DNA of 64,000 nucleotides from a virus, in IMG/VR virus record IMGVR_UViG_3300017527_000160, positions 1-64,000 of that record. One strand, given 5' to 3'. Of the stretch, positions 1 through 64,000 are shown in pieces. Every line of letters begins with the position of its first letter. Position 1 is the first letter of the stretch. A model generated the notes under the pieces. The model worked only from the letters and a program-made list of their open reading frames with translations. It made no database searches and had not been told where the DNA came from. The position numbers were made by a program, and so were the translations under genes.

Positions 1-357
1 AGACAAGCTGGTACTGGTATATTAGAAACTGTAACTGTTGATATTGAATGGATGTCTGGTGATGGGGTAACTCCAAGAGCTACAAAAACTATCGTTAAAT
101 ACCTTGATTTAGATGACGGTCTTAAAGGCAATCAAAAGGCAAGAGGTAGGTTGTTGAATAAGGCTAAAGGAGCTGCTATTCAACTGATAGGATTAGAAGC
201 TGGAAAAGCTTTTATGAGGACTTTAGGTTCTGAAATATCTCTTTATAAAGAAGGGGATTATGAAGTTCTTATTGACGGCATAAATGCTTCTGCTCAAAGT
301 CAAGAATTTAAAGATACTTTAGTTGGCATTCTTGATGTAAGTTATATTCCTGTATAA
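1..357 (+). CDS. Hypothetical protein, 5' partial
   Basis: Frame is open from base 1 (AGA CAA GCT...) to the TAA at 355-357, which overlaps the next ATG. Confidence 0.7.
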   Translation, partial: RQAGTGILETVTVDIEWMSGDGVTPRATKTIVKYLDLDDGLKGNQKARGRLLNKAKGAAIQLIGLEAGKAFMRTLGSEISLYKEGDYEVLIDGINASAQSQEFKDTLVGILDVSYIPV

Positions 358-761
358 TGGGCTACTTAGGCAACATATTTATTGGTGTAGACCAAACTGG
401 TAATGCAGTAGCTGGAGGTAATCCTGATTGCACTATATCTGGTAGGATAGGATACTATGCTAATCATGCTGATAAAAGTGTTCAGTGGTATTGGAAAGCA
501 CTGCAGTATTGTGTTAATACAACATTCTTCCCATTAGACGGACCGGATCATTGTCATTATGCTTACCATAACGACTGCAATGAGGAGTATATAGAACCTT
601 ACGGTGCCATGGTATTTCTGTTAAGCCTTATCACATTTGTAAGTTGTATGGTATTGATTTTACCATTTCACTTATTATGGTTATTCAATATTGTTAAACC
701 AAAGAGACAGCTTCCTTACAAGGAGTATCTTTTAAAAGAAGGAATATGCCAGAAGGTGTAG
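357..761 (+). CDS. Small phage membrane protein
   Basis: IGVDQTGN..GGNPDCTISGR motif and a long hydrophobic C-terminal segment; coupled start (TAATG). Confidence 0.7.
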   Translation: MGYLGNIFIGVDQTGNAVAGGNPDCTISGRIGYYANHADKSVQWYWKALQYCVNTTFFPLDGPDHCHYAYHNDCNEEYIEPYGAMVFLLSLITFVSCMVLILPFHLLWLFNIVKPKRQLPYKEYLLKEGICQKV

Positions 762-1408
762 AAGATAAAATAGAAGCTGCTGAAAAGTGGTATGCTAAGT
801 TTCAGAAGAAACCGATCACTGCAATTATTGCTATTCTCATGTCCATGGGAACTTTGGGTGTAGGTGCTAAACTTGCGAGTATTGCGGATCCTTATATTAA
901 TGATGCTGTAATAGTTCAGGTAGAGACTACCAACTCTGACATGCAGGATGCATTAGTGATCTTTTGGGACTCTCTCTACAACGAAAGGAGCTCTTCCAAC
1001 AATGATGCTATTATAGATGAGTTAACAGACAAGATGTTAATGTTCACTGCAATGACTGGTAAGAAAGGTTTGAGTGATGAAGGTCTTATGGAGGAGATAG
1101 AGGAGAACTTTGACTTAGCAGACAGCTTGAAAGTCATGATGCCTGCCTTAAAGGAAACCACAGCTTGGGTTGAGGTCAAAAAGAATGAAGATGTAGAAGA
1201 TACCAGGTATGTAAAGTGCGGGTATGTCCTTTATGATACTAAAACAAAAAAGCCCAGATTTTTTGTAGACTGTGATAAACACGCTACACTCAGAGAGATA
1301 AAGCATGGCAGACCTTCTGGGGTTAATTTAAACTCACGCAGAGAAGTATTTTATTATAGAAACTCTGATGATAAGCCAATTATTTTATCATACCTTAGCA
1401 ACTATTAA
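746..1408 (+). CDS. Hypothetical protein with N-terminal membrane anchor
   Basis: 220-aa ORF with hydrophobic PITAIIAILMSMGTLGVGA; lies near lysis genes. Confidence 0.7.
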   Translation: MPEGVEDKIEAAEKWYAKFQKKPITAIIAILMSMGTLGVGAKLASIADPYINDAVIVQVETTNSDMQDALVIFWDSLYNERSSSNNDAIIDELTDKMLMFTAMTGKKGLSDEGLMEEIEENFDLADSLKVMMPALKETTAWVEVKKNEDVEDTRYVKCGYVLYDTKTKKPRFFVDCDKHATLREIKHGRPSGVNLNSRREVFYYRNSDDKPIILSYLSNY

Positions 1409-1435
1409 TTGTCAAACATATAAAAAACCAACATT

Positions 1436-1771
1436 ATGAAAACGTTTATTAACAAGAGTACAGAGATCACAATGGCATTACCTCCGAAAGTTGAAGGTGG
1501 GGAACCGGAAACCTCAGTGATGTTATTTGCAGATTTAGCAAAAATGAGTCTTAACACAGCACCTCAAGGAGGCTGGACTACAGACGAGATGAGAACGCGT
1601 ATCAATATCACTGATAAGCTGGAAGATCTTAAAGTAGATGTTAAGGTGAAATTAGAAGATGCTGAATTTGAAAAGATACTTGAGTGCTCTAAAATAAAAT
1701 GGAACTTTATGCATAAGGATATTGTTGCATATGAAGACCATTTACTAGAACTTAAAACCGCTAAAAAATAA
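1436..1771 (+). CDS. Hypothetical protein
   Basis: 111-aa ORF preceded by an A-rich leader containing AACCAACA. Confidence 0.75.
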   Translation: MKTFINKSTEITMALPPKVEGGEPETSVMLFADLAKMSLNTAPQGGWTTDEMRTRINITDKLEDLKVDVKVKLEDAEFEKILECSKIKWNFMHKDIVAYEDHLLELKTAKK

Positions 1772-1777
1772 CCACAC

Positions 1778-2110
1778 ATGGAACCCGTAACTTCTTTACC
1801 AATGGATCCTACAACTTCTTTACTATTTGGAGTTGCAGGCGCAGTGATATTAATACTACTTGCTGTAGTTGGATTCTTCTTAGCAAGGATTGTATCAGAT
1901 CTCAAATCTAACACTACAGAAATTGGTAAGAATAAAGGACGTATAGAACTTGTTGAACAACAACAGGAAAATGATATGCGCAGAATTGAAGAAGTTACCC
2001 AGTTGGAATTACGCACGATGTCTATTGGTATAAATCAATTGACATCCAATGTAAATACACTTGTCACAGCATTAGCTAAAAAGGGAATCGAAGCAGAGGA
2101 CAAGTCATAA
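1778..2110 (+). CDS. Holin-like single-TM coiled-coil protein
   Basis: Strong TM helix LLFGVAGAVILILLAVVGFFLA followed by coiled coil; near the endolysin. Confidence 0.5.
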   Translation: MEPVTSLPMDPTTSLLFGVAGAVILILLAVVGFFLARIVSDLKSNTTEIGKNKGRIELVEQQQENDMRRIEEVTQLELRTMSIGINQLTSNVNTLVTALAKKGIEAEDKS

Positions 2111-2123
2111 TTCTGTCCTCTGA

Positions 2124-2153
2124 TTTGATATAGTCAATATAATTCAGTATATT
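2124..2153 (+). promoter_or_regulatory. Putative phage promoter TTTG-N20-TATATT
   Basis: TTTG at 2124-2127 and TATATT at 2148-2153; the same layout recurs upstream of several operons. Confidence 0.6.
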
Positions 2154-2212
2154 ATAGTAAATAGACTGACTTATGAATATTACTCAGGACATCGTCTAGT
2201 TATTTATAAACT

Positions 2213-2244
2213 TTTGATATTTAAACTTATTTTAGTTACCTTTG
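2213..2244 (+). promoter_or_regulatory. Bacteroidota-type sigma-A promoter (TTTG-N20-TAnnTTTG)
   Basis: TTTG at 2213-2216, 20-nt spacer, TACCTTTG at 2237-2244; ATG at 2269. Confidence 0.65.
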
Positions 2245-2268
2245 CCTGTAACTAAAAATAGATTTATA

Positions 2269-2664
2269 ATGTCAGAAGAAAACCAACAAGATTCTGCTCA
2301 GAAGGAATACTCCGAAGAAGAGCTCGCAAAGATGCGCGACAAGATGACTAAGTTCTATAAGGACGAAGCTAAGCATCTACAACCCCAAGCAGCATACTAT
2401 AGACTCCTAGCTGAGATCGAAGAGAACAAAGTTCGTAGATATTCTGCGATGGCTCAAGGTGCTCACATGTATGCTCAAGCTGAACAGGCTGAGAATGAAG
2501 CGAAAGCTGCAATGACTCAAGCTAAAGCTAAAGCAGAAGCAGAAGCAGCTGCAAAAGAGAATGGTAAAGTACCACCAAATGCGCCTGGTGATGCAGAACC
2601 AAAGGCAAAACCTACACCTCCTGCAATGGCTGAGAAAGCTCCACGTAAACTTAAAAAAGACTAA
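2269..2664 (+). CDS. Hypothetical helical protein with Ala/Lys/Pro-rich tail
   Basis: ATG 2269 preferred over TTG 2242, which lies inside the promoter. Confidence 0.75.
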   Translation: MSEENQQDSAQKEYSEEELAKMRDKMTKFYKDEAKHLQPQAAYYRLLAEIEENKVRRYSAMAQGAHMYAQAEQAENEAKAAMTQAKAKAEAEAAAKENGKVPPNAPGDAEPKAKPTPPAMAEKAPRKLKKD

Positions 2665-2665
2665 G

Positions 2666-3559
2666 ATGGTATATAAGAAAGGAAGTACAGGAAGGATGGT
2701 AAAAGCGATTCAAGAAACGCTAGGTTTACCTATAGACGGGCAATTCGGACCCAAGACTGAAGCTGCTGTTGTAGCATGGCAGATGGATCACAACTTAGTT
2801 GCTGATGGTATCGTAGGAAAGAAGACACTTGAGGAAATGGGTATCTTAGATACTGATATGAAGAAAGCATCTTTACGTTTAGCAAATGGTCTAAACATTC
2901 AGCAGGAGTTTCTTCCTAAAGGAGAATACATACAGAACGACCAACCTATTTTAAATGACTATGTGTTTATACATCATACGTCTGGTTGGAATAACCCGTT
3001 CAAAGTAATCAACTCTTGGGGTAGAGATGACCGTGGTAGAATCGCTACTGAGTTCGTCATTGGTGGACAGAACGTTAAGAATAACAATGATGACCATGAT
3101 GGTGTCACTGTTCAAGCATTCCCTGAAGGGTGTCAAGGTTGGCATCTAGGTCCAACTGGTTCAAGATACATGAATAGACATTCTGTAGGGATAGAGCTAT
3201 GCGCTTTCGGTTATCTTACTGATGACGGTAAGACTTACACGGGAACTACGGCTCACCAGGATCAGATCGTAGAATTAGCTGAGATTTTCCATAAACATGC
3301 TAAGTGGCATAAGTATTCGGATAAGCAACTGTATAGTCTTAAACGATTGTTACAGTACATAGCTTCTCGTGACAGTATTGATTTACAAGAAGGTTTAGTT
3401 AAGTGGATTCATAAGATGGGTGCTACGAAAGCATTCGGTTTCCAACAAGATGCTTATGAAGGAAAGGTAAAAGGTTTATTAACTCACACTAATGTTAGGA
3501 AGGATAAGACAGATTGCTTTCCACAACAGGAGTTAATAGATATGTTGTTAAGTCTGTAA
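2666..3559 (+). CDS. Endolysin: peptidoglycan-binding domain plus N-acetylmuramoyl-L-alanine amidase (Amidase_2-like)
   Basis: PG-binding repeats (DGQFGPKTEAAV, DGIVGKKT); Zn-amidase motifs IHHT, GWH, GIEL, LTH..RKDKTDC. ATG 2666 follows the upstream stop. Confidence 0.88.
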   Translation: MVYKKGSTGRMVKAIQETLGLPIDGQFGPKTEAAVVAWQMDHNLVADGIVGKKTLEEMGILDTDMKKASLRLANGLNIQQEFLPKGEYIQNDQPILNDYVFIHHTSGWNNPFKVINSWGRDDRGRIATEFVIGGQNVKNNNDDHDGVTVQAFPEGCQGWHLGPTGSRYMNRHSVGIELCAFGYLTDDGKTYTGTTAHQDQIVELAEIFHKHAKWHKYSDKQLYSLKRLLQYIASRDSIDLQEGLVKWIHKMGATKAFGFQQDAYEGKVKGLLTHTNVRKDKTDCFPQQELIDMLLSL

Positions 3560-3571
3560 AACCAACATAAA

Positions 3572-3940
3572 ATGGCACAAGCAAATTTAGTATCCAAGAA
3601 GGTACGAATGGGTCATCGCGACATCATTAAGTATCAATTGGTAACACATTGCTTTATAAACGACATCCAACTCTCTAGCAATGAGTTGGACTGTCTTGCC
3701 TTACTAGGAGCTTATGGTGAACATGAGCTTTCTGAGTTTTGTAACATTGCTGTAGATGAGAAGATCTTTAAGACCGCTCAGACAGTAAGGAACTTCATGA
3801 CTAAGGCAGGTAAAGTAAACCTTGTTAACAAGGATCGTACAAACAAGAAGAGGATCTCACTGAGGGAAGAACTCAAAATACAAACAGAAGGGAATATAGT
3901 ATTAGACTTTAAAGTAGTTTATGTTACCGAAAGCGAGTAA
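3572..3940 (+). CDS. Small putative winged-helix DNA-binding protein
   Basis: LSSNELDCL...TAQTVRNFMTK..KVNLV pattern resembles a wHTH. Confidence 0.45.
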   Translation: MAQANLVSKKVRMGHRDIIKYQLVTHCFINDIQLSSNELDCLALLGAYGEHELSEFCNIAVDEKIFKTAQTVRNFMTKAGKVNLVNKDRTNKKRISLREELKIQTEGNIVLDFKVVYVTESE

Positions 3941-4325
3941 ACACTATATACAACCTACGGCTGAAGAGCTAGACCTAGATGCACAACTTATAGAACATGC
4001 TGTATCATTTTACTATTCGACTTTGAGAAAAGCTCTGTCGGATTTAAAATGCTATAACATACAGGTTGAGAATATAGGTACGTTTAAAGCCAAGTCGAAA
4101 GAACTTCCTAAGCTGATTGCTAAGTATAACAAGCACCTGAGTGTACTCAACGTTGAAACTTTCAGAGGTATGCAAACCAAGAAAGATGTTGAGGGTAAAC
4201 TCGCAAAGGTTGTTGGACTACAAGATCAGATAAACGAAACTCGTGAGAGGAAGAAAGAATTTTTTAAAAACAAGAAGAATGGGAACACTGGGACAAATAT
4301 GGAAAGCAAGGAAACAGATCCTTGA
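3921..4325 (+). CDS. HU/IHF-like basic DNA-binding protein
   Basis: Helices followed by IQVENIGTFKAK, similar to the HU/IHF VxIxGFGTF strand. Confidence 0.5.
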   Translation: MLPKASKHYIQPTAEELDLDAQLIEHAVSFYYSTLRKALSDLKCYNIQVENIGTFKAKSKELPKLIAKYNKHLSVLNVETFRGMQTKKDVEGKLAKVVGLQDQINETRERKKEFFKNKKNGNTGTNMESKETDP

Positions 4326-4632
4326 GGGTGTTAAGAATACCGTTGTGAAAGATGAGTTCGTAGAACTTGTTGCTGCAAATAGAATGGAGATATGTAAAGC
4401 ATGTCCTAAGTTTGACGGTAAGTGTACTGTGGCAGGAACAGGTCCATGCTGTGGAGCTTGTGGATGTAGTCTTAAGTTTAAAGTCAGGTCTATGTCAACG
4501 TTCTGTGGAATGACTAATATAGGAGAAGATCCTAAGTGGATGGCAATAATGTCACAAGAAGAAGAGCAGAAAATGCTGGAGGAAGAATTAGTTTTGTTAG
4601 AAAAGACTAAGGATGAGCGGACAGATACCTGA
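4279..4632 (+). CDS. Cys-rich small protein, probably Zn-binding
   Basis: RMEICKACP..C...CCGACGC...C..KW; ATG 4279 chosen. Confidence 0.7.
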   Translation: MGTLGQIWKARKQILEGVKNTVVKDEFVELVAANRMEICKACPKFDGKCTVAGTGPCCGACGCSLKFKVRSMSTFCGMTNIGEDPKWMAIMSQEEEQKMLEEELVLLEKTKDERTDT

Positions 4633-4903
4633 ACAAACTGATGGAGTAGCTGTTGTACACGGTAGCCACGCACGAGATCTGAACGAATATTATCCTAATG
4701 AGATGTTTGAAAGGAACTTGGTAGACTGGTATGAATGGTACTGCATTGAAGGGCACATCACTAAAGAAGAACATGCTAACGTAACAGCCATGCTTGCTTC
4801 AGAAGATAAAGAGAACTATACAGTTGCTATAGAAATAATAAAGATAATACAGACAAAATGGAACTTAAATTCACCGCAGAAAATCACAAGTACGAAACAG
4901 TAG
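4613..4903 (+). CDS. Hypothetical protein
   Basis: 96-aa ORF filling the gap between neighbours with short overlaps. Confidence 0.6.
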   Translation: MSGQIPEQTDGVAVVHGSHARDLNEYYPNEMFERNLVDWYEWYCIEGHITKEEHANVTAMLASEDKENYTVAIEIIKIIQTKWNLNSPQKITSTKQ

Positions 4904-5682
4904 ATGATCCTAGTAAGAAGTGGGTTAGTGCTACTGGAATACTGAAAGGACTAACAGAACCGTTTGATCAGCTAGCAGTAGCTACAAGATCATCTAAGAG
5001 TAAGCGTTCCAAATGGTACGGATTAACTCCTAAAAGGATTATTGAAATATGGGATAAAGAAGCAAAACGTGCGACTGACTTGGGCTCATGGTATCATGAC
5101 CAAAGAGAGACAGATTTGCTGGCTTGCTCTACCGTACAACGAGATGGTAAAGACCTTCCCATCGTTCATCCTATACTCGACGGTCTTTTAAAGTTTGCTC
5201 CAGATCAACAGGTAGTGCCTGGTATTTACCCAGAACACTTCGTTTATTTGAAGAGTGCTTTGATATGCGGACAAGCCGATAGAGTAGAGGTTGTAGGGAA
5301 CAAGGTGAATGTTTATGACTACAAGACGAACAAAAAGATGCGTGAGGCGTATACTAATTGGGAGGGTAAGACTAAGATGATGTTGGGTCCTATAAGTCAT
5401 CTTGAGGATTCGGATCTCATACACTACGCTTTACAGCTAAGTATTTATATGTATATCATATTGAAGCATAACCATACACTTGAACCAGGTAAACTGGAGA
5501 TATCACACATCATGTTTGAAGTTGATTCTGTGGATGAATTTGGTTTCCCAACGTCAGCAATCGATGCTGCAGGAGATCCGATTATAAAAGAAATCGTACC
5601 TTACGAGTTACCATACCTTAAGAAGGAAGTGATGGCTATGATAAAGTACATAAAGATGAACCCTAAAGAATTCGGAAGATGA
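4858..5682 (+). CDS. PD-(D/E)XK family exonuclease
   Basis: GQAD...VYDYKT and HYALQLSIY motifs; position upstream of terminase is typical of crAss-like phages. Confidence 0.85.
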   Translation: MELKFTAENHKYETVDDPSKKWVSATGILKGLTEPFDQLAVATRSSKSKRSKWYGLTPKRIIEIWDKEAKRATDLGSWYHDQRETDLLACSTVQRDGKDLPIVHPILDGLLKFAPDQQVVPGIYPEHFVYLKSALICGQADRVEVVGNKVNVYDYKTNKKMREAYTNWEGKTKMMLGPISHLEDSDLIHYALQLSIYMYIILKHNHTLEPGKLEISHIMFEVDSVDEFGFPTSAIDAAGDPIIKEIVPYELPYLKKEVMAMIKYIKMNPKEFGR

Positions 5683-6194
5683 TAAAGTTACTAGATATCC
5701 AGAACAAGGTTGTTATACCTACAGAGCATTGTCAAACTATCAAATGGCTCAAAGTCATACAGGATAAGTTTCCAGATGACTACATGAAATTATATGCTTA
5801 CATTTTCTACATGGCATGTCCTGGAGAAGCTAATCCTTACTTCAACCTTGTAATGGATCTTCGAGAGGAGACAGTGATCCAAGACATCGAAGTTAACAGA
5901 GATTTATTAGAAGAAGATGAAGTGATAGAGGCTGTGGAAAAAGCAACTAAGCTTTATGAAACACCTACTGTACGAGCGTACAAAGGTATCACTACCATGT
6001 TGGATAACATCACGGAGTATATGGAAACGACGAAACCTACTGCCGGTAGGGATGGAAATCTTCCAGCTATGATACGATTGGCTAAAGATTTTGATGATAT
6101 ACGTCAGTCTTATAAAGGTGTGGCAAAAGACTTAGCCGCAGAACAAGAGTCTCAGGTTCGTGGTGGACAGAACTTAGGATATGATCAAATATAA
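5679..6194 (+). CDS. Conserved protein upstream of TerL, candidate terminase small subunit
   Basis: Helical 171-aa protein coupled to TerL (TAATG); C-terminal VRGG. Confidence 0.45.
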   Translation: MIKLLDIQNKVVIPTEHCQTIKWLKVIQDKFPDDYMKLYAYIFYMACPGEANPYFNLVMDLREETVIQDIEVNRDLLEEDEVIEAVEKATKLYETPTVRAYKGITTMLDNITEYMETTKPTAGRDGNLPAMIRLAKDFDDIRQSYKGVAKDLAAEQESQVRGGQNLGYDQI

Positions 6195-8398
6195 TGGAGA
6201 TACTAGACTTTCATAGACTGATACCTACGTACGATAACGGAACGTGGACAGAAACAGAGTTCACTGACCTGCAAGAGTTCCGTGATTTTGTTAAGAGTAC
6301 TTTTAGAGAACCCGGTAAGTATGAGTTCGATGAGACATCAGAATTATTTAATGCACAGGCCCGTCTGTTTAAATCACAAGGTGAAGCCTATTGCTTATCT
6401 GCTTTCAGAAGCAAAGACTTCATTAACTACTGGGATCTGGAGAAGCGCAAGTCTCGCGTTGGATGTATCTTCAAGAACAACGGTAAGGTTTGGTACTTAC
6501 CTCGTGACTATTATTTTTGGATTAATTTCCTTCCTATCTACGACAAGATCAAGAAAGACTTTGCCTTTGCGCAAGTATGGGATGTACAGTTACATATGGC
6601 TCTCTATGAGGAGTTAGCTGAACTTCATTACAAGCATGCGAGTATATTTAAGAAACGGCAGATAGCTTCGTCTTATTTTCACATGGGGAAACTGATCAAC
6701 AGGATCTGGTTTGAACCAGGAGCAATACTTAAGATGGGTGCATCCCTAAAGGATTTCATTAACCTTGCTGGATCTTGGAAGTTCTTGGAAGAGTACCGTG
6801 CATTTCTGAATGCGAACACTGCATGGTATCGACCGATGAATCCAGGTAAGGTATTAGAGTGGCAACAGAAGATTGAAGTAACTCAGGGTGGTAGAAAGAA
6901 AGATGTGGGTCTCAAAGGAATGATCACAGGTATGTCATTCGAGCAGAGTGATACAAAAGGTGTCGGTGGACCTTGTACAATCTTCTTCTATGAGGAGGGT
7001 GGTGTTGCAAGAACCGCTGATAAAACTTTCGAGTTTATCCGTCCTGCAATGCAAGCAGGAGATATTACCACAGGGCTGTTTATTATTGCAGGTTCTGTAG
7101 GTAAGCTTAAGGATGCTGGACCACTGAAAGACTTTACATATAATCCAGAAGCCAATGATATCTACGCAGTGGATACAGATCTTATCGATGAGAAGCGTAC
7201 TAAAGGAAAGAGCGGATTGTTTATTCCTGAACAATGGGGTATGCCTCCATATATCGATGAGCATGGTAACTCTCAAGTTGAACAAGCTCTTGCTTCACTA
7301 GAAGCTAAATTCGAGAAGTGGAAGAAAGAGTTATCACCAGAACGTTATCAGATACGTATCTCACAGCATCCTAGAAACATCAAGGAAGGATTCGCCCACA
7401 GGGAGGAGTCTAAGTTTCCAATGAGTTTAGTTACACATCAGAAACGTGAGATCGAAGAAAAGATGTATCCGTTTGAACTGATAGATCTCTCAGAAGATTT
7501 CGCAGGGAACCTTGTGGTAAAGAAGACTACTAAACCGCCTATCACTGATTTCCCAGTCAAGCCTAACATGGAGGATAAGACGGGAACCATAGTAGTATGG
7601 GAACGCCCGGGTGATAATCCTGAACATGGTGAGCATTACGCATCGATAGATCCCGTGTCAGAGGGAAAGACAACTACCTCTGATTCACTTTGTTCTATTT
7701 ATGTTTACAGGTCAGCTACTCAAGTGAAGCGTTACACTGAAGATGGTATAGAGAACTTTGTAGAGGGTGATAAGATTGTTGCTGCTTGGTGTGGTAGATT
7801 CGATGACATCAACAAGACACACGATCGCTTACGTATGATTATCGAGTGGTATAATGCACAGACCTTGATTGAGAATAACATCTCGCTGTTCATTCAGTAT
7901 ATGATCAAGATGAGAAAGCAGAAGTACTTGATCCCAAAGAACCAGGTTATATTCCTGAAGGAAGCTCAAGCAAACAAGACAGTATACCAAGACTACGGTT
8001 GGAAGAATACAGGTACTCTCTTCAAGAACCATATGCTGAACTATCTTATTGAGTGGCTTAAAGAAGTTGTTGAAGAAGACATCGATGACTTAGGTGTTAT
8101 CCAGAAGAAGCACTACGGGATTCGCAGGTTACCTGATATGATGGCATTGATTGAAATGGAACACTATGATGGTGTTGTCAATGTCGATAGATTGGTATCT
8201 TTGGCAGCGCTGATTGCGTTCGTTAAAGTACGAGAATCTAACGCTCCACGACCGGTCAAGGTAGAAAATGAAATAGGTAATGGCTTGGAAAAGTCGGAAA
8301 ATTTGTATAAATTAAAGAGTGGTGCCTTCAAGCATGTTGGGAGATCTAATAAGACTCAATCAACTAAACGTAGGTCGCCATTTAAACGTATTCGCTAG
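6194..8398 (+). CDS. terL: Terminase large subunit
   Basis: Walker A-like KKRQIASS, Walker B IFFYEEGG, RNase H-like ASIDP and IENN, C-terminal VDRLVS. Confidence 0.9.
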   Translation: MEILDFHRLIPTYDNGTWTETEFTDLQEFRDFVKSTFREPGKYEFDETSELFNAQARLFKSQGEAYCLSAFRSKDFINYWDLEKRKSRVGCIFKNNGKVWYLPRDYYFWINFLPIYDKIKKDFAFAQVWDVQLHMALYEELAELHYKHASIFKKRQIASSYFHMGKLINRIWFEPGAILKMGASLKDFINLAGSWKFLEEYRAFLNANTAWYRPMNPGKVLEWQQKIEVTQGGRKKDVGLKGMITGMSFEQSDTKGVGGPCTIFFYEEGGVARTADKTFEFIRPAMQAGDITTGLFIIAGSVGKLKDAGPLKDFTYNPEANDIYAVDTDLIDEKRTKGKSGLFIPEQWGMPPYIDEHGNSQVEQALASLEAKFEKWKKELSPERYQIRISQHPRNIKEGFAHREESKFPMSLVTHQKREIEEKMYPFELIDLSEDFAGNLVVKKTTKPPITDFPVKPNMEDKTGTIVVWERPGDNPEHGEHYASIDPVSEGKTTTSDSLCSIYVYRSATQVKRYTEDGIENFVEGDKIVAAWCGRFDDINKTHDRLRMIIEWYNAQTLIENNISLFIQYMIKMRKQKYLIPKNQVIFLKEAQANKTVYQDYGWKNTGTLFKNHMLNYLIEWLKEVVEEDIDDLGVIQKKHYGIRRLPDMMALIEMEHYDGVVNVDRLVSLAALIAFVKVRESNAPRPVKVENEIGNGLEKSENLYKLKSGAFKHVGRSNKTQSTKRRSPFKRIR
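8285..8313 (+). promoter_or_regulatory. Putative promoter embedded in the terL 3' end
   Basis: TTGGAA AAGTCGGAAAATTTGTA TAAATT aligns with the intergenic promoter family; about 85 nt upstream of the portal ATG. Confidence 0.4.
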
Positions 8399-11173
8399 AT
8401 GGAAATATATAACGCACTGGACTTAAAGTCTGGTAAAAAAACTAGAAGTAATAGGCTGTGGAATATATCACAACCTTTACAATTCCTACCTGTAGATGAG
8501 AAGGATGCCGATTGGGCTTCGTGGAATATGGATTGGCTTGAGTGGAACGGATTGAAACAACTCCGTAAGAACTCTCGAAAGCTAATGAAGAACTACAAGC
8601 TTGCTGCAGGTATTATTGATAAGCGTGATTATATCGCTGAGGATAACAACGAGATGAAAGATGTCGTTGCTCAATTAGCAGAAGATAGCGAGATGGAATC
8701 ACTGGAGCTGAAGTTCTATCCAATCATCCCTAACGTAGTCGATACACTGACTGCCGAGTTCGCTAAAAGAAACAAGAGAGTTACATTCCGTGCAGTAGAT
8801 GAATACACGCACAATGAGATCATAACTCGTAAGAGGGAGGAGATTGAAGATGTACTCGTGAAATGGGCTGAGTCAAAGCTTATGGAAGAGATGCTTGCAC
8901 AAGGGGCTGACCCAGAGGATCCAGAGATCCAGCAAATGATGCAAGAGAAAATGTCTCCTGAAAATTTAAAGACATTACCAGAGATCCAAGATTTCTATAG
9001 TAAGGACTATGAGGTTCTTGCGGAGAAGTGGGCTTCTAAGCAACACATCATCGATGAAGAACGTTTCAGAATGGATGAGCTTGAGGAAAGAGGTTTCCGT
9101 GATAAGCTTATTACTGATAGAGAGTTCTGGCATATGCATATGATGGAGGATGACTATGAGGTTGAGTTATGGAATCCTGTACTTACATTTTATCATAAGT
9201 CACCTGATGCACGATACATATCACAAGCTAACTATGTTGGTAAAGTTGAGATGATGACTGCGGCAGATGTTATTGACAAATACGGATGGAAGATGAACGA
9301 AGACCAACTACTTGGACTTCAACAAGCTTATCCTGTATCAGCTGCGGGTTACGCTATAGGTGGACAGCAGAATGATGGTTCTTACTATGATGCTACAAAG
9401 TCACATGAATGGAATACAAACTCACCTTCTTTACAGATGCGTCAGTACTTATCTGTGAACTCACAGAATGTACATAATAGTAATGATGTTGTCGAATGGG
9501 TATTAGGTGAGTCAGAAGACTATACAGATAACACTCAGATGTTGAGAGTTACTACAGCTTACTGGAAATCACAACGAAGAATCGGTCACTTGACTAAGGT
9601 TAGTGATGGTGGTAAGGTTACGAGTGAGATCATATCTGAAGAATATAAAATAACTGACAAGCCTGTATACAATACAAGCTTGATAAAGAATAAGACTGCA
9701 CAGAACTTATTGTTTGGGGAACACATTGAATGGGTTTGGATTAACCACTCTTGGGGTGGAATTAAAATCGGTCCTAACCAACCAACGTTCATAGGTATTG
9801 AAAACAATACTGGTGTAAATCCGATATACTTAGGTATCAATCAGAATCAAATGAAGCCGTTGAAGTTTCAGTTCAAAGGAGATAATACTCAATATGGTTC
9901 TAAACTTCCGGTAGAAGGGAGAATATTTTCAGACAGGAACACGAAGTCATCGTCATTGGTTGATTCAATGAAACCTTTCCAAATAGGATTCAACATTGTG
10001 AACAATCAGATCTCAGATATCCTTATCGATGAAATAGGTACTGTAGTGATGCTTGATCAAAACGCACTACCTAAGCACTCACTTGGTGAGGATTGGGGTA
10101 AAGGGAATCTTGCTAAAGCTTATGTAGCTATGAAGGATTTCAGCATGCTTCCTTTAGATGGTTCTATAACTAATACAGAAAGCCCATTGAATGGACAACA
10201 CTTCCAGCAGTTAGATCTATCACAGACACAACGTCTGATGTCTAGGATACAATTAGCACAGTTCTTTAAGCAACAAGCTTATGAACAGGTTGGTGTTAAT
10301 GCTCAAAGAATGGGACAACAGTTAGGAGCAAATACTACAGCCACAGAAGTGGAACAAACTCAAGTAGGTTCTCATGCACAAACGGAGATGCATTTCGTTG
10401 AACATTGTGATCACTTAATGCCTAGAGTACACCAAATGAGAACTGACCTGGCACAGTGGTATCATTCTACTAAACCTTCTATTCGTTTACAACACATGAC
10501 ATCTATGGATGAGCGTGTGAACTTTGAGATGAACGGGGAAGACTTATTACTAAAAGATATCAATTGTTACTGTACAACTAAAGCTAACCACAGGAAGATG
10601 TTAGAACAGATGCAACAATTGTCTGCGAATAACAATACTACTGGGGCATCTATATATGATCTCGGTAAGATCATGCAAGCTGATTCTATGGGAACTCTTA
10701 ACAGCGCACTTAAGTCTGTTGAGATGAAGAATGAAAAAGCTAAAGCAGATGAAAGAGCACAGGCACAACAAATGCAACAAGAAGCACTTGCCATGGCTGA
10801 GAAAGAGAAACAAATGCAAATCGATCACGATGCATCAGAAGCTGAGAAAGATAGACGTAAGGATATCCTTGTGGCTGAGATCAAGGCTAGTGGATTTGGT
10901 GCTATGCAAGATATGAATGAGAATAAGCAGTCTGACTTTGTGGATAACATGGAGAAGATAAAACGTACTGAATCATATCAGGATACAACTAACATCCAGA
11001 GAAGTAAGGTTGATCAGAACCGATCGCAACATGCCGATAAGATGGGCATAAAGCGTGAGGAGATGGCATTGAAAAGAGAGCAAAACGCAACTCAATTAGC
11101 TATTGCTAAGGAGAATAAGAATAAGTATGATGCTCCGAAAAACACTGGAACAAAAGATAAGAAAAAATCATAG
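8399..11173 (+). CDS. Portal protein
   Basis: 924 aa directly after TerL; YPIIPNVVD.L..E motif, GVNAQRMGQ/TATEVEQ region, coiled-coil C-terminus. Confidence 0.85.
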   Translation: MEIYNALDLKSGKKTRSNRLWNISQPLQFLPVDEKDADWASWNMDWLEWNGLKQLRKNSRKLMKNYKLAAGIIDKRDYIAEDNNEMKDVVAQLAEDSEMESLELKFYPIIPNVVDTLTAEFAKRNKRVTFRAVDEYTHNEIITRKREEIEDVLVKWAESKLMEEMLAQGADPEDPEIQQMMQEKMSPENLKTLPEIQDFYSKDYEVLAEKWASKQHIIDEERFRMDELEERGFRDKLITDREFWHMHMMEDDYEVELWNPVLTFYHKSPDARYISQANYVGKVEMMTAADVIDKYGWKMNEDQLLGLQQAYPVSAAGYAIGGQQNDGSYYDATKSHEWNTNSPSLQMRQYLSVNSQNVHNSNDVVEWVLGESEDYTDNTQMLRVTTAYWKSQRRIGHLTKVSDGGKVTSEIISEEYKITDKPVYNTSLIKNKTAQNLLFGEHIEWVWINHSWGGIKIGPNQPTFIGIENNTGVNPIYLGINQNQMKPLKFQFKGDNTQYGSKLPVEGRIFSDRNTKSSSLVDSMKPFQIGFNIVNNQISDILIDEIGTVVMLDQNALPKHSLGEDWGKGNLAKAYVAMKDFSMLPLDGSITNTESPLNGQHFQQLDLSQTQRLMSRIQLAQFFKQQAYEQVGVNAQRMGQQLGANTTATEVEQTQVGSHAQTEMHFVEHCDHLMPRVHQMRTDLAQWYHSTKPSIRLQHMTSMDERVNFEMNGEDLLLKDINCYCTTKANHRKMLEQMQQLSANNNTTGASIYDLGKIMQADSMGTLNSALKSVEMKNEKAKADERAQAQQMQQEALAMAEKEKQMQIDHDASEAEKDRRKDILVAEIKASGFGAMQDMNENKQSDFVDNMEKIKRTESYQDTTNIQRSKVDQNRSQHADKMGIKREEMALKREQNATQLAIAKENKNKYDAPKNTGTKDKKKS

Positions 11174-11213
11174 CCATATAATGGTAAAATCTTCACTTGG
11201 ATATGAAAAAATT

Positions 11214-11254
11214 CAAACTTATCATGTTTATTTTTAATAAGTTTGTTGTATATT
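11214..11254 (+). promoter_or_regulatory. Putative promoter of the scaffold/MCP operon with AAAC-N7-GTTT dyad
   Basis: CAAACTTATCATGTTTA at 11214-11230 and TATATT at 11249-11254. Confidence 0.5.
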
Positions 11255-11288
11255 AATATTAGTTAGTCAATAACAAAACCAACAATAA

Positions 11289-12644
11289 ATGAGTAAAGAA
11301 GCAACAACTAGTGTGCAGAGTGTCGATGTCGACATAGATGCATTATTAGGAACAGGTGCTGACAACGTGATGCTAGCAGGGGAACCTGCAGTAGCTCCTT
11401 CCGCAAAAGAAGGGGATGAAAAGAAAAGTCTTTTCTCACCGATGTCCACTGACACATCGTTCCTTGACAAAGCGCCTAAACCCGCTAACGAAACAAAAAC
11501 TCCAGAGGAGGAAGCAGCTGAAAAGCTTGCCGCAGAAGATGCTGAGAAAGAAAGATTAGCAGCTGAAGCACAAAAGACTCCCGAGGAATTAGCAGCTGAG
11601 AAAGAAGCAGCAGAGGCTTTGGCTTTAGAGCCAGACCCCTTAGATTTATCAGGTGGTGGAGATCCAGTGGTTCCGGAACCAGACGATAAGAACAAAGGTG
11701 GTAGACCTTCCGCTTTAGTAACAGCAGCTAAGAAAATGATTACTGATGGGATCCTTACTCCTTTTGTCAACGACAAGGGTGAAGATGAACCAATCGATAA
11801 TTATACTGCTGAAGATTTTCAGGAGCTTATATCAGCTAACATGAAGAATCAAGAGAGTAAATTAGTAGATGAATTGCCTAAGCAGTTTATAGACCAATTG
11901 CCTCCTGAGATGCAACAAGCTTACGAGTATGTTGCTAATGGTGGAACTGATATGAAAGGTATGTTCCAAGCACTCGCAGCTTCTAACGAAGTAAGAGATC
12001 TTGACATCACTCATGAGAATGGACAGAAGCAGGCTGTAAGAGCTTACTTAAACGCTACCAACTTTGGTACACCCGAAGAGATCGAAGATAGAATCTACGC
12101 TCTTGAAGATAGAGGTGACCTGGAGAAGGAAGCAGGAGTATTTAAACCGAAACTGGATGCTATGCAAGAGCAGATCGTTCAGAAGAGAGTTTCAGATCAA
12201 GCAGCTTCAGCTAAGCAAAGGCAGGAACAATCTCAACAGTATATTGAGAATGTATATAAAACGTTAGAAACAGGGAAGCTAAACGGTATAGACCTAGACA
12301 ACAAGACACAGAATATGTTATATGCTGGTCTGGTACAGTCTAACTATCCATCGATTAGCGGAAAGCAAACAAATATGTTGGGACATCTCCTAGAGAAGTA
12401 CCAGTGGGTAGAACCGAGACATGATTTGATAGCAGAAGCGTTATGGTTACTTCAAGACCCTGAAGGATACAGAGGGAGTCTAGGAGCCAATGCAGAGAAA
12501 GCTGCAACGGAAAAGACCATGAGAACACTGAAGACTGAACAAGCTTCTAAGAGTGCAGCTAATACTGCTCCCGAAGAAAGCTCATCACCTTCAAGAAAAA
12601 GACCGGGGGTCAGACGACCTTCAAAGAACTTCTTCGGAAGATAA
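11289..12644 (+). CDS. Acidic scaffold-like capsid assembly protein
   Basis: Between portal and MCP; acidic Ala/Glu low-complexity N-half, helical C-half, basic tail. Confidence 0.6.
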   Translation: MSKEATTSVQSVDVDIDALLGTGADNVMLAGEPAVAPSAKEGDEKKSLFSPMSTDTSFLDKAPKPANETKTPEEEAAEKLAAEDAEKERLAAEAQKTPEELAAEKEAAEALALEPDPLDLSGGGDPVVPEPDDKNKGGRPSALVTAAKKMITDGILTPFVNDKGEDEPIDNYTAEDFQELISANMKNQESKLVDELPKQFIDQLPPEMQQAYEYVANGGTDMKGMFQALAASNEVRDLDITHENGQKQAVRAYLNATNFGTPEEIEDRIYALEDRGDLEKEAGVFKPKLDAMQEQIVQKRVSDQAASAKQRQEQSQQYIENVYKTLETGKLNGIDLDNKTQNMLYAGLVQSNYPSISGKQTNMLGHLLEKYQWVEPRHDLIAEALWLLQDPEGYRGSLGANAEKAATEKTMRTLKTEQASKSAANTAPEESSSPSRKRPGVRRPSKNFFGR

Positions 12645-12691
12645 TAAAGTAGAAAACAAATAAATAAATAATAACTAAAACCCGTTACAAA

Positions 12692-14320
12692 ATGAGTACA
12701 CCAGTATTTAACAATGGCTTGTTTCTAAGAGATACCTCTTACAACGCAAGTTCACACGTTGATTCTTACCATTTAGCTAATATGCTAAAGGACTCTGAAC
12801 CTACGGACATGGGACCAGTGGATATCTGGGCTATGACGCAGAAGGTTGAGATGCCTCTTTATCAGATGTCTAACTTTGGAGGAAAGAACGTAATCGAAGT
12901 CGATAATATCCGTGGAGAGTGGAAATGGCAAACGCCTATTTCACAAGATCTTCCTTATATTATGGAAGATGTAGAACCATTGAACCTACAAAAAGGTATC
13001 GACGGAACTACTTTCAAAATCAAATTGAACAAGCGTGAGTTTGGTCATGGAGACATCATTACTTATGACAAGTATAATGGTGTTGAACTTATCGTATCTG
13101 CAGAAGATGATATCTTACCAATTGGTGATGGTTTTATCTACACAGTAGGTTTGATAAACAATGACTCTTACAAATTCTTAGACAGTAAGTTTTTGAAGTC
13201 AGGAACTAAATTCTTTAGAAAAGGTTCTGCAAGAGGTGAGTATGGAGAACGTTTCTCTGATATCTCTACTAAAAGTGGTTACAGAGAATTCTATAACTAC
13301 GTAGGTGGAGCTGAAGCTCACGTACATTATTCTATCTCTTCGAGAGCTGACATGGCTATCAAAGGTGGAATGAACGCAGATGGTACAGTACCAGTTACTG
13401 AGATCTGGAGAAATTTTGATAAATCTATGGATCCATCTGTATCTTCTATTGAAGGAATGGTTGAATCAATGGGTAAAGACTACGTTAAGAGAGCAATCGC
13501 TAACGGAGACTTATCAAGAAGTTTCTTAACTAGTTTAGAAGCTGCTCACTTGAGCAAGATCGCTACCGATATTGAGACTTACCTTATGTGGGGTCACGGT
13601 GGTAGAGTTCGTCAAGACGGACCAGATGACGTAAGGTTATCAGTAGGTCTTTGGAAACAATTGGATAACTCTTTCAAAAGAGTATACAACAAGTCTTCTT
13701 TCAACCTTGAGTTGTTTAGAGCTGAGTTGTATAACTTCTACGCAGGTAGAGTTGACTTCCAAGGTCCAGATCCACAAAGAAAAATCGTTATCCAAACAGG
13801 AATGGGTGGTATGCGAATGGTTAATGAAGCTATCAAACGTGAGGCTGCAGGTGAGAACTTGACAATCAACGCTGGCGAGAAGCAAGGTATTGGAGCAATC
13901 AAAGGACAAGGGATGAACCTTGGATTTGGATATGCTTACACTAGCTATGTGATCCCGTTCTTAGCGAACGTTGAGTTTGTAATTAACCCGGCATTTGATA
14001 ACGTTCACACGAACGATATTGAAAACCCAATCATTGATGGACATCCATTATCTTCTTACTCTTTCATTATCTTTGATATCACTGACAACACAAATGATAA
14101 CATCTATCAGTTGAAGTTGAAATGGGATTCTCAGTTGAAATGGTGGTACCAAAATGGTACAATGGATTATATGGGACGTTCTCAAGGATTCCAATCTTCT
14201 GGTCAGTTCAACGGATACAGAGTTTATATGACTCAATGTATGCCAGCGATCTGGGTGAAAGATCCAACTAAAGTATTGAAAATTGTTATGAGAAACCCGT
14301 TAACGGGAGGATCATTCTAA
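12692..14320 (+). CDS. Major capsid protein
   Basis: 542 aa; DIETYLMWG..G...GLWKQL and TGMGGM motifs of crAss-like MCPs; followed by a strong terminator. Confidence 0.85.
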   Translation: MSTPVFNNGLFLRDTSYNASSHVDSYHLANMLKDSEPTDMGPVDIWAMTQKVEMPLYQMSNFGGKNVIEVDNIRGEWKWQTPISQDLPYIMEDVEPLNLQKGIDGTTFKIKLNKREFGHGDIITYDKYNGVELIVSAEDDILPIGDGFIYTVGLINNDSYKFLDSKFLKSGTKFFRKGSARGEYGERFSDISTKSGYREFYNYVGGAEAHVHYSISSRADMAIKGGMNADGTVPVTEIWRNFDKSMDPSVSSIEGMVESMGKDYVKRAIANGDLSRSFLTSLEAAHLSKIATDIETYLMWGHGGRVRQDGPDDVRLSVGLWKQLDNSFKRVYNKSSFNLELFRAELYNFYAGRVDFQGPDPQRKIVIQTGMGGMRMVNEAIKREAAGENLTINAGEKQGIGAIKGQGMNLGFGYAYTSYVIPFLANVEFVINPAFDNVHTNDIENPIIDGHPLSSYSFIIFDITDNTNDNIYQLKLKWDSQLKWWYQNGTMDYMGRSQGFQSSGQFNGYRVYMTQCMPAIWVKDPTKVLKIVMRNPLTGGSF

Positions 14321-14340
14321 ATCATATCTTGTTAAGAATC

Positions 14341-14375
14341 GAAGGGGAGTTAGTTCATTCTCCCCTTCTTTTTTT
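14341..14375 (+). terminator. Intrinsic terminator after MCP
   Basis: GAAGGGGAG / CTCCCCTTC stem followed by a T run. Confidence 0.9.
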
Positions 14376-14422
14376 ATTATATTTACACTGTCAGTTAATT
14401 AACCAACTAAACCAATAAGAAA

Positions 14423-15577
14423 ATGTCAGGAAAGACAACAGCACCAAAAGAGGGTGACTCAGCAGAAGTACTGGGTTCTCCAAACGCAACAACAATAGAG
14501 CCTTCTGTACCGAAGACGCTTTCACAAGAGATCGTGAAGCCTAAAGCAGGTAAAGACGCAAAAGCAGATCCAGAAGCTTTTAAAAAAGTATTCTCAAACG
14601 TAGGAAAGATTAACGTGAGACCTTACATAGATCCTGATAAGGAGAACATGGGGTTAGAAGATTACGGTATGATTATCTTCCCAGGAACACATCATGAAGA
14701 ACAGTTAGCTGCTCTTGAAAGAAACGGTCAAGTGAGATACATCACTGGATTAGATGAGTACGCTCCTGAAGTACAGAATATCCTTGACCCTGAAATGAAG
14801 GCAGCAGTGATCTTTAACATACGTTCAGTCGTAGCTCACCTAGAGAAGATGTTGGCTACCAACGTTATCAAAGTTAACGACGAAGAATTCTGGGCTAAAG
14901 TAAAGTTACTGAGACCAGATAACCACGAGTTCTGGGGAAAAATCTCTATGAGATGTGGTAACGATCCAGTGACACTAGAGCCAGGTAAAGATCCTTATGA
15001 TCTACTTAAGTTTATGGCTATAGAGGCTGGTGGATTTGATTTGATCGGGAAATCCAAAGAAGATGCTGATGCTATGCCAGTTGCACCTAAGTTCTTTTTA
15101 GATAAAGAAGTGTATACTGTATCTAAACGTACAAACTTCAAGAAATTACGTAACAAGGCTATCGGAATGTTGGACGTTATGTCTAACAAGAATGCTAGTA
15201 AGTTACTATATGTTACTAAAGCTATCGATAGCAATAGTACATCATACAAAACACACACTCCTTCAGATATCCTTTATGATGTAATGGATGACTATATTAA
15301 CGGAGCGGGTGTTGAACCTAACAAGACCAAAGCTGCTGAACATTTCATTACTACAGCTAGCTTAGATATGGAGACACTTAAGTTAAAAGCTATTGTGAAA
15401 GATGCTTCTTTCTACAAAGTAATTAGCTTGAAACCTGATGGTATGTTATACCATACACATTCTCAAACTATGTTAGGTAGAAACGTATCAGATGTTGTAA
15501 CTTACTTAAAGAGTCCTCTGAATGAAGACATGTTAGTTAAACTGATGGGTGAGATAGAGAAATTTTGGAATAACTAA
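14423..15577 (+). CDS. Conserved crAss-like protein downstream of MCP, function unknown
   Basis: 384-aa ORF; C-terminal LGRNVSDVVTYLKSPLN; leader carries TGTCAGTTA..AACCAAC. Confidence 0.75.
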   Translation: MSGKTTAPKEGDSAEVLGSPNATTIEPSVPKTLSQEIVKPKAGKDAKADPEAFKKVFSNVGKINVRPYIDPDKENMGLEDYGMIIFPGTHHEEQLAALERNGQVRYITGLDEYAPEVQNILDPEMKAAVIFNIRSVVAHLEKMLATNVIKVNDEEFWAKVKLLRPDNHEFWGKISMRCGNDPVTLEPGKDPYDLLKFMAIEAGGFDLIGKSKEDADAMPVAPKFFLDKEVYTVSKRTNFKKLRNKAIGMLDVMSNKNASKLLYVTKAIDSNSTSYKTHTPSDILYDVMDDYINGAGVEPNKTKAAEHFITTASLDMETLKLKAIVKDASFYKVISLKPDGMLYHTHSQTMLGRNVSDVVTYLKSPLNEDMLVKLMGEIEKFWNN

Positions 15578-15588
15578 AACTAAATATT

Positions 15589-15816
15589 ATGGCTAAGAAG
15601 AATGCTAAAAAACCTGCAGCTAGTAAAAAAAAGAAACCTGCAGCAAAGAAAAAAGATAATCCTTTGGATGTAAACAAAGATGGTGTTGTTGACGCTAAGG
15701 ATGTTGCAGAAGTAACTGAGGCTGCTGCCAAAGAAGCTAAAGCTCCTGAAGTGGAGAAGAAGGATGCTGCTGCAGAAGCACTTGCTCGTAAGATCAGAAT
15801 GCGTAGAAGCAGATGA
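15589..15816 (+). CDS. Small Lys/Ala-rich protein with one EF-hand/dockerin-like loop
   Basis: AKKPAASKKKKPAAKKK followed by DVNKDGVVDAKD. Confidence 0.7.
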   Translation: MAKKNAKKPAASKKKKPAAKKKDNPLDVNKDGVVDAKDVAEVTEAAAKEAKAPEVEKKDAAAEALARKIRMRRSR

Positions 15817-15846
15817 TCCAACTACTATAAACATATATTTAAACAA

Positions 15847-15880
15847 AGGCTAGGAATAACATCCTAGCCTTGTTTGTTTT
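15847..15880 (+). terminator. Intrinsic terminator
   Basis: AGGCTAGGA / TCCTAGCCT stem followed by TGTTTGTTTT. Confidence 0.75.
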
Positions 15881-15906
15881 GATATGTCAGTGAGAATTGG
15901 TATATT
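15878..15906 (+). promoter_or_regulatory. Putative phage promoter TTTG-N19-TATATT
   Basis: TTTG at 15878-15881 and TATATT at 15901-15906. Confidence 0.6.
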
Positions 15907-15925
15907 ATATACATAAACCTATTGT

Positions 15926-16633
15926 ATGAATAACACTACTATACAGCTTAAAACGAAGCAGAGACTGAATAAGTTATCTAGTAGCGACTATGATAACTTA
16001 CAACCATGGATGATTGTTGAGGCTTTCAACAAAGGCATGGTGAACTGGTGTAGACGAAACCTACACGGACTGAACGTTAAGCAGACAGGTGATGAGCAAT
16101 CTAAACGTAGGATTGATGATTTACAAATACTGTTGAAAGAAGAACCAGTGACTTTGACTGAGAGAGATCTCTTTGTTGAAACTACTAATGAGCTTCCTGA
16201 TGATTACTTTGAATGGAAAAGAATCAGTGCGAGTGGTGGCAGCGAATGCTGTGCCGATCCACGCAGGATGGTGATCTACCTAGCGGAGGAAGGAAACGTT
16301 GATGAGTTGCTTAGAGATAAGAACAAGCAACCAAACTTTGAATGGGCGGAGACCTTCTGTACTCTTAAGAGTAACAGAGTGCGTATCTACACGAATAACG
16401 AATTTACATTAGACAATGCAATACTATCGTACTACAAACAACCTAGACGAATTGAGATCGTAGGTGTAGTAGATCCTTATACAACTATCGCATCGACTGT
16501 TGAGGTTGAGTGTGAGTTTAAGGATGACATCGTTGAGTTACTGATAGATGAGGCTGCTAAAGTTCTCGCAGGAGATATAGAGTCTATGAACCAAGTACAA
16601 ACAGCTACTGGACAAGTAGAAGGAAATAACTAA
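15926..16633 (+). CDS. Tail tubular/ring (head-tail adaptor) protein
   Basis: LPDDY, YYKQP and ELLIDEA motifs typical of P22 gp4-like ring proteins. Confidence 0.6.
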   Translation: MNNTTIQLKTKQRLNKLSSSDYDNLQPWMIVEAFNKGMVNWCRRNLHGLNVKQTGDEQSKRRIDDLQILLKEEPVTLTERDLFVETTNELPDDYFEWKRISASGGSECCADPRRMVIYLAEEGNVDELLRDKNKQPNFEWAETFCTLKSNRVRIYTNNEFTLDNAILSYYKQPRRIEIVGVVDPYTTIASTVEVECEFKDDIVELLIDEAAKVLAGDIESMNQVQTATGQVEGNN

Positions 16634-16637
16634 TATT

Positions 16638-16889
16638 ATGAGAAAGACAAGTAACAAAACAAACTCTGCTAAAGTGATGAAACACTTTAACGATAAGTTA
16701 GACGCAAAGCGTGTAGCCGCATATAAAACAGGTGGACCTGTTGAACAACCGGCACTTTCGGAAGAGACTAAAGCTGATATGCTAGCTTATGGTAAGCATA
16801 TGGCAGATGCTGAATCTGTGAATGCTAAACATGCTAAAAATAGCAAGAAGATCAGAAGAGGTAAGAGAAGTGTTAAGGCTAAGTTTTAA
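16638..16889 (+). CDS. Small basic protein with YKTGG motif
   Basis: 83-aa Lys/Arg-rich ORF. Confidence 0.6.
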   Translation: MRKTSNKTNSAKVMKHFNDKLDAKRVAAYKTGGPVEQPALSEETKADMLAYGKHMADAESVNAKHAKNSKKIRRGKRSVKAKF

Positions 16890-16906
16890 CTTTTTTCACA
16901 TAACTC

Positions 16907-16935
16907 TTTGTAGGATAACAAAAAAGAGTTATATT
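16907..16935 (+). promoter_or_regulatory. Putative phage promoter TTTG-N19-TATATT within an inverted repeat
   Basis: TTTG at 16907-16910 and TATATT at 16930-16935; TAACTCTTT / AAAGAGTTA dyad overlaps it. Confidence 0.55.
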
Positions 16936-16970
16936 ATAAGTATCTATTTATTAATTAAAACATAAAAATT

Positions 16971-18284
16971 ATGTGCGCTTATTTTAATCATGCTTACAAG
17001 AAAAGCTTCGTATCTACGAAAGGAGATCAAGCTGAAGTAGTTGCAACATCTTCTGGTCTTACTGGTGGTGTCTTAACTACTGTTGATGTTCATGTTAGCG
17101 AAATGAAGAATACTGCAGCTCCTTACGCTTTAGGTGTAGGTACTGTTGGTTTATTCAACGCTAAGACGAACTTGTCAGTGACTTCTGCGGAAATCGCTGT
17201 TTCATGTTGCCCGTTCTACCTTGCTGCGGCTTCTTTAAAACTTAAAGATAAACAAGGACCGTTTCATGGCGGATACCAAGAATCAAACAAATCTAAGGTA
17301 ATCAACCCTAAGTATGTTCGTAAGACTTACTTCGTTGATCCTAATGCTGCTGGAGCTGCTCACGTACAAGTTGGTGGGACAGATGACAACGTTGCTGGAA
17401 ACGCTGATTGTGAGAAGGAATTCTTATGCGGTGAGTCTTACTACTTAAGAGTAGAAGTTAAAGGAACGGCTGCTTTAAGATTTGCTAACCATAACTTATA
17501 CCAAACGCTTCAAGCAGATGGTGGATGTTGTGATGATCCGAGTGCGCCTGTACCTGTAACGTCTGACGTTATATACAGACAATGGGTTACTCAAATTGCT
17601 GAGAGTCCTTATTTAAAAGATTTCATCTTACCTATCTTGGTTGTTGATGGTGATTCTTTTGCATATGATGAGGCTTCTGCTGCAGCTGCTGGATTAGCGG
17701 TAGGAAAGATTTTAGCTAACGCACCTGTTGCTGCAGTTAATTCTGGAATGATCCTAATGGGAGCTTACGTAGACACTAAGTTTGGTGACTGTACATTCCA
17801 ATGTTCAGATTACTACGGTATAGAGCCTGTTCAAATTTTTGCTTCTGAAGTAGACTTAAACGGAGACCCATGTACCTTTGAAGGTTTATGTATAGTTGAA
17901 GATTGCCCTGGAATACAAGCTAATGGAACTGGAGAGCAAAAGGTAAGAGATGTGATTTTATCAGAATCTTACTTAACTAACTTCATGTCTAGTGACTTGA
18001 GAATCCGTGAGATTACTCAAGGGACTGCAGTATATGATGTGATTGATAGAACAGCAATGTATGCTTCTTTCTTCATCTTACACTCTGTGCCTCGTTTCAA
18101 CAACCCATCTGGGACGTTTGATAACGATCAGTACTTGCTTGAGATTATCGGTGATACCGCTATGACAGCTTATTTAGCTGCTGAGTTCACTGCTTTAGAA
18201 GCAGCTGGATGTATCTCTTGTGAATTACCTGAAGATTTATCTCAAGTAACACCTTGTGTTATACCTGCTTTACCAACAGTGTAA
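16971..18284 (+). CDS. Abundant virion structural protein (auxiliary capsid-like)
   Basis: Has its own promoter and terminator, MCP-like codon bias, and a beta-rich Cys-containing sequence. Confidence 0.55.
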   Translation: MCAYFNHAYKKSFVSTKGDQAEVVATSSGLTGGVLTTVDVHVSEMKNTAAPYALGVGTVGLFNAKTNLSVTSAEIAVSCCPFYLAAASLKLKDKQGPFHGGYQESNKSKVINPKYVRKTYFVDPNAAGAAHVQVGGTDDNVAGNADCEKEFLCGESYYLRVEVKGTAALRFANHNLYQTLQADGGCCDDPSAPVPVTSDVIYRQWVTQIAESPYLKDFILPILVVDGDSFAYDEASAAAAGLAVGKILANAPVAAVNSGMILMGAYVDTKFGDCTFQCSDYYGIEPVQIFASEVDLNGDPCTFEGLCIVEDCPGIQANGTGEQKVRDVILSESYLTNFMSSDLRIREITQGTAVYDVIDRTAMYASFFILHSVPRFNNPSGTFDNDQYLLEIIGDTAMTAYLAAEFTALEAAGCISCELPEDLSQVTPCVIPALPTV

Positions 18285-18308
18285 GTAGATAACATAAATC
18301 TAAATACT

Positions 18309-18348
18309 AAAGGAGAGTTGAGTGTATACTCTTCTCTCCTTTTTTTTT
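18309..18348 (+). terminator. Intrinsic terminator
   Basis: AAGGAGAG..GAGT GTAT ACTC..CTCTCCTT followed by a T run. Confidence 0.85.
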
Positions 18349-18366
18349 ATCTTTAAAGAAAAAACG

Positions 18367-18915
18367 ATGAGACATGTACTGAGCCTTGAAGCTCCCAAAA
18401 CTTTAAATTGTTCAATTTTAAGAGTGATTGACACCTCTGTGTATAGCCCGGATGTTCCCGTGGAATGCCCTATACTAAACGTAACTTTACCAGGGTTTAA
18501 CTCTTCGGTAGAGCTAGGTGAATCAGATATTGCTCCAGGATTCTCACTTGTACTTACAGCTTGTAACCTCGAAGTACAGACGACTGGATGTGGTACAACT
18601 TACAATAGTTTACCTGATGGAGTATACATCCTAAAGTATAGTGTCAGTCCTAATGATCAAGTGTATGTTGAGTATAACCATCTACGTACAACTAAACTAC
18701 GTATAAGATACCAGAAGATTCTATGTGAGCTAGATATAGCTAACTGTGAGCCTTCAGCTGCTGTAAAGAAGAAGATGGCTTTACTTAAAGATATTGACAT
18801 GTACATCCAAGCTGCTGAAGCAAAGGTTGAAACTTGCCTTGATCCAGCAAAAGGAATGCAACTTTATACTTATGCTAAAGATCTTTTAGCTAAATTTGAT
18901 TGCAAGACTTGTTAA
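18367..18915 (+). CDS. Virion (tail hub/collar-like) protein
   Basis: ATG 18367 (GTG 18322 lies inside the terminator); LPDGVY.LKYSV motif; C-terminal CKTC. Confidence 0.6.
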   Translation: MRHVLSLEAPKTLNCSILRVIDTSVYSPDVPVECPILNVTLPGFNSSVELGESDIAPGFSLVLTACNLEVQTTGCGTTYNSLPDGVYILKYSVSPNDQVYVEYNHLRTTKLRIRYQKILCELDIANCEPSAAVKKKMALLKDIDMYIQAAEAKVETCLDPAKGMQLYTYAKDLLAKFDCKTC

Positions 18916-18951
18916 CTGTCAGTTATTAACCAACTAACAAAAACCAAAATT

Positions 18952-19080
18952 ATGAATTGTCCAAATTGTAAAACGAGATTAACATGCGGGTGCCAGAAGA
19001 GAAAAGCTAAAGACGGTACTGCTTGTTGTCAATCATGTTTAGCACAGGTAGAAGCGAAAGCTGCTGCAACTAAAAAATAA
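18952..19080 (+). CDS. 42-aa Cys-rich peptide (not in ORF track)
   Basis: MNCPNCKTRLTCGCQKRKAKDGTACCQSCLAQVEAKAAATKK*; fills the gap exactly and carries the conserved leader motif. Confidence 0.75.
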   Translation: MNCPNCKTRLTCGCQKRKAKDGTACCQSCLAQVEAKAAATKK

Positions 19081-19085
19081 ATACT

Positions 19086-21269
19086 ATGGCTCATAGCTTA
19101 ACCATCACATCTACTTCGTTTCCGGACGGAGGTTTGATTCCAGTATCACATAAGAATGCTACATCGTGTGGTGAAGCGAACATCAGCCCTCAATTATCCT
19201 GGACTACAGGAGGTGATCTGCTACCCAGTATGGTAGAAAAGTATGAGATGGGTGTATGGGATCCTAATTCAGGAAACTTCCTTCATTGGCGCGTGGAAGG
19301 CATAGACCCTACTCAATTATCTATCGCAGAAAATGGTGCTTGGATAGGCACACCTATAATCACTCCGTCAGGATGGGGGACAGGTGATGCTGCTAACGGT
19401 TGGAACGGACCGTGTGCTCAGAGTTCGGGTGCTAATGTTTATAATATCCAGGTGAGAGCTTATATCTTACCTGAGTATCAAGACTTTCTCAAGGACGCTA
19501 CTGCAAAACATGGTGTAGAAACAGTTGAGTCACCTATATATACTTTTATAGATAATAATATTAACGTATCTCCACCGCCTACAATAGCTGATTGTGATCA
19601 ACTAGGATGTGATCCAGGTTCAGAACTTGTGGATGAGAAGTGTCAGACCATAACTTCAATACCAGTTACTATAGGTGCTACTGTATATACTGCTGCTGCA
19701 GGAGATACTAGTCTTGATTACGGTAAGAGTGGTACACGATTCTACGAAGATGCTGATGCTTATATCTTTCCTCTTAATGGTGATGATGCTACATCTGAAC
19801 TTTTTGATAATGATGGTGCGGGTATAATATTACCCTATACTGTAATCAATACAGACTTACCACCTTGGGATCACGCTGGAGTTTCACTACTTGAAGGGCG
19901 ATTGAATATTGCAGGACTCTGGACTACTGAGCCTGGTATAGGTATGCCAACCAATGAATGGATTGGTTTTAGTACATGTATCACAGTGCCTTCAACAGGT
20001 AAATACTCTATAGGTCTTGGTGCTGATAATAGAATGAGATTTAGTTTGAATGGTGTATTGATTGCACACTTCGATACTACTATCGATAAGAACCATAAGT
20101 ACTGGCATGTTATTGAGATGAACCTCAACGAAGGTCTTAACATCATAGAGATGGAAGGATACAATAGTGGTAGTAATGCTGCCTTTGGTGCTGAAATTTA
20201 TAATACGGATATTGCTACACTAAAGCTTTTAGCTTCAGAAGCAGCTTTAGAACCATATATAGAATGGTCAACTAGAGATAGAATCGGGAACGACTTCAAT
20301 GTAGGTGAGGTTTCAGGATATACTTGTCCAGAAGGAACTGCATACGATAGTTGTGCAGGTGGTCAATGTACTTCGATAACTTATAGCGATCCTACTGCTC
20401 AAGCTTGCTGTTGGTTAATAGAGAATTGCAAAGATCCTGAAGAAACATATCTTATACATATGGATGCAGGAGAGACTGAGGTTATATATAACCAATCAGT
20501 ATATGCCTTTGGTGGACACGCAATCTTATTAAATAAGTGCTTCACAGTAATTGAATTAGCACTATGTCCGATACCTGATCTAGCAGATGTAACAGTTACT
20601 GCAACACATGGTGTTGATAATTGTATGGCATGTGATCCATCGATTAAATTAGAATCATGTTTGAATCCAGGAGAGTTTACATATGTTTCAATGGATGGTG
20701 ATCTTATTCTAATTGAAGGTAACATATATGAACTTGATCAGTTAGAAGGATGTCAAATATATGTAGGAACAGATTCAGAACATCCTCCTAGTAAAACTGA
20801 TGTTATTGTTGTTACTGATTATGAAGCAGATGACTGCTTAGTTTGTATACCATGTTATGAGTTTAGAAACTGTGACACGGGTGTTGCAATCACTGTAAGA
20901 TTCGCAGAGGGTTTCTCTCCTAATGAAGATGATTTCTTTGTGTATGGATTAGCAGGAGACCCTGCTTTAGAAGACATATGCTGGCAACTTGCTGGTGAGG
21001 CTTCTTGTCCTGGTCTAGCTGATTACGAAGATGTTACTATTGTGAAAGACTATGAGTGTGCCAACTGTGAGACTTGCATACCTTACTATAAATTAACGAA
21101 TTGTATAGATCCAGAGGACATCATGTTCATCCAGTGGGGGAAACTAGCACCACCTTTAACACCAGGTACTGCTTATATATTTGACTTTACACCTAATCCT
21201 GATGAATGTTATACGGCAGAGCTGCAGTTTGGTCTTTGTCCTGATTCTGAATTGATACCTATACCTTAA
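19086..21269 (+). CDS. Virion protein: YbhB/YbcL (PEBP)-like domain, PA14-like domain and Cys-rich repeats
   Basis: LTITSTSFPDGGLIP..NISPQLSW..WDP..FLHW..NGPC (PEBP); ITVPSTGKYSIGLGADN..LNG (PA14-like); repeated CxxC/NC units. Confidence 0.7.
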   Translation: MAHSLTITSTSFPDGGLIPVSHKNATSCGEANISPQLSWTTGGDLLPSMVEKYEMGVWDPNSGNFLHWRVEGIDPTQLSIAENGAWIGTPIITPSGWGTGDAANGWNGPCAQSSGANVYNIQVRAYILPEYQDFLKDATAKHGVETVESPIYTFIDNNINVSPPPTIADCDQLGCDPGSELVDEKCQTITSIPVTIGATVYTAAAGDTSLDYGKSGTRFYEDADAYIFPLNGDDATSELFDNDGAGIILPYTVINTDLPPWDHAGVSLLEGRLNIAGLWTTEPGIGMPTNEWIGFSTCITVPSTGKYSIGLGADNRMRFSLNGVLIAHFDTTIDKNHKYWHVIEMNLNEGLNIIEMEGYNSGSNAAFGAEIYNTDIATLKLLASEAALEPYIEWSTRDRIGNDFNVGEVSGYTCPEGTAYDSCAGGQCTSITYSDPTAQACCWLIENCKDPEETYLIHMDAGETEVIYNQSVYAFGGHAILLNKCFTVIELALCPIPDLADVTVTATHGVDNCMACDPSIKLESCLNPGEFTYVSMDGDLILIEGNIYELDQLEGCQIYVGTDSEHPPSKTDVIVVTDYEADDCLVCIPCYEFRNCDTGVAITVRFAEGFSPNEDDFFVYGLAGDPALEDICWQLAGEASCPGLADYEDVTIVKDYECANCETCIPYYKLTNCIDPEDIMFIQWGKLAPPLTPGTAYIFDFTPNPDECYTAELQFGLCPDSELIPIP

Positions 21270-21279
21270 AAATACTAGT

Positions 21280-21684
21280 ATGATATACGATGAAACTAAT
21301 ATAACAGATGAGTACGTTGACTGTCCTGCATGTAATGCAGTTTGCTACAAACTCATTGATTGTATAAATGAAGCGCACCATGTTACTGTCTCTACAAGTA
21401 ATCCTGCTTTTGCAATATACGTAGGTAAAGTTATCAAATGGATTGATGAAGCAGATGCTCCTGATTTTGTAGAGCACTGTGCTACAGTAGAAGTATATGT
21501 TTGTCGTAAAGAAACTTTACCTACTCCTGACATAACAGTTATAGATTGTTATGACACTTGTGAAGAATGTCTATATGTAGAACCGGAACCAGTGGAACCA
21601 CCTATAGTAACTGGTAGAAAAGTATTACCTGGATATGATGTAGCTGATTGTGTAACCCCTTCTAAATGCGATGATTGTGAGTAA
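21280..21684 (+). CDS. Cys-rich protein continuing the repeat of the upstream gene
   Basis: DCPACNAVCYKLIDC...DCYDTCEEC matches the repeat unit of 19086-21269. Confidence 0.75.
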   Translation: MIYDETNITDEYVDCPACNAVCYKLIDCINEAHHVTVSTSNPAFAIYVGKVIKWIDEADAPDFVEHCATVEVYVCRKETLPTPDITVIDCYDTCEECLYVEPEPVEPPIVTGRKVLPGYDVADCVTPSKCDDCE

Positions 21685-22135
21685 CTTTGAACAAATACAA
21701 TATCACGACAAGGTTGTCTGTGATTTTGCTGAGATGATGTATAAGAAGATGGCTTCTATACGATATGGTGTTAAATTCTGCTGTGATAAAGGTGCTGAGG
21801 CTAGTGCCTTTCGTCAAACACTAATCAAGAAAGAAGCTTTGGATCTGAATGCTATATTTAATCCTGTTATAAATAATGTAGTGCAAGGAACAGGCGGTGT
21901 ACGAATTTCTGGACCATGTAGTCAAATAGCTGTTGACTCAGGTCGAGGTGGTGGTATTATAACATATACACCTTGTGGAAGCTTTACTCCTGCGCAAATA
22001 TTATTTCCTAAAAACTACAGTGGACCTATTGAAACAATCTGTTATGAGGTTAATATTGGCTATGTAGTATCAGAACTTCCTGGTGAAGATGAACATGAGT
22101 TATCTGTTGCCTTAGAAGGTGATTGTGTAGTGTAG
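21671..22135 (+). CDS. Cys-containing tail-region protein
   Basis: 154-aa ORF with RYGVKFCC motif; start uncertain. Confidence 0.65.
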   Translation: MIVSNFEQIQYHDKVVCDFAEMMYKKMASIRYGVKFCCDKGAEASAFRQTLIKKEALDLNAIFNPVINNVVQGTGGVRISGPCSQIAVDSGRGGGIITYTPCGSFTPAQILFPKNYSGPIETICYEVNIGYVVSELPGEDEHELSVALEGDCVV

Positions 22136-22159
22136 GCCATGGTAATCCTTGCACATAAT

Positions 22160-22189
22160 ATTGGTTAGATGAATAAAAATTTGTATATT
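22160..22189 (+). promoter_or_regulatory. Putative phage promoter (TTG-N20-TATATT)
   Basis: TTGGTT at 22161 and TATATT at 22184-22189. Confidence 0.55.
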
Positions 22190-22207
22190 ATATAATAAGA
22201 TTTTAGT

Positions 22208-23752
22208 ATGAAACCTACAAACTCAAAAGAAAATGGCTGCGACCCGATCTCTAGTAACTGTGTAATATGGCAGGGACCAGACATTGATTGCATCAGTCTT
22301 TGCAAAGGAGACAGTGTTAGCACAGTGGTTAACGCATTAGCTGAAGAGCTTTGCAAACTAATGGAAATGTTCAACATTGATAACTTTGACTTATCATGTA
22401 TGAATCTTGCGGAGTGTACTCCAAAGGATTTTGTAGCACTCATCAATTTACTTATTGAAAAGATCTGTGAAGACAATGCCATTCCTACCGAAGGAGAGGT
22501 TTCTGGCGGATGTCCTGATTGTGTTGTTAACATATGTGAACTATTTCATTATCAAAATCCTCAAGGAGATACTGTTACCACTATGCAACTACAAGACTAT
22601 GTTCTTGCAATAGGGAATAGAGTGTGTACAATCGCAGGACAAATAGGAACAATCAATACTACCTTAGCTGGACATAACGTTAGAATAACAGCTTTAGAAG
22701 AAGCAGGTGACCCTACGTTTGAGTTACCTATGCTTACACCAGTATGTGTATTACCAGCAGTACCTGCTACCATGGATTTAGTATTAGCTGAAGTTGAGGC
22801 ACAGTTTTGTGCACTTAGAACAGCTACTGGAAATACTACAGCAATAACAGTAGCACTACAAGCTGCTTGTCTCGGGTTAAACGACGCGGACAAATTGCAA
22901 GGGACTGGTCTAATGAAAAATATACCAGGGTGGAATAACCCTGTAACTAACTTATCTGAATCTATAACTAACTTATGGCTCACAGTATGTGACATGAGAA
23001 ACGCAATAACGTTCATTCAAAATAACTGTTGTGATACAGGTTGCTCTGCAATTGATTTGATTATAACAGCTACATTGAATAGCCCTACAGAATTAAGACT
23101 TGACTTCTCCGGAAGCATACCTGCTAATTATCAGGATCAAGGTATAGGATCTACTATAGAAATCACTGAAACTTATGGTGGAGGTGGACCACAAACACTT
23201 AGTGGGCAGATGATCAAAGCTGCATTCGATTCAGTTCAACCTATAATAATAACACTTTCTGGTATCAATGGTGCTTTAGATCTGACTATTAAAACAACAT
23301 ACAGATTTACGGATCCTGTGTTAGAAACACTATGTGAGAACTTGATACAATCATCTGCATTAGGTACAGACACTTGTCCTGACTTAATATTTCTTTCAGA
23401 CTACGCTGCTATCAACTACGGATTTACGTGGAACGGAACTCTTCCTACGACGCTTGTTGCTGAAATATGGAATGATTCTCAAACAATATTATTACAGTCT
23501 AATGTATTAAGTGTAACTACACCATCACCTACATTTGACTTCTTCAACTTAACTCCAGGAACTACTTATAAAGTGAGACTGGTTATAGGAGGAGTACCAT
23601 GTGAATTTGAAACGATTGACACTTTATCGTATGTATGTATACCAGTAGGTGTATTAGCAACAACATTTGACTATATAACTTCTCCTGAAGGAACTACAGA
23701 CGGAACAACAATAACAGGATGGCAAGCCGTATATGATGCCGCTCATCCATAA
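22208..23752 (+). CDS. Cys-rich tail fibre-like protein with coiled coil and FN3-like domain
   Basis: SSNCVIWQGPDI.C N-terminus, HNVRITALE coiled-coil motif, FNLTPGTTYKVRL FN3 signature. Confidence 0.65.
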   Translation: MKPTNSKENGCDPISSNCVIWQGPDIDCISLCKGDSVSTVVNALAEELCKLMEMFNIDNFDLSCMNLAECTPKDFVALINLLIEKICEDNAIPTEGEVSGGCPDCVVNICELFHYQNPQGDTVTTMQLQDYVLAIGNRVCTIAGQIGTINTTLAGHNVRITALEEAGDPTFELPMLTPVCVLPAVPATMDLVLAEVEAQFCALRTATGNTTAITVALQAACLGLNDADKLQGTGLMKNIPGWNNPVTNLSESITNLWLTVCDMRNAITFIQNNCCDTGCSAIDLIITATLNSPTELRLDFSGSIPANYQDQGIGSTIEITETYGGGGPQTLSGQMIKAAFDSVQPIIITLSGINGALDLTIKTTYRFTDPVLETLCENLIQSSALGTDTCPDLIFLSDYAAINYGFTWNGTLPTTLVAEIWNDSQTILLQSNVLSVTTPSPTFDFFNLTPGTTYKVRLVIGGVPCEFETIDTLSYVCIPVGVLATTFDYITSPEGTTDGTTITGWQAVYDAAHP

Positions 23753-23763
23753 ACTAAAGAACA

Positions 23764-24294
23764 ATGGCTAAAGATTGCGGACATAACGTACCATGTGGAT
23801 GTGGTGACAAAGCACTAACTACTCCACCACCTTGTAATGCATCAGATGCATGTGAAGGAGAATCATGTGCAGAGTTATTTTCTGATGCATGTATAGTGCA
23901 TACAGGGAATACATTTAGAGTACCTGGTCCAAACGGAGAAGTAATAGTATATAACGGTGAAAGGCTCAGTGCAATCCTAGAGAAGCTTGTATTAGCAGCT
24001 CAAGGCTTTAAAAATGAAGATCCTGCTACGGGTCTTGTTGTTAAAACACAAACGGCTGACTCAGTTACAATCTCATTCTACGGTAGTGCTGTAGCATATG
24101 ATTGTGAAATAGAAGACTTAGATACAGCAGGAACGACTATTGTATCAGCAACGCAAGTTGCAACGACACCTCAACCTAAGTGGGAAGTTACTTTCACAGG
24201 ATTGGTATCGAATGCCTTAGACTATACACATAGCGTTACAATCACAGATCCTGCTACTGGAGCAGAGAGTGTGGTATTGCTTTTAAATATATAA
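23764..24294 (+). CDS. Cys-rich tail-associated protein
   Basis: CGHNVPCGC..C..C..C..SDACIVHTG resembles the N-terminus of the upstream protein. Confidence 0.7.
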   Translation: MAKDCGHNVPCGCGDKALTTPPPCNASDACEGESCAELFSDACIVHTGNTFRVPGPNGEVIVYNGERLSAILEKLVLAAQGFKNEDPATGLVVKTQTADSVTISFYGSAVAYDCEIEDLDTAGTTIVSATQVATTPQPKWEVTFTGLVSNALDYTHSVTITDPATGAESVVLLLNI

Positions 24295-24304
24295 ACCAAA
24301 CGAA

Positions 24305-25330
24305 ATGGCAAAATTTACAATAAACTTTACAGCTAACACTATAGGTAAGCACTTCGTAGGTTGGAGAACTTACAATGATATTGCTTTGCCTTTCCATAAT
24401 GTGGAGGTGGTTGACGTACTTGCTCCAGGAGCTCACGGTGCTGATATAGAAATAGACGGTAACGTATACTGTGCACATAGTGATATAGAATATACAGGAT
24501 ATATTGTTGCAGCATGTGAACTACAGGATCCGGATACTCTTGAGAATACAGGTATTCCTGATCCGTCAGATGATACAAACGCTAATGGTATTCCTGATGG
24601 TGCTTTCACTTGGGCTGAAACAATTTTAGAACAGACAGATCCTTGTATAGAGACAGACATCCTTTGTGAGTCTGTAGCAATCGATAGTCTTATTGTTGTT
24701 GACGATGGTACAAGTGGTTGTAGTTCAGGGACGTTCCCTTTAACTTTCACTGAAGTATCACCAGGTGATGAGATTATAGCAGCTACAGGAACAGTTACTT
24801 ATCTTGGTGGTGTAGTATCATCAACTAACATAACTGCAGGAGGTCAATATAAAGTTCCTCCAGTGGTAACAGCGTTAGGTGTTTCATGTAACAGTACTCC
24901 AGTATTTACTGCAGTAATGGTAGCTTCTTGTCCACCGTTGGACTTAACGCCATATGATTGCGCTTCACAAAATGACTTAACGGATACACCTATTTATACT
25001 ATAAACTATGGTGAGACCGTAACAATATGTGCTGATGATTCAACCCTTGGTGGTTTGTCTGATCAGTTTTTAGCTACAGCTGTAGGTAACTGCCACTGCC
25101 AAGATTGCGCAGGGGTGACTATAGATGCTTCAGGATCAGCGTCAGGTTCAGGTAAGGTCTCTTACCAAACTTGTTGGGATGGAAGTAACCTATTAGGTGA
25201 GGTGACTCTTGTGACGCAAGTAGTTGACTTCGGTAGCATAACTCAATTGGGATGCATCATCCCCGATACAATCGCTATAGATCAAGGAACATTAGATGTT
25301 GACTTCATAGTCACTTCTGGACCTTGCTAG
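24305..25330 (+). CDS. Acidic beta-rich Cys-containing virion protein
   Basis: 341 aa; ITAGGQYKVPPVVT motif seen in phage fibre/baseplate proteins. Confidence 0.65.
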   Translation: MAKFTINFTANTIGKHFVGWRTYNDIALPFHNVEVVDVLAPGAHGADIEIDGNVYCAHSDIEYTGYIVAACELQDPDTLENTGIPDPSDDTNANGIPDGAFTWAETILEQTDPCIETDILCESVAIDSLIVVDDGTSGCSSGTFPLTFTEVSPGDEIIAATGTVTYLGGVVSSTNITAGGQYKVPPVVTALGVSCNSTPVFTAVMVASCPPLDLTPYDCASQNDLTDTPIYTINYGETVTICADDSTLGGLSDQFLATAVGNCHCQDCAGVTIDASGSASGSGKVSYQTCWDGSNLLGEVTLVTQVVDFGSITQLGCIIPDTIAIDQGTLDVDFIVTSGPC

Positions 25331-25421
25331 GATTGTTTTGAAAGGTGTCATGGTTTGTTGGTTCTACTATGACTGACAACGGAGAAGCCCTTGATACTTG
25401 TTATCGAGGGCTTTTCTTTTT
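25331..25421 (+). ncRNA. Candidate small RNA or 3'-UTR RNA complementary to phage 5' leaders
   Basis: Hairpin GTCATGGT-[TTGTTGGTTCT]-ACTATGAC, then TGACAAC, then a terminator; complementary to TGTCAGTYA..AACCAAC leaders. Confidence 0.45.
25384..25421 (+). terminator. Intrinsic terminator
   Basis: GAAGCCCTTGATA / TATCGAGGGCTTT stem followed by TCTTTTT. Confidence 0.85.
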
Positions 25422-25472
25422 ATCTTGTGTTTATAAAGTTTTATCTTTACTGCTTTACACATCGAGTGTTTA

Positions 25473-25502
25473 TTTGCAAAACCGGTAAAATTTGCCTATA
25501 TT
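25473..25502 (+). promoter_or_regulatory. Putative phage promoter TTTG-N20-TATATT
   Basis: TTTG at 25473-25476 and TATATT at 25497-25502; ATG only 7 nt downstream. Confidence 0.6.
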
Positions 25503-25509
25503 ATATAGT

Positions 25510-26091
25510 ATGAAACCTGTCAAGAAACCTGATTTAAACGCACCTAGATTCCGAGAAAAAAGGATAAGTGTACTTACTTCTAATACGCTTAAAGCGTTCA
25601 AGAAGAAGTATCCTCAATATAGTGATGTAGAGTTAAAGAGGTTCAAAGAAATCATCATGACCTTCAATCAAAAGATTGTTGATGGCGTGATTGATAACAG
25701 GAATGGTGTTGAACTACCTGATGGCTTAGGTTGTATTTTTATGGGCTCATGTCCTAAACCTAAGAAAGAGAACATTGATTTCGCTAGGTCTATTGAGTTT
25801 GGACATAAGGCTACATACAGAAATTGGGATTCAGATAACAAGCTTCTGAAGATCTTTTATACGAACCATAATACTAAGTATCCGTTTCACAACAAACAGG
25901 TGTGGTCTTTCAAAGCTGTTAAGCAGTTTCGGAAAGCAGCATCTATAGCTTTCAGAGAGAACTACATGATGTATATCGAAGTAGATCCAACGGCTAAGAT
26001 CTCAGCAATGTTTGATCGTCACCGTAAGAAAGAATATATCAAGAACCTTAAACCTGTTGTACCGGACAACTACGATGAATTTAAAATGTAA
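25510..26091 (+). CDS. IHF/HU-like protein
   Basis: GVELPDGLGCIF motif in a basic protein; sits before tail tubular genes as in crAss-like phages. Confidence 0.6.
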   Translation: MKPVKKPDLNAPRFREKRISVLTSNTLKAFKKKYPQYSDVELKRFKEIIMTFNQKIVDGVIDNRNGVELPDGLGCIFMGSCPKPKKENIDFARSIEFGHKATYRNWDSDNKLLKIFYTNHNTKYPFHNKQVWSFKAVKQFRKAASIAFRENYMMYIEVDPTAKISAMFDRHRKKEYIKNLKPVVPDNYDEFKM

Positions 26092-26094
26092 GCA

Positions 26095-26772
26095 ATGGCA
26101 ACTACTGTAGGACTATCAATATCAAGAGTACGTAACGTACTGAAGGCAGTGAAAGAGGATCCGTTTATGACGGACCGTTTTCTATATAGCCTTATCATGA
26201 AGTATGCAAAGACTTTGATAAAGCGTGAATCCAAGATGGAAAACATCTACAAGCATAAGAGCTTGTTCAGAGAACTACCGTGTGTAGAACTTATTGACGT
26301 AGATAAAGTGGAAGCTTGCTGTACAGGTATAACTACGGGCTGTACTATAAAGAGAAGTAAACATAAACTTCCTGAATTGCTATCGATTGACTCAGGTCCT
26401 GTCATCAGATCTGTATCGACATTAGACTACTCGCAAGATGCTCTGGATACTTTGCCGACACTGTATACCAACATGACTAAGACATCGACCTTTAAATATA
26501 ACAAGCAGAATTACTACTGGTTTTCAGAAGGATATTTATTCATCCCTAATGTAGAATGGGAAGCGGTAAGAGTGGACGGGGTATTCGATGAAGACATCTC
26601 GGGTTCTTTATGTAATGTTGATCCAACGGAGTGCACTACAGAACAGGACAGAGAGTTAGCTATTCCGGAACACCTGTTCTCTGAGATAGAACAAATGGTT
26701 TTAAAAGAAGTATTAACTGCTGGACAGATTCCTTCGGATGGAGCTGATGACGGACAAAATATAATGAGATAA
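26095..26772 (+). CDS. Tail ring/tubular protein
   Basis: RSKHKLP, YYWFSEGYLF and IPEHL..IEQMV motifs; synteny. Confidence 0.6.
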   Translation: MATTVGLSISRVRNVLKAVKEDPFMTDRFLYSLIMKYAKTLIKRESKMENIYKHKSLFRELPCVELIDVDKVEACCTGITTGCTIKRSKHKLPELLSIDSGPVIRSVSTLDYSQDALDTLPTLYTNMTKTSTFKYNKQNYYWFSEGYLFIPNVEWEAVRVDGVFDEDISGSLCNVDPTECTTEQDRELAIPEHLFSEIEQMVLKEVLTAGQIPSDGADDGQNIMR

Positions 26773-27770
26773 TGAGTTTCAACTACACACTAAAATATAG
26801 AACTTTCGACTCGCTTATGGCGGATGTTGCAAGTGACTTTAAGAAGTACCAGCTTCAAGATCTTATCGATCCGCAGGATGTTATCAAGGTAGCTAAGCGT
26901 GTGAACTATGACTTAGGTTTACGTATACACAAAGTGAAACAAGTTGTACTTAACGTAGAGAAAGGTAAAGTTCGTATGCCTAATGATTTTTACATACTAG
27001 ACTTTGCTCTAAGTGTGGGTGACTACTCAGTCAAACAATATTTACCCCAAGGAACTAACGTACAAGAAACGATTGTAGGGAAAATAACTCCTGAATATCT
27101 GGAAGCTCCTCCTGAAGTAATTGACTTATGTGAAGTGCCGTTGGCTGAAGAACCATGTGATCCTTGTGATCCGTGTGCGCAATGTGGACAAGATACACAG
27201 TGCGAGCCATGCAATACCTGTTGTGCTAATCCCGACTCTTGCTCAATTAACTGTAGTGGAGAACTGGTTCAGTTAACACAAGTGTTAACATCTCAGACAA
27301 GACATTACAATAGAATAGAACCTTTGAGAATAACTCAGAATACAGAAGACATCAGTGATGACTGTCCTAACTTATATTGGGATAGTGTATTGACTGCGGT
27401 TATTAGAGACGGATGGTTATACACCAGCTTTGAGACTGGTAAAGTATACTTGAATTATCAGGGTCACCTTGAGGATGATGAAGGGAACCTACTTGTTCCT
27501 GATCATGATATGTTAAACGAGTACTATGAGTACGCAGTGAAGCAGCGTATCATTGAGAACTTGATTATGAATGATGAAGAAGTTAATCCTAACAAGATGC
27601 AATTGATTGAACAGAGGTTCAGAGTTGCTAGGGCCAATGCGACTTCCATTGTGAATACTCCAAACTTCGGAGAGTTAAAAGAATTATTTCAGGCTAATAG
27701 AAATGCACAGTACTCTAAGTACTATGACATGTTCGCGTCTTATCCAAGAATCTCAAGCAGAATTAGATAA
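26772..27770 (+). CDS. Tail tubular (ring) protein with a Cys-rich insertion
   Basis: MPNDF, GWLYTSFETGKVYLNY and DDEGNLLVPD motifs; directly before the stabilization protein. Confidence 0.7.
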   Translation: MSFNYTLKYRTFDSLMADVASDFKKYQLQDLIDPQDVIKVAKRVNYDLGLRIHKVKQVVLNVEKGKVRMPNDFYILDFALSVGDYSVKQYLPQGTNVQETIVGKITPEYLEAPPEVIDLCEVPLAEEPCDPCDPCAQCGQDTQCEPCNTCCANPDSCSINCSGELVQLTQVLTSQTRHYNRIEPLRITQNTEDISDDCPNLYWDSVLTAVIRDGWLYTSFETGKVYLNYQGHLEDDEGNLLVPDHDMLNEYYEYAVKQRIIENLIMNDEEVNPNKMQLIEQRFRVARANATSIVNTPNFGELKELFQANRNAQYSKYYDMFASYPRISSRIR

Positions 27771-27772
27771 TT

Positions 27773-30700
27773 ATGGCAAAGCAGAGACCACAACAAACCA
27801 GCTCAGGTGAGTCCGGGAGTTTCGATAAGAACCTAACGGAAGATATGGATGGGATGCATAAAGCTCCTAATCAATGGACTCAAGCCCGTAATGCTGTAAA
27901 CAATACAATCAAAGGTGATGTAGGTGAACTTAGTAATGAGGCATCTAACTACTTATGTACCGTTGCTCCGTACACCATCATAGGGAACATACACATAGGT
28001 GGTGATGAGTGGGCTGTCTATTCAACAGATGATACCAACTCAGAGATAGGAATCTTTAAAGAGGATTCATGTACATACATTACCGTAGTTAACGATCCGT
28101 GTTTAAATTTCGATAGGGAGAATCTAATTAAAGGTGTTGGTCGTACAGCTCACAACTGTGGGCGTAGAGTATACTGGGACGACGGAGCAAATCCTACAAG
28201 AGTCCTAGATCTTGATGATGTGCCATGGGTGCAAGAATGTGAAGTTGTTGATTCATGTAACATATGTGAAGACACAGATGTTCTTGATTGTGATAAAATA
28301 AGGTTAGCTCCTATCTACAACGATCTTGCTTTCCACACACAACGTGGTAATTCTTCTGGTCAATTATTGAATGGTTCTTATTATGTGGTTGGAGCATATT
28401 TAATTGAGGGTGTGAGGGTCACTGACTTCTCGTTACCTTCTAACATCACTCCGCTCTTTACTCATCAGAATCTTTCTTCTTCATTGGACATTATTGTGAG
28501 TGAGGCGGATCAAGAGTTTGATGAATTTGAATTAGCGCTTGTACAAGTGGCTAACTTTAATACTGTAGTGGTATCATTAGGTGTATACTCTACTAGACAG
28601 AAGCTTATAACATTAGACACTCTGGATCAGAAGCTACCTGCTTTAGAAGGAGGCGTAGCTACAATCCTACAAAATAATAACATTGTTGATCGTTCAGATG
28701 CTGTATTTAGAAATGGGCCCTATTTAATACGTACGGGTGCAACTGATAAGCTTGACTTCAACTACCAACCATTAGCAAATCAGATTACTACTAAGTGGGC
28801 TTCTGTTGAATATGATGCCGAGTATTATAGAAACGCTGGTACTAATACTGGATACATGAGAGATGAGGTTTATCCTTATTTCATACGTTGGAAGTATAAC
28901 ACTGGTGATAAGAGTAACTCGTATCATATACCAGGACGAATAGGAACTCCTCAAGAGATGGGCCCTGTTGCTGGACAAGATGTATTACCTGATGATAACG
29001 GACTAACTGCTGGTACTCCGGTGCAATACTGGCAAGTATATAACACGGCAACTATTGATCCTTTACCTGCGCCTGGAACTGAAGAGATACTTCCTGATGG
29101 AGGAAAGGTTATCGCAACTGGTGATATGGCGTTCTGGGAATCGAGCGAGATATACGATGATGATAATCCTGACATGTGGAATGCGGGGACTGGTAACTTA
29201 GCGCACGACCTTTGTGGTAAGAGAATAAGACATCATAAGTTTCCCGATAATGCTACTGATACTTCAGCAGCAATGGTCACGAATCATTACGATCCTGCTA
29301 ACGGTGAGACTATCCGAATCATGGGTGTTCAGTTTGATAATATTCAAGCACCTGTAGATAACGATGGTAACCCTCTGACTAATATCGTAGGGTATGAGAT
29401 CTTGAGAGGATCTCGTGAAGGGAACAAGACTGTTCTTGCTAAAGGGATGATTAATAACATGCGTTCATATACGACTGTTGATAATCTGAATCAACCTCAA
29501 GACACTAAAGAATTTTTATATCCTAACTACCCTTTTAATCCTACGGCACCTGCTCCTAATAACTGGGAGATAAGTCAGACATATCCTGGAGTTGTTGTTG
29601 ATCACTTCTTGTCAAGTCAAGGTACAGAATATGATGGACCCAATCTTCTTCAAGGAGCTACGGATGCTCTAAATAATAGTAATGCTTATTTAAAAAACGA
29701 TATACCTATTGGTGTACCTTTCCTTGGACACTATCCCGCTTTAAGTAATATCAAAAAAGATATTGTAACATTCCATTCTCCTGAGACTAACTTTAGAGAT
29801 CCTTTCTTATCTGCTAAAGAAATGAAAATTTATGGTGAGTTACACGGAACAATGCAGGGTAACTTTGAATTTCCAAAGGATCACCCGCGTCATAAGTTTA
29901 TTACGAATACTTCATTTGTATTGAGTGCTATTCTAGGAATCGGTTACGCTTTGATTGCAACTGAGGGTGAGAAGAGTACTAGTTATAATGCACCAACTAT
30001 TGATTTCGGTGGGACATACACTCAAGTAGGTGTATCAACTGGTAGTACTGGTTTGATTGGACCATCCGCTGCATCTGCTGCAGCAATGACCGCTGCTGTA
30101 AGTGCTGCAGCTGGTTCTAATATTATCGCTAACGCTGCTCTGAATCAAAGTATGTTAAGTTTGCTGATGTCTGTCGGTGGTATAGATCCTAACACAGCTA
30201 GAGATAAAGCTTTAGAAACCGCAGGAGCTGTGGCTGGTGGTGTAGGTGGTGCAGGTAGCACAACTAATTACAACCGTGTGTCTTCACCATGGAGTTCTAC
30301 ACCTGATTTACTTAGGATATTACAAGGTGTGCCTAGTTTCTTATCTTACTGGGGAGAGGGTATTAACAAGATGTTGAATATCATATATGCATTCACTCCA
30401 TATAGACAATATGCTTTACAACAAGTATCGCATTCTTTCTATGATGAATTTGCTAGACCGGACTTAGGACACATACGAAGAGAGATTACTAATCAGCAGT
30501 ATGTTAATCCTGAGATGCAAGACTTTGCACGGGACTACAAGATAAATAATATTTACAGATCTCGAACAGTAGCTGTAAAACTCGGTGAGGACCTATCCCT
30601 ACCGTATAAAAGAGTAGATGATTCCCAAGCACTATTTTCAGATGTATGGGACAGAGACTTAGACTCTATTGTTTGGGGAAAAGAAGAGAGTATAAACAAA

Positions 30701-33469
30701 ACTTTTGAAAGACCTACCTCATCACACTATGTGGCAATGAAGCAACGTATTGATAATCAGTACGGACAGATAGCAAGCATCATGCAGGTACCCGTATCGC
30801 AGGATTCAACACCTATTACGCAAACCAAGTCTAACGTGATGTTTAACGGTGATACTTATATCGGTAGGTATACTGAAAAGAATACAATGTTCTTCTTCTA
30901 TGATTGGCTTAAGGGTCAGCTAGATGGAGCGACGTATGACTATAAGTTACGTAAGATGATTACGCATCCTCGATTCTGGATGGATACAGATCCGTTTGAT
31001 ATTGGAGAGTTCGTTAGAAGTTTAGGTAGTATATTTGCAAGCCAAACAGGAGCACCTGCAGGGTTTGATCCTTTCATGCTCGATCCTGTTGCTGTAGCTT
31101 TAGTTACACCAGGTTCTCCTACATTCACACCTGGTGCACCAACACCTGTTTGTAATTGTATTACAAGAACTGATTGTCTTCTTGAGCAATCACCTTATAA
31201 TGCAGCTAATGATTTAGATGATATATGCTCATTGGAAGCAGAGGTTTACCAACTTGACTTATATGCTAACTTCTTAAATGATTGTGCTTGTTACAATGAT
31301 CATACTGCTGATGGATGTAATGAAGATAATGATCAACCGAATCCTACAATTGCTTCTGAAGAATATAACGGATATCTTAATCCTCCTATAGCAGCAGGTG
31401 TACCAGATCCTAACGGAGGTGTCGGACCAGCAGGTGGTTGTGATGGTCAATACCAACCATACAATAGTATTACAAATAACTGTTCTATATGCCCTACTTG
31501 GAATAATCCTGATGGATTATTTGATGATGATGGACCTAGTGGGAAATGGAAAAGAAAGATTAATAGAGTTAATAGAAAGCTTTCTAAAGCTCAAAAGAAA
31601 CTTGAAAAGAAGAAAGGTAAACTTTACGATAAATACTTAGATGGATTAGATGGTGATCAAGGTGGTTTCTTATCAGATCTTACAGCTGGTATTCAAACAC
31701 CCTCTGATAAGTTTGCATTCGATATGAAGAAGCCTGGTAGATTCAGACTTGCTGTGAAAGAAGCTTACATGTATCTATTCAATTCAGGTGTACGTGACTT
31801 CTTTGTAGAAACAGAAGTTAATATTGACTACAGAGACTGGGGTGATAAAGAAGAAGAACGTCATTATGATTACCGTGAGAACACTACTTTAAGAAACATC
31901 TTCAGTACAGATCATATCAAGAGCGGTAACTTCTACCTATATGATTATAGTTTAAGTATTGGAAAGATCTACCACAACTATGTTAGTTGGGGTAATGTTC
32001 AAGCCAGAGACTATAAGCCAGCTCTTGCTGAGAGTTGTTTCACATACCGTCCGAAGAGAATGCTTTATTCTTTACAACAAGGACTGGAAAACAAGAAGGA
32101 TAACTGGCGTGTATTCTTACCGTTGAATTATAAAGACTTTACGAGTAGACCAATAGCAGTTAAACCTATTGGAAAGAACGGTGCATTAATTCTGTTCGAT
32201 ACAGAAAGCCCGGTGATGATCCAAGGGTCTGAACAGATAGATCTTAATAGTGGTACCAAACTTACGATAGGTGACGGTGCACTGTTTGATCAAGCGTTAC
32301 AGAACTTGGCGAATGCTGAATATCCTCATGAGTACGGTTCGTGTCAAAACAGATTGGCCATAGCTAATACTCCTGTCGGGATGTATTACATGAGTCAGAA
32401 CCAAGGGAAGATATTCCAGATCGGTCAACAGCTTAAAGAGATTTCAAATCAAGGAATGAAGTGGTGGTTTGCTAAATACTTACCGTACCAGTTGACACAA
32501 CATCCGACAGCGTTTAGAGATGTTAATGGTGACAACCGTGTATTCACTCTGAATGATAACCCAGTGGTCGGGATCGGCTGTCAAGTTATATTTGATAATG
32601 AGAATCAGATTGTATTCTTCTGTAAGAAGGATTGGATTATCCGTGACGATACTGGAGTAGATCTTGTATGGATTGAAGGTAAGATGTTTGATGTGTGTTC
32701 TGATGGGGTTCCGTTAGGACTACAGGTGGAACTTGGAGATCCTGATTATTTCAAACCTGCCTCTTGGACAGCGTCGTATGACCCTAAGTCTGGTGGATGG
32801 ATTGGATATCATGATTGGCATCCTGATCTAGTATTACCTTCTAAGAAAACTTTTATGACTACCAAGGCTGATGGTCTTTGGGTTCATGCTGACAGATGTG
32901 ATAGTTATTGTAATTTCTACGGTGTTGATTATCCGTTTGAGATTGAGTATGCTCTTCACACTCAAAGTCAAGTTAACACATTACGTAACGTTATGTACAT
33001 GATGGAAGTATATGTGTATGATGAAAATTGTGACGATAGGTTCCATGTACTTGACTTTAACTTCGATGAAGCTGTGGTTTATAACTCTGAACAGTGTTCA
33101 GGATTATTGAAACTGAACTTGACTCCTAAGAATAACGCTCCTGAACTAGTGACTTATCCTAGAATCAACTTTGCTAACATAGATATACTGTACGCTAAGG
33201 AAGAACATAAATATAGATTTAATCAGTTTTGGGATATAACTGATGACCGTGGTGAGTTTAGTACGGTAGAAAGAGTTATATTTAACACCGAAGCAAACGG
33301 GTACATCAAAGTTCTTAACCCTAACAACTTGGATTACAACAAGAGTCAGATAGAGAGAAAGAAGTTCCGTCACTATAAAAACACTGTGCTGTTGCGAAGA
33401 CTAGTATCTGGTAATAAGAATATGGTTGTAGCACTCGCAGTACAAATGAACTTAAATTCACCAAGATAA
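27773..33469 (+). CDS. Tail stabilization/muzzle protein (P22 gp10-like, beta-propeller-rich)
   Basis: 1898 aa; MRDEVYPY.I, IRHHKFP, GYEILRG, GDTYIGRY, GSCQNR and WIGYHDWHPD motifs typical of crAss-like stabilization proteins. Confidence 0.75.
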   Translation: MAKQRPQQTSSGESGSFDKNLTEDMDGMHKAPNQWTQARNAVNNTIKGDVGELSNEASNYLCTVAPYTIIGNIHIGGDEWAVYSTDDTNSEIGIFKEDSCTYITVVNDPCLNFDRENLIKGVGRTAHNCGRRVYWDDGANPTRVLDLDDVPWVQECEVVDSCNICEDTDVLDCDKIRLAPIYNDLAFHTQRGNSSGQLLNGSYYVVGAYLIEGVRVTDFSLPSNITPLFTHQNLSSSLDIIVSEADQEFDEFELALVQVANFNTVVVSLGVYSTRQKLITLDTLDQKLPALEGGVATILQNNNIVDRSDAVFRNGPYLIRTGATDKLDFNYQPLANQITTKWASVEYDAEYYRNAGTNTGYMRDEVYPYFIRWKYNTGDKSNSYHIPGRIGTPQEMGPVAGQDVLPDDNGLTAGTPVQYWQVYNTATIDPLPAPGTEEILPDGGKVIATGDMAFWESSEIYDDDNPDMWNAGTGNLAHDLCGKRIRHHKFPDNATDTSAAMVTNHYDPANGETIRIMGVQFDNIQAPVDNDGNPLTNIVGYEILRGSREGNKTVLAKGMINNMRSYTTVDNLNQPQDTKEFLYPNYPFNPTAPAPNNWEISQTYPGVVVDHFLSSQGTEYDGPNLLQGATDALNNSNAYLKNDIPIGVPFLGHYPALSNIKKDIVTFHSPETNFRDPFLSAKEMKIYGELHGTMQGNFEFPKDHPRHKFITNTSFVLSAILGIGYALIATEGEKSTSYNAPTIDFGGTYTQVGVSTGSTGLIGPSAASAAAMTAAVSAAAGSNIIANAALNQSMLSLLMSVGGIDPNTARDKALETAGAVAGGVGGAGSTTNYNRVSSPWSSTPDLLRILQGVPSFLSYWGEGINKMLNIIYAFTPYRQYALQQVSHSFYDEFARPDLGHIRREITNQQYVNPEMQDFARDYKINNIYRSRTVAVKLGEDLSLPYKRVDDSQALFSDVWDRDLDSIVWGKEESINKTFERPTSSHYVAMKQRIDNQYGQIASIMQVPVSQDSTPITQTKSNVMFNGDTYIGRYTEKNTMFFFYDWLKGQLDGATYDYKLRKMITHPRFWMDTDPFDIGEFVRSLGSIFASQTGAPAGFDPFMLDPVAVALVTPGSPTFTPGAPTPVCNCITRTDCLLEQSPYNAANDLDDICSLEAEVYQLDLYANFLNDCACYNDHTADGCNEDNDQPNPTIASEEYNGYLNPPIAAGVPDPNGGVGPAGGCDGQYQPYNSITNNCSICPTWNNPDGLFDDDGPSGKWKRKINRVNRKLSKAQKKLEKKKGKLYDKYLDGLDGDQGGFLSDLTAGIQTPSDKFAFDMKKPGRFRLAVKEAYMYLFNSGVRDFFVETEVNIDYRDWGDKEEERHYDYRENTTLRNIFSTDHIKSGNFYLYDYSLSIGKIYHNYVSWGNVQARDYKPALAESCFTYRPKRMLYSLQQGLENKKDNWRVFLPLNYKDFTSRPIAVKPIGKNGALILFDTESPVMIQGSEQIDLNSGTKLTIGDGALFDQALQNLANAEYPHEYGSCQNRLAIANTPVGMYYMSQNQGKIFQIGQQLKEISNQGMKWWFAKYLPYQLTQHPTAFRDVNGDNRVFTLNDNPVVGIGCQVIFDNENQIVFFCKKDWIIRDDTGVDLVWIEGKMFDVCSDGVPLGLQVELGDPDYFKPASWTASYDPKSGGWIGYHDWHPDLVLPSKKTFMTTKADGLWVHADRCDSYCNFYGVDYPFEIEYALHTQSQVNTLRNVMYMMEVYVYDENCDDRFHVLDFNFDEAVVYNSEQCSGLLKLNLTPKNNAPELVTYPRINFANIDILYAKEEHKYRFNQFWDITDDRGEFSTVERVIFNTEANGYIKVLNPNNLDYNKSQIERKKFRHYKNTVLLRRLVSGNKNMVVALAVQMNLNSPR

Positions 33470-36171
33470 TGAGCTTAAACAGATCTCAGCTACACCAAGA
33501 TAAGAAGAAGACGGCAGCTCCGTCCTACCAAAAGAAGAACCCGAATGTAAAAAGCTTGGAGATAGAACTTGATCAAGATGCTATTGACTACTATAGGTCT
33601 CAGGGTTACACTGTTGAATACATAGACGGTGGTGACGTACCTGAGTTTGAAGAGGGTGGTATTATATCTGACCACGGATGGGAGTATAAGCAGGAAGGCG
33701 ATAATATTTTAACTAAGCAAACGGATTCACCTGATTGGATTACGGCTACGGGTGATGCTAAAAAAGCAATACAGGATAAACATTTCGCTAAACCAGCGCC
33801 ACCAGCAGCTATTGAGACAGGACATACTCAGCTTGATAGGAATGAAAGAGCGGCATCTGGGGAAGGGATTAGATTTTTACAACAAGGTTTAGCTGATAAT
33901 GATTACTACTTAGGGCCCAAAGGGGTTGATGGCTTTGATGGTGACTTTACTCAAGAAGCTTTAAGGGCACAACAAAATGGGATCTCAGCAGAAGACTATA
34001 ACAAAAGATTTTCTTCCCAAGAATTAAGCAGTCTTCCTGGAGTTAATGTGCCGTCATCAGTTGTGGAAAATGCACAAGGTAATAACCGACCAGTATCTTC
34101 CAGACTTTCAGCTGCTGCAGAAACATCTATACAGGAGAACGAAACTCCTAATTCAAATGCTGTACAAGTAGATAAAGAAAAAGGATGGTCAGCACCGAAA
34201 GCAGAAGAATATACTTATTCACCTATAGTTGATTTAGGGGATGAAGTTTATCAGCATGTTGATGATTTTATATATGACACAGATGATCTTCAACCGTTTA
34301 GTGATGTACAAGAAAGCTTTAAGCAGGTTCATGTAGAGTCCGATCATTCATGTCTTAAAGGAGCTTTAAATTGCAATGCTCAATTTGTATCTCAGAAAAC
34401 AGGTGCACAATCAGTCAGAGGATTGATGACACAGCTTGAACGAGCTGATCAAACTAGATACAGTATACCTAGTAGAGATGCTCATGGTGACTCCGATTTT
34501 AAGCATAGTCCTGGATACGACGCTTGGGAGATCAGTGATGCTTTGGTTGGTGAAGGATTAGCTACAGACATGTGGAGAATAGAACCGGGTTCAGATGAAT
34601 CTGGTGGTGAAGGTAAAGAATGGAAAGTACCGAAAGACTTAGATGAGAATTATATCAAAGCTGGTAAAATACCTTTAGGTGCTATGGTTATGCAGGGTGA
34701 GGCTAATAGAGATTCACATAGATTAAATGATGAACAAGGGATGTATACTCCTAAAGAATATGGTGGAAAAAGTAGCCATGCTTCAGGTGTTGTAGGATTC
34801 GCAAAAGATGGTGTCCCTTTGATATATGACTACGGAAAACTTAGACGAATAGATGATCCGCTGCTGGCAATCAATCGTATTGTCATCCCTAAAGGATATG
34901 AGAACTATACTTACGGCAACCTTCAAAAAGGTAAGAAAGCTCGTCTGGATAACTTAGGTTATAAAAAGGAAGATAACGATAGTAAATTCGTTGTGGATAA
35001 AGATCTCAAACCTTATGTGAATAATATCAGAAGAGGTACACATAAGAACAAGGTTAAGATAGGTTCTGACTATAACATCAAGTCTGATGTTATGGATAAA
35101 CTTGCAGATAGAGTTATCGGAATTTCAGGAAGAGAAACTAATTTTGGTAATCATGGTAAGGAATCTATTTCAGCACCACGACGAGCTCTTATTGAACTTG
35201 AAAGTGATTGGACAAGTAATACATTTAAACCTGCATATAAAACTATACAGGAGATAGGTGTTGATGAAAAGAAAGGTAAGGCTGATTGGGAGATTGAAAT
35301 AATGGCTAATGAAGCTCTTGGCTTAGGTGAGACATACAATCATGATAAGATAGAACACAGGAATGCGTTCAAAGAAAAATATAAAGAACTTAGAGCGAAA
35401 CATCCTCGATCCACTGGTAAAGATAAGGATGTAATGAACTCTTCTGTAGGGCCATTCGCTCTCAAGAACTTATCTAAGTATGCTCAAGATGAACTTGGTT
35501 TAGATAAGAATACAATGTACGGCATGAGCATTGATGATAAAGATGAGTTTGAAAGAGGAGCTCAAGGTTCTTTAGTTCACTTGGTAGAAGATTATGTGAA
35601 CTTAAGATCAAAATACCCTAGGGATGAATACACTGATGATCAGATCATTGACTTAGCTACCATTGCTTATAACAATAAAGGGAAAGCTTATAGTGAGGAG
35701 TTTGCTGAATATTTCATCAAGAATAAACAGTCAGGTAGACAAGATAATTACTTGGAAGATGTAAAGAAGTTAGAGCATAAATATGGTTATAATAGTGCGA
35801 GGAAAAAGCAATACGATATAGATCAAAGGGCAGCTAAATCTGCAGCTTGGGCCCAAGAACATGAGGGTGTTATAGCACCTGAAAGAACTCAAGAAGAACA
35901 GGCCGGATATGATGCACGATCTCAAAGAGCTTCCGATACAGTACCTGAAATACGGGCTGAATCTACTGGCATGAATCAACCTGCCGCTAACTATTATCCT
36001 AATATTCAACTGAACGCTCCTGGTCAAGGTAGAACCAGTGTTAAGGCAGCTGCTGCACCAAGATCAAGAAGTACTCCTAAAACACCACCAAACCTTCATC
36101 GTAGGAATTTTAGAAAAGATGGTGGGGAAGCTAAAGACTTTCTGAAGGACTACGTTTTAAGAAACTTGTAA
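33469..36171 (+). CDS. Virion-associated peptidoglycan hydrolase (PG-binding, CHAP/NlpC-like and lysozyme-like regions)
   Basis: LQQGL..GVDGFDGDFTQEAL (PG-binding); C..DAWE..HASG (Cys/His peptidase-like); GRETNFG..SVGPF..AYN..Y (lysozyme/transglycosylase-like). Confidence 0.6.
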   Translation: MSLNRSQLHQDKKKTAAPSYQKKNPNVKSLEIELDQDAIDYYRSQGYTVEYIDGGDVPEFEEGGIISDHGWEYKQEGDNILTKQTDSPDWITATGDAKKAIQDKHFAKPAPPAAIETGHTQLDRNERAASGEGIRFLQQGLADNDYYLGPKGVDGFDGDFTQEALRAQQNGISAEDYNKRFSSQELSSLPGVNVPSSVVENAQGNNRPVSSRLSAAAETSIQENETPNSNAVQVDKEKGWSAPKAEEYTYSPIVDLGDEVYQHVDDFIYDTDDLQPFSDVQESFKQVHVESDHSCLKGALNCNAQFVSQKTGAQSVRGLMTQLERADQTRYSIPSRDAHGDSDFKHSPGYDAWEISDALVGEGLATDMWRIEPGSDESGGEGKEWKVPKDLDENYIKAGKIPLGAMVMQGEANRDSHRLNDEQGMYTPKEYGGKSSHASGVVGFAKDGVPLIYDYGKLRRIDDPLLAINRIVIPKGYENYTYGNLQKGKKARLDNLGYKKEDNDSKFVVDKDLKPYVNNIRRGTHKNKVKIGSDYNIKSDVMDKLADRVIGISGRETNFGNHGKESISAPRRALIELESDWTSNTFKPAYKTIQEIGVDEKKGKADWEIEIMANEALGLGETYNHDKIEHRNAFKEKYKELRAKHPRSTGKDKDVMNSSVGPFALKNLSKYAQDELGLDKNTMYGMSIDDKDEFERGAQGSLVHLVEDYVNLRSKYPRDEYTDDQIIDLATIAYNNKGKAYSEEFAEYFIKNKQSGRQDNYLEDVKKLEHKYGYNSARKKQYDIDQRAAKSAAWAQEHEGVIAPERTQEEQAGYDARSQRASDTVPEIRAESTGMNQPAANYYPNIQLNAPGQGRTSVKAAAAPRSRSTPKTPPNLHRRNFRKDGGEAKDFLKDYVLRNL

Positions 36172-36176
36172 CCGGA

Positions 36177-36222
36177 TAAACCTCGTATATTTGACGGTTA
36201 TGTCGGAGAAATTTCTTATATT
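36177..36222 (+). promoter_or_regulatory. Putative promoter region of cargo genes
   Basis: TAAAC-N7-ATTTG dyad, TATATTTG at 36186-36193, and GTCGGAGAAATT..TATATT ending at 36222. Confidence 0.5.
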
Positions 36223-36234
36223 TAATATAATAGC

Positions 36235-38913
36235 ATGCTTATGAAAAGGAAAGTGAGAATCAGTAAACCGTGTATGGATTGTGGAGGAAGTGTTCCTCAT
36301 ATGAATACAGGTGGTGTAAATCCTATGGAAGCACAACAGCAAGCTCCAGTGAAAGAGAGCGCTGTAGGAATGTGTACTGGTACTAATTTCGGAGGACCTG
36401 GTTGTCCAAAAGGATCTCAACAATATGAGATAGCTTTAAAGTTCCGTAAAGAAGAAGCTCTTCAGAAAAAGAAAGAAATAGATTCTGTTGCAGAACAGGG
36501 CGCAAATATTGACAGTGTTACTGGTAAACGGAACGCAGCTTTCAAAGATCATATAGCAAGAAACACTACTAACGTTATGGCTGAAGAGGAGATGATCCGT
36601 GCCATAACGCAACCGCAACATCAGATGCCTGATGGTACAATGATGCCAGGTGCACAGCACATAAGTCAGTACGGTGGTGTTCCTGAATTTGTTGTAGGTG
36701 GAAACATGGGTCCTCAAACTCAACAAGAATGGAACGATTCCAATAAGTTTGGTCAGGCTAAGTTTGATCAACAATTTGGCATCCCTATGGAAAAGATAAC
36801 TCCTAAACCTGTTGTTACAGATGTCGAAGCTATAATAGATGCTGGACAATTTGGAGATCAGTCTGGACAACAAGGGCTTGCGAATGACACCGACCTAGCG
36901 AAGACTACAGTCAAAAGAAAGAGCGGGTTACTGAATAACTTAAAGAATGCTTTTGGTCCTAATGGACTTGCTTTAGACGCTATAGCACAGTTTGGAGAAA
37001 ATAGAACTGAACCTGACTTTGCGGCAATGATGGATGCTACTACACATGCTGATCAAGCTTTCACATCAAGCAGAGATGTTGATAGAGGTGCAATCGGCTT
37101 TAATGATTTTGGATTAGCGAGAGGTGCTGATGATTTTGGTGTTGCTCAGTTTAAAGGAACAGCACCAAGAAACATAAGTAAGTATGGTGGAGTTCCTAAG
37201 TTTGAGTATGCTGGTCAACCCAACTTTGGTTATAAAGGCAACGAGCAAACTAACATGTTGATAAAAGCTCAACAAGAAAAAGAGCAAGGTAACCAAATCT
37301 GGGGACAGATGGCAGATAACTTTGCTAATGCTGATTTGAGTGATCAATGGAAAACAAAAACCAAAGTAATCGATAACGATCCTAATGATGGTATCGATAC
37401 TAAGGGTTGGTACAAAGACTATAATAAAGCTTATAAAAAAAATTACAATAACAGTATGGATAATAATATGTTTGCTAATATGTTCGCTAAAATGATGATG
37501 GGTGGACAGAACTTACCACAAAGAGCACCAGGCGGACCTGGTCAAGATATTCCTTGGTATGCTGCAGGATGGGCTGCCGATAAAGAGATGCTTGGTAATC
37601 TATTTGGTTATGATAACAGCATGGAACAAAGAAGGATTAATGCAGCCAATACTCCAGAAGCAACTAGAGTTTCAAATCCAGGCAGATATAATACTCCTGT
37701 AGTTCACGATGCAGCTTATGATGAAAACATGGCCGCTGCTGCTGAACGAAAAGAACATGAAGATCTTATAGCAAGAACTACTGCAGAAAGAGATGCGAAT
37801 GTTTCTGCTACAGAACGAAAAAGACAATTGTTTAACATTGCCCGACAACAAAAAGCTGCAAATGCTCCAGAAGGTGCTGATGCAATAGAAGAAGCTAGAC
37901 AACAAAGAAATACTAATAGCGATTCTAGAAGTACTACTACATCTGAAAAAGATGCTGCGGAAACAACTACTGCGAAAGAGGAGGCGGTAACTGAAGGTAA
38001 CTACACTCCACCTGAAGAAACAACAGAAGGTGAAACAGTGACAGATCCTCATGGTAATGTAACGTTTGTTCAACCTAACAGAGGTCAAGCACCTATTGCT
38101 ACTGACTACAACTACTTGAGTAAGATCAACATGAGAGCTAATCCTTTCAGAAGAAAAGGTCATCAAAGAGTGAAGAGTTATGAGTTCACACATGGTATAC
38201 GTGGTAACGGTCAACCTGCTGCTCCTACTGATGGAGGTGGTGCTGGAGGATTTGATCCTAATAACATCACTCCTGAAGAGATGACCATGCTTACAAATAT
38301 GATGAACGCTAAGAAGAGTGAAGCTAATGCTGTAGATGCTACCACGGATAACACAATGAATTATGAAGATGCCATGGCTCAACAATATGCGGGCATGCCT
38401 CAGATTGATAAGAACGGTTTTCCTATTGCACAACCAGCTCCCGATGATATAAGTAACTTAAGTGGTCAATCTACTGGAGACTATGCTGATTATAAAAGAT
38501 ATGGCGGAGATAACATGTATGCTGTAGGTGGTCCTGAAGGTGGTTACGGTACTCCAGGATATGGTGTTCCGGATGTTACTCCTCAAGCTGCTCCAGTTGC
38601 CCCATGGTTTGTTCAAGATCAAGCAACCATGGCTGATGCAATGAGGAATAGACCTATGAACGGTCCATCTAATGTAGAACGTGCTGAACTTATGACACCA
38701 CGACCAACTATAGGTGCTGAACCTACGGATATAGCTAAACGTGAGTATATGGATAAACTGAACGAGTTTGAAAATAGACAGCGGGCTAATATGTTTGCTC
38801 CAACCAAACAATATGGTGGTGATGCAATGTTCCAAGAGGGTGGTGAGTACGATATGACTCCTGATCAAGTTGCAGCATTCTTACAAGCAGGTGGTCAAAT
38901 AGAATATATTTAA
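36235..38913 (+). CDS. Low-complexity internal virion (cargo) protein with repeated GG motifs
   Basis: 892 aa, Q/M/G/P/N-rich; repeated (Q/K/R)YGG..xxGG units. Confidence 0.7.
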   Translation: MLMKRKVRISKPCMDCGGSVPHMNTGGVNPMEAQQQAPVKESAVGMCTGTNFGGPGCPKGSQQYEIALKFRKEEALQKKKEIDSVAEQGANIDSVTGKRNAAFKDHIARNTTNVMAEEEMIRAITQPQHQMPDGTMMPGAQHISQYGGVPEFVVGGNMGPQTQQEWNDSNKFGQAKFDQQFGIPMEKITPKPVVTDVEAIIDAGQFGDQSGQQGLANDTDLAKTTVKRKSGLLNNLKNAFGPNGLALDAIAQFGENRTEPDFAAMMDATTHADQAFTSSRDVDRGAIGFNDFGLARGADDFGVAQFKGTAPRNISKYGGVPKFEYAGQPNFGYKGNEQTNMLIKAQQEKEQGNQIWGQMADNFANADLSDQWKTKTKVIDNDPNDGIDTKGWYKDYNKAYKKNYNNSMDNNMFANMFAKMMMGGQNLPQRAPGGPGQDIPWYAAGWAADKEMLGNLFGYDNSMEQRRINAANTPEATRVSNPGRYNTPVVHDAAYDENMAAAAERKEHEDLIARTTAERDANVSATERKRQLFNIARQQKAANAPEGADAIEEARQQRNTNSDSRSTTTSEKDAAETTTAKEEAVTEGNYTPPEETTEGETVTDPHGNVTFVQPNRGQAPIATDYNYLSKINMRANPFRRKGHQRVKSYEFTHGIRGNGQPAAPTDGGGAGGFDPNNITPEEMTMLTNMMNAKKSEANAVDATTDNTMNYEDAMAQQYAGMPQIDKNGFPIAQPAPDDISNLSGQSTGDYADYKRYGGDNMYAVGGPEGGYGTPGYGVPDVTPQAAPVAPWFVQDQATMADAMRNRPMNGPSNVERAELMTPRPTIGAEPTDIAKREYMDKLNEFENRQRANMFAPTKQYGGDAMFQEGGEYDMTPDQVAAFLQAGGQIEYI

Positions 38914-38924
38914 AAGTAATAAGC

Positions 38925-41270
38925 ATGAAGGTTAAGATAACTAAAGTACCGAACAAGAGGCACGGAGGAACCAACGGAAGCGCTACGCAAATGCACAGCG
39001 GTCAACAAACTCCTCCTACTGATGCTATGGCTGACCCACGTACTGGGAAGTTCCATGGTGGGAATACTCCTGAGATCCAGATTAACAGAACTCTGAAACC
39101 TACTTCAAGAGAGAACGCTACTTTGGAAGCTGAGAAAGGTGAGACTGTTATAACGAACTTGCAACAGGATGGTATACCTGAGTTCTATAAGATTGGCGGT
39201 AAGCCTCACTCAAGAGGTGGTACTCCATTGAATCTGCCGAAGAGTTCTTTTATCTTCTCTAAGGATAAGAAACTTAAGATCAAGGATCCTGATGTTCTAA
39301 ACATGTTTGGTAAGACTGGTAAGGCTGCGAAGAAAGCTTATACTCCAGCTGACCTATCGAAGAAATATGACATTAATTTCTACAGAGAAATCTTAGCCAA
39401 TCCATTTTCAGATAAGCTTCAAAGAGAAACTGCTGAGATGATGATTGCTAACTACAATCTAAAACTAGGTGCATTAGCACTGACACAGGAATCTATGAAA
39501 GGATTTGATGCAGGTATACCTGAAGTTGCTCAACCTTATATGGAAGCAGTGGGTATTTCTCCTGATGATCTTATCTTATCCGAGCCTCCTGCTCAAGAAC
39601 AGTTACAACAGTTTCAAGGTGGTGGTGCTTATATGGGTGCTCCTTCTTCTAAGAGAGTTCGTATTAAGAGTTTACCTCGATTTGATAATGGTGGACCAGG
39701 TGATAAGAAAGCTCCTAAAGTATCTAGTAAACCTACAGCTAAACAGAACATACCTAAAGGTGCTGTTCAATGGGATCCTAAAGCAGACGGTTATGATCCA
39801 AGTAAAGTTAAAGAAGGTCACTATATCATGAAAGATGGTAGATGGCGTAAAGTAACTGGTTACAAGAAAGCTGAATACCAAGGTGACTTTAAAGATGAGA
39901 AGCTTGGTGATTGGAGTGATGATTACGGAATGCTTGTAGAGACATTTGAAAAAGATGATGCTCTTATGGATGCTATGTACACTAAGTACATGGCGACTCT
40001 GAATAAGACTCAACCAGGAAGGAACTTAACCCAAGCACAAATAGACGCTGCTAAACAGTTAAGTCCTGAAGAAGTATGGGAGAACTTCAAGTATAAGCAG
40101 AAGTCTAACTTCGCTGTACAAAATCAACTAGGTGATCTTAGTGAAGCTGATAAAAAAGATTTATGGGATAGTAATCCTAAACTAGCTGCAGAGGCTGCTG
40201 ATAAAGCTGGCTTCCCTGCGTTAGATACAGAACACATTGCTGCTTTCCAAGCTGCTTACATTGGTATGAATGAACTTAGTAATGACCCTGAGTTTAAGGA
40301 TAAACTGAAAAACTTCGGTATGATCCAAACTGGTAGAGGTGATGAGCAAGTATCTGGTACAGGTGAGGGAACAATCTCACAAGTAGATGGTTGGGATGGT
40401 AACACAACATCAGGACAAGTTATGGTTCCTATAGCATCAGAGATGATGACTGAAGATGTTGCTGATATTAAAGCTGATCCTGAAGTAGTAACTCCGGAAG
40501 TTAAACATCTGGCTGAGACTAAAGCTCAAGAACGTACTCCGTTCTGGACTGAAGATAACATGAACGTGGCTAGAGATTTCGGTAACTTGATGTCCGTTAA
40601 GAAGTATAGACCGTGGCAAGCTACACCAGCGTTCGAGACAGCTGATCCAGCATTCGTAGATTTCAGAGGTGCTGCTAATAGATTAGCTGCTAACACAGCG
40701 GGTCTTGCAAAAGGAGCTTCTAACTTTGGCCCGGGAACATATGGTACTCTTGCTAGTAACGTACAAGGTCAAATGGCTAATAACATATTGAAGTTACAAG
40801 AACAGGAAATGGCTAAGAATGTTGACACGGCAAATAGATTCGAGTTAACTAACACTGCTGCTATCAATGCATACAATCAACAGAAAGCTGCTCAAGACAC
40901 TAAGCTTTGGGATAAGAATGCAATCATGAATCAGCAGTTCGATAACTCTAAGATGGCTCTTAGAAATAACTTAGCGAACAGCATGAGAGACAGGTGGACT
41001 AATAGAGGGAAGACTCAGAATCTTAACCTTATGTCTGACCAATTTAGCATCGATCCTCTTACTGGATTCAAAACGTTTACTGGAGATAATAGAGATATTG
41101 ACCCTGCTCAACAAGGTACAGCGCTTACAGATCTTGCTACTACAATTAAGAACGAGAATGCTGGTATGACGTACGATGAAGCATTGAAATGGGCTAAGGC
41201 AAACAAGGGCATACAAACACCACAGCTTCCTGTAGGAGTTAATTATCCGGGTGCTGCACCAACCACATAA
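38925..41270 (+). CDS. Internal virion (cargo/ejection) protein
   Basis: EAEKGET..GGKPHSRGGTPL motif typical of crAss-like cargo proteins; N/Q-rich helical C-terminus. Confidence 0.65.
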   Translation: MKVKITKVPNKRHGGTNGSATQMHSGQQTPPTDAMADPRTGKFHGGNTPEIQINRTLKPTSRENATLEAEKGETVITNLQQDGIPEFYKIGGKPHSRGGTPLNLPKSSFIFSKDKKLKIKDPDVLNMFGKTGKAAKKAYTPADLSKKYDINFYREILANPFSDKLQRETAEMMIANYNLKLGALALTQESMKGFDAGIPEVAQPYMEAVGISPDDLILSEPPAQEQLQQFQGGGAYMGAPSSKRVRIKSLPRFDNGGPGDKKAPKVSSKPTAKQNIPKGAVQWDPKADGYDPSKVKEGHYIMKDGRWRKVTGYKKAEYQGDFKDEKLGDWSDDYGMLVETFEKDDALMDAMYTKYMATLNKTQPGRNLTQAQIDAAKQLSPEEVWENFKYKQKSNFAVQNQLGDLSEADKKDLWDSNPKLAAEAADKAGFPALDTEHIAAFQAAYIGMNELSNDPEFKDKLKNFGMIQTGRGDEQVSGTGEGTISQVDGWDGNTTSGQVMVPIASEMMTEDVADIKADPEVVTPEVKHLAETKAQERTPFWTEDNMNVARDFGNLMSVKKYRPWQATPAFETADPAFVDFRGAANRLAANTAGLAKGASNFGPGTYGTLASNVQGQMANNILKLQEQEMAKNVDTANRFELTNTAAINAYNQQKAAQDTKLWDKNAIMNQQFDNSKMALRNNLANSMRDRWTNRGKTQNLNLMSDQFSIDPLTGFKTFTGDNRDIDPAQQGTALTDLATTIKNENAGMTYDEALKWAKANKGIQTPQLPVGVNYPGAAPTT

Positions 41271-41323
41271 ACATATGAGGTTTGGTAAACTTATATTATT
41301 TTTGACAAAGTAAAAGAAAAAAC

Positions 41324-44300
41324 ATGGCTACTTATTTACAAGGCGTAACAGACTATATTCCACAGGTACAACCGTTTGCACCTGATTTTAACTTCTACGC
41401 AAAGTCTTTGCAGTTCAGCCAAGGAAAGCATGATGCTGCTAGAAAACAACTAAGTAATATATATGGCTCGCTTTTGAACGCTCCTCTTACTAGAGAAGAT
41501 AACACTGAGGCTAGAGATAAATTCTTCAAGACAATAGACCAAGACATCCAAAAGATGGCGGGCATGGATTTATCATTGAATCAAAACGTACATGCTGCCA
41601 AAGGGGTGTTCAACCAGATGCTTGATAACAAAGCTATTGTTAAAGATATGGTTTGGAGTAAGCAATGGCAGGGACAAATGAGGAAGTCTCAAAGCTTTAA
41701 GAACTGTGTGGATCCAGAGAAATGTGGTGGAGCATGGTGGGAAGGTGGAGACAAAGCTCTACAATATAATAGACAAGAGTTCATGAACGCTAGTGCGGAA
41801 GATGCTATGGGTATGGGTGTTCAAGAGTTTGTATCATACCAAGATGTTACCAAGAGAGCGCTTGCAATGGCGAAGGAAGCTGATTTGAATGTATCGATTG
41901 ACCAAGTTACAGGTCAGTGGATCACTACTACTAAGAATGGACCTCAACTAATCGGGAAACAACTACAGAGTCTTTTCATGGGTTCTATAGGTAAAGATCC
42001 AAAGGTTAAGCAGTACTATGAAACTAAAGCGTCCAATCAAAGAAAGGATTTTATGTACGGTAATAAAGACCAGTATGGTTCTTTAGAAGCTGCAGAACAA
42101 GCATACTTACAAGAAGTTACACCTACACTTGAAAAGTACTATGGTGAAAAGAAAGTTGAGTTAGAAGATGCTGTTGCTCAAAATGAGAAGAAAGTTAAGA
42201 AGATCAATGAGGCTATAGAGAATGCTCCTGCTGATAAGAGATCTGAGATGGAAAAGTTACGTGATGAACTTCAGGGCAGAGGTAAGCTATACGATTCATC
42301 CCTAGAGGATGTAACAGAGAATGAAGGTCAGGTTGCTGTAGCACAACGTAATCAAAGATATTCAGGACGACAAGCGGATGCCATGCTTGCAGGCATAGAT
42401 TTACATAATGAGATAGGTAAAGCTGCTGAAGTGATGTCGTATAGAAACTACGAACAAAGTGTAGCGGTTAATCCTTACGGCATGGAAGCTGTTCAACAAA
42501 GGAATCGATTAAAGTTTGAGGCGCTGAAGCAACACAATAGAAAAGAATTAGAGCGGTATAAGCTTACAGCTAAAGGTGAATATGAGAATATGATTGCAAC
42601 TGGTGGAGCTGAAGCAAACAATGCTCAAACTATAACGGATGTTGCAGGGTCTTCTGCTGTAGGTAACATGGATCCTGCATCAGCTGAATATAAGAGCAGG
42701 GTCATGAATCAGTTTTCAGAAGAACGTGATGAACACAGGATTGATGTAAGTGGTAATGAACTTAGTCTTATTGAACAAACTTTACAACATGTTACAGGAG
42801 CTGCTGAAGGTGGTGATGCTCAAGCAAGAGAAGATTATGTTAACATATTTAATTCATTCAATGCCGCTGTACGTTCTAGTGAAGAAAATGTACGAGAGAA
42901 TGGTGCAGAATGGGCAGATACATGGAATGAACTTGATGCAATGAAACTGCAACAAATTGCTTTAGCTGTAGAGAAAGCCAACACAATAGATGAAAAGTAT
43001 GCCATAGCTAAACAGTACAAAGCTAATTGGAAAGATATGGTTTCAGGTGGTCAAATAGATATGTTCTATGAAAAAGGGGTTATGCCACTTTTAGATAGAA
43101 ACAAAGGTAACGATGCATTGAGAGATTACTTATCTCCAGTATACGCACTTAATCAAAAGAGCATGCTTGCTATTGAAACTAAGAAGAAAGGTTTAGAGTT
43201 AATGGATTCATGGGTTGCAGATAATCATGAGTCAGTTATGACTGGTGTTAATGGAGATGGTAGATATACTAAAATGGATAGACATGCTCTTCAGTCTTAT
43301 GTAGATGATAAAGGTCATGTTGTACCAGAAGATGTATTCATTGCTAACATGATGAAGAAAGGTTATACTGAACAACAAGCTGTTAACAAATTTAGAGGAG
43401 ATGTTGAAAGTCCTTATTCAGGTTGGCTGAGTAGAGAAACTCAGATAGGTTTGGATTACGTAATGGGTGGATTTGGTGAGAGTGGGCAGGAGAACGCAGA
43501 AAAATACTTAAGACAAGAACGTTTATCAAAAGGACGTGGTATCCATAGTTTATGGACTGAAGCTTTTTCACAACATGCTAATCCAGAAGGTGATCAAGCT
43601 TGGTTAGGTCTTACTGGAGCAGGTGATCTGACAGCTATGGGTCAACGTTACAGTACTGTAGATCCTGCGCAATATAAGAGTATCGGTACAATGGGTATTA
43701 ACGGGGCATTGAATGATGCTTTGAATAGTAAAAATGCTATCTTCAGATATGGTGGTTTTGAAAATACCATACAAGAAGATATTGCTGATGTAAGGAACTT
43801 AGCGGATCAGTTACGTATTGATATGGGAACAATGACCAATCCTAAAACTGTTGCTAGACCTATGTTAGATGTGACAAGCGTTCAGGTTGCTGGAGGAAAC
43901 AGTGATTATATGGCAGTCAATGTTAAGATGAGTGAGATGTACAGAAAGAAATATAAAGGAAGTGAAAACTCTCCAGGGATAATGGGTCAACAACTTTTAT
44001 CCAATGAAGGGTTCACTATGTATATTCCAAAGAATGAAGCTACTAACTTATTCTATACAGGTTCACAGAAGACAGTATACGAACAAGCAATGAACTGGAA
44101 GAAAGAGATACCGTTTGATGCTTATCCTAACTACTTTAAAGATACTAAGCTAACTAGTACTCCTAGTGGAGCATATAAGTTTGCAGGATACGGTAAAGTA
44201 ACTAACGAAGATGGTACTACTAAATGGGAGTACTTTCAAAAAGAAGTACCGTACAGTAAAGATTTAAACGGTATTGTAGATACCTACACTAAGTGGCAGT

Positions 44301-44371
44301 CAGAACATGCTGCCTTAAACATGGCAGGTGAAGAACAGATTCGTTTAAATAATCAACATCAAAATCAATAA
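41324..44371 (+). CDS. Large helical internal virion (ejection) protein
   Basis: 1015 aa, coiled-coil rich, upstream of the giant cargo genes. Confidence 0.65.
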   Translation: MATYLQGVTDYIPQVQPFAPDFNFYAKSLQFSQGKHDAARKQLSNIYGSLLNAPLTREDNTEARDKFFKTIDQDIQKMAGMDLSLNQNVHAAKGVFNQMLDNKAIVKDMVWSKQWQGQMRKSQSFKNCVDPEKCGGAWWEGGDKALQYNRQEFMNASAEDAMGMGVQEFVSYQDVTKRALAMAKEADLNVSIDQVTGQWITTTKNGPQLIGKQLQSLFMGSIGKDPKVKQYYETKASNQRKDFMYGNKDQYGSLEAAEQAYLQEVTPTLEKYYGEKKVELEDAVAQNEKKVKKINEAIENAPADKRSEMEKLRDELQGRGKLYDSSLEDVTENEGQVAVAQRNQRYSGRQADAMLAGIDLHNEIGKAAEVMSYRNYEQSVAVNPYGMEAVQQRNRLKFEALKQHNRKELERYKLTAKGEYENMIATGGAEANNAQTITDVAGSSAVGNMDPASAEYKSRVMNQFSEERDEHRIDVSGNELSLIEQTLQHVTGAAEGGDAQAREDYVNIFNSFNAAVRSSEENVRENGAEWADTWNELDAMKLQQIALAVEKANTIDEKYAIAKQYKANWKDMVSGGQIDMFYEKGVMPLLDRNKGNDALRDYLSPVYALNQKSMLAIETKKKGLELMDSWVADNHESVMTGVNGDGRYTKMDRHALQSYVDDKGHVVPEDVFIANMMKKGYTEQQAVNKFRGDVESPYSGWLSRETQIGLDYVMGGFGESGQENAEKYLRQERLSKGRGIHSLWTEAFSQHANPEGDQAWLGLTGAGDLTAMGQRYSTVDPAQYKSIGTMGINGALNDALNSKNAIFRYGGFENTIQEDIADVRNLADQLRIDMGTMTNPKTVARPMLDVTSVQVAGGNSDYMAVNVKMSEMYRKKYKGSENSPGIMGQQLLSNEGFTMYIPKNEATNLFYTGSQKTVYEQAMNWKKEIPFDAYPNYFKDTKLTSTPSGAYKFAGYGKVTNEDGTTKWEYFQKEVPYSKDLNGIVDTYTKWQSEHAALNMAGEEQIRLNNQHQNQ

Positions 44372-44374
44372 AAG

Positions 44375-47300
44375 ATGGCTGAAGAAAATAGCAGTACTCC
44401 TGTATCAGATCTGGATAATGTAGATTCAAGTAGTTTTTTACCTAAAGGTTTGCCGCCACTGGAAATGGATCCCGAGTTATCTTCTTACTTAGTAGAACAA
44501 GGGGTAATAGAAGCACCTACTGAACCTAGTGTTAAACCTGGTAGTGGTCAATCAATGCGTGATAGCTTGTTTGATTTTCAAACAGCTGACTTAGGTATTG
44601 CTACAGATCCATTCAAAATGGGTAAAGAGGTTCATGCTGATTTTCGTAACCCTCATAATCAGAATCAATTCTATGAAAGGTATGCTTCTCATAGTGAGTT
44701 TGAGAACTTAGGTTTCAATCCGTTCAGAGATAACGAAGCGCTGTATAATGAGAACTCTAATATGTTCGAGGAACTTGGTAGATCATTCGGTCAGTGGACT
44801 GGATTGGTAGGTCTTGGTTTCAAAGATGCTGCTGGCTTTGGGGATTTAACTGATAGAGATAATGCCGCAGAGATGGAACGTGCTATGGCTGTAGGTTCAT
44901 CTTCTAAAGGTGGTTTTACTGGTTTCACTAATAACTTATTTTTAAACTCAGGATACACTGTTGGTATTATGGGTGAGCTTGCTTTGGAAGAAGTAGGAAT
45001 GCTTGGTGTAGAAGCTGCTCTCGGTATAGGTACTGTAGCTACAGGTGGTGCTGCTGCTCCAGCATTAGCGGCAAACACTGGACTGATGGCTAGTAGAGCT
45101 GCCAGAGCTTTCGGTAAGATAAAGACCGCACTTGGTGCTAGTTACAGTTTGAGTAAACAGCTTGGTAATCTAAAAGACATTAACAAGGCTAGATCCATGT
45201 GGAGTAAAGGTCTTGGTAAAGCAGGAAAGATAATTAACCCTTTTGAAAATACTGTAGACCTTTATCGTAATAAAAGTAAACTGGATCATCTTAACAAATG
45301 GCAAAAGACATACAAAGGTTTTGCTGAGATGTATAAGGATGTTAGAAACTTCCGTTTGGCGTGGGGTGAAGGTGCTCTTGAAGGAGGTATGATTCAAAAT
45401 CAAATGGAGCGTGAACTCCTGGCTGATTTTAGAGCAGAGAATGGACGTGGTCCTAACGAAGAAGAAGGTCAGGAGATTATAGATACAGCAAGACGTGCGG
45501 GTGTTACAACATCTGTTATCAATATGCCAGTCATCATGCTGTCCAATAAACTTGTGTTTGATGGATTACTTGGTCGTGGTAGATTTAAAAATCTTTATGC
45601 TGATGTTATTGAGACAGGTCATGCAGGAAAAATAATATTTAAGCCGGGTGTTAAAGGAGCGAAAGCTTATAACAAAATGGCTACAGGTCTACAAGGTAGA
45701 TGGGACTATATAAAGAGCCCTCGAATGTGGGCTGCAGGTGCTGCGAAGTATGGTAAGGCAAACATTGCTGAAGGTCTTCAAGAGGTTTTTCAGGAAACGA
45801 TAACTGGTGCTTCTGAGGATTACTATGGTGCCATGTATAGAGGTGATGCTAATCGTGGCGGATATATGTCTTCTATAGTAGGTAATCTTGTTAAACAAGT
45901 AGGCCCGCAAGGTCTTGAGACTTTCATGTCAGGGTTCTTGATGGGAGGTATGGTTGGTCCTGTCTCTACTGGAGTGGGTAACATAACTCAAGCTATCGGT
46001 GGTAACTCAGCAGGTTTTGCTGACAGTCGTGCGGGTAAAATTGGTACTGCTATAGGTAACCAATTTACTAAGATGAGTAAGGGTCAAGAAGCTTATCAGA
46101 AAAAAGTAGATGAGCAGACGGATCAAGCTACTAAAAGAAATACAAAGCTTGAGAAAGATATAGAAACACTGAATGAGTTCTATGAAGATCCTACAAAATA
46201 CTTTTCACCTGAACTAGAAAACCTCGTATCGCAAAAGGCATACAAAGAAGCCATGGATGAGGCTGAAAAGAGAGGTGACAAAAGAATGTTCCATGATATG
46301 GCTGACAGTGCAGAGACCAAGCATGTCATGACAGCCTTGAAGTATGGTAGACTAGATGGTCATATCACTAGAATGGAAGAGATGAAACAGTTCAGTGCAG
46401 AAGAATTTAAAACTCTGAACACAGAACTATCTCAAGAAGACTTTAATTTTAAAATAGATGCTTCAATAGATCGTGCTAAGAAGATTCAATCTACTTGGGA
46501 CTATGCATCAAAGAAATTTCCAAATCCTTTTACTCCGTATAAATATAGACCTGGTACAGATAAGTTCAAGGAAGAAGCTATGAAACAAGTTGTTTGGAAT
46601 AATGCTATCGAAGAGATGGTGTTCCAACAAGAAAGTTTTAATAGAGCCCTAGAAAGACAACAGTCTATTTATCAAAACATACATGAAACTGCAGGTTTAA
46701 AGAAGATGTCTACTAGCGATATCAATGTATTGTTTGATGAGCAAAGTGTTTTAAGTGAGATAGGGCTTTTAAAAATGGAGCTGGAAGGTAACGAAAATAC
46801 TGTAGGATTAAAACAATCAGAAGCTTTGACACCTGATATGAAGCAGATGATTGCTAAGAAAGATGCTAAACTTAAAGCACTCGAAGCATATGATAAAGCT
46901 TTAAAAGAATTTAAAAGTTCTAAAACTGAAGAGGTTGATGAACCTACAGTTAATGCTTTACATAAAGCATATAAAGAGTACATGTCTGTTATGGCAGAGC
47001 AAAGTGGTGAACACCTTAATGTAGATAAGCTTGATGCTTCTTTCGAGGCTTTGGCTGATTCACATTTGTTAACGGCTAGAGCAGGTGATTTGAACAGAGC
47101 TGTTAATATCCTATCAGACCCTAAGAACTTTCTCTCAATGGTTGATAGAAAGAATGCTCGAATAAAAGTTCTTTATGATAATAGAGAGGTTGAAATAAGA
47201 AAATCATTAGAGGAGTTCAGAAAATTAGCTGAGAAAAATGAAATGCTTAACAGGCTATACGACGAAGGTATGTTCTTCGATCCTAAAGATCTTGCTCTAC

Positions 47301-49504
47301 TAGAGAGTGAAGGGAAGATGCCTGTAAACTTCTACTATGCTGATACAACAGATGGTCATAAGCAAGGTGAGGTTCTTAGAACATCTGCTGATTATGCTAA
47401 AGCTATTGGTATTGTAACCAAAGCTATGAAAGCTCAAGGTATTGATGTTGAGGATATCATCATAATGGAGCAGGATGCTAACGCATATACCTCACAGTCT
47501 CGTAGAAAATCAGCGGGTGATGCGAGAACGTATGTAGATCTAGCTCAAGAATTTGGTTTCGATCCAGAAAAGGATTCATCAGAAGTACCTCTAGTAGATG
47601 TACTGGAAGCAATTATTGCAAATGAACATGGGTACAATACTGAACATGAGATAGCATTAGCTCAACAGTTACTTAAGAAAGCGGATTCAAAAGAGACTGT
47701 AACATTCTCTAGGAAGGAGAAGACTCCAGGTGCATACACTTCTGCTGGTGCTGTAGTTGATCCACGATACAGTTCAGATGAATATCATCAAGGAAGAACC
47801 GGTCATCCTATCGAACATGTTATTCTCCATACTGAGATTAAACGTAGAGTCTTCGAGGCTACAAAAGGTGATGCTGATTTTAAGAAGAACATGACACGAC
47901 TTTGGACTGAAGCTCGTACAGCATACGCTGAGTTATCACCAGAAGCACAAGCTGCTATGGACGGTGTTACACTTGACCTATTCCAAAACCTAGATTCATT
48001 CATGGCAGCAGCTATGAGTAATCCTACGTTCCAAGAGTTCTTAGCTACAGTTCATACGAAAGTTGAGACTACAAAAAGCGTTTGGCAAAAATTCGTTGAC
48101 GCTATAATGGCTCACTTGAAAGGAGCTACATTAGGACACAACGGTACAGTATTGAATGCTGCTTTAGATTTAATAACAGCTAAGATCGAGGGTATTGGTG
48201 TTGCTCCAACTAAGACAGCAACAGAGGCAGAGACAACCACTGCTCCAACTAAAACTACAGCAGAGACTAAAGGTATCGTAGCTAATACAATGCCTCCTAG
48301 TCAGATGAAGAAGGATCATCCGGATCTATGGCAAACACTTGTTGATTTATACAAGGAACAGAATATCGATCTTATAAGTCAACCTGGTTCAATAGGTGAC
48401 GAGGCTTTACTTCCTGGTTTTGAATCTATGTCTGATGAAGAGATTGGTAAGTCTCCACAGTTTGCTGCATACATTAAAGGACCGTGGCCAAAAGCATCTG
48501 CTGCTATTTATTCATATAATAAATCATTGGTTAAGCCTACAGTTGAAGTTCCGTTAGGAAGTACTGAGGATGTGAGTAATGAGGAGATAGATGAGTTTAA
48601 GAAATCTAAATTTGTATCCCGTGCTCGAATAGTGAAGATGGCTGAGAAGCAGGAGAAAGGTACGCCTCACACTCTTCGTGAGAAGATGTTACTTAAAAAT
48701 GATATCGTTCGTGCTGGGGTTGAACACTACCTGGACACTAAAGCTAAAAAACCACCAACAATTGTTACCGGTGAAATGAAAGAGCAGTTACGTGAGTTAG
48801 GGTTCTCTGAGAATCAAATCAAAACGTTACATGCTAGACCTGAAGAAGCTTGGAGATTAATCAATGAGGGTATCACTAACGATGAACTTAACGCAACAGC
48901 TCAATCAGCTGCAGCGACACCGTCTACTTTGAATAAATCAGGCGAATTGTTTCATGCAGAAATGGGAGCTATCCTTGAAGGCATATACGATTATCAAACT
49001 CTTGAGCAGGCTGAACAAGAATTGGTTCACATCACAGAGACTCGTAGCGATGAGATGACTAATGCTGGTTTAACAGAAGAAGATTTTGAGGGTTGGATTG
49101 GAAAAGCCTTGCAAAGAATAGCATTTAATTTTACCTTTGAGGATATCCAAGTAGGAGAAGTTCTTATAATGGGTGGCGCATATAAAGTCCAATATAGAGT
49201 GGAACAAAAAAGCGGTAGTGAACTTTATGTAGAACCTGTTGCCGGTGGTAAAGGTACCTGGATAAAAAAGAACGAGATCCATGATAAAATTGAATACAGA
49301 TATAACATAGCTATGAATGATCCGAGAGTAAAGTTTGATGAATCAGAACCTGTTACAGAAGAGGAGAAAGTATTCGCTGAAGAAACTATGGAAGCTACTG
49401 TAGAAATCAATAGTGCGGAAGCTATTAAAGAGGATTTAGAACAAGCAGGCACCATGACTGCAGCTGAAAGAATGGCAAAACTCAAGAACAATAAAAAGTG
49501 TTAA
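44375..49504 (+). CDS. Giant cargo protein with Gly/Ala-rich membrane-like segments and a degenerate zincin-like domain
   Basis: 1709 aa; EGLQEVFQ motif, hydrophobic Gly-rich helices, HVILHTE..FMAAAMSNPTFQEFL; only Cys is the last residue. Confidence 0.7.
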   Translation: MAEENSSTPVSDLDNVDSSSFLPKGLPPLEMDPELSSYLVEQGVIEAPTEPSVKPGSGQSMRDSLFDFQTADLGIATDPFKMGKEVHADFRNPHNQNQFYERYASHSEFENLGFNPFRDNEALYNENSNMFEELGRSFGQWTGLVGLGFKDAAGFGDLTDRDNAAEMERAMAVGSSSKGGFTGFTNNLFLNSGYTVGIMGELALEEVGMLGVEAALGIGTVATGGAAAPALAANTGLMASRAARAFGKIKTALGASYSLSKQLGNLKDINKARSMWSKGLGKAGKIINPFENTVDLYRNKSKLDHLNKWQKTYKGFAEMYKDVRNFRLAWGEGALEGGMIQNQMERELLADFRAENGRGPNEEEGQEIIDTARRAGVTTSVINMPVIMLSNKLVFDGLLGRGRFKNLYADVIETGHAGKIIFKPGVKGAKAYNKMATGLQGRWDYIKSPRMWAAGAAKYGKANIAEGLQEVFQETITGASEDYYGAMYRGDANRGGYMSSIVGNLVKQVGPQGLETFMSGFLMGGMVGPVSTGVGNITQAIGGNSAGFADSRAGKIGTAIGNQFTKMSKGQEAYQKKVDEQTDQATKRNTKLEKDIETLNEFYEDPTKYFSPELENLVSQKAYKEAMDEAEKRGDKRMFHDMADSAETKHVMTALKYGRLDGHITRMEEMKQFSAEEFKTLNTELSQEDFNFKIDASIDRAKKIQSTWDYASKKFPNPFTPYKYRPGTDKFKEEAMKQVVWNNAIEEMVFQQESFNRALERQQSIYQNIHETAGLKKMSTSDINVLFDEQSVLSEIGLLKMELEGNENTVGLKQSEALTPDMKQMIAKKDAKLKALEAYDKALKEFKSSKTEEVDEPTVNALHKAYKEYMSVMAEQSGEHLNVDKLDASFEALADSHLLTARAGDLNRAVNILSDPKNFLSMVDRKNARIKVLYDNREVEIRKSLEEFRKLAEKNEMLNRLYDEGMFFDPKDLALLESEGKMPVNFYYADTTDGHKQGEVLRTSADYAKAIGIVTKAMKAQGIDVEDIIIMEQDANAYTSQSRRKSAGDARTYVDLAQEFGFDPEKDSSEVPLVDVLEAIIANEHGYNTEHEIALAQQLLKKADSKETVTFSRKEKTPGAYTSAGAVVDPRYSSDEYHQGRTGHPIEHVILHTEIKRRVFEATKGDADFKKNMTRLWTEARTAYAELSPEAQAAMDGVTLDLFQNLDSFMAAAMSNPTFQEFLATVHTKVETTKSVWQKFVDAIMAHLKGATLGHNGTVLNAALDLITAKIEGIGVAPTKTATEAETTTAPTKTTAETKGIVANTMPPSQMKKDHPDLWQTLVDLYKEQNIDLISQPGSIGDEALLPGFESMSDEEIGKSPQFAAYIKGPWPKASAAIYSYNKSLVKPTVEVPLGSTEDVSNEEIDEFKKSKFVSRARIVKMAEKQEKGTPHTLREKMLLKNDIVRAGVEHYLDTKAKKPPTIVTGEMKEQLRELGFSENQIKTLHARPEEAWRLINEGITNDELNATAQSAAATPSTLNKSGELFHAEMGAILEGIYDYQTLEQAEQELVHITETRSDEMTNAGLTEEDFEGWIGKALQRIAFNFTFEDIQVGEVLIMGGAYKVQYRVEQKSGSELYVEPVAGGKGTWIKKNEIHDKIEYRYNIAMNDPRVKFDESEPVTEEEKVFAEETMEATVEINSAEAIKEDLEQAGTMTAAERMAKLKNNKKC

Positions 49505-49508
49505 TACT

Positions 49509-52500
49509 ATGAAGTGTACAATTGTAGGAGCTAACCAACGCGATGTGCGTGTGGTTGTCGCAGGTGATATTTTCGATTTGATGAAAGCAGGTAAGCCTGT
49601 AGATGTGAAAGCATTGTCATTGAATATGTACAACGCAATGTACGACGCAGAACAAAAGAACAACACGGAAGCCTTAGCATATGCAAGGCTTGTTCCTTTT
49701 ATGGTGCAACAGTTAATGGGTGTTGATGCAACTATCTTAAAGCATGTTGTGGAATCAAAGGTGGATCTTGGTGAACTTGCCAATACACAGATTGCTGCTC
49801 AAGATGCTGAGACAGGTTTAAAGTATGTTGAAGAATGGTTAGGTGTTCGTGAGAATGGATTGAAAGAATCATTAGCTGCTGCTCAACCAAAGAAAGCAAA
49901 AAAAAAACCTGGTAGACAAGCAAAGCTTTTTGCTGATGAGGTTGTTAAGCTTGGTGATACTGTACAAATACTTAGTGGTAAAGGTAAAGGTGAGGTAGTT
50001 ACTGTTACTGAAGACCATGGTGATAAGGTAAGATTATCCAATGGTGTACTTAGAAAAAAGACTAGAGTTAAATTGAAGGCACAAACTTCTGTGCCTGTTG
50101 CTGCTCCTGTTAAATTAACAATTCGACAAAAAGTTATAAGAAGTTTAGAGCTTGACTTGAAGCAATCAGATGAGAGCAAGTTCCCAATGTCTGCTGCTGC
50201 AAGACGTAAAGTACAAGCTCAGTTGGATCAGTTGAAAGCTGAAGAAGCTGGTAAAGCGCCTGTCAAAAAGAAAGACGGTTGGTCAAGAGAAGATATCATG
50301 GAGGATGCTCATAATCAACATCAAGCTGGTGTTGATGATTGGTATGCTAATAAGAAAAAACAAATAGCTGAGGAAGAGGCTGTTCTATCAACTGGAAGCG
50401 AAAACTTAGAAACTGGCGCACCGGAAGGTGATCCTGGTGTAGGACCGACACCTATTTCTGTTGAAGAAGTTATGGCACTGCCTGTAGAGGAGTTCACTAG
50501 ATGGTTCATCACTCACGGATTAATAAGTGGGAACGAGACTGGTTTAAATCAACGCCCTTATATAGGTGGAAGATCGCCTGCTGATTTACGAGCTGTTGTT
50601 AATAGAATTAAATTGGGTAAGACTCATAAGAAGGATGGGACTATATTGAAAAGCGTAGCTGACTTCTATGCGGACATGGCTGAGATCCAAAAGAATAATG
50701 ATGAGTTCCCGATGATTAAAGGTACTGGTGGTAAGAATGATGGACGAACAGGTTCACCACCACTTAGTGCAATTATACAAAGTGGATTGGATATGGCCAA
50801 AGGTGGTCCAGTTGATGAAGTAGATGAGGATTCAAAAGAAGAGGTAACACCTAAACCACGTAATAAGAATTATTTACAAGGAGCACTTAAGAGTGTTATC
50901 GATGGTGTTGTGAAAGCTTTCAACGCTCATGCCCCATCATGGATGACTACATCTGGAAATGAGACTGGTTATAATGTGGGTGAAGTTAGTGCAAGGATAC
51001 CTACCGCAGCAAGTAAAGCAGCTTATGCTGCACAACGTACGATCTTAAGATTGATGGAAGATGGAAACATCCAAGACAGTAAAGATCTCAAAGTTAACGG
51101 TAGGACAGGTGTATTCTTGACTGCTAAGTTTGCTGACGGTCGTATCAGAATGACTCTTACAGATAAGAACGGTGATGCTATTTTATTTGACGGTAACGAT
51201 CAGCCTGCACTGGATGGTAATCCTAGAGAATATGGTATGCGTGCCGTAGACAAATTCTTCGATAAGGAAGGTAATGTGAAGACAACAGGGAAACGTTTCA
51301 ATGAGATGGTTGATGCTTTGATTAACGCTAAGCCTCACCTTACTAGAACAAGAGCTGTGAATATTCTTAAAGCAGAGGTTGAACATATCCAAGCTGTTAG
51401 AGAATACATCAATAAGGATCAAGAGAATAACTCTCTTGAATTTTCAATAAGCGGTGGTTCTCTTGGTTATATCCAAGTAGGATTTTCACCTAAAGAACTT
51501 ACATCAGTTAGTAAACTGAGCGATAAGGTTACAATGAAGCTGTCCACTAAAGCCGACAACATCGGTGAGGAAGGGCATGTGTATGCCACTTCGGATGAGA
51601 TGGAAGGTGACTGGATTCCTATCGAACGACCAGGTCTTAGAGATACACCTTTTGCTGATGTTGTTGAATCATTATTGTTTGATGAGAACTTAACAGATAA
51701 GGATGGTAAGCTCTTGAATGCTGTAGATAGAGCAAAGCACATAGATAAATATGTCGGTACGAACAAGGAGAGTGAGATACTATTTGATTATGATATCGGT
51801 ACTAAGAAAGTTAAACGACTTGTTATAGGTAATACTGTGATCATCGATGTTGAGAAAGGTATCAGAGATTTAGAGGTGGGTAAGATTGCTTATAAGCAGT
51901 TGTTAGCAAAGAATAACAAGGGTACTAGTTTCCCAACACTTAAGATGCATGTGAATGCAGATGCTTTAGCTAGAAGAGATTTCATGTCTGTAAGTATAGC
52001 GGACGGTGTTGTAACTACAGAAGGGAAAAATACCAGAGTGCATATGGCTGAGCAAGGGTTCATGATCCAGACCCCTGATGTTGCATCTGACGGTATGATC
52101 AGAAAGGTTAATGCATACTTCACTTTTAAGTTAAGTGAGAAAGGTGACCAAGCGTTAAATGGTAAAGCTGTTGCTGAAGAAGAAGCAAAGATTGCTGAAC
52201 AGAATACTGAAGAGATTGAAGAGAACGAGGATGATGCTTGGCAGAAAGCAATGGATGCTAAGATGAAAGCGCTTCAAGATAAAAACAAACCATTGGATGA
52301 AGATGAAGATGATCGTTTATTCAGAAGCTTGGATGTAAAGAATCAGAATCGAGCAGCTACTGCTGAACAGATAAAAGAAGCTAGAGACTGGTACGAGAAA
52401 CACCCTCTTAGTAAACACATTCCGTTCAAGACAATGTTTGAACAAATGAATAAGGATGGTGTTGCTCAATGGACTGTTGAAGGAATCACTTTATTTAAAG

Positions 52501-55500
52501 GTGCTGACTACAGTGACTTATATCATGAGGCATGGCACGGGTTCACTCAGACTATGTTGACTAAACAACAAAAGACTGATTTGTATAAAGAACTTGGCAG
52601 GAAAGTAGGGTCGTTTAAAGACTACAACGGACGAATGGTTTCTTTTGCTGCAGCTAATGAGAAACAACTTGAAGAGCATTTAGCTGAAGAGTTTAGAAGC
52701 TTTATGCTTAAAGGTAAGAAGGCTACCACAGCTGGACCTAAACAATTGTCTTTCTTTAAGAAGATCTTAGCTATACTGAAAGCTCTTTTCAATAACTCGC
52801 ACATCGATCAGGTTATCATGGACGCTAAGTTCGATAGCAAGGTTAGTGAATTGTTTGAGAAGATGAGAGTTGGTAACCTTGCGGGGTATACATTTTCTCA
52901 AGCTAATGCTAACTTTGGTAAACTGAATCAAGGGATAACAGCTATACCTGGTAATGAAATAAAAGAAGGTGTGGAAAGCTTGAACTACCAAACATCAGCT
53001 GAACTTAATAACATGATGGATGCATACTTAGCAGAGTATGTAACAGTCATGAATCAAGGGTTGGATTCTGCGGGACAGGCTCGTGTAAAGAAATTGAATA
53101 CTGAGTTACAAGATACTGAGAATTTAAATCAAGCTGAACAAAAAGCTAAGCGAGATGAACTTGATGCATTGCTTAACAACGATGCTGCTAGTTATAAGTA
53201 TTCATCATTGATTGTAAGTGACCCAGACGTACTTACTACAGGTTACTTCTATGCACAAGGAAAGTTTCAAAGACTTAAAGCTTCTTTATCTGCGAAAGTG
53301 AAGAAAGAAACAGACCCTGTTCAGAAAGCTAGTGATCTTAAAGATCTTAAGATGATTGAATTTGCTTTAGATCAGTTTGGTAACATAGATGATATCTATA
53401 GTAATCAGAGTGCTGATGGTACTGTAGCATATGGTTTGATAGGATACCACATGCAAAGGTCTAAGTTATTTCAAGACAGCAGACCTACACAAGAGGAAAT
53501 TGCTGATGAACAGAAAGGACCTGTTGCAAAGAGAGCATTCGATAGAGCGGGTAATGAATCTTCTTTAAAGGAGATGGCTTCCGCTGAAATCTTATACCTA
53601 TTGAAAACACTTCCTCAAGTTGAGAAGAATGATGAAGGTGAATGGGTACCAGTTACAAATAGATTTGATGTTAATGAATTGGCACCGTTTCAAACTACAT
53701 GGAACAGAATGGTCAGAGCTACTGAGAACATCCAGGACTTCGATCAGATGTATGATAAGTTGCAAGAAGAGGCAGTTAAGTTTCCCGTCCTAGAGGAATT
53801 ATTGAAACGTATGGGAGATCCTCATTCGAGTAAAGTTAACACCGAGCATACCTTATGGACACAGTTGTTTAAAACATTCTCGAAGAGTAGAGTTCCTCTT
53901 ATTCAGATGACTGTAGAACAACAGGGTAGAGGAGTTAATGTTAAATGGGAAGCTAGAGTAGGTGAGGCATTCAATGCTGACTACGCTATCGGAAGACAAT
54001 GGCAATCGATGTTCACTGGTGCAGAACCAAGTGAGTTTATCAAGAATACTATAGAAGGGAACTACATGGACCTTGCTGCCATCATTAAGAAGTTTCCTCA
54101 TCATAGTGCAGCATCTGCTAATCCTTTTGAATTTTTCCATGCGATAGGGATGCCATTATCGGATAATCCTGAAATAAGAAATGAACTGAAAGCTAATCTT
54201 GGTACGTATGGTCCTGGGCATTTCCATGATGAGATCATGAAATTGAAAGGTGCAGGAACGCGTGTAGAAAGATTGGATCAAATAACAGAAGAAGTTAATG
54301 GTCGTTACAAAGATCTAATGAAACTAGAGGCTCGTTATTCAGATGTATTCTCTAGCTTCATGGTGACTAATGCTGAAGGTAATACTCAATTTGAGCATAC
54401 CTTGAACAACAGTATGACTATGATGGTGAATGCTGTTAATAATTCCATTGACTATAATGACATGGTTTCTAAACCGCACTTGGCTCATCTTGATATAAAT
54501 AAGAATCCGTTTGCAAAGTCATCTCTTTGGTTAAAAGCGATGTTCAATCTTGATGGAAGCCCTGACATAAATAGTATAGGTAAAGACGGTAAGTCTAACC
54601 ATAACCCTAATTACGGTGAGAGGAGAGTGACTAAGTCTGGAGATTTTGTGACTTTGCGTTTGACTAATCTTAGTGGTGTGCTTGCTAAGACTATGGGTGA
54701 TGAAACTGGAACAGGTGTATCTTCTGCAGGAGCAGATGAGTACAGTAAGTTAATCATGGATCTTCAGTTATCATATAGCGGTATGCCTGAGCTTATGCGT
54801 CATGCTGATAAAGGAACTTCTTTTACAATTACCATAGATGGTCCATTAGATATAGATTCTCAACCTACCGATAACTATGTTCCTATCGGGGACTTTGCTG
54901 CAGGTGGAAGATTCAGAGAGAAGACAGTTGATAGATTATCTCCACACATTGTTGCTGAGATGAGTCGTATGCGTATACTAAGAGGCATGACTAACATGGA
55001 CGGTACTCCTAAAATGGATGTACCTTTCGATGTTGACTATATCATGAATGGTCAACAGTTTGTTGCTTTTGAAGATGTCTTGAGTGATGGTACTAAAGCT
55101 GCTTTGAAAAAGATTGCTTTCAGTGAAGAGAACATAGAGGACGCTGTTGAAGCAATGCGTGAAACCATCAATGCTGATTTGACGAAATACTTTGACAAGC
55201 AGTATGAAGAAGTAAACAAGAAATTCGATGATGCATTCTTCCTTGCTGATAACATCCAGGAGGATATGTCACGTAAAGGAATTACAGGTAACAAAAGAGA
55301 AGCGGCTATCCGTTCTTATGTTCACAACAGTTGGATCCATAACATTGAATCCATTGCTGTAATCTACGGAGATCTTGCTCAGTATAACCATGCTAAAGAA
55401 GGTTTCCACAAAAGGAATGCCGGTGGTGGTTCTACTGGTGACATCTATCGTTATGATAAAACGATGGCTAAGAACATCAATGATAATTATTACAAGTCTA

Positions 55501-58500
55501 GCTACGCTGCTAAGCATGCTAATAGATTAGGTATCACTGAACGACGTTACTTTGGTGGAACTATGTCTACAGCTATTATCGAAGATCAGGAGATTCGTTC
55601 TGTATATATGGACGAGTATGAAGAGGCGTTCGGTGAAGATGCTTACAAGCTTGGTAACTATGCTAAACAGAATGAAGGTGATGCCCAAGGTTTGATTACT
55701 TTTGATTCATACCGTGAATTGAAAGTTGCAGAGGGTACCTGGAGTAATGAACAGGATGCTTTGTTTAAGAAGATTGTTAACGGAGAGAAAGTTTCTAGTA
55801 GAGATGTTGCACAGTTCTTCCCGGTAATCAAAGCTCAATATTGGGGACCACTTGCAAACGATACAGCACTCCCTGTTATGGCTTTCCATAAGTATTCTTT
55901 ATTCCCGATGACTCCTAGTGTGATCAAAGGAAAGAAGATGGAAAAGCTTCACGATAAGATGGTGAAGGAAGGGATTGGATATGTAACATTTGAATCAGGT
56001 TCTAAGGTCGGTACTATTAGTAAGACTGCTAAGGTAAAGAAGAATGAGAAGACAGGTGAAATAGAGAAGGTTTCAAGAGGATACGATAAAGTATATACTG
56101 AAGGTGAAGCACTTGACCCTAACATCATGGATCCTAAGATGGAAGATGCTGATGGGAATTATGTTGAACACTTTACTAAGAATGATATTCACTTACACTA
56201 TTTGAAGAATCAGTTAGAGATTCACGATGAAAGGAAAGGTAACGTTATCTTCTCTACTCAGTTAAGAAAACTTATTGAGGATGGCTTGATGGCTAATGGT
56301 GTACCAAGTGATTTCATGATGAAGGAAAGTTTAGGTGGATCTAAAGTTGTAGCTGAACGTAAAGCAGAATGGGCTAAGATAGAAGCTAAGTGGGATACTA
56401 TGTCTCCAGAAGCTCAACAGAAAACATCTAAGAAGTATGGTCTACTGAAGGACTACGAAAAGAATATTAACAGGCTGACTCAATACGCTAAGGAGAAGCT
56501 CCTGGAAGAAATCAATTGGCAAGAAATTGTTGATCCGAAGACTGGTGAGAAAAGCCTGAAGGGTGATATGAAGAATCTGTTAGAGCTAGTTCGTTCAGAA
56601 TTAGTTAGACAAGATCTTGGACAACACTCTATTGATTTTATCCAGACGAATACTGACGGGACTATCAAACATGATTTATCATTATCACTGAATGTAGAAC
56701 AGATTGAGAAGTTACTTAACGCCATGATGGTGAAGAAACTTATCAAGCAGAAAGTTAATGGTGAAGGTTTGATCCAGGTAGCTGCTACATTGATGGAAGA
56801 CATGGCTGCTGAACAGGGTCGTGACTTTAGGAATCCTACAGAAGAGGACTTAGCGAAGTGGGGGTCGAAAGATCTTCCGCACTATAGACCTAACCAAGGA
56901 CCGAACGGAGAGACGACGGCAGCGAAAGTTAAAGTTGCACTTGCCGGTGACTTTAGGCATCTACTTAAGATGACTTCTGTTCAAGAGCTTGCTAAAGAAC
57001 AACGTATAATAGATATTGCAAAAGCTAAGGGAGGAAGTTGGACAGCGGCACATGTTGCTCTAAATGAACTTATCAAAGATGAGGAGTGGCTGAATGAAGG
57101 ACGTAACCGTGAGATGGTTTCTATGATCGGTGTGAGAATACCAGTACAGGGACTTAACTCTATGGAGTTTATGGAAGTGTACGAATTCCTACCCGAAGAA
57201 GCGGGCTCGGTGATTGTGCCTCCTACCGAAATTGTAACCAAGTCTGGAGCCGATTTCGATGTTGATAAGATGACTGTGATGATGCCTAACATTCTTAGTT
57301 TGAATGGGAGTGTTGAATTAGCTACATCCGATTTGGCTACTAAACCTAAAGAGACTTTAAAGGAAGAACGAGATGCTCTAGTACAGAAGATTAGTGATAT
57401 CAGAGAAGAGCATAAAGAAGCCCGTAAAGATAAAGAAACTAGATTCACTGCTGAAGAGCGTGAGATCTTAGATGATACCAAGTCAAGGATTCGTGATGAA
57501 CAGAGAAAAATCAAGAGTCTGAAGAAACAATGGCTCGATACATCACGTCAATATAAATCACCAAGAGTAATCAAACGAATGAAAGCTCTTGAAGAAAGTA
57601 TTGATGCTGCTCAGTTTAAGAAAATGTCTTTAGAAGAAACAGAAGACATGTACTATAACACTTTACCTGGTGATAGATTGAAACATATACTTTCTGAACC
57701 ACAAGCAGAACTTGCTATAATACGTAGACAACTTGCTTCACTTACAGATAAGCCTATCCAAAATGACATCATGAATAGTATACGTGCTGTTCTTGAGTTA
57801 CCGGATAACTTTAAACCATTGGTTATGCCTAACAGTACTGAGTTACTTACAGGTCAAGATAACGATGGTTTAGCTCAAGAGATGGAACCACACGTTGTTG
57901 ATACTAATAAGTTTGATAATGTTCACTCTACGAAAAGATATCAAGGACCGAAAGGTGATAGGATCTCAGCAACCAGAGTTTTAGAAGTTGGTTACAACCT
58001 TGAGAAGCATATGAAGAATGCAATCGGTAAACAAACACTTGCTTTGGGAGCGGTTGATAACACGTATAACACTCTCTTCAATAGGATTGGTGCTTATATG
58101 AATCCTCGGGTTCATTCTGAAGCTCAGTATGATGCGGCAAGAAGGCAAGAAAAGAAAGATAAAAAGAAGCTAACTCAAAAGCAGAAAGATGTCTTGAAGG
58201 AATATAGTGAGCAAAGAATCATGCTTAACCATAATACAATGGATATAGAAGGTAGTGATGCTATCTCATTATCACACATCAATGATGCTGCTGGTACACC
58301 TATATCAGATGTTGTCAATCAGTTGATTAACGGTTGGGTGGATATTGCTGCTGATGCTTTTGTATTTAACTTACAAGGTAATAAGGAGATCTCACCAGTA
58401 CTGTTATTTATGGTGCAAGCGGGTGTTCCAATTGATGAAGCTGTATACTTTGTTTCTAATCCACTGGTTAGAGAATATGTTAAGGAGCAGAAGCTTGCTA

Positions 58501-61364
58501 ACAGTACATTCGGTATGGCTCTTGGTACAACACCTACAATCGACGTTGTTGATGCTGAAGGTAATAGTAGAGTAGTTCCTGCGCCACAGATGGCTCAGTT
58601 CAAATCTAAAGGTAGAGTTTTATCACGTCACTTCCAAGGTGTTACTGATGGTACTCAGAGAACCATAAATGAACTTGGTAGAGAAAGGCAAGCGAATGCT
58701 AATGATTATAAAGGTAGAACTAAATTTGATAAAGAAGAGTTAAAGAAAGCTGCTAAAAGTAAAATGGGTGCTCGTGAAATCACTGAATTCGATAAGGATG
58801 TGTTTGTTCACTTCCTTGAGATAGAGAACATGAGTAAAGCTGTTAAGGATATGAAGATGAGAACTAATGTGGATACATCGAAAGATGCTACATTGTTCGA
58901 GGCTCAGGATAGAATTACTATGATTGAACAGATCAAGAGAGACGGTAAGTTCCCTGCAGAGATGGTTGATAAGATCCGAGTGGATTCACCTATCGCTAGT
59001 TTCTTTATACAAGACTTCCAAATCGATTTACTTGGCGATGCGTTTCCACTAAGGAACCATGAGGTAATTAACAACTTCATCCAAGGTGTTGAGTTCGACG
59101 ATTGGAAAAACACTTATGGTCTAAAAGATAAAGCAATCATCAACTGGAAATCAGATATGATAAACTATATCTTCCAGAATGAACTTAAGTATTTTGATGT
59201 CGATAAGATAACTCACTATAAAGGTAGAAGATTAACTTCAAGAACAGCTGCTCAAGCAACTAGTAAGGTTAACTTAGGTACTGAAACAGCTCCTAAAAGT
59301 GGTAATGTAATAATTGATGCAGTTAAAGGTAGAGAACCTCAACCTGGAGCAATAACAGCATTCAGAACTAAAGGTAAAACAGAGCAAAATATGATCGATG
59401 CTCTTAAGGATGATGCTGTTGGAAATCCTTTTGGTCCTTATGGGGCTATAAAAGAAGAGACTGCTGTATCAGTTACTAGATTCTTAGATTGGTTAGAAGG
59501 TAAAGCAGATACAAATGTAATGCAAGATTATAGAAATGCAATTCTTGCTAAACAAAATGAATTAGCTAATAAAGACATTTATTACTATAAAGATTTAAGC
59601 AGACCTTCTCATGCTACAGCTTTAGATTACTTTTTAAATAAATCAACACAACAAACCAGTGATGCCGGAATGGCTGTTGAAGATGTATTCTTAACTAGAC
59701 ATGGTGCGTATGCCAAAGACGGGAAGATGTATATTGATAAAGCTCAGTTAAAAACTGACTTTGCTAATAAAACTTATACGCAAAAGCCTATCACTCAAGA
59801 AGAATATGCTAAAGAAACACACGAAGCTGTATCTCAAGGTGAGACACCTACACACATGCGTCTTACTGCACCAGTATCAAACTTGGCGTTTAGTACAGAG
59901 AATGAGTATATCCAGTTTGTGATGGAAAGAGAATCTTTGAGAGAGGCGAGACCTTTATCTAAGTTACTAAGTTCGGAAAAAGATTGGAGTGAATCAAACT
60001 CAAAGTTTAAAGCAGTTGTTGATCGCTTCATGTATGAGAACAAGATCAAGGTGGGTCAAAGTAAAGACGCACATGCTGAATGGGTTGTGGCTATGGCTTA
60101 TGAAGTTTATCTTAGAGATGTCGCATTGGCTAGAACTAATAACCACTGGCACATGTTCCGTGGTGAAGACACATATGCTCATGAGTTTGCTAGAATCAAA
60201 CGTAACTATCCTGTTTTATCAACGCATTTTTCTTTGATGAATGCTCTTGATTTTAAAGGGAGTATGGGATGGAAAAACCTTGCACTGAATCAAAGTGAAC
60301 TTGATGGTGATCAGACTAATGTGTTACATGAGAACTTACAAGACTTAGCTGACAGCAGTAAACTACAAGAGCTTCTACCAGAGGCTTCTCAAATGGAGAT
60401 CGATGAGATCAAAGAACATTTTGAGAACTTCCATACAGTAGCATTCTTGCAATCAGGTATGAGTCAGGGTAGTCGATTCTCAATGACTCAGTTTGTATCG
60501 CAAGATCAGATGATAAGGTTGATGGAGAAACCTCTACAAAATCTTAACACGTTACTCGCAAGTAACAACCCGCTTAAGCAAGTGTTCTTAGAGGAGTATC
60601 ATCATAGATGGGTGCAGCAGAATTCCGCTGCTAGTAGAAACACAAGAATTCGTGGTAAGAATATGAATAACAATGTTACATTATTAGATAGTAACACGAT
60701 TGGTCAAGGTGTTCAGACTACTGAACCAGCTCAACAAAGAATAACAACTATCGGGGCTCAACCGGCTTTGATCAGTGAGCGAGGTTACTCTGGGTTTAAT
60801 ATCTCACAAACAAATGCTGAGAAGTATTTAGAGAAGTATCCTAATTTTACTTTCGTATATGATTTTGCTATCGATAATCAAATGGGTGCTGCAGGGGCTA
60901 ACAGTAACAGAAACTTTCACGGTAAAGGTCCTAACGCAATAGGTCTCCCTACATTGTTTAAGTATTCACCTGGTAATGATAAAACCGGAACACGACCTGA
61001 TCTCATAAGAGATGTTGACGGGAAGGTGAGTGACAAAGTGAAGGAAGTTATTGATCATGCTATCGATCAGATGGTAGATAATATGAACAGCGGACAGACG
61101 TTGCAATTCGATAGAGAAGGATACGGTCAGTATATGATTGAATCAAAAGACGGTGCTCCTCGTTTAGCACCTCAAACTTTCTTATATTTGTCGAAGCAGT
61201 TGCTTGAAAGAGTTCAGTTCGTTAACCCTGGTTATTTGAAAACTCAATCAGGTAAGGTGGCGACACAAGCAGGTCAAGCGGTCACTGATGCTTCTATCTG
61301 GCAAGAGGTTCAGAATGAAATGAGTGATGATGCAGTGAGAGATTTTATAAAACAATGTCTATAA
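49509..61364 (+). CDS. Virion-packaged double-psi beta-barrel RNA polymerase polyprotein with zincin, KOW and accessory domains
   Basis: RIPVQGLNSM and GADFDVDK (about 57135-57270) catalytic motifs; DAQG and ESGSKVG beta-like motifs; HEAWH zincin at 52524-52538 with downstream EEHLAE. Confidence 0.85.
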   Translation: MKCTIVGANQRDVRVVVAGDIFDLMKAGKPVDVKALSLNMYNAMYDAEQKNNTEALAYARLVPFMVQQLMGVDATILKHVVESKVDLGELANTQIAAQDAETGLKYVEEWLGVRENGLKESLAAAQPKKAKKKPGRQAKLFADEVVKLGDTVQILSGKGKGEVVTVTEDHGDKVRLSNGVLRKKTRVKLKAQTSVPVAAPVKLTIRQKVIRSLELDLKQSDESKFPMSAAARRKVQAQLDQLKAEEAGKAPVKKKDGWSREDIMEDAHNQHQAGVDDWYANKKKQIAEEEAVLSTGSENLETGAPEGDPGVGPTPISVEEVMALPVEEFTRWFITHGLISGNETGLNQRPYIGGRSPADLRAVVNRIKLGKTHKKDGTILKSVADFYADMAEIQKNNDEFPMIKGTGGKNDGRTGSPPLSAIIQSGLDMAKGGPVDEVDEDSKEEVTPKPRNKNYLQGALKSVIDGVVKAFNAHAPSWMTTSGNETGYNVGEVSARIPTAASKAAYAAQRTILRLMEDGNIQDSKDLKVNGRTGVFLTAKFADGRIRMTLTDKNGDAILFDGNDQPALDGNPREYGMRAVDKFFDKEGNVKTTGKRFNEMVDALINAKPHLTRTRAVNILKAEVEHIQAVREYINKDQENNSLEFSISGGSLGYIQVGFSPKELTSVSKLSDKVTMKLSTKADNIGEEGHVYATSDEMEGDWIPIERPGLRDTPFADVVESLLFDENLTDKDGKLLNAVDRAKHIDKYVGTNKESEILFDYDIGTKKVKRLVIGNTVIIDVEKGIRDLEVGKIAYKQLLAKNNKGTSFPTLKMHVNADALARRDFMSVSIADGVVTTEGKNTRVHMAEQGFMIQTPDVASDGMIRKVNAYFTFKLSEKGDQALNGKAVAEEEAKIAEQNTEEIEENEDDAWQKAMDAKMKALQDKNKPLDEDEDDRLFRSLDVKNQNRAATAEQIKEARDWYEKHPLSKHIPFKTMFEQMNKDGVAQWTVEGITLFKGADYSDLYHEAWHGFTQTMLTKQQKTDLYKELGRKVGSFKDYNGRMVSFAAANEKQLEEHLAEEFRSFMLKGKKATTAGPKQLSFFKKILAILKALFNNSHIDQVIMDAKFDSKVSELFEKMRVGNLAGYTFSQANANFGKLNQGITAIPGNEIKEGVESLNYQTSAELNNMMDAYLAEYVTVMNQGLDSAGQARVKKLNTELQDTENLNQAEQKAKRDELDALLNNDAASYKYSSLIVSDPDVLTTGYFYAQGKFQRLKASLSAKVKKETDPVQKASDLKDLKMIEFALDQFGNIDDIYSNQSADGTVAYGLIGYHMQRSKLFQDSRPTQEEIADEQKGPVAKRAFDRAGNESSLKEMASAEILYLLKTLPQVEKNDEGEWVPVTNRFDVNELAPFQTTWNRMVRATENIQDFDQMYDKLQEEAVKFPVLEELLKRMGDPHSSKVNTEHTLWTQLFKTFSKSRVPLIQMTVEQQGRGVNVKWEARVGEAFNADYAIGRQWQSMFTGAEPSEFIKNTIEGNYMDLAAIIKKFPHHSAASANPFEFFHAIGMPLSDNPEIRNELKANLGTYGPGHFHDEIMKLKGAGTRVERLDQITEEVNGRYKDLMKLEARYSDVFSSFMVTNAEGNTQFEHTLNNSMTMMVNAVNNSIDYNDMVSKPHLAHLDINKNPFAKSSLWLKAMFNLDGSPDINSIGKDGKSNHNPNYGERRVTKSGDFVTLRLTNLSGVLAKTMGDETGTGVSSAGADEYSKLIMDLQLSYSGMPELMRHADKGTSFTITIDGPLDIDSQPTDNYVPIGDFAAGGRFREKTVDRLSPHIVAEMSRMRILRGMTNMDGTPKMDVPFDVDYIMNGQQFVAFEDVLSDGTKAALKKIAFSEENIEDAVEAMRETINADLTKYFDKQYEEVNKKFDDAFFLADNIQEDMSRKGITGNKREAAIRSYVHNSWIHNIESIAVIYGDLAQYNHAKEGFHKRNAGGGSTGDIYRYDKTMAKNINDNYYKSSYAAKHANRLGITERRYFGGTMSTAIIEDQEIRSVYMDEYEEAFGEDAYKLGNYAKQNEGDAQGLITFDSYRELKVAEGTWSNEQDALFKKIVNGEKVSSRDVAQFFPVIKAQYWGPLANDTALPVMAFHKYSLFPMTPSVIKGKKMEKLHDKMVKEGIGYVTFESGSKVGTISKTAKVKKNEKTGEIEKVSRGYDKVYTEGEALDPNIMDPKMEDADGNYVEHFTKNDIHLHYLKNQLEIHDERKGNVIFSTQLRKLIEDGLMANGVPSDFMMKESLGGSKVVAERKAEWAKIEAKWDTMSPEAQQKTSKKYGLLKDYEKNINRLTQYAKEKLLEEINWQEIVDPKTGEKSLKGDMKNLLELVRSELVRQDLGQHSIDFIQTNTDGTIKHDLSLSLNVEQIEKLLNAMMVKKLIKQKVNGEGLIQVAATLMEDMAAEQGRDFRNPTEEDLAKWGSKDLPHYRPNQGPNGETTAAKVKVALAGDFRHLLKMTSVQELAKEQRIIDIAKAKGGSWTAAHVALNELIKDEEWLNEGRNREMVSMIGVRIPVQGLNSMEFMEVYEFLPEEAGSVIVPPTEIVTKSGADFDVDKMTVMMPNILSLNGSVELATSDLATKPKETLKEERDALVQKISDIREEHKEARKDKETRFTAEEREILDDTKSRIRDEQRKIKSLKKQWLDTSRQYKSPRVIKRMKALEESIDAAQFKKMSLEETEDMYYNTLPGDRLKHILSEPQAELAIIRRQLASLTDKPIQNDIMNSIRAVLELPDNFKPLVMPNSTELLTGQDNDGLAQEMEPHVVDTNKFDNVHSTKRYQGPKGDRISATRVLEVGYNLEKHMKNAIGKQTLALGAVDNTYNTLFNRIGAYMNPRVHSEAQYDAARRQEKKDKKKLTQKQKDVLKEYSEQRIMLNHNTMDIEGSDAISLSHINDAAGTPISDVVNQLINGWVDIAADAFVFNLQGNKEISPVLLFMVQAGVPIDEAVYFVSNPLVREYVKEQKLANSTFGMALGTTPTIDVVDAEGNSRVVPAPQMAQFKSKGRVLSRHFQGVTDGTQRTINELGRERQANANDYKGRTKFDKEELKKAAKSKMGAREITEFDKDVFVHFLEIENMSKAVKDMKMRTNVDTSKDATLFEAQDRITMIEQIKRDGKFPAEMVDKIRVDSPIASFFIQDFQIDLLGDAFPLRNHEVINNFIQGVEFDDWKNTYGLKDKAIINWKSDMINYIFQNELKYFDVDKITHYKGRRLTSRTAAQATSKVNLGTETAPKSGNVIIDAVKGREPQPGAITAFRTKGKTEQNMIDALKDDAVGNPFGPYGAIKEETAVSVTRFLDWLEGKADTNVMQDYRNAILAKQNELANKDIYYYKDLSRPSHATALDYFLNKSTQQTSDAGMAVEDVFLTRHGAYAKDGKMYIDKAQLKTDFANKTYTQKPITQEEYAKETHEAVSQGETPTHMRLTAPVSNLAFSTENEYIQFVMERESLREARPLSKLLSSEKDWSESNSKFKAVVDRFMYENKIKVGQSKDAHAEWVVAMAYEVYLRDVALARTNNHWHMFRGEDTYAHEFARIKRNYPVLSTHFSLMNALDFKGSMGWKNLALNQSELDGDQTNVLHENLQDLADSSKLQELLPEASQMEIDEIKEHFENFHTVAFLQSGMSQGSRFSMTQFVSQDQMIRLMEKPLQNLNTLLASNNPLKQVFLEEYHHRWVQQNSAASRNTRIRGKNMNNNVTLLDSNTIGQGVQTTEPAQQRITTIGAQPALISERGYSGFNISQTNAEKYLEKYPNFTFVYDFAIDNQMGAAGANSNRNFHGKGPNAIGLPTLFKYSPGNDKTGTRPDLIRDVDGKVSDKVKEVIDHAIDQMVDNMNSGQTLQFDREGYGQYMIESKDGAPRLAPQTFLYLSKQLLERVQFVNPGYLKTQSGKVATQAGQAVTDASIWQEVQNEMSDDAVRDFIKQCL

Positions 61365-61373
61365 TATAACAGT

Positions 61374-64000
61374 ATGTCTAGTTGTCCAAATAAAAGTTTT
61401 AAAACAGATAGTAACCAAGAGAAGAGCGACTGGGCTCTTTTAGAAGAAGGTGTAGGTTACTTTGAAGCAATGCGTGATTACCTTGAAACAGGTGGTGAAA
61501 TCAGAACACCTGAACAGGTTAAAGATAAGCTTGCCATGAGGAAAGAAGTACCAGGATCTGCAATGAGCCCTGAATCAACAATTCCTTCAGGTGAATTCAC
61601 TCTTGCTGATATAGCTAATGATCAACTTAAACAGACTGAGGACTTCGGTATAAACACTGATCAGTTAAAATCTACTAGAGCAATCGAGCTAGCAAACAAA
61701 ATGTCTGCTGCTTTAGGTATCCAGTATGAGTTGGTTACTGCGCAACAGGCGGCACTGATCACACAGAATGCTAAGAACCCATGGAATGGAGAAGGAGCTT
61801 TCTTTGTTGGTGGTAAGGTTTACTTTATCCAAGAGAAGATGACCAGTGACATGGTGTTGCATGAGTTCGCACACCCGCTGGTTCGAGTAATCTCTAAAGA
61901 AAACCCTGCACTATTTGATAAGCTTTATAACGACATAGCTAATACAACAGAGGGACAGGAAGTAATACAAGCAGTGACCGATCACTATAAAGCGCTTGAA
62001 CCTGGTTCAGCATACTTTAAGGAAGAGGTAATTGTAAAAGTACTGGAGAAGCATGGGGCACAAAAACTATCGAAGGAAAAGGTTCAGGGACCGTTTGCAA
62101 AAGCTATTGCTGAATTCCTATTTGCGATTAAACAACTTCTACGTAAGAGGTTCGGTAAGCATATCAAAATTTCTAAACTTTCTACAGACACTTCTTTAGA
62201 TGAGTTAGCTGACATACTTACTGCTGGAGATAAGATCTCTATTGATACTGAGTTGATTTCTGAGGAGGACATCGTAGCGTATAACAAAGAGGCAGAAGCT
62301 GAGGTGAACAATGATTTGAATACTGTTCGTAATCAGGACATCCAAGCTACGGTGAATGATTTCTACGATAAGATCACGGATCATATGCAGGAGTTGATGC
62401 ATAATGAGAACTATGCTGAGTTAGCGGATGTTCTAGTAGACAGCAACCAGGTTAAGATGTACCAAGCAATGAAGGGTAATCTTAAACCTCATCATAAGGC
62501 AATGATGAGTAAAGCTAACGCAACTCTGGAATCTGCTGAGGAGAGTAGAAAAAGGGTGAATGCCTTGACAAATACTTTGTTCCGTTTAGAGGATGTGATG
62601 AAGAAGATGTATGAGCATACTAAAGATATTGCTACTTATCCAGATACACAGGATAACATGCAGAAGGCTTATTACTACAAGAAGTTTACAGATCACTGGC
62701 AAGAGTTCATGACTGACTTGAAAAATACGTTGGAGAATGAAGCCAACGGTGTTGATTCAAGATCGGAGATAGTAGCCCTAGTGAATGCTATAGAATCAGA
62801 TATTAGTAAGACCGGTAAGATAATCGATAAGATGTATGCCGACGGATCAAGAGATGCTTTATACGAACAACTAGTTCCTATGAATAGAGCCATCTCTGAA
62901 AGATATGAAGAGCGTATAGCTAACTTGAGAGAGAAGGGTGCATCTCCAGAACGTATAGATAAAGTATTTACAGAGTATCATGGTGTCAACCAAGCTGACA
63001 AGAAGATCATGGATACTTTAACTGCCAAGTATAAGGCAGGTACTATAACTACTACTGAACAGAATACACTTGATCAACTCGTAGTAAAAGGAAAGAAAGG
63101 ATTATCTATCAGTAAGGATAAGATAGAACTACTACTGAAAGGTAGAATGGGTGATGCTAACTGGTTTAGTTCATACCTAGAAGGATACTTATATAACTCT
63201 GACCCTATTGTGGGTGGTTTGGCTTTGTTTGTTAAGAATGCTACGAACGATGTGATGATAGTAGCGCAACAAAAATACAATGACTTCGCCAATGATATCA
63301 GAGATGACCTTAAGGCTGCGGGATACAATCCAAACCGTGTAGGTAAACTTGGTAAGGACGTGGGTCGTAAAGATAAAATTGCACGTATCAATGAGGAAGG
63401 TATCCTTGAAGAAGCTGAGGTATGGTCTTTCAAACAAGAGTTTGGTAATGGTTTCCGTTATGACCAAGATGCTCTCAAGAAGACAATGCAGTTAGCTGAG
63501 GAAGCTCATGAGACTAACAATACACCTGAGACTAAAGCGGCTTTTATAAAGGCTGAGAAAGAGTATAAGAAATTTGAGCGTGACTATATGCATCAACAAT
63601 TCACTGATGCATACTATGCTCGTGAGGAGCTGTTTGAAGATGACCCGGTCGGGGAAGCTGCTGGTTTCGCTAGGAGAGAAATACTAGATGATATGCAAGA
63701 GCTTACCTCTCACGCTAAGACTCAGTCTGACCACCTAGAGATTGCCGATGAGCTTGATGCTATATGGCGTAAGTATCGTTTACTGCATAGTAACTATGAC
63801 CACAACGGTAAGCTCAAGACTGGTGATGATTTGGAAATAGCTAAGAGACTTCGTACTTATAGACAAGAGTCACAAGAGCTGCACGAGTATACTGTAAGAA
63901 AGGGTGCGTTCGAGAATGCATACTTTAACTTTCAACAGGAACTTAGAAATCAAAACATAGAAGAGAATACTACCGATCCTGAGTCTGAGTGGAACAAGAA
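61374..64000 (+). CDS. Giant cargo protein with zincin HExxH, 3' partial (not in ORF track)
   Basis: ATG 61374 (MSSCPNKSF...); I translated it with no stop to the window end; VLHEFAHP, with HEFAH at 61860-61874. Confidence 0.9.
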   Translation, partial: MSSCPNKSFKTDSNQEKSDWALLEEGVGYFEAMRDYLETGGEIRTPEQVKDKLAMRKEVPGSAMSPESTIPSGEFTLADIANDQLKQTEDFGINTDQLKSTRAIELANKMSAALGIQYELVTAQQAALITQNAKNPWNGEGAFFVGGKVYFIQEKMTSDMVLHEFAHPLVRVISKENPALFDKLYNDIANTTEGQEVIQAVTDHYKALEPGSAYFKEEVIVKVLEKHGAQKLSKEKVQGPFAKAIAEFLFAIKQLLRKRFGKHIKISKLSTDTSLDELADILTAGDKISIDTELISEEDIVAYNKEAEAEVNNDLNTVRNQDIQATVNDFYDKITDHMQELMHNENYAELADVLVDSNQVKMYQAMKGNLKPHHKAMMSKANATLESAEESRKRVNALTNTLFRLEDVMKKMYEHTKDIATYPDTQDNMQKAYYYKKFTDHWQEFMTDLKNTLENEANGVDSRSEIVALVNAIESDISKTGKIIDKMYADGSRDALYEQLVPMNRAISERYEERIANLREKGASPERIDKVFTEYHGVNQADKKIMDTLTAKYKAGTITTTEQNTLDQLVVKGKKGLSISKDKIELLLKGRMGDANWFSSYLEGYLYNSDPIVGGLALFVKNATNDVMIVAQQKYNDFANDIRDDLKAAGYNPNRVGKLGKDVGRKDKIARINEEGILEEAEVWSFKQEFGNGFRYDQDALKKTMQLAEEAHETNNTPETKAAFIKAEKEYKKFERDYMHQQFTDAYYAREELFEDDPVGEAAGFARREILDDMQELTSHAKTQSDHLEIADELDAIWRKYRLLHSNYDHNGKLKTGDDLEIAKRLRTYRQESQELHEYTVRKGAFENAYFNFQQELRNQNIEENTTDPESEWNK

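Follow-up and report, generated by a model that had tools for sequence, protein, structure and literature searches.

The window analysed here is the first 64 kb (64,000 nucleotides) of a 99,915-bp IMG/VR virus record with a crAss-like layout, in which the plus strand up to 67.3 kb carries structural and giant virion genes and the replication genes lie on the minus strand thereafter. Within the plus-strand run, a gap of 179 nt separates two genes of the same orientation, g24305 and g25510, and inside this gap sits a small module (Table 1): a hairpin, a short single-stranded flank, and a strong intrinsic terminator. The minimum-free-energy fold of the plus strand consists of exactly that hairpin and that terminator (-32.2 kcal/mol, z -4.5), the latter being a stem-loop rich in G+C with a T-run behind it on the transcribed strand. 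A preliminary description of this DNA had read off the 8-bp stem with its single G·U pair, the loop, the flank, and the terminator after the stop codon of g24305; all of these coordinates and sequences hold, and the fold agrees with them. It had also placed the start of the second gene at 25511, and here it was off by one, the ATG being at 25510. Just upstream (window 25497-25512), a -10-like TATATT ends 7 nt before this ATG, so in this phage the g25510 mRNA may have little or no leader; leaders in relatives are 15-20 nt.

Few of the genes in this neighborhood come with names. When the gap and the genes on either side of it were searched as nucleotides against cultured phages, nothing matched; g24305 matches no family in PHROG or Pfam, and searches of Pfam, PHROGs, and PDB sequences gave no name for the genes that we will call targets. 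Distant matches to crAss-like capsid genes identify g12692 as the major capsid protein, and among capsids of cultured phages the best match reaches no more than 29% identity. Two proteins encoded at 6194-11173, one of terminase size (734 aa) and one of portal size (924 aa), are without a Pfam hit at E 0.01, and the lineage is therefore very divergent. Rfam offers no family at gathering score anywhere in the window; the weak hits are terminator look-alikes and, far below threshold, two-hairpin leaders.

Table 1. The module between g24305 and g25510, and the leaders to which its loop is complementary (positions in the window)
Feature	Position	Strand	Evidence and remarks
Leader of g1436	1409..1435	+	Tag 4 nt before ATG
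Leader of g3572	3544..3571	+	Tag 6 nt before ATG
Leader of g11289	11262..11288	+	Degenerate box 1 and tag; g11289 lies just upstream of the major capsid gene
Leader of g14423	14389..14422	+	Box 1, tag, and a second AAACCAA; second-best predicted duplex (-25.8 kcal/mol); tag kept in orthologues
Leader of 42-aa ORF	18917..18951	+	Box 1 two nt past the preceding stop, then tag; best predicted duplex (-26.0 kcal/mol)
42-aa Cys-rich (zinc-ribbon-like) ORF	18952-19080	+	Conserved in relatives, leader always tagged
g24305 (341 aa, Cys-rich)	24305..25330	+	ORF list; upstream gene, element in its 3' UTR
Stop codon TAG of g24305	25328-25330	+	
Hairpin 5' arm, 8-bp stem	25347..25354	+	Sequence and fold; stem covaries in relatives
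Loop, 11 nt, UUGUUGGUUCU	25355..25365	+	Candidate seed, near-invariant in relatives, its core antisense to the leader tag
Hairpin 3' arm, one G·U	25366..25373	+	Last 4 nt, with the flank, complementary to box 1
Single-stranded flank, 7 nt	25374..25380	+	Joined to the last 4 nt of the 3' arm, it complements box 1, in the nearer clade only
Intrinsic terminator, strong: 16-pair stem-loop, then T-run	25381..25422	+	Fold; 25381-25417 with its T-run; one follows the loop in 44 of 45 relatives
Promoter-like site of the next operon (g25510)	25474..25502	+	Outside the RNA, marks the end of the transcription unit; TATATTA-type motif kept in relatives

Is the hairpin something that evolution has cared about? 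Close relatives were first found by scanning IMG/VR for a two-box pattern that we describe below; single-protein searches of IMG/VR with g24305 and with g25510 gave no match, and a profile made from four g25510 homologues gave 220 relatives, of which 80 were taken. A covariance model built from 22 hairpins finds the hairpin in most of the related loci, amounting to about 50 distinct IMG/VR crAss-like contigs, always in the sense of the gene before it and with one strong copy in each of six whole genomes. Across these roughly 50 distinct sequences, the core of the loop is nearly invariant and the stem is free to vary in sequence, and the core is kept even among relatives whose flanking proteins share only 40-60% identity. 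This conservation is not chance.

The stem, for its part, covaries; the preliminary description had asked for this to be checked in related phages. Because MAFFT staggers so short a stem, pairs were counted on a stated structure. In an alignment of 50 distinct rows that had been fitted to the covariance model, 85% of the cells pair, against about 34% when the partners are slid by one or two columns, and 52 cells show double changes, against 12.6 in shuffles; in an unfitted MAFFT alignment of the nearer set, 83% pair, against 28-38%. Folded alone, 48 of 53 distinct sequences adopt the same hairpin, with modest single-sequence z-scores (mean -1.3). RNAalifold returned no consensus structure from the plain MAFFT alignment, which we attribute to the shortness of the stem and to staggered gaps. 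The family has its boundaries as well: the covariance model gave no hit in Cellulophaga phage phi14:2 or Leptolyngbya phage Lbo-JY46 (best E 0.1), and the published RNA-seq of phi14:2, a phage without the element, therefore cannot inform us about it.

The relatives also tell us which strand folds. Their stems contain 42 G·U pairs when read on the plus strand and not one A·C, and the plus strand is therefore the folding strand. This matters for an alternative that the preliminary description had raised, namely, that the element is really a minus-strand leader before a 19-codon ORF. In the window, the minus strand does read box 1, tag, and ATG in that order. Among 45 distinct relatives, however, only 13 have an ATG within 20 nt, the ORFs range from 2 to 60 codons, and no peptide is shared; every wobble in the stem would become an A·C mismatch were the minus strand the one to fold, and that strand has no promoter-like site upstream of the motif. 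We find this explanation scarcely credible and have dropped the peptide.

Position is as regular as structure. The loop, 10-13 nt long, lies 10-27 nt past the stop codon of a long ORF, and in 44 of 45 relatives a terminator hairpin with its T-run follows 41-59 nt past the loop. The element stands 8-12 nt ahead of the terminator in nearly all of them. Many relatives have an extra gene between the module and the g25510 homologue, and the module remains with the upstream operon. (In loci L132-L202 the inserted gene encodes about 400 aa, with a conserved Y-H-Y-H-N-K-F/Y-V-G motif near the C-terminus.) No conserved promoter lies upstream of the hairpin in the 45 relatives. The element therefore belongs to a 3' UTR rather than being a free-standing gene, and a discrete small RNA would need processing. 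Of the phage sRNA with an anti-leader loop proposed in the preliminary description, one part survives (a conserved plus-strand hairpin whose loop is complementary to a tag enriched at starts and changes along with it in one sub-clade), and the separate sRNA gene is not supported.

What, then, is the loop complementary to? It is the reverse complement of a leader tag, AAACCAA(C). Six genomes gave 721 predicted starts, and we counted 7-mers in the 30 nt ahead of each, taking the expectation from their frequency in coding sequence: AAACCAA stands upstream of 45 of the 721 starts, against 2.7 expected, and AACCAAC upstream of 31, against 1.2. None of the other common upstream 7-mers comes near these two in excess over expectation, and all of those others are purely A/T; the loop-sense 7-mer precedes none of the 721 starts. 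Within the window AACCAAC occurs 15 times (6.8 expected). Each phage genome has 3-6 copies of the tag 10-mer and 0-1 of the reversed control, and in five Bacteroidota MAGs that hold mis-binned relatives it occurs at only 1.2-1.6 times the reversed control. An enrichment so clear in the phages and so slight in the MAGs leads us to treat the tag, in a phage whose host is not established, as mainly a phage signal.

Six genes have a tag that ends 4-18 nt ahead of their ATG: g1436, g3572, g11289, g14423, the 42-aa ORF, and, at genome position 74324-74785, a gene on the minus strand. The leader of the capsid gene itself has no tag. In several of these leaders the tag is preceded by another word, box 1 (UGUCAGUYA), and the preliminary description was correct that the same two boxes, in the same order, stand before starts: the exact pattern occurs three times in the window (14389 and 18917 on the plus strand, 25357-25378 on the minus strand, which is the module itself read on the opposite strand) and in none of 100 shuffles. 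The weaker sites that it listed at 11262, 3544, and 1409 are there too, each ending 4-6 nt before an ATG. As a general description of the leaders, the two-part motif fares less well. Box 1 co-occurs with its complement, which lies 3' of the stem, in the window and the nearer clade only, and both are missing in G008 and G010; distant relatives keep just the match between loop and tag.

Relatives have a tripartite promoter ahead of the g11289-orthologue leader, with box 1 starting 4-18 nt past its -10 element. It may be the counterpart of a tripartite middle-promoter motif that has been reported for phi14:2 and is transcribed by host RNA polymerase (bioRxiv 10.1101/2020.03.07.982082). At 18917, box 1 comes two nt after a stop codon and no conserved promoter is present, and box 1 is for this reason best read as RNA leader and not as promoter. 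Some other features of the sequence deserve a record. A recurrent promoter-like motif, in which GTTTA is followed by a TAnnTTTG-like box and then by TATATTA, stands before several operons and is conserved in relatives (window 11220-11262, 15895-15915, 16930-16945, 22180-22200, 25474-25505 at g25510, 36215-36232, and 41290-41305); this motif, too, may be the counterpart of the one reported for phi14:2. An ORF at 2269-2664 overlaps the next, at 2561-3559, by about 100 nt; its start codon lies within a box-1-like word, and the tag forms its codons 4-6. G006, G007, and G009 are arranged in the same way. In the minus-strand module, a gap of 762 nt at 97977-98738 of the genome (L279:13977-14738) is without long ORFs.

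Complementarity can be put in terms of energy. When the module of G000 is paired with the start regions of its own genome, the five best duplexes average -23.8 kcal/mol, against -18.9 for shuffled modules, and none of 60 shuffles does as well. Own-genome duplexes are likewise stronger than those of shuffled modules in G006, G008, and G009; the excess is weak in G007 (3 of 60 shuffles as good), and in G010, which has few tagged leaders, there is no excess, 48 of 60 shuffles doing as well. In other words, the comparison with shuffled controls that the preliminary description had called for comes out in its favor in four genomes and weakly so in a fifth, and it shows no excess in the sixth. G006, G007, and G009 all have the g11289 orthologue near the top of their predicted targets, and in G000 the gene ranks fourth.

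The finding that says most comes from natural variation among the phages. In one sub-clade (L151, L155, L161, L176, L200, and G011-G013) the loop has an A where the others have a G, and in these genomes the leader of the g11289 orthologue carries tags with U at the facing position, never C. In L151 the leader complements the variant loop of the same genome over 13 nt without a mismatch, and in the canonical L182 leader and loop do so over 12 nt; between the one loop-leader pair and the other there are two double changes, C:G to U:A and A:U to U:A. Where the canonical G is present, it faces C in 12 genomes, U in 7 (a G·U pair), and A in 2. The earlier supposition that C-to-T changes in the leaders are tolerated through G-U pairing is thereby supported, U opposite the loop G being common and C opposite the loop A never seen. 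Loop and leader thus change together just as base pairing between RNAs would predict, probably in a single evolutionary event. As a matter of record, the loci L151, L155, L160, L161, L176, L179, L200, and L201 have, near position 1150, a weakened stem and a changed loop, and G011-G013 have few tagged leaders; with so few, the system may be decaying in the variant sub-clade, or may have been retargeted there.

Would something other than RNA pairing do as well? The hairpin could be an RNA site for a protein of the phage or the host (a factor for processing, stability, termination, or antitermination), with the complementarity to the tag being incidental or a matter of competition for that factor. 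An invariant loop on a covarying stem is, after all, the usual look of a hairpin bound by a protein, a post 8-12 nt before the terminator in nearly all relatives would suit one, and the scarcity of tagged leaders in genomes such as G010 is easier to accept if the leaders are beside the point. Yet such a site leaves unexplained why the loop should be the exact complement of the most enriched leader 7-mer and why loop and g11289 leader should have changed together while retaining matches of 12-13 nt, and no candidate protein has been identified; we regard this explanation as unlikely, though it is the one among the rivals that we take most seriously. The plainest rival holds that this is a second structural hairpin and nothing else, protecting the 3' end of the mRNA or aiding termination without regard to sequence. 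Two hairpins at the end of an operon are common enough, and the weak Rfam look-alikes, far below threshold, are themselves two-hairpin leaders; such a role, however, predicts the opposite of the pattern found, in which it is the loop core that is kept and the stem sequence that is free, and we think it very improbable.

The shared sequence could instead be a double-stranded DNA site, read by a regulator in either orientation, serving as an operator downstream of late promoters and at an operon boundary. The motif does occur on both strands, in relatives box 1 does follow a promoter -10 element closely, and co-variation is to be expected if the specificity of a protein drifts: the very co-variation described above would also arise from a protein that recognizes one duplex motif whichever way round it lies. 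What such a site does not account for is a covarying stem rich in G·U and free of A·C, which speaks of a folded single strand; a tag anchored to start codons (3-18 nt) and not to promoters, found also within operons right after a stop (18917); and the presence of U or C opposite the loop G together with the absence of C opposite the loop A, which are the rules of RNA pairing. The wobble asymmetry, the covarying stem, and the anchoring to start codons lead us to favor RNA over DNA and to consider an operator quite improbable. (A site for DNA inversion between the inverted copies was also considered and dropped, the leader copies being without a stem and the stem having RNA-type wobble.)

We lean, then, with modest confidence toward an antisense element borne in a 3' UTR and pairing with the leaders of virion genes, a good candidate that comes from computation. 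How might it work? Late transcription through g24305 would yield an mRNA ending at the terminator (25417), with the hairpin in its 3' UTR, and the RNA would accumulate either within that mRNA or as a processed 3' fragment of 60-70 nt. The loop would display a G/U-rich seed with the core UUGGUU, and in the cell this seed would kiss the tag AAACCAA(C), rich in C and A, in the leaders of a few virion genes, 3-18 nt ahead of their start codons. Of these genes g11289 is the clearest predicted target, the others being g14423, the 42-aa ORF at 18952, g3572, g1436, and the minus-strand gene at 74324-74785. The loop-first kissing step may be followed, here and in the nearer relatives, by a second contact, the base of the stem opening so that the end of the 3' arm and the flank can pair with box 1 near the 5' end of the leader. 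The pairing would most likely lower translation, or else alter mRNA stability, and its effect would grow as late transcripts accumulate. Repression is what we would expect because the tag sits where initiating ribosomes bind and because Bacteroides sRNAs that pair beside a start codon block initiation (PMC11697453). The tag could also be simply an unstructured, C/A-rich enhancer of translation.

The clearest target may say something about purpose. The product of g11289 is acidic and rich in Glu and Lys, and its gene lies between the portal-sized gene and the capsid gene, the slot usually taken by the scaffolding protein; a scaffold is accordingly our tentative assignment, from position. A broader proposal, which we offer as possible and rather doubtful, is that in this large, uncultured crAss-like group a C/A-rich tag replaces the Shine-Dalgarno sequence on a set of virion mRNAs and that a single late 3'-UTR hairpin, its loop reading that tag, forms with it a translational regulon internal to the phage, in which kissing RNAs set the output of the scaffold-position gene and other head genes against that of later genes. 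The absent Shine-Dalgarno motifs and the TTTG-type promoter boxes would fit a Bacteroidota host, the host itself not being established. MAGs that hold related contigs span many phyla, with Bacteroidota making up 5 of 17 (2 of them Chitinophagaceae); the samples in which the contigs occur are from freshwater. Near relatives (L280-L296) turn up in MAGs labelled Micavibrio, Clostridium, Rickettsiales, Campylobacteraceae, and Chitinophagaceae, among others, and most of these placements must be binning errors.

Why should one worry about so small a hairpin? Little is known of posttranscriptional control in crAss-like phages, and little also of how starts are selected in hosts that do without Shine-Dalgarno pairing. 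Here is a concrete and testable pair, an 11-nt loop and a leader tag of 7-10 nt, conserved across many environmental phages and changing together in one lineage. If the antisense reading is correct, the hairpin would be a new, uncatalogued RNA family, and a phage would be tuning the translation of its own structural genes by means of an antisense loop borne in a 3' UTR; the tag, moreover, may serve as a portable translation signal for Bacteroidota.

Has nature done anything like this elsewhere? The enterobacterial sRNAs derived from 3' UTRs (of the CpxQ, DapZ, SroC, and MicL type) lie between a stop codon and the intrinsic terminator of their own mRNA, a location shared by our element in 44 of the 45 relatives, and a conserved seed complementary to several start regions is shared as well, here by computation. 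The seed of the enterobacterial RNAs is a single-stranded stretch, whereas here it lies in a hairpin loop; unlike them, the element is encoded by a phage and its predicted targets are the phage's own virion genes; and the likely hosts, to our knowledge, lack Hfq, unlike the enterobacterial hosts. In the c4 antisense RNA of phages P1 and P7 (Rfam RF01695), exposed regions pair with two boxes of a leader, including the ribosome-binding region, and control one downstream gene of the same operon for immunity. Our element resembles c4 in its two-box form, a match to leaders that occurs in the window and the nearer clade, is absent in G008 and G010, and might allow pairing of that kind; here, in contrast, the predicted targets are several dispersed virion genes and the element sits at the 3' end of an operon, and the c4 covariance model does not match, C4 being absent among hits at E up to 10 within 25250-25550.

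Closer to the presumed host, GibS and FopS of Bacteroides thetaiotaomicron pair next to the start codon of an mRNA and block the initiation of translation, in bacteria that do not rely on Shine-Dalgarno pairing; one member of the GibS/FopS group is derived from a 3' UTR, and FopS, which is host-encoded, multicopy, and furnished with its own promoters, has a single-stranded 5' seed directly before its terminator (PMC11697453). Pairing beside the start codon is likewise predicted for our element, which differs from FopS in having its seed in a hairpin loop and no conserved promoter, and which gives no Rfam hit (release 15 may not include FopS). The hairpin might also bring lambda-type nut sites to mind. 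These combine a hairpin with a 5-nt loop and a linear boxA, and they are promoter-proximal, far upstream of the terminators that they override; our loop, by contrast, is 10-13 nt long and stands at the end of an operon, 8-12 nt before the terminator, with no boxA-like conserved block upstream. As for the tag, C/A-rich translational enhancers, such as the CAA repeats of the TMV omega leader, are well known, unstructured RNA being favorable to initiation, and a G-free, C/A-rich element just before the start codon is what our leaders share with them; the tag differs from the omega type in that it has a conserved antisense partner in the same genome. Taken together, these comparisons suggest that the element, while a member neither of the 3'-UTR-derived base-pairing sRNAs nor of the c4 family, would work most like the former.

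Follow-up and report, generated by a model that had tools for sequence, protein, structure and literature searches.

Why would three consecutive giant proteins of one virus contain almost no cysteine except at the termini that face one another? No phages of the human gut are more abundant than crassviruses, and how they pass megadaltons of protein, a ready-made RNA polymerase included, down a narrow tail is an open question (crAss001 atlas, PMC10172136; 2026 N4 paper). The window analysed here comprises 64,000 nucleotides, positions 1 to 64,000 of the IMG/VR virus record IMGVR_UViG_3300017527_000160, and its last third encodes three giants, here called P1, the RNAP giant and P3 (Table 1). Their genes sit after those for terminase, portal, major head and structural proteins, and this synteny suggests that the RNAP giant of this phage travels inside the virion and is ejected on infection.

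Table 1. Giant cargo genes, their cysteine codons and selected motifs (positions in the window unless stated otherwise)
Feature	Position	Strand	Remarks
P1 cargo protein, 1709 aa	44375..49504	+	ORF; sole Cys is the last residue
P1 Cys1709 codon TGT	49499..49501	+	C-terminal half of junction 1
RNAP giant, 3951 aa	49509..61364	+	Cys at residues 3 and 3950 only
RNAP Cys3 codon TGT	49515..49517	+	N-terminal half of junction 1
HExxH (H1006, E1007, H1010), zincin-like module inside RNAP	52524..52538	+	invariant in 25 relatives
DFDVD catalytic motif, D2582/D2584/D2586	57252..57266	+	invariant in 25 relatives
RNAP C-terminal arm; predicted terminal helix ends at Cys3950	61278..61361	+	AF2 model
RNAP Cys3950 codon TGT	61356..61358	+	C-terminal half of junction 2
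P3, 1967 aa	61374..64000, ending at 67277 of genome contig	+	sole Cys is residue 4
P3 Cys4 codon TGT	61383..61385	+	N-terminal half of junction 2
P3 HExxH (H163, E164, H167), predicted zincin-like metallopeptidase domain	61860..61874	+	invariant in 39 relatives (alignment A2)

Rechecking of the reading frames and codons showed that the cysteine positions given in the first-pass annotation were exact, and reading on into the genome contig extended the cysteine-free remainder that it had reported for P3 to all 1967 residues. Together the three proteins contain four cysteines in 7,627 residues (0.05%), against about 106 expected from the 1.39% found in the other 67 open reading frames of the same genome. 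Were four cysteines placed at random, all would fall no more than four residues from the four facing termini with a probability of about 2e-11. A frequency so far under the genome mean is like that of cysteine-suppressed ejection proteins. The tail proteins, which had been described as cysteine-rich, indeed reached 3.1% across the tail block (16971-33469), and the portal and other virion proteins of this genome also contain cysteine. No Pfam or PHROGs match was obtained for P1, the RNAP giant, P3 or four upstream proteins, and neither the three giants nor a 1015-aa protein showed a strong transmembrane segment when scanned simply for hydropathy. A DUF4326-like insert that had been proposed within the RNAP giant was not borne out, Pfam being empty for residues 3130-3300; a sub-threshold Pfam match to DUF7831 was located near the C-terminus.

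By its sequence, the RNAP giant is identified as a two-barrel virion RNA polymerase, the same type as phi14:2 gp66. A phmmer search matched its residues 2528-2619 to phi14:2 gp66 (PDB 6VR4 chain A, E 7.5e-21), and tblastn matched the RNA polymerase genes of phi14:2, crAss001, crAss002, IAS and p-crAssphage-like records. Neither a megablast search of GenBank phages with the RNAP region nor tblastn with P3 produced a match.

When cysteines were counted by position in relatives, they were found to be terminal and not randomly placed in some 300 homologues from the databases (22-87% identity), in 80 IMG/VR loci and in the cultured phages phi14:2, crAss001 and crAss002. All 85 RNAP homologues carried a cysteine within six residues of the C-terminus and 75 carried one at residues 3-6, the other ten being 5′-truncated or alternative-start calls, or long forms that include at least one P1-RNAP fusion. 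Exactly one cysteine, no more than nine residues from the C-terminus, was present in 93 of 97 P1 homologues, while a cysteine at residues 2-6 was present in 116 of 120 P3 homologues, 107 of which had no other. The corresponding columns were invariant in the alignments of the RNAP giant (A1; C3 and C3950), P3 (A2; C4 together with P5) and P1 (A3; C1709). The 80 IMG/VR loci, which were found by an alignment-based scan, provided 210 distinct proteins with 536,175 residues and 304 cysteines (273 terminal and 31 internal), and internal cysteine amounted to 0.003-0.013% in the P1, RNAP and P3 families. Single-protein IMG/VR scans using the C-terminal parts of the RNAP giant and of P1, or P0085, returned no relatives. 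At the outer ends of the chain, the N-terminus of P1 and the C-terminus of P3, a cysteine was never observed among the homologues or the IMG/VR loci.

The terminal cysteines were invariant while the remaining sequence had diverged to 20-30% identity. Both TGT and TGC were used to encode them, their position drifted over 1-10 residues, and the reading frames at the junctions (median gap 2-3 nt) were spread over all three, which argues that selection acts on the protein. The spread of frames is also the ground on which a polyprotein made by read-through or frameshifting was rejected as a general mechanism.

The number of cysteines was two, four or six where there were one, two or three junctions. 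In L057 the RNAP is split into proteins of 602 aa (Cys 3 and 601) and 2440 aa (Cys 4 and 2438) with a new pair at the break, and in L059 a split of P3 is likewise accompanied by a new pair. In L016 a further gene stands between RNAP and P3, and its 754-aa product has cysteines exactly at residues 3 and 752; each inserted or split member of the chain is thus equipped at both ends. In L096 there is a split, again with a new pair, whereas its relatives L089 and L094 are fused and lack the pair, all three loci having been matched by one query (64% and 92% identity). Fusions of P1 to RNAP were found in three lineages (L089/L094, cr1_1 gp076 and cr108_1), and in these the cysteines of the fused junction are absent while the RNAP/P3 pair is retained. 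Two apparent splits without a pair proved to be a group I intron (cr108_1; RF00028, 80 bits) and a single in-frame TAA (L053). Taken together, these comparisons strongly support the view that the cysteines at facing termini act as pairs joining consecutive proteins.

The cultured phages phi14:2 and crAss001 share this module of three proteins, its RNAP and its cysteine rule, and their cargo proteins have been found in virions by mass spectrometry (PMC10172136; bioRxiv 10.1101/2020.03.07.982082). The counterparts, in the order phi14:2 then crAss001, are gp67 and gp47 for P1 (by position), gp66 and gp50 for RNAP, and gp65 and gp49 for P3. HMMs of P1 and P3 did not detect their counterparts in cultured gut crassviruses or phi14:2, so these equivalences are based on size, on position and on a small number of blastp links. 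In phi14:2, cysteines occupy residue 1797 of 1797 in gp67, residues 3 and 2179 of 2180 in gp66, and residue 3 in gp65; in crAss001, they lie three residues from the end of gp47, at residue 5 and nine from the end of gp50, and at residue 5 of gp49.

The break between P1 and RNAP is located elsewhere in crAss001 and phi14:2 than in this phage: in crAss001 it follows a YHEAxH motif at the C-terminal end of gp47, whereas here it precedes the HExxH, which lies inside the RNAP. The P1 gene of crAss001 and of IAS virus lies on the opposite strand, yet its product still ends in cysteine, and Intestiviridae have a single break with a single pair at that break. The cysteine pairs are thus independent of both gene adjacency and domain layout. 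The purge of other cysteines is relaxed in gut lineages, with ten in the RNAP of IAS virus and eight in that of p-crAssphage, so internal cysteines are tolerated by some crassviruses. We found no published description of a terminal-cysteine chain in Crassvirales; neither 'cysteine' nor 'disulfide' occurs in the gp66 preprint (bioRxiv 10.1101/2020.03.07.982082), and the term cysteine does not appear in the crAss001 paper (PMC10172136). The latter describes inter-protein disulfides between tail hub and ring proteins of crAss001 virions, and the cargo is not resolved in its cryo-EM map.

In the AF2 model of the last 300 residues of the RNAP giant, a domain with pLDDT >90 precedes a terminal helix (model residues 277-298, pLDDT 55-59) that ends at Cys3950 and is predicted not to pack on its own domain. 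Residue frequencies defined the family motif at this C-terminus as V(-7), D/E(-5), F(-4), M(-3), K(-2), C(0). P3 begins with an MxxCPN leader followed by the zincin-like domain; in its N-terminal model (pLDDT 81.5), Cys4 is carried on a coil leader (pLDDT 61-67) ahead of the confident domain, and E is common at position +7. No conserved His or second Cys was detected within eight residues of the terminal cysteines. Residues 94-265 of P3 aligned to the catalytic domain of anthrax lethal factor with a Z of 7.8, which is below 8 (rmsd 4.2, 150 residues aligned), to PPEP-2/3 with Z 5.7-6.2 and to M1 aminopeptidases with Z ~4.5. Foldseek gave no match of the P3 N-terminal model to PDB at E <= 0.001, and the zincin-like domain had no Pfam match.

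A structural precedent for the signature is provided by cyanopodophage A4, where cryo-EM shows a disulfide between Cys1715 and Cys5 connecting gp27 to gp26, with the C-terminal helix of gp27 inserted into gp26 (PNAS 2025, PMC12002296). These are consecutive giant ejection proteins inside the capsid with the same terminal-cysteine signature as here: in Anabaena phage A-4L (NC_024358), the sole cysteine of gp27 (1717 aa) is residue 1715 and that of gp26 (1114 aa) is residue 5. The predicted RNAP arm helix ending at a cysteine resembles the C-terminal helix of gp27. By analogy with A4, the signature can therefore be a real disulfide. Profiles of P1 (A3) and P3 (A2) had no significant match among PDB sequences, A4 gp27 and gp26 included, so on sequence evidence the precedent is one of analogy, not homology. 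In A4 a single link joins two proteins and there is no RNA polymerase, whereas here two to three links would follow in series; moreover, the A4 paper treats the bond as a stabilising detail, whereas in the crassviruses it would be a family-wide rule, with gain and loss accompanying splits and fusions.

On the strength of these sequence patterns and the A4 analogy, we think it probable, with considerable room for doubt, that head-to-tail disulfides between proteins create a post-translational polyprotein that is threaded in order and released by reduction. Consecutive proteins would first dock noncovalently through the C-terminal amphipathic arm helix and the flexible N-terminal leader (MxC[SA][LI] or MxxCPN), and the disulfide would close after the particle exits the reducing cytoplasm. 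In the mature particle, P1 Cys1709 would be bonded to RNAP Cys3 and RNAP Cys3950 to P3 Cys4, joining all 7,627 residues covalently into a single unbranched chain. To travel down the tail channel the cargo must lose at least part of its fold, and a tether would outlast unfolding with the chain still threadable only if it were covalent and located at the extreme ends. Such a tether would hold the proteins together and in order through packaging and ejection, until thiol reductants of the host cytoplasm set the RNA polymerase free. Purging the other cysteines would prevent wrong or branching links. Assembly in a reducing cytoplasm and the anoxic habitat of gut crassviruses count against the disulfide reading. 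The motifs at the two junctions of the L096 clade are nearly identical, so docking specificity may be insufficient by itself to enforce the order.

The first-pass annotation had proposed a train of this kind, linked by disulfides or a shared metal. The pairing across facing termini on which it depended stands, being near-universal, gained at breaks and absent at fusions, and A4 offers a precedent; the disulfide nature of the link in this phage, as opposed to some other thiol-based link, threading, fixed order and reductive release we infer from sequence and analogy. Its claim of an internal cysteine purge proved real, but the rationale of avoiding mis-linking has a rival in Schitoviridae, where cysteine suppression in the ejection proteins (N4 gp50-52, DEV gp71-73) is attributed to passage through the oxidising periplasm (PMC11445570). 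Those proteins share the near-total lack of cysteine but miss the terminal ones too, whereas here there is one per facing end. Fused P1-RNAP or RNAP-P3 crassvirus forms and the N4 vRNAP (3,500 aa, NTD-RNAP-CTD) package and deliver cargo of the same kind, in each case as one continuous thread held by peptide bonds. Unlike these, the proposed link would be reversible and reduced on arrival, making a protease unnecessary. How these three proteins of crassviruses correspond to the NTD, core and CTD of N4 is a question raised in the 2026 N4 paper.

The same disulfides might instead only staple a folded cargo core, the pre-ejectosome, within the capsid for stability or stoichiometry, with no role in threading or ordering; the proteins would then exit one by one, or only after the bond had broken. 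This is how the A4 authors see Cys1715-Cys5, as stabilising a 'mortise-and-tenon' pre-ejectosome (PMC12002296). A staple could, however, occupy any site at an interface, whereas the cysteines lie within ten residues of a terminus in about 480 proteins and are re-created exactly at the new termini after splits, and fused and split forms substitute for each other. Terminal placement and the replacement of split by fused forms are better accounted for by linear covalent continuity than by a surface staple, which we regard as unlikely though deserving of attention.

It is improbable, in our view, that the facing thiols bind a shared metal such as Zn, or another bridging group, in place of forming a disulfide. 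Two zincin-like HExxH modules do occur within the chain, and carboxylates often occur close to two of the ends, with D/E at position -5 in the RNAP C-terminus and E at position +7 in P3. Each junction nevertheless supplies just two thiols with no further conserved ligand (His or Cys) nearby, the cysteines come as two, four or six according to the number of junctions and not in fours, a metal bridge would be labile after unfolding, and the solved case, A4, is a disulfide.

From sequence, heterotypic pairs are indistinguishable from other pairings of the same thiols. Homodimers (P1-P1, P3-P3 or RNAP polymers), an intramolecular RNAP N-to-C loop combined with a bond between P1 and P3, or attachment to portal or capsid proteins could be imagined; several such schemes satisfy the parity, and the portal and other virion proteins do have cysteines to offer. 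We consider these pairings quite improbable: P1-RNAP fusions lose just the two facing cysteines and keep the other pair, which would call for re-wiring, the cysteine-free outer ends are not predicted by homotypic or capsid links, and inserted or split members are equipped at both ends.

In MMP pro-domains, a cysteine switch keeps the protease latent. An N-terminal cysteine could similarly cap the zinc of the zincin, the other terminal cysteines being unrelated, and P3 Cys4 is indeed followed, some 160 residues on, by an invariant HExxH within a zincin-like fold, with a further HExxH in the RNAP. We find this hard to credit, as it leaves the C-terminal cysteines of P1 and RNAP and the new pairs at splits unexplained. 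In addition, the second ORF of L096 begins MxxCPN, yet its match to the RNAP profile starts at about position 939, presumably downstream of the HExxH; the zincin of Intestiviridae adjoins the C-terminal cysteine instead; and the AF2 model of the P3 leader is a loose, undocked coil.

General cysteine avoidance, with the terminal residues as leftovers or by-products of a nucleotide signal at the tightly packed junctions, has a published parallel in the cysteine suppression of Schitoviridae ejection proteins (PMC11445570) but is effectively refuted by the conservation data, since N4-type proteins lack even terminal cysteines (PMC11445570) and those of crassviruses stay invariant in diverged proteins, with either codon and at variable positions, and persist with genes on opposite strands.

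Returning to the disulfide chain, a more tentative extension, which we put forward as possible, is that a terminal cysteine pair and its docking motifs form a portable 'clasp', with protein order setting the order of delivery and the host's reducing cytoplasm undoing the link. Crassviruses could then freely cut, join or lengthen a virtual polyprotein, since a clasp at each end would make any protein a link of one threadable chain. The L096 junction, which looks copied from the RNAP/P3 junction, and the two-clasp protein of L016 would then be examples of modular evolution. A tether released by redox would, if true, represent a new principle of ordered viral protein delivery and a possible design for engineered cargo, and since the rule can be read from sequence, it opens direct experiments on two cultured phages. 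Annotators can use it to choose true start codons, to separate real splits from introns or sequencing errors, and to recognise new cargo proteins. A minor observation concerns crAss002 gp33 and the p-crAssphage RNAP, whose true start is most likely MSC.

The window corresponds to the structural arm of a crAss-like phage with a ~100 kb genome; terminase, portal, major head and virion structural genes were recognised in it using PHROGs. A Cys-rich tail block is followed by a series of large genes whose products contain little Cys and which ends with the giants P1, RNAP and P3. Sequence identifies the RNAP giant as the virion RNA polymerase, with a match to phi14:2 gp66, whose structure is solved (6VR4, E 7.5e-21), and a DFDVD motif (residues 2582-2586) that is invariant in an alignment of relatives. 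P3 carries an invariant HExxH motif (residues 163-167), and its residues 94-265 have a predicted fold like zincin peptidase catalytic domains (Z 5.7-7.8); a second invariant HExxH is found in the RNAP giant (residues 1006-1010). The public protein collection holds a 3757-aa RNAP call (P0004) that starts 194 codons downstream. The longer open reading frame is favoured because its MxC N-terminus is conserved and the gap to P1 is 4 nt.

Positions of features in the window and in relatives' loci
Sequence	Positions	Strand	Feature	Detail
Window	16971-33469		Tail block	3.1% Cys
Window	16971-27770	+	Tail genes	3.4-9% Cys per protein
Window	33469-41270	+	Proteins of 900, 892 and 781 aa	Cys-poor
Window	41324-44371	+	1015-aa protein directly upstream of P1	Only two Cys, residues 128 and 134 (C-x5-C)
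Window	44375-49504	+	P1	1709 aa
Window	49509-61364	+	RNAP giant	3951 aa; middle giant
Window	49509-50090		RNAP N-terminal stretch outside the P0004 call	
Window and genome contig	61374-67277 (end on genome contig)	+	P3	1967 aa
L096	16005-16090		New junction	
L096	22455-22540		RNAP/P3 junction	
L003 (cr108_1)	21790-22108		Group I intron in RNAP gene	
L053	13100-13190		In-frame TAA in RNAP gene	
L006 (IAS virus)	14129-23111		RNAP annotated as two overlapping CDSs	
L097 (crAss002)	13657-13760		Annotated RNAP start and in-frame MSC	
L005 (CrAssphage ZA)	15774-15850		Annotated RNAP start and in-frame MSC	

Together the three giants contain 4 Cys in 7,627 residues, all encoded by TGT. P1 ends in its Cys (Cys1709), RNAP has Cys3 and the penultimate Cys3950, and P3 has Cys4. 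At the Cys content of the rest of the genome (1.39%) ~106 would be expected, and the chance of four randomly placed Cys all lying within 4 residues of the four facing ends is ~2e-11. The first-pass annotation had described cysteines confined to the facing termini, and its reading frames, residue positions and TGT coordinates were all reproduced; its side remark that a DUF4326-like insert had lost the Cys typical of that family was not confirmed. The tail genes are in sharp contrast to the cargo genes, and their Cys richness is consistent with widespread disulfide bonds or metal binding in external tail parts.

Homologs were gathered from a large protein collection (85 RNAP, 97 P1 and 120 P3; 22-87% identity). 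A Cys within 6 residues of the C-terminus was present in 85/85 RNAPs and one at residues 3-6 in 75/85, the other ten being six truncated or alternative-start calls and four long forms. P0086, a database RNAP lacking the N-terminal Cys, was revealed by a P1 profile match as a P1-RNAP fusion. P1 had exactly one Cys, within 9 residues of the end, in 93 of 97 homologs, and P3 had a Cys at residues 2-6, within a conserved MxxCPN leader, in 116 of 120 (the sole Cys in 107). The four terminal Cys were invariant columns in alignments with a mean column identity of just 19-44%. An alignment-based scan of IMG/VR yielded 80 loci, whose proteins were scored with HMMs of the P1, RNAP and P3 families. Here, 210 distinct proteins (536,175 residues) contained 304 Cys, 273 terminal and 31 internal, and none was ever found at the outer chain ends (P1 N-terminus or P3 C-terminus). 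Counting Cys by position in orthologs, a check proposed in the first-pass annotation, thus shows the pattern to be a family-wide rule, with terminal Cys kept and internal Cys rare. In the IMG/VR loci both TGT and TGC occur, 1-10 residues from the end, indicating selection on the protein rather than on a nucleotide signal. Junctions occupy all three reading frames, ruling out a read-through polyprotein as a general mechanism.

Cultured and named phages were compared with this pattern. In Cellulophaga phage phi14:2, the sole Cys of gp67 (P1 counterpart, 1797 aa) is its last residue, the RNAP gp66 (2180 aa) has Cys3 and Cys2179, and gp65 (P3 counterpart) has a sole Cys at residue 3. In crAss001, the sole Cys of gp47 is 3 residues from the end, gp50 (2412 aa) has Cys5, Cys1334 and Cys2404, and the sole Cys of gp49 is at residue 5. 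Because gp47 lies on the strand opposite gp50-gp49, gene adjacency is not the cause. P1 and P3 were equated with gut-phage proteins on the basis of position and partial similarity. Terminal Cys are kept at breaks in IAS virus, crAss002, a p-crAssphage-like genome, cr1_1 and cr108_1, in some of which the internal-Cys purge is relaxed. The annotated RNAP starts of crAss002 and CrAssphage ZA lie ~20-32 codons upstream of an in-frame MSC, whose Met is probably the true start given the terminal-Cys rule. In the IAS virus RNAP, gp055 has Cys5 and, four residues from the C-terminus, a further Cys; gp056 lacks an N-terminal Cys, and ambiguous bases lie near both ends. This may be a genuine split, and so an exception to the rule, or an artefact of a frameshift. 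No description of terminal cysteines in Crassvirales cargo proteins was found in the phi14:2 gp66 preprint, the crAss001 paper or a wider literature search.

Rearranged loci link the cysteines to the breaks between polypeptides. At L057 the RNAP is encoded by two genes and the new ends each carry a Cys (602 aa, Cys 3/601; 2440 aa, Cys 4/2438), and at L059 P3 is likewise divided between two genes, with a new Cys pair. At L016 an additional gene separates RNAP from P3; the only two Cys of its 754-aa product are residue 3 and one 3 residues from the end. P1-RNAP fusions without a junction Cys occur in three separate lineages (L089/L094; cr1_1 gp076; cr108_1 gp054+gp053), all retaining the RNAP/P3 Cys pair; the only Cys of the L089 and L094 fusions (~4,150 aa) lies at the C-terminus that faces P3. 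L096, a relative retrieved by the same query (64% identity to it, versus 92% for L089 and L094), is split, with a new Cys pair at the split. This junction is like the RNAP/P3 junction of L096 in DNA: both have a C-terminal KCKG, a stop and then MxxCPNI...PEW, which suggests a copied junction cassette. In cr108_1 (NC_055878) a group I intron (RF00028, 80 bits, E 1.6e-20) sits exactly between the annotated CDSs gp054 and gp053, recorded as two hypothetical proteins, and at L053 the RNAP gene is interrupted by a lone in-frame TAA, which may reflect a sequencing error, a pseudogene or stop-codon recoding. Neither site has a Cys pair, and in both the polypeptide is presumably continuous. The breaks also shift relative to domains: the YHEAxH motif, inside the RNAP giant in the window, is found in crAss001 at the C-terminal end of gp47. 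In Intestiviridae P1 is followed by a fused P3-type zincin and RNAP by the C-terminal part of P3, leaving one break, which bears the single Cys pair. The Cys pairs therefore follow breaks, not particular domains.

A precedent exists in cyanopodophage A4, where cryo-EM of the capsid pre-ejectosome revealed a disulfide between gp27 Cys1715 and gp26 Cys5 and the insertion of the C-terminal helix of gp27 into gp26 (PMC12002296). In the A-4L genome these are the sole Cys of gp27 (1717 aa) and gp26 (1114 aa), the same signature as in the crass giants, so in at least one phage this signature does correspond to a genuine head-to-tail disulfide. Profile searches found no sequence similarity of P1 and P3 to A4 gp27 and gp26, and A4 is therefore an analogy. 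Cys suppression in ejected proteins has been published for N4-like phages (PMC11445570), which share the scarcity but do not keep the terminal Cys. Inter-protein disulfides connect tail hub and ring proteins in crAss001 particles (PMC10172136). Recombinant phi14:2 gp66 was purified and assayed alone for transcription in DTT-containing buffers (bioRxiv 10.1101/2020.03.07.982082).

The most economical reading is that each facing Cys pair forms a disulfide, which would make the cargo proteins one linear covalent chain. The disulfide would stand in, reversibly, for the peptide bond of fused relatives. A link at the extreme ends that is rebuilt at every new break suggests that linear continuity is important, as it would be if partly unfolded proteins had to pass the tail in succession, and release by cytoplasmic reductants is plausible. 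Among the rivals, only a purely structural staple inside the capsid is not weighed against by the fusions and splits. These data do weigh against a metal bridge between the facing thiols; moreover, family residue frequencies revealed no conserved His or second Cys within 8 residues of any terminal Cys, and Cys number is 2, 4 or 6 for one, two or three junctions, arguing against a classical metal site. Pairing of these thiols in other ways and a cysteine switch for the zincins are disfavoured by the same fusions and splits, as are neutral leftovers.

In the RNAP C-terminal motif V(-7), F(-4), M(-3) and C(0) share one helix face. An AlphaFold model places the last 22 residues in a low-confidence helix ending at the Cys, after a very confident domain, suggesting that this C-terminus would behave as a free arm. 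The P3 leader with Cys4 is modelled as a coil, predicted with intermediate confidence, that precedes a confidently modelled domain.

The four proteins upstream of P1 have 0.2% Cys overall. Those of 900, 892 and 781 aa had no match in Pfam or PHROG; the first has a Cys pair (295/302), the second four clustered Cys (residues 13, 16, 47 and 57; CxxC plus two) and the third none. Homologs of the 1015-aa protein, with an MATYIxG N-terminus, are encoded in many IMG/VR loci and have the Cys pair at 128/134, at 128/131 or 128/133 (two loci), or no Cys. The pair may close a small disulfide loop or bind a metal, in what would be a further Cys-poor cargo protein.
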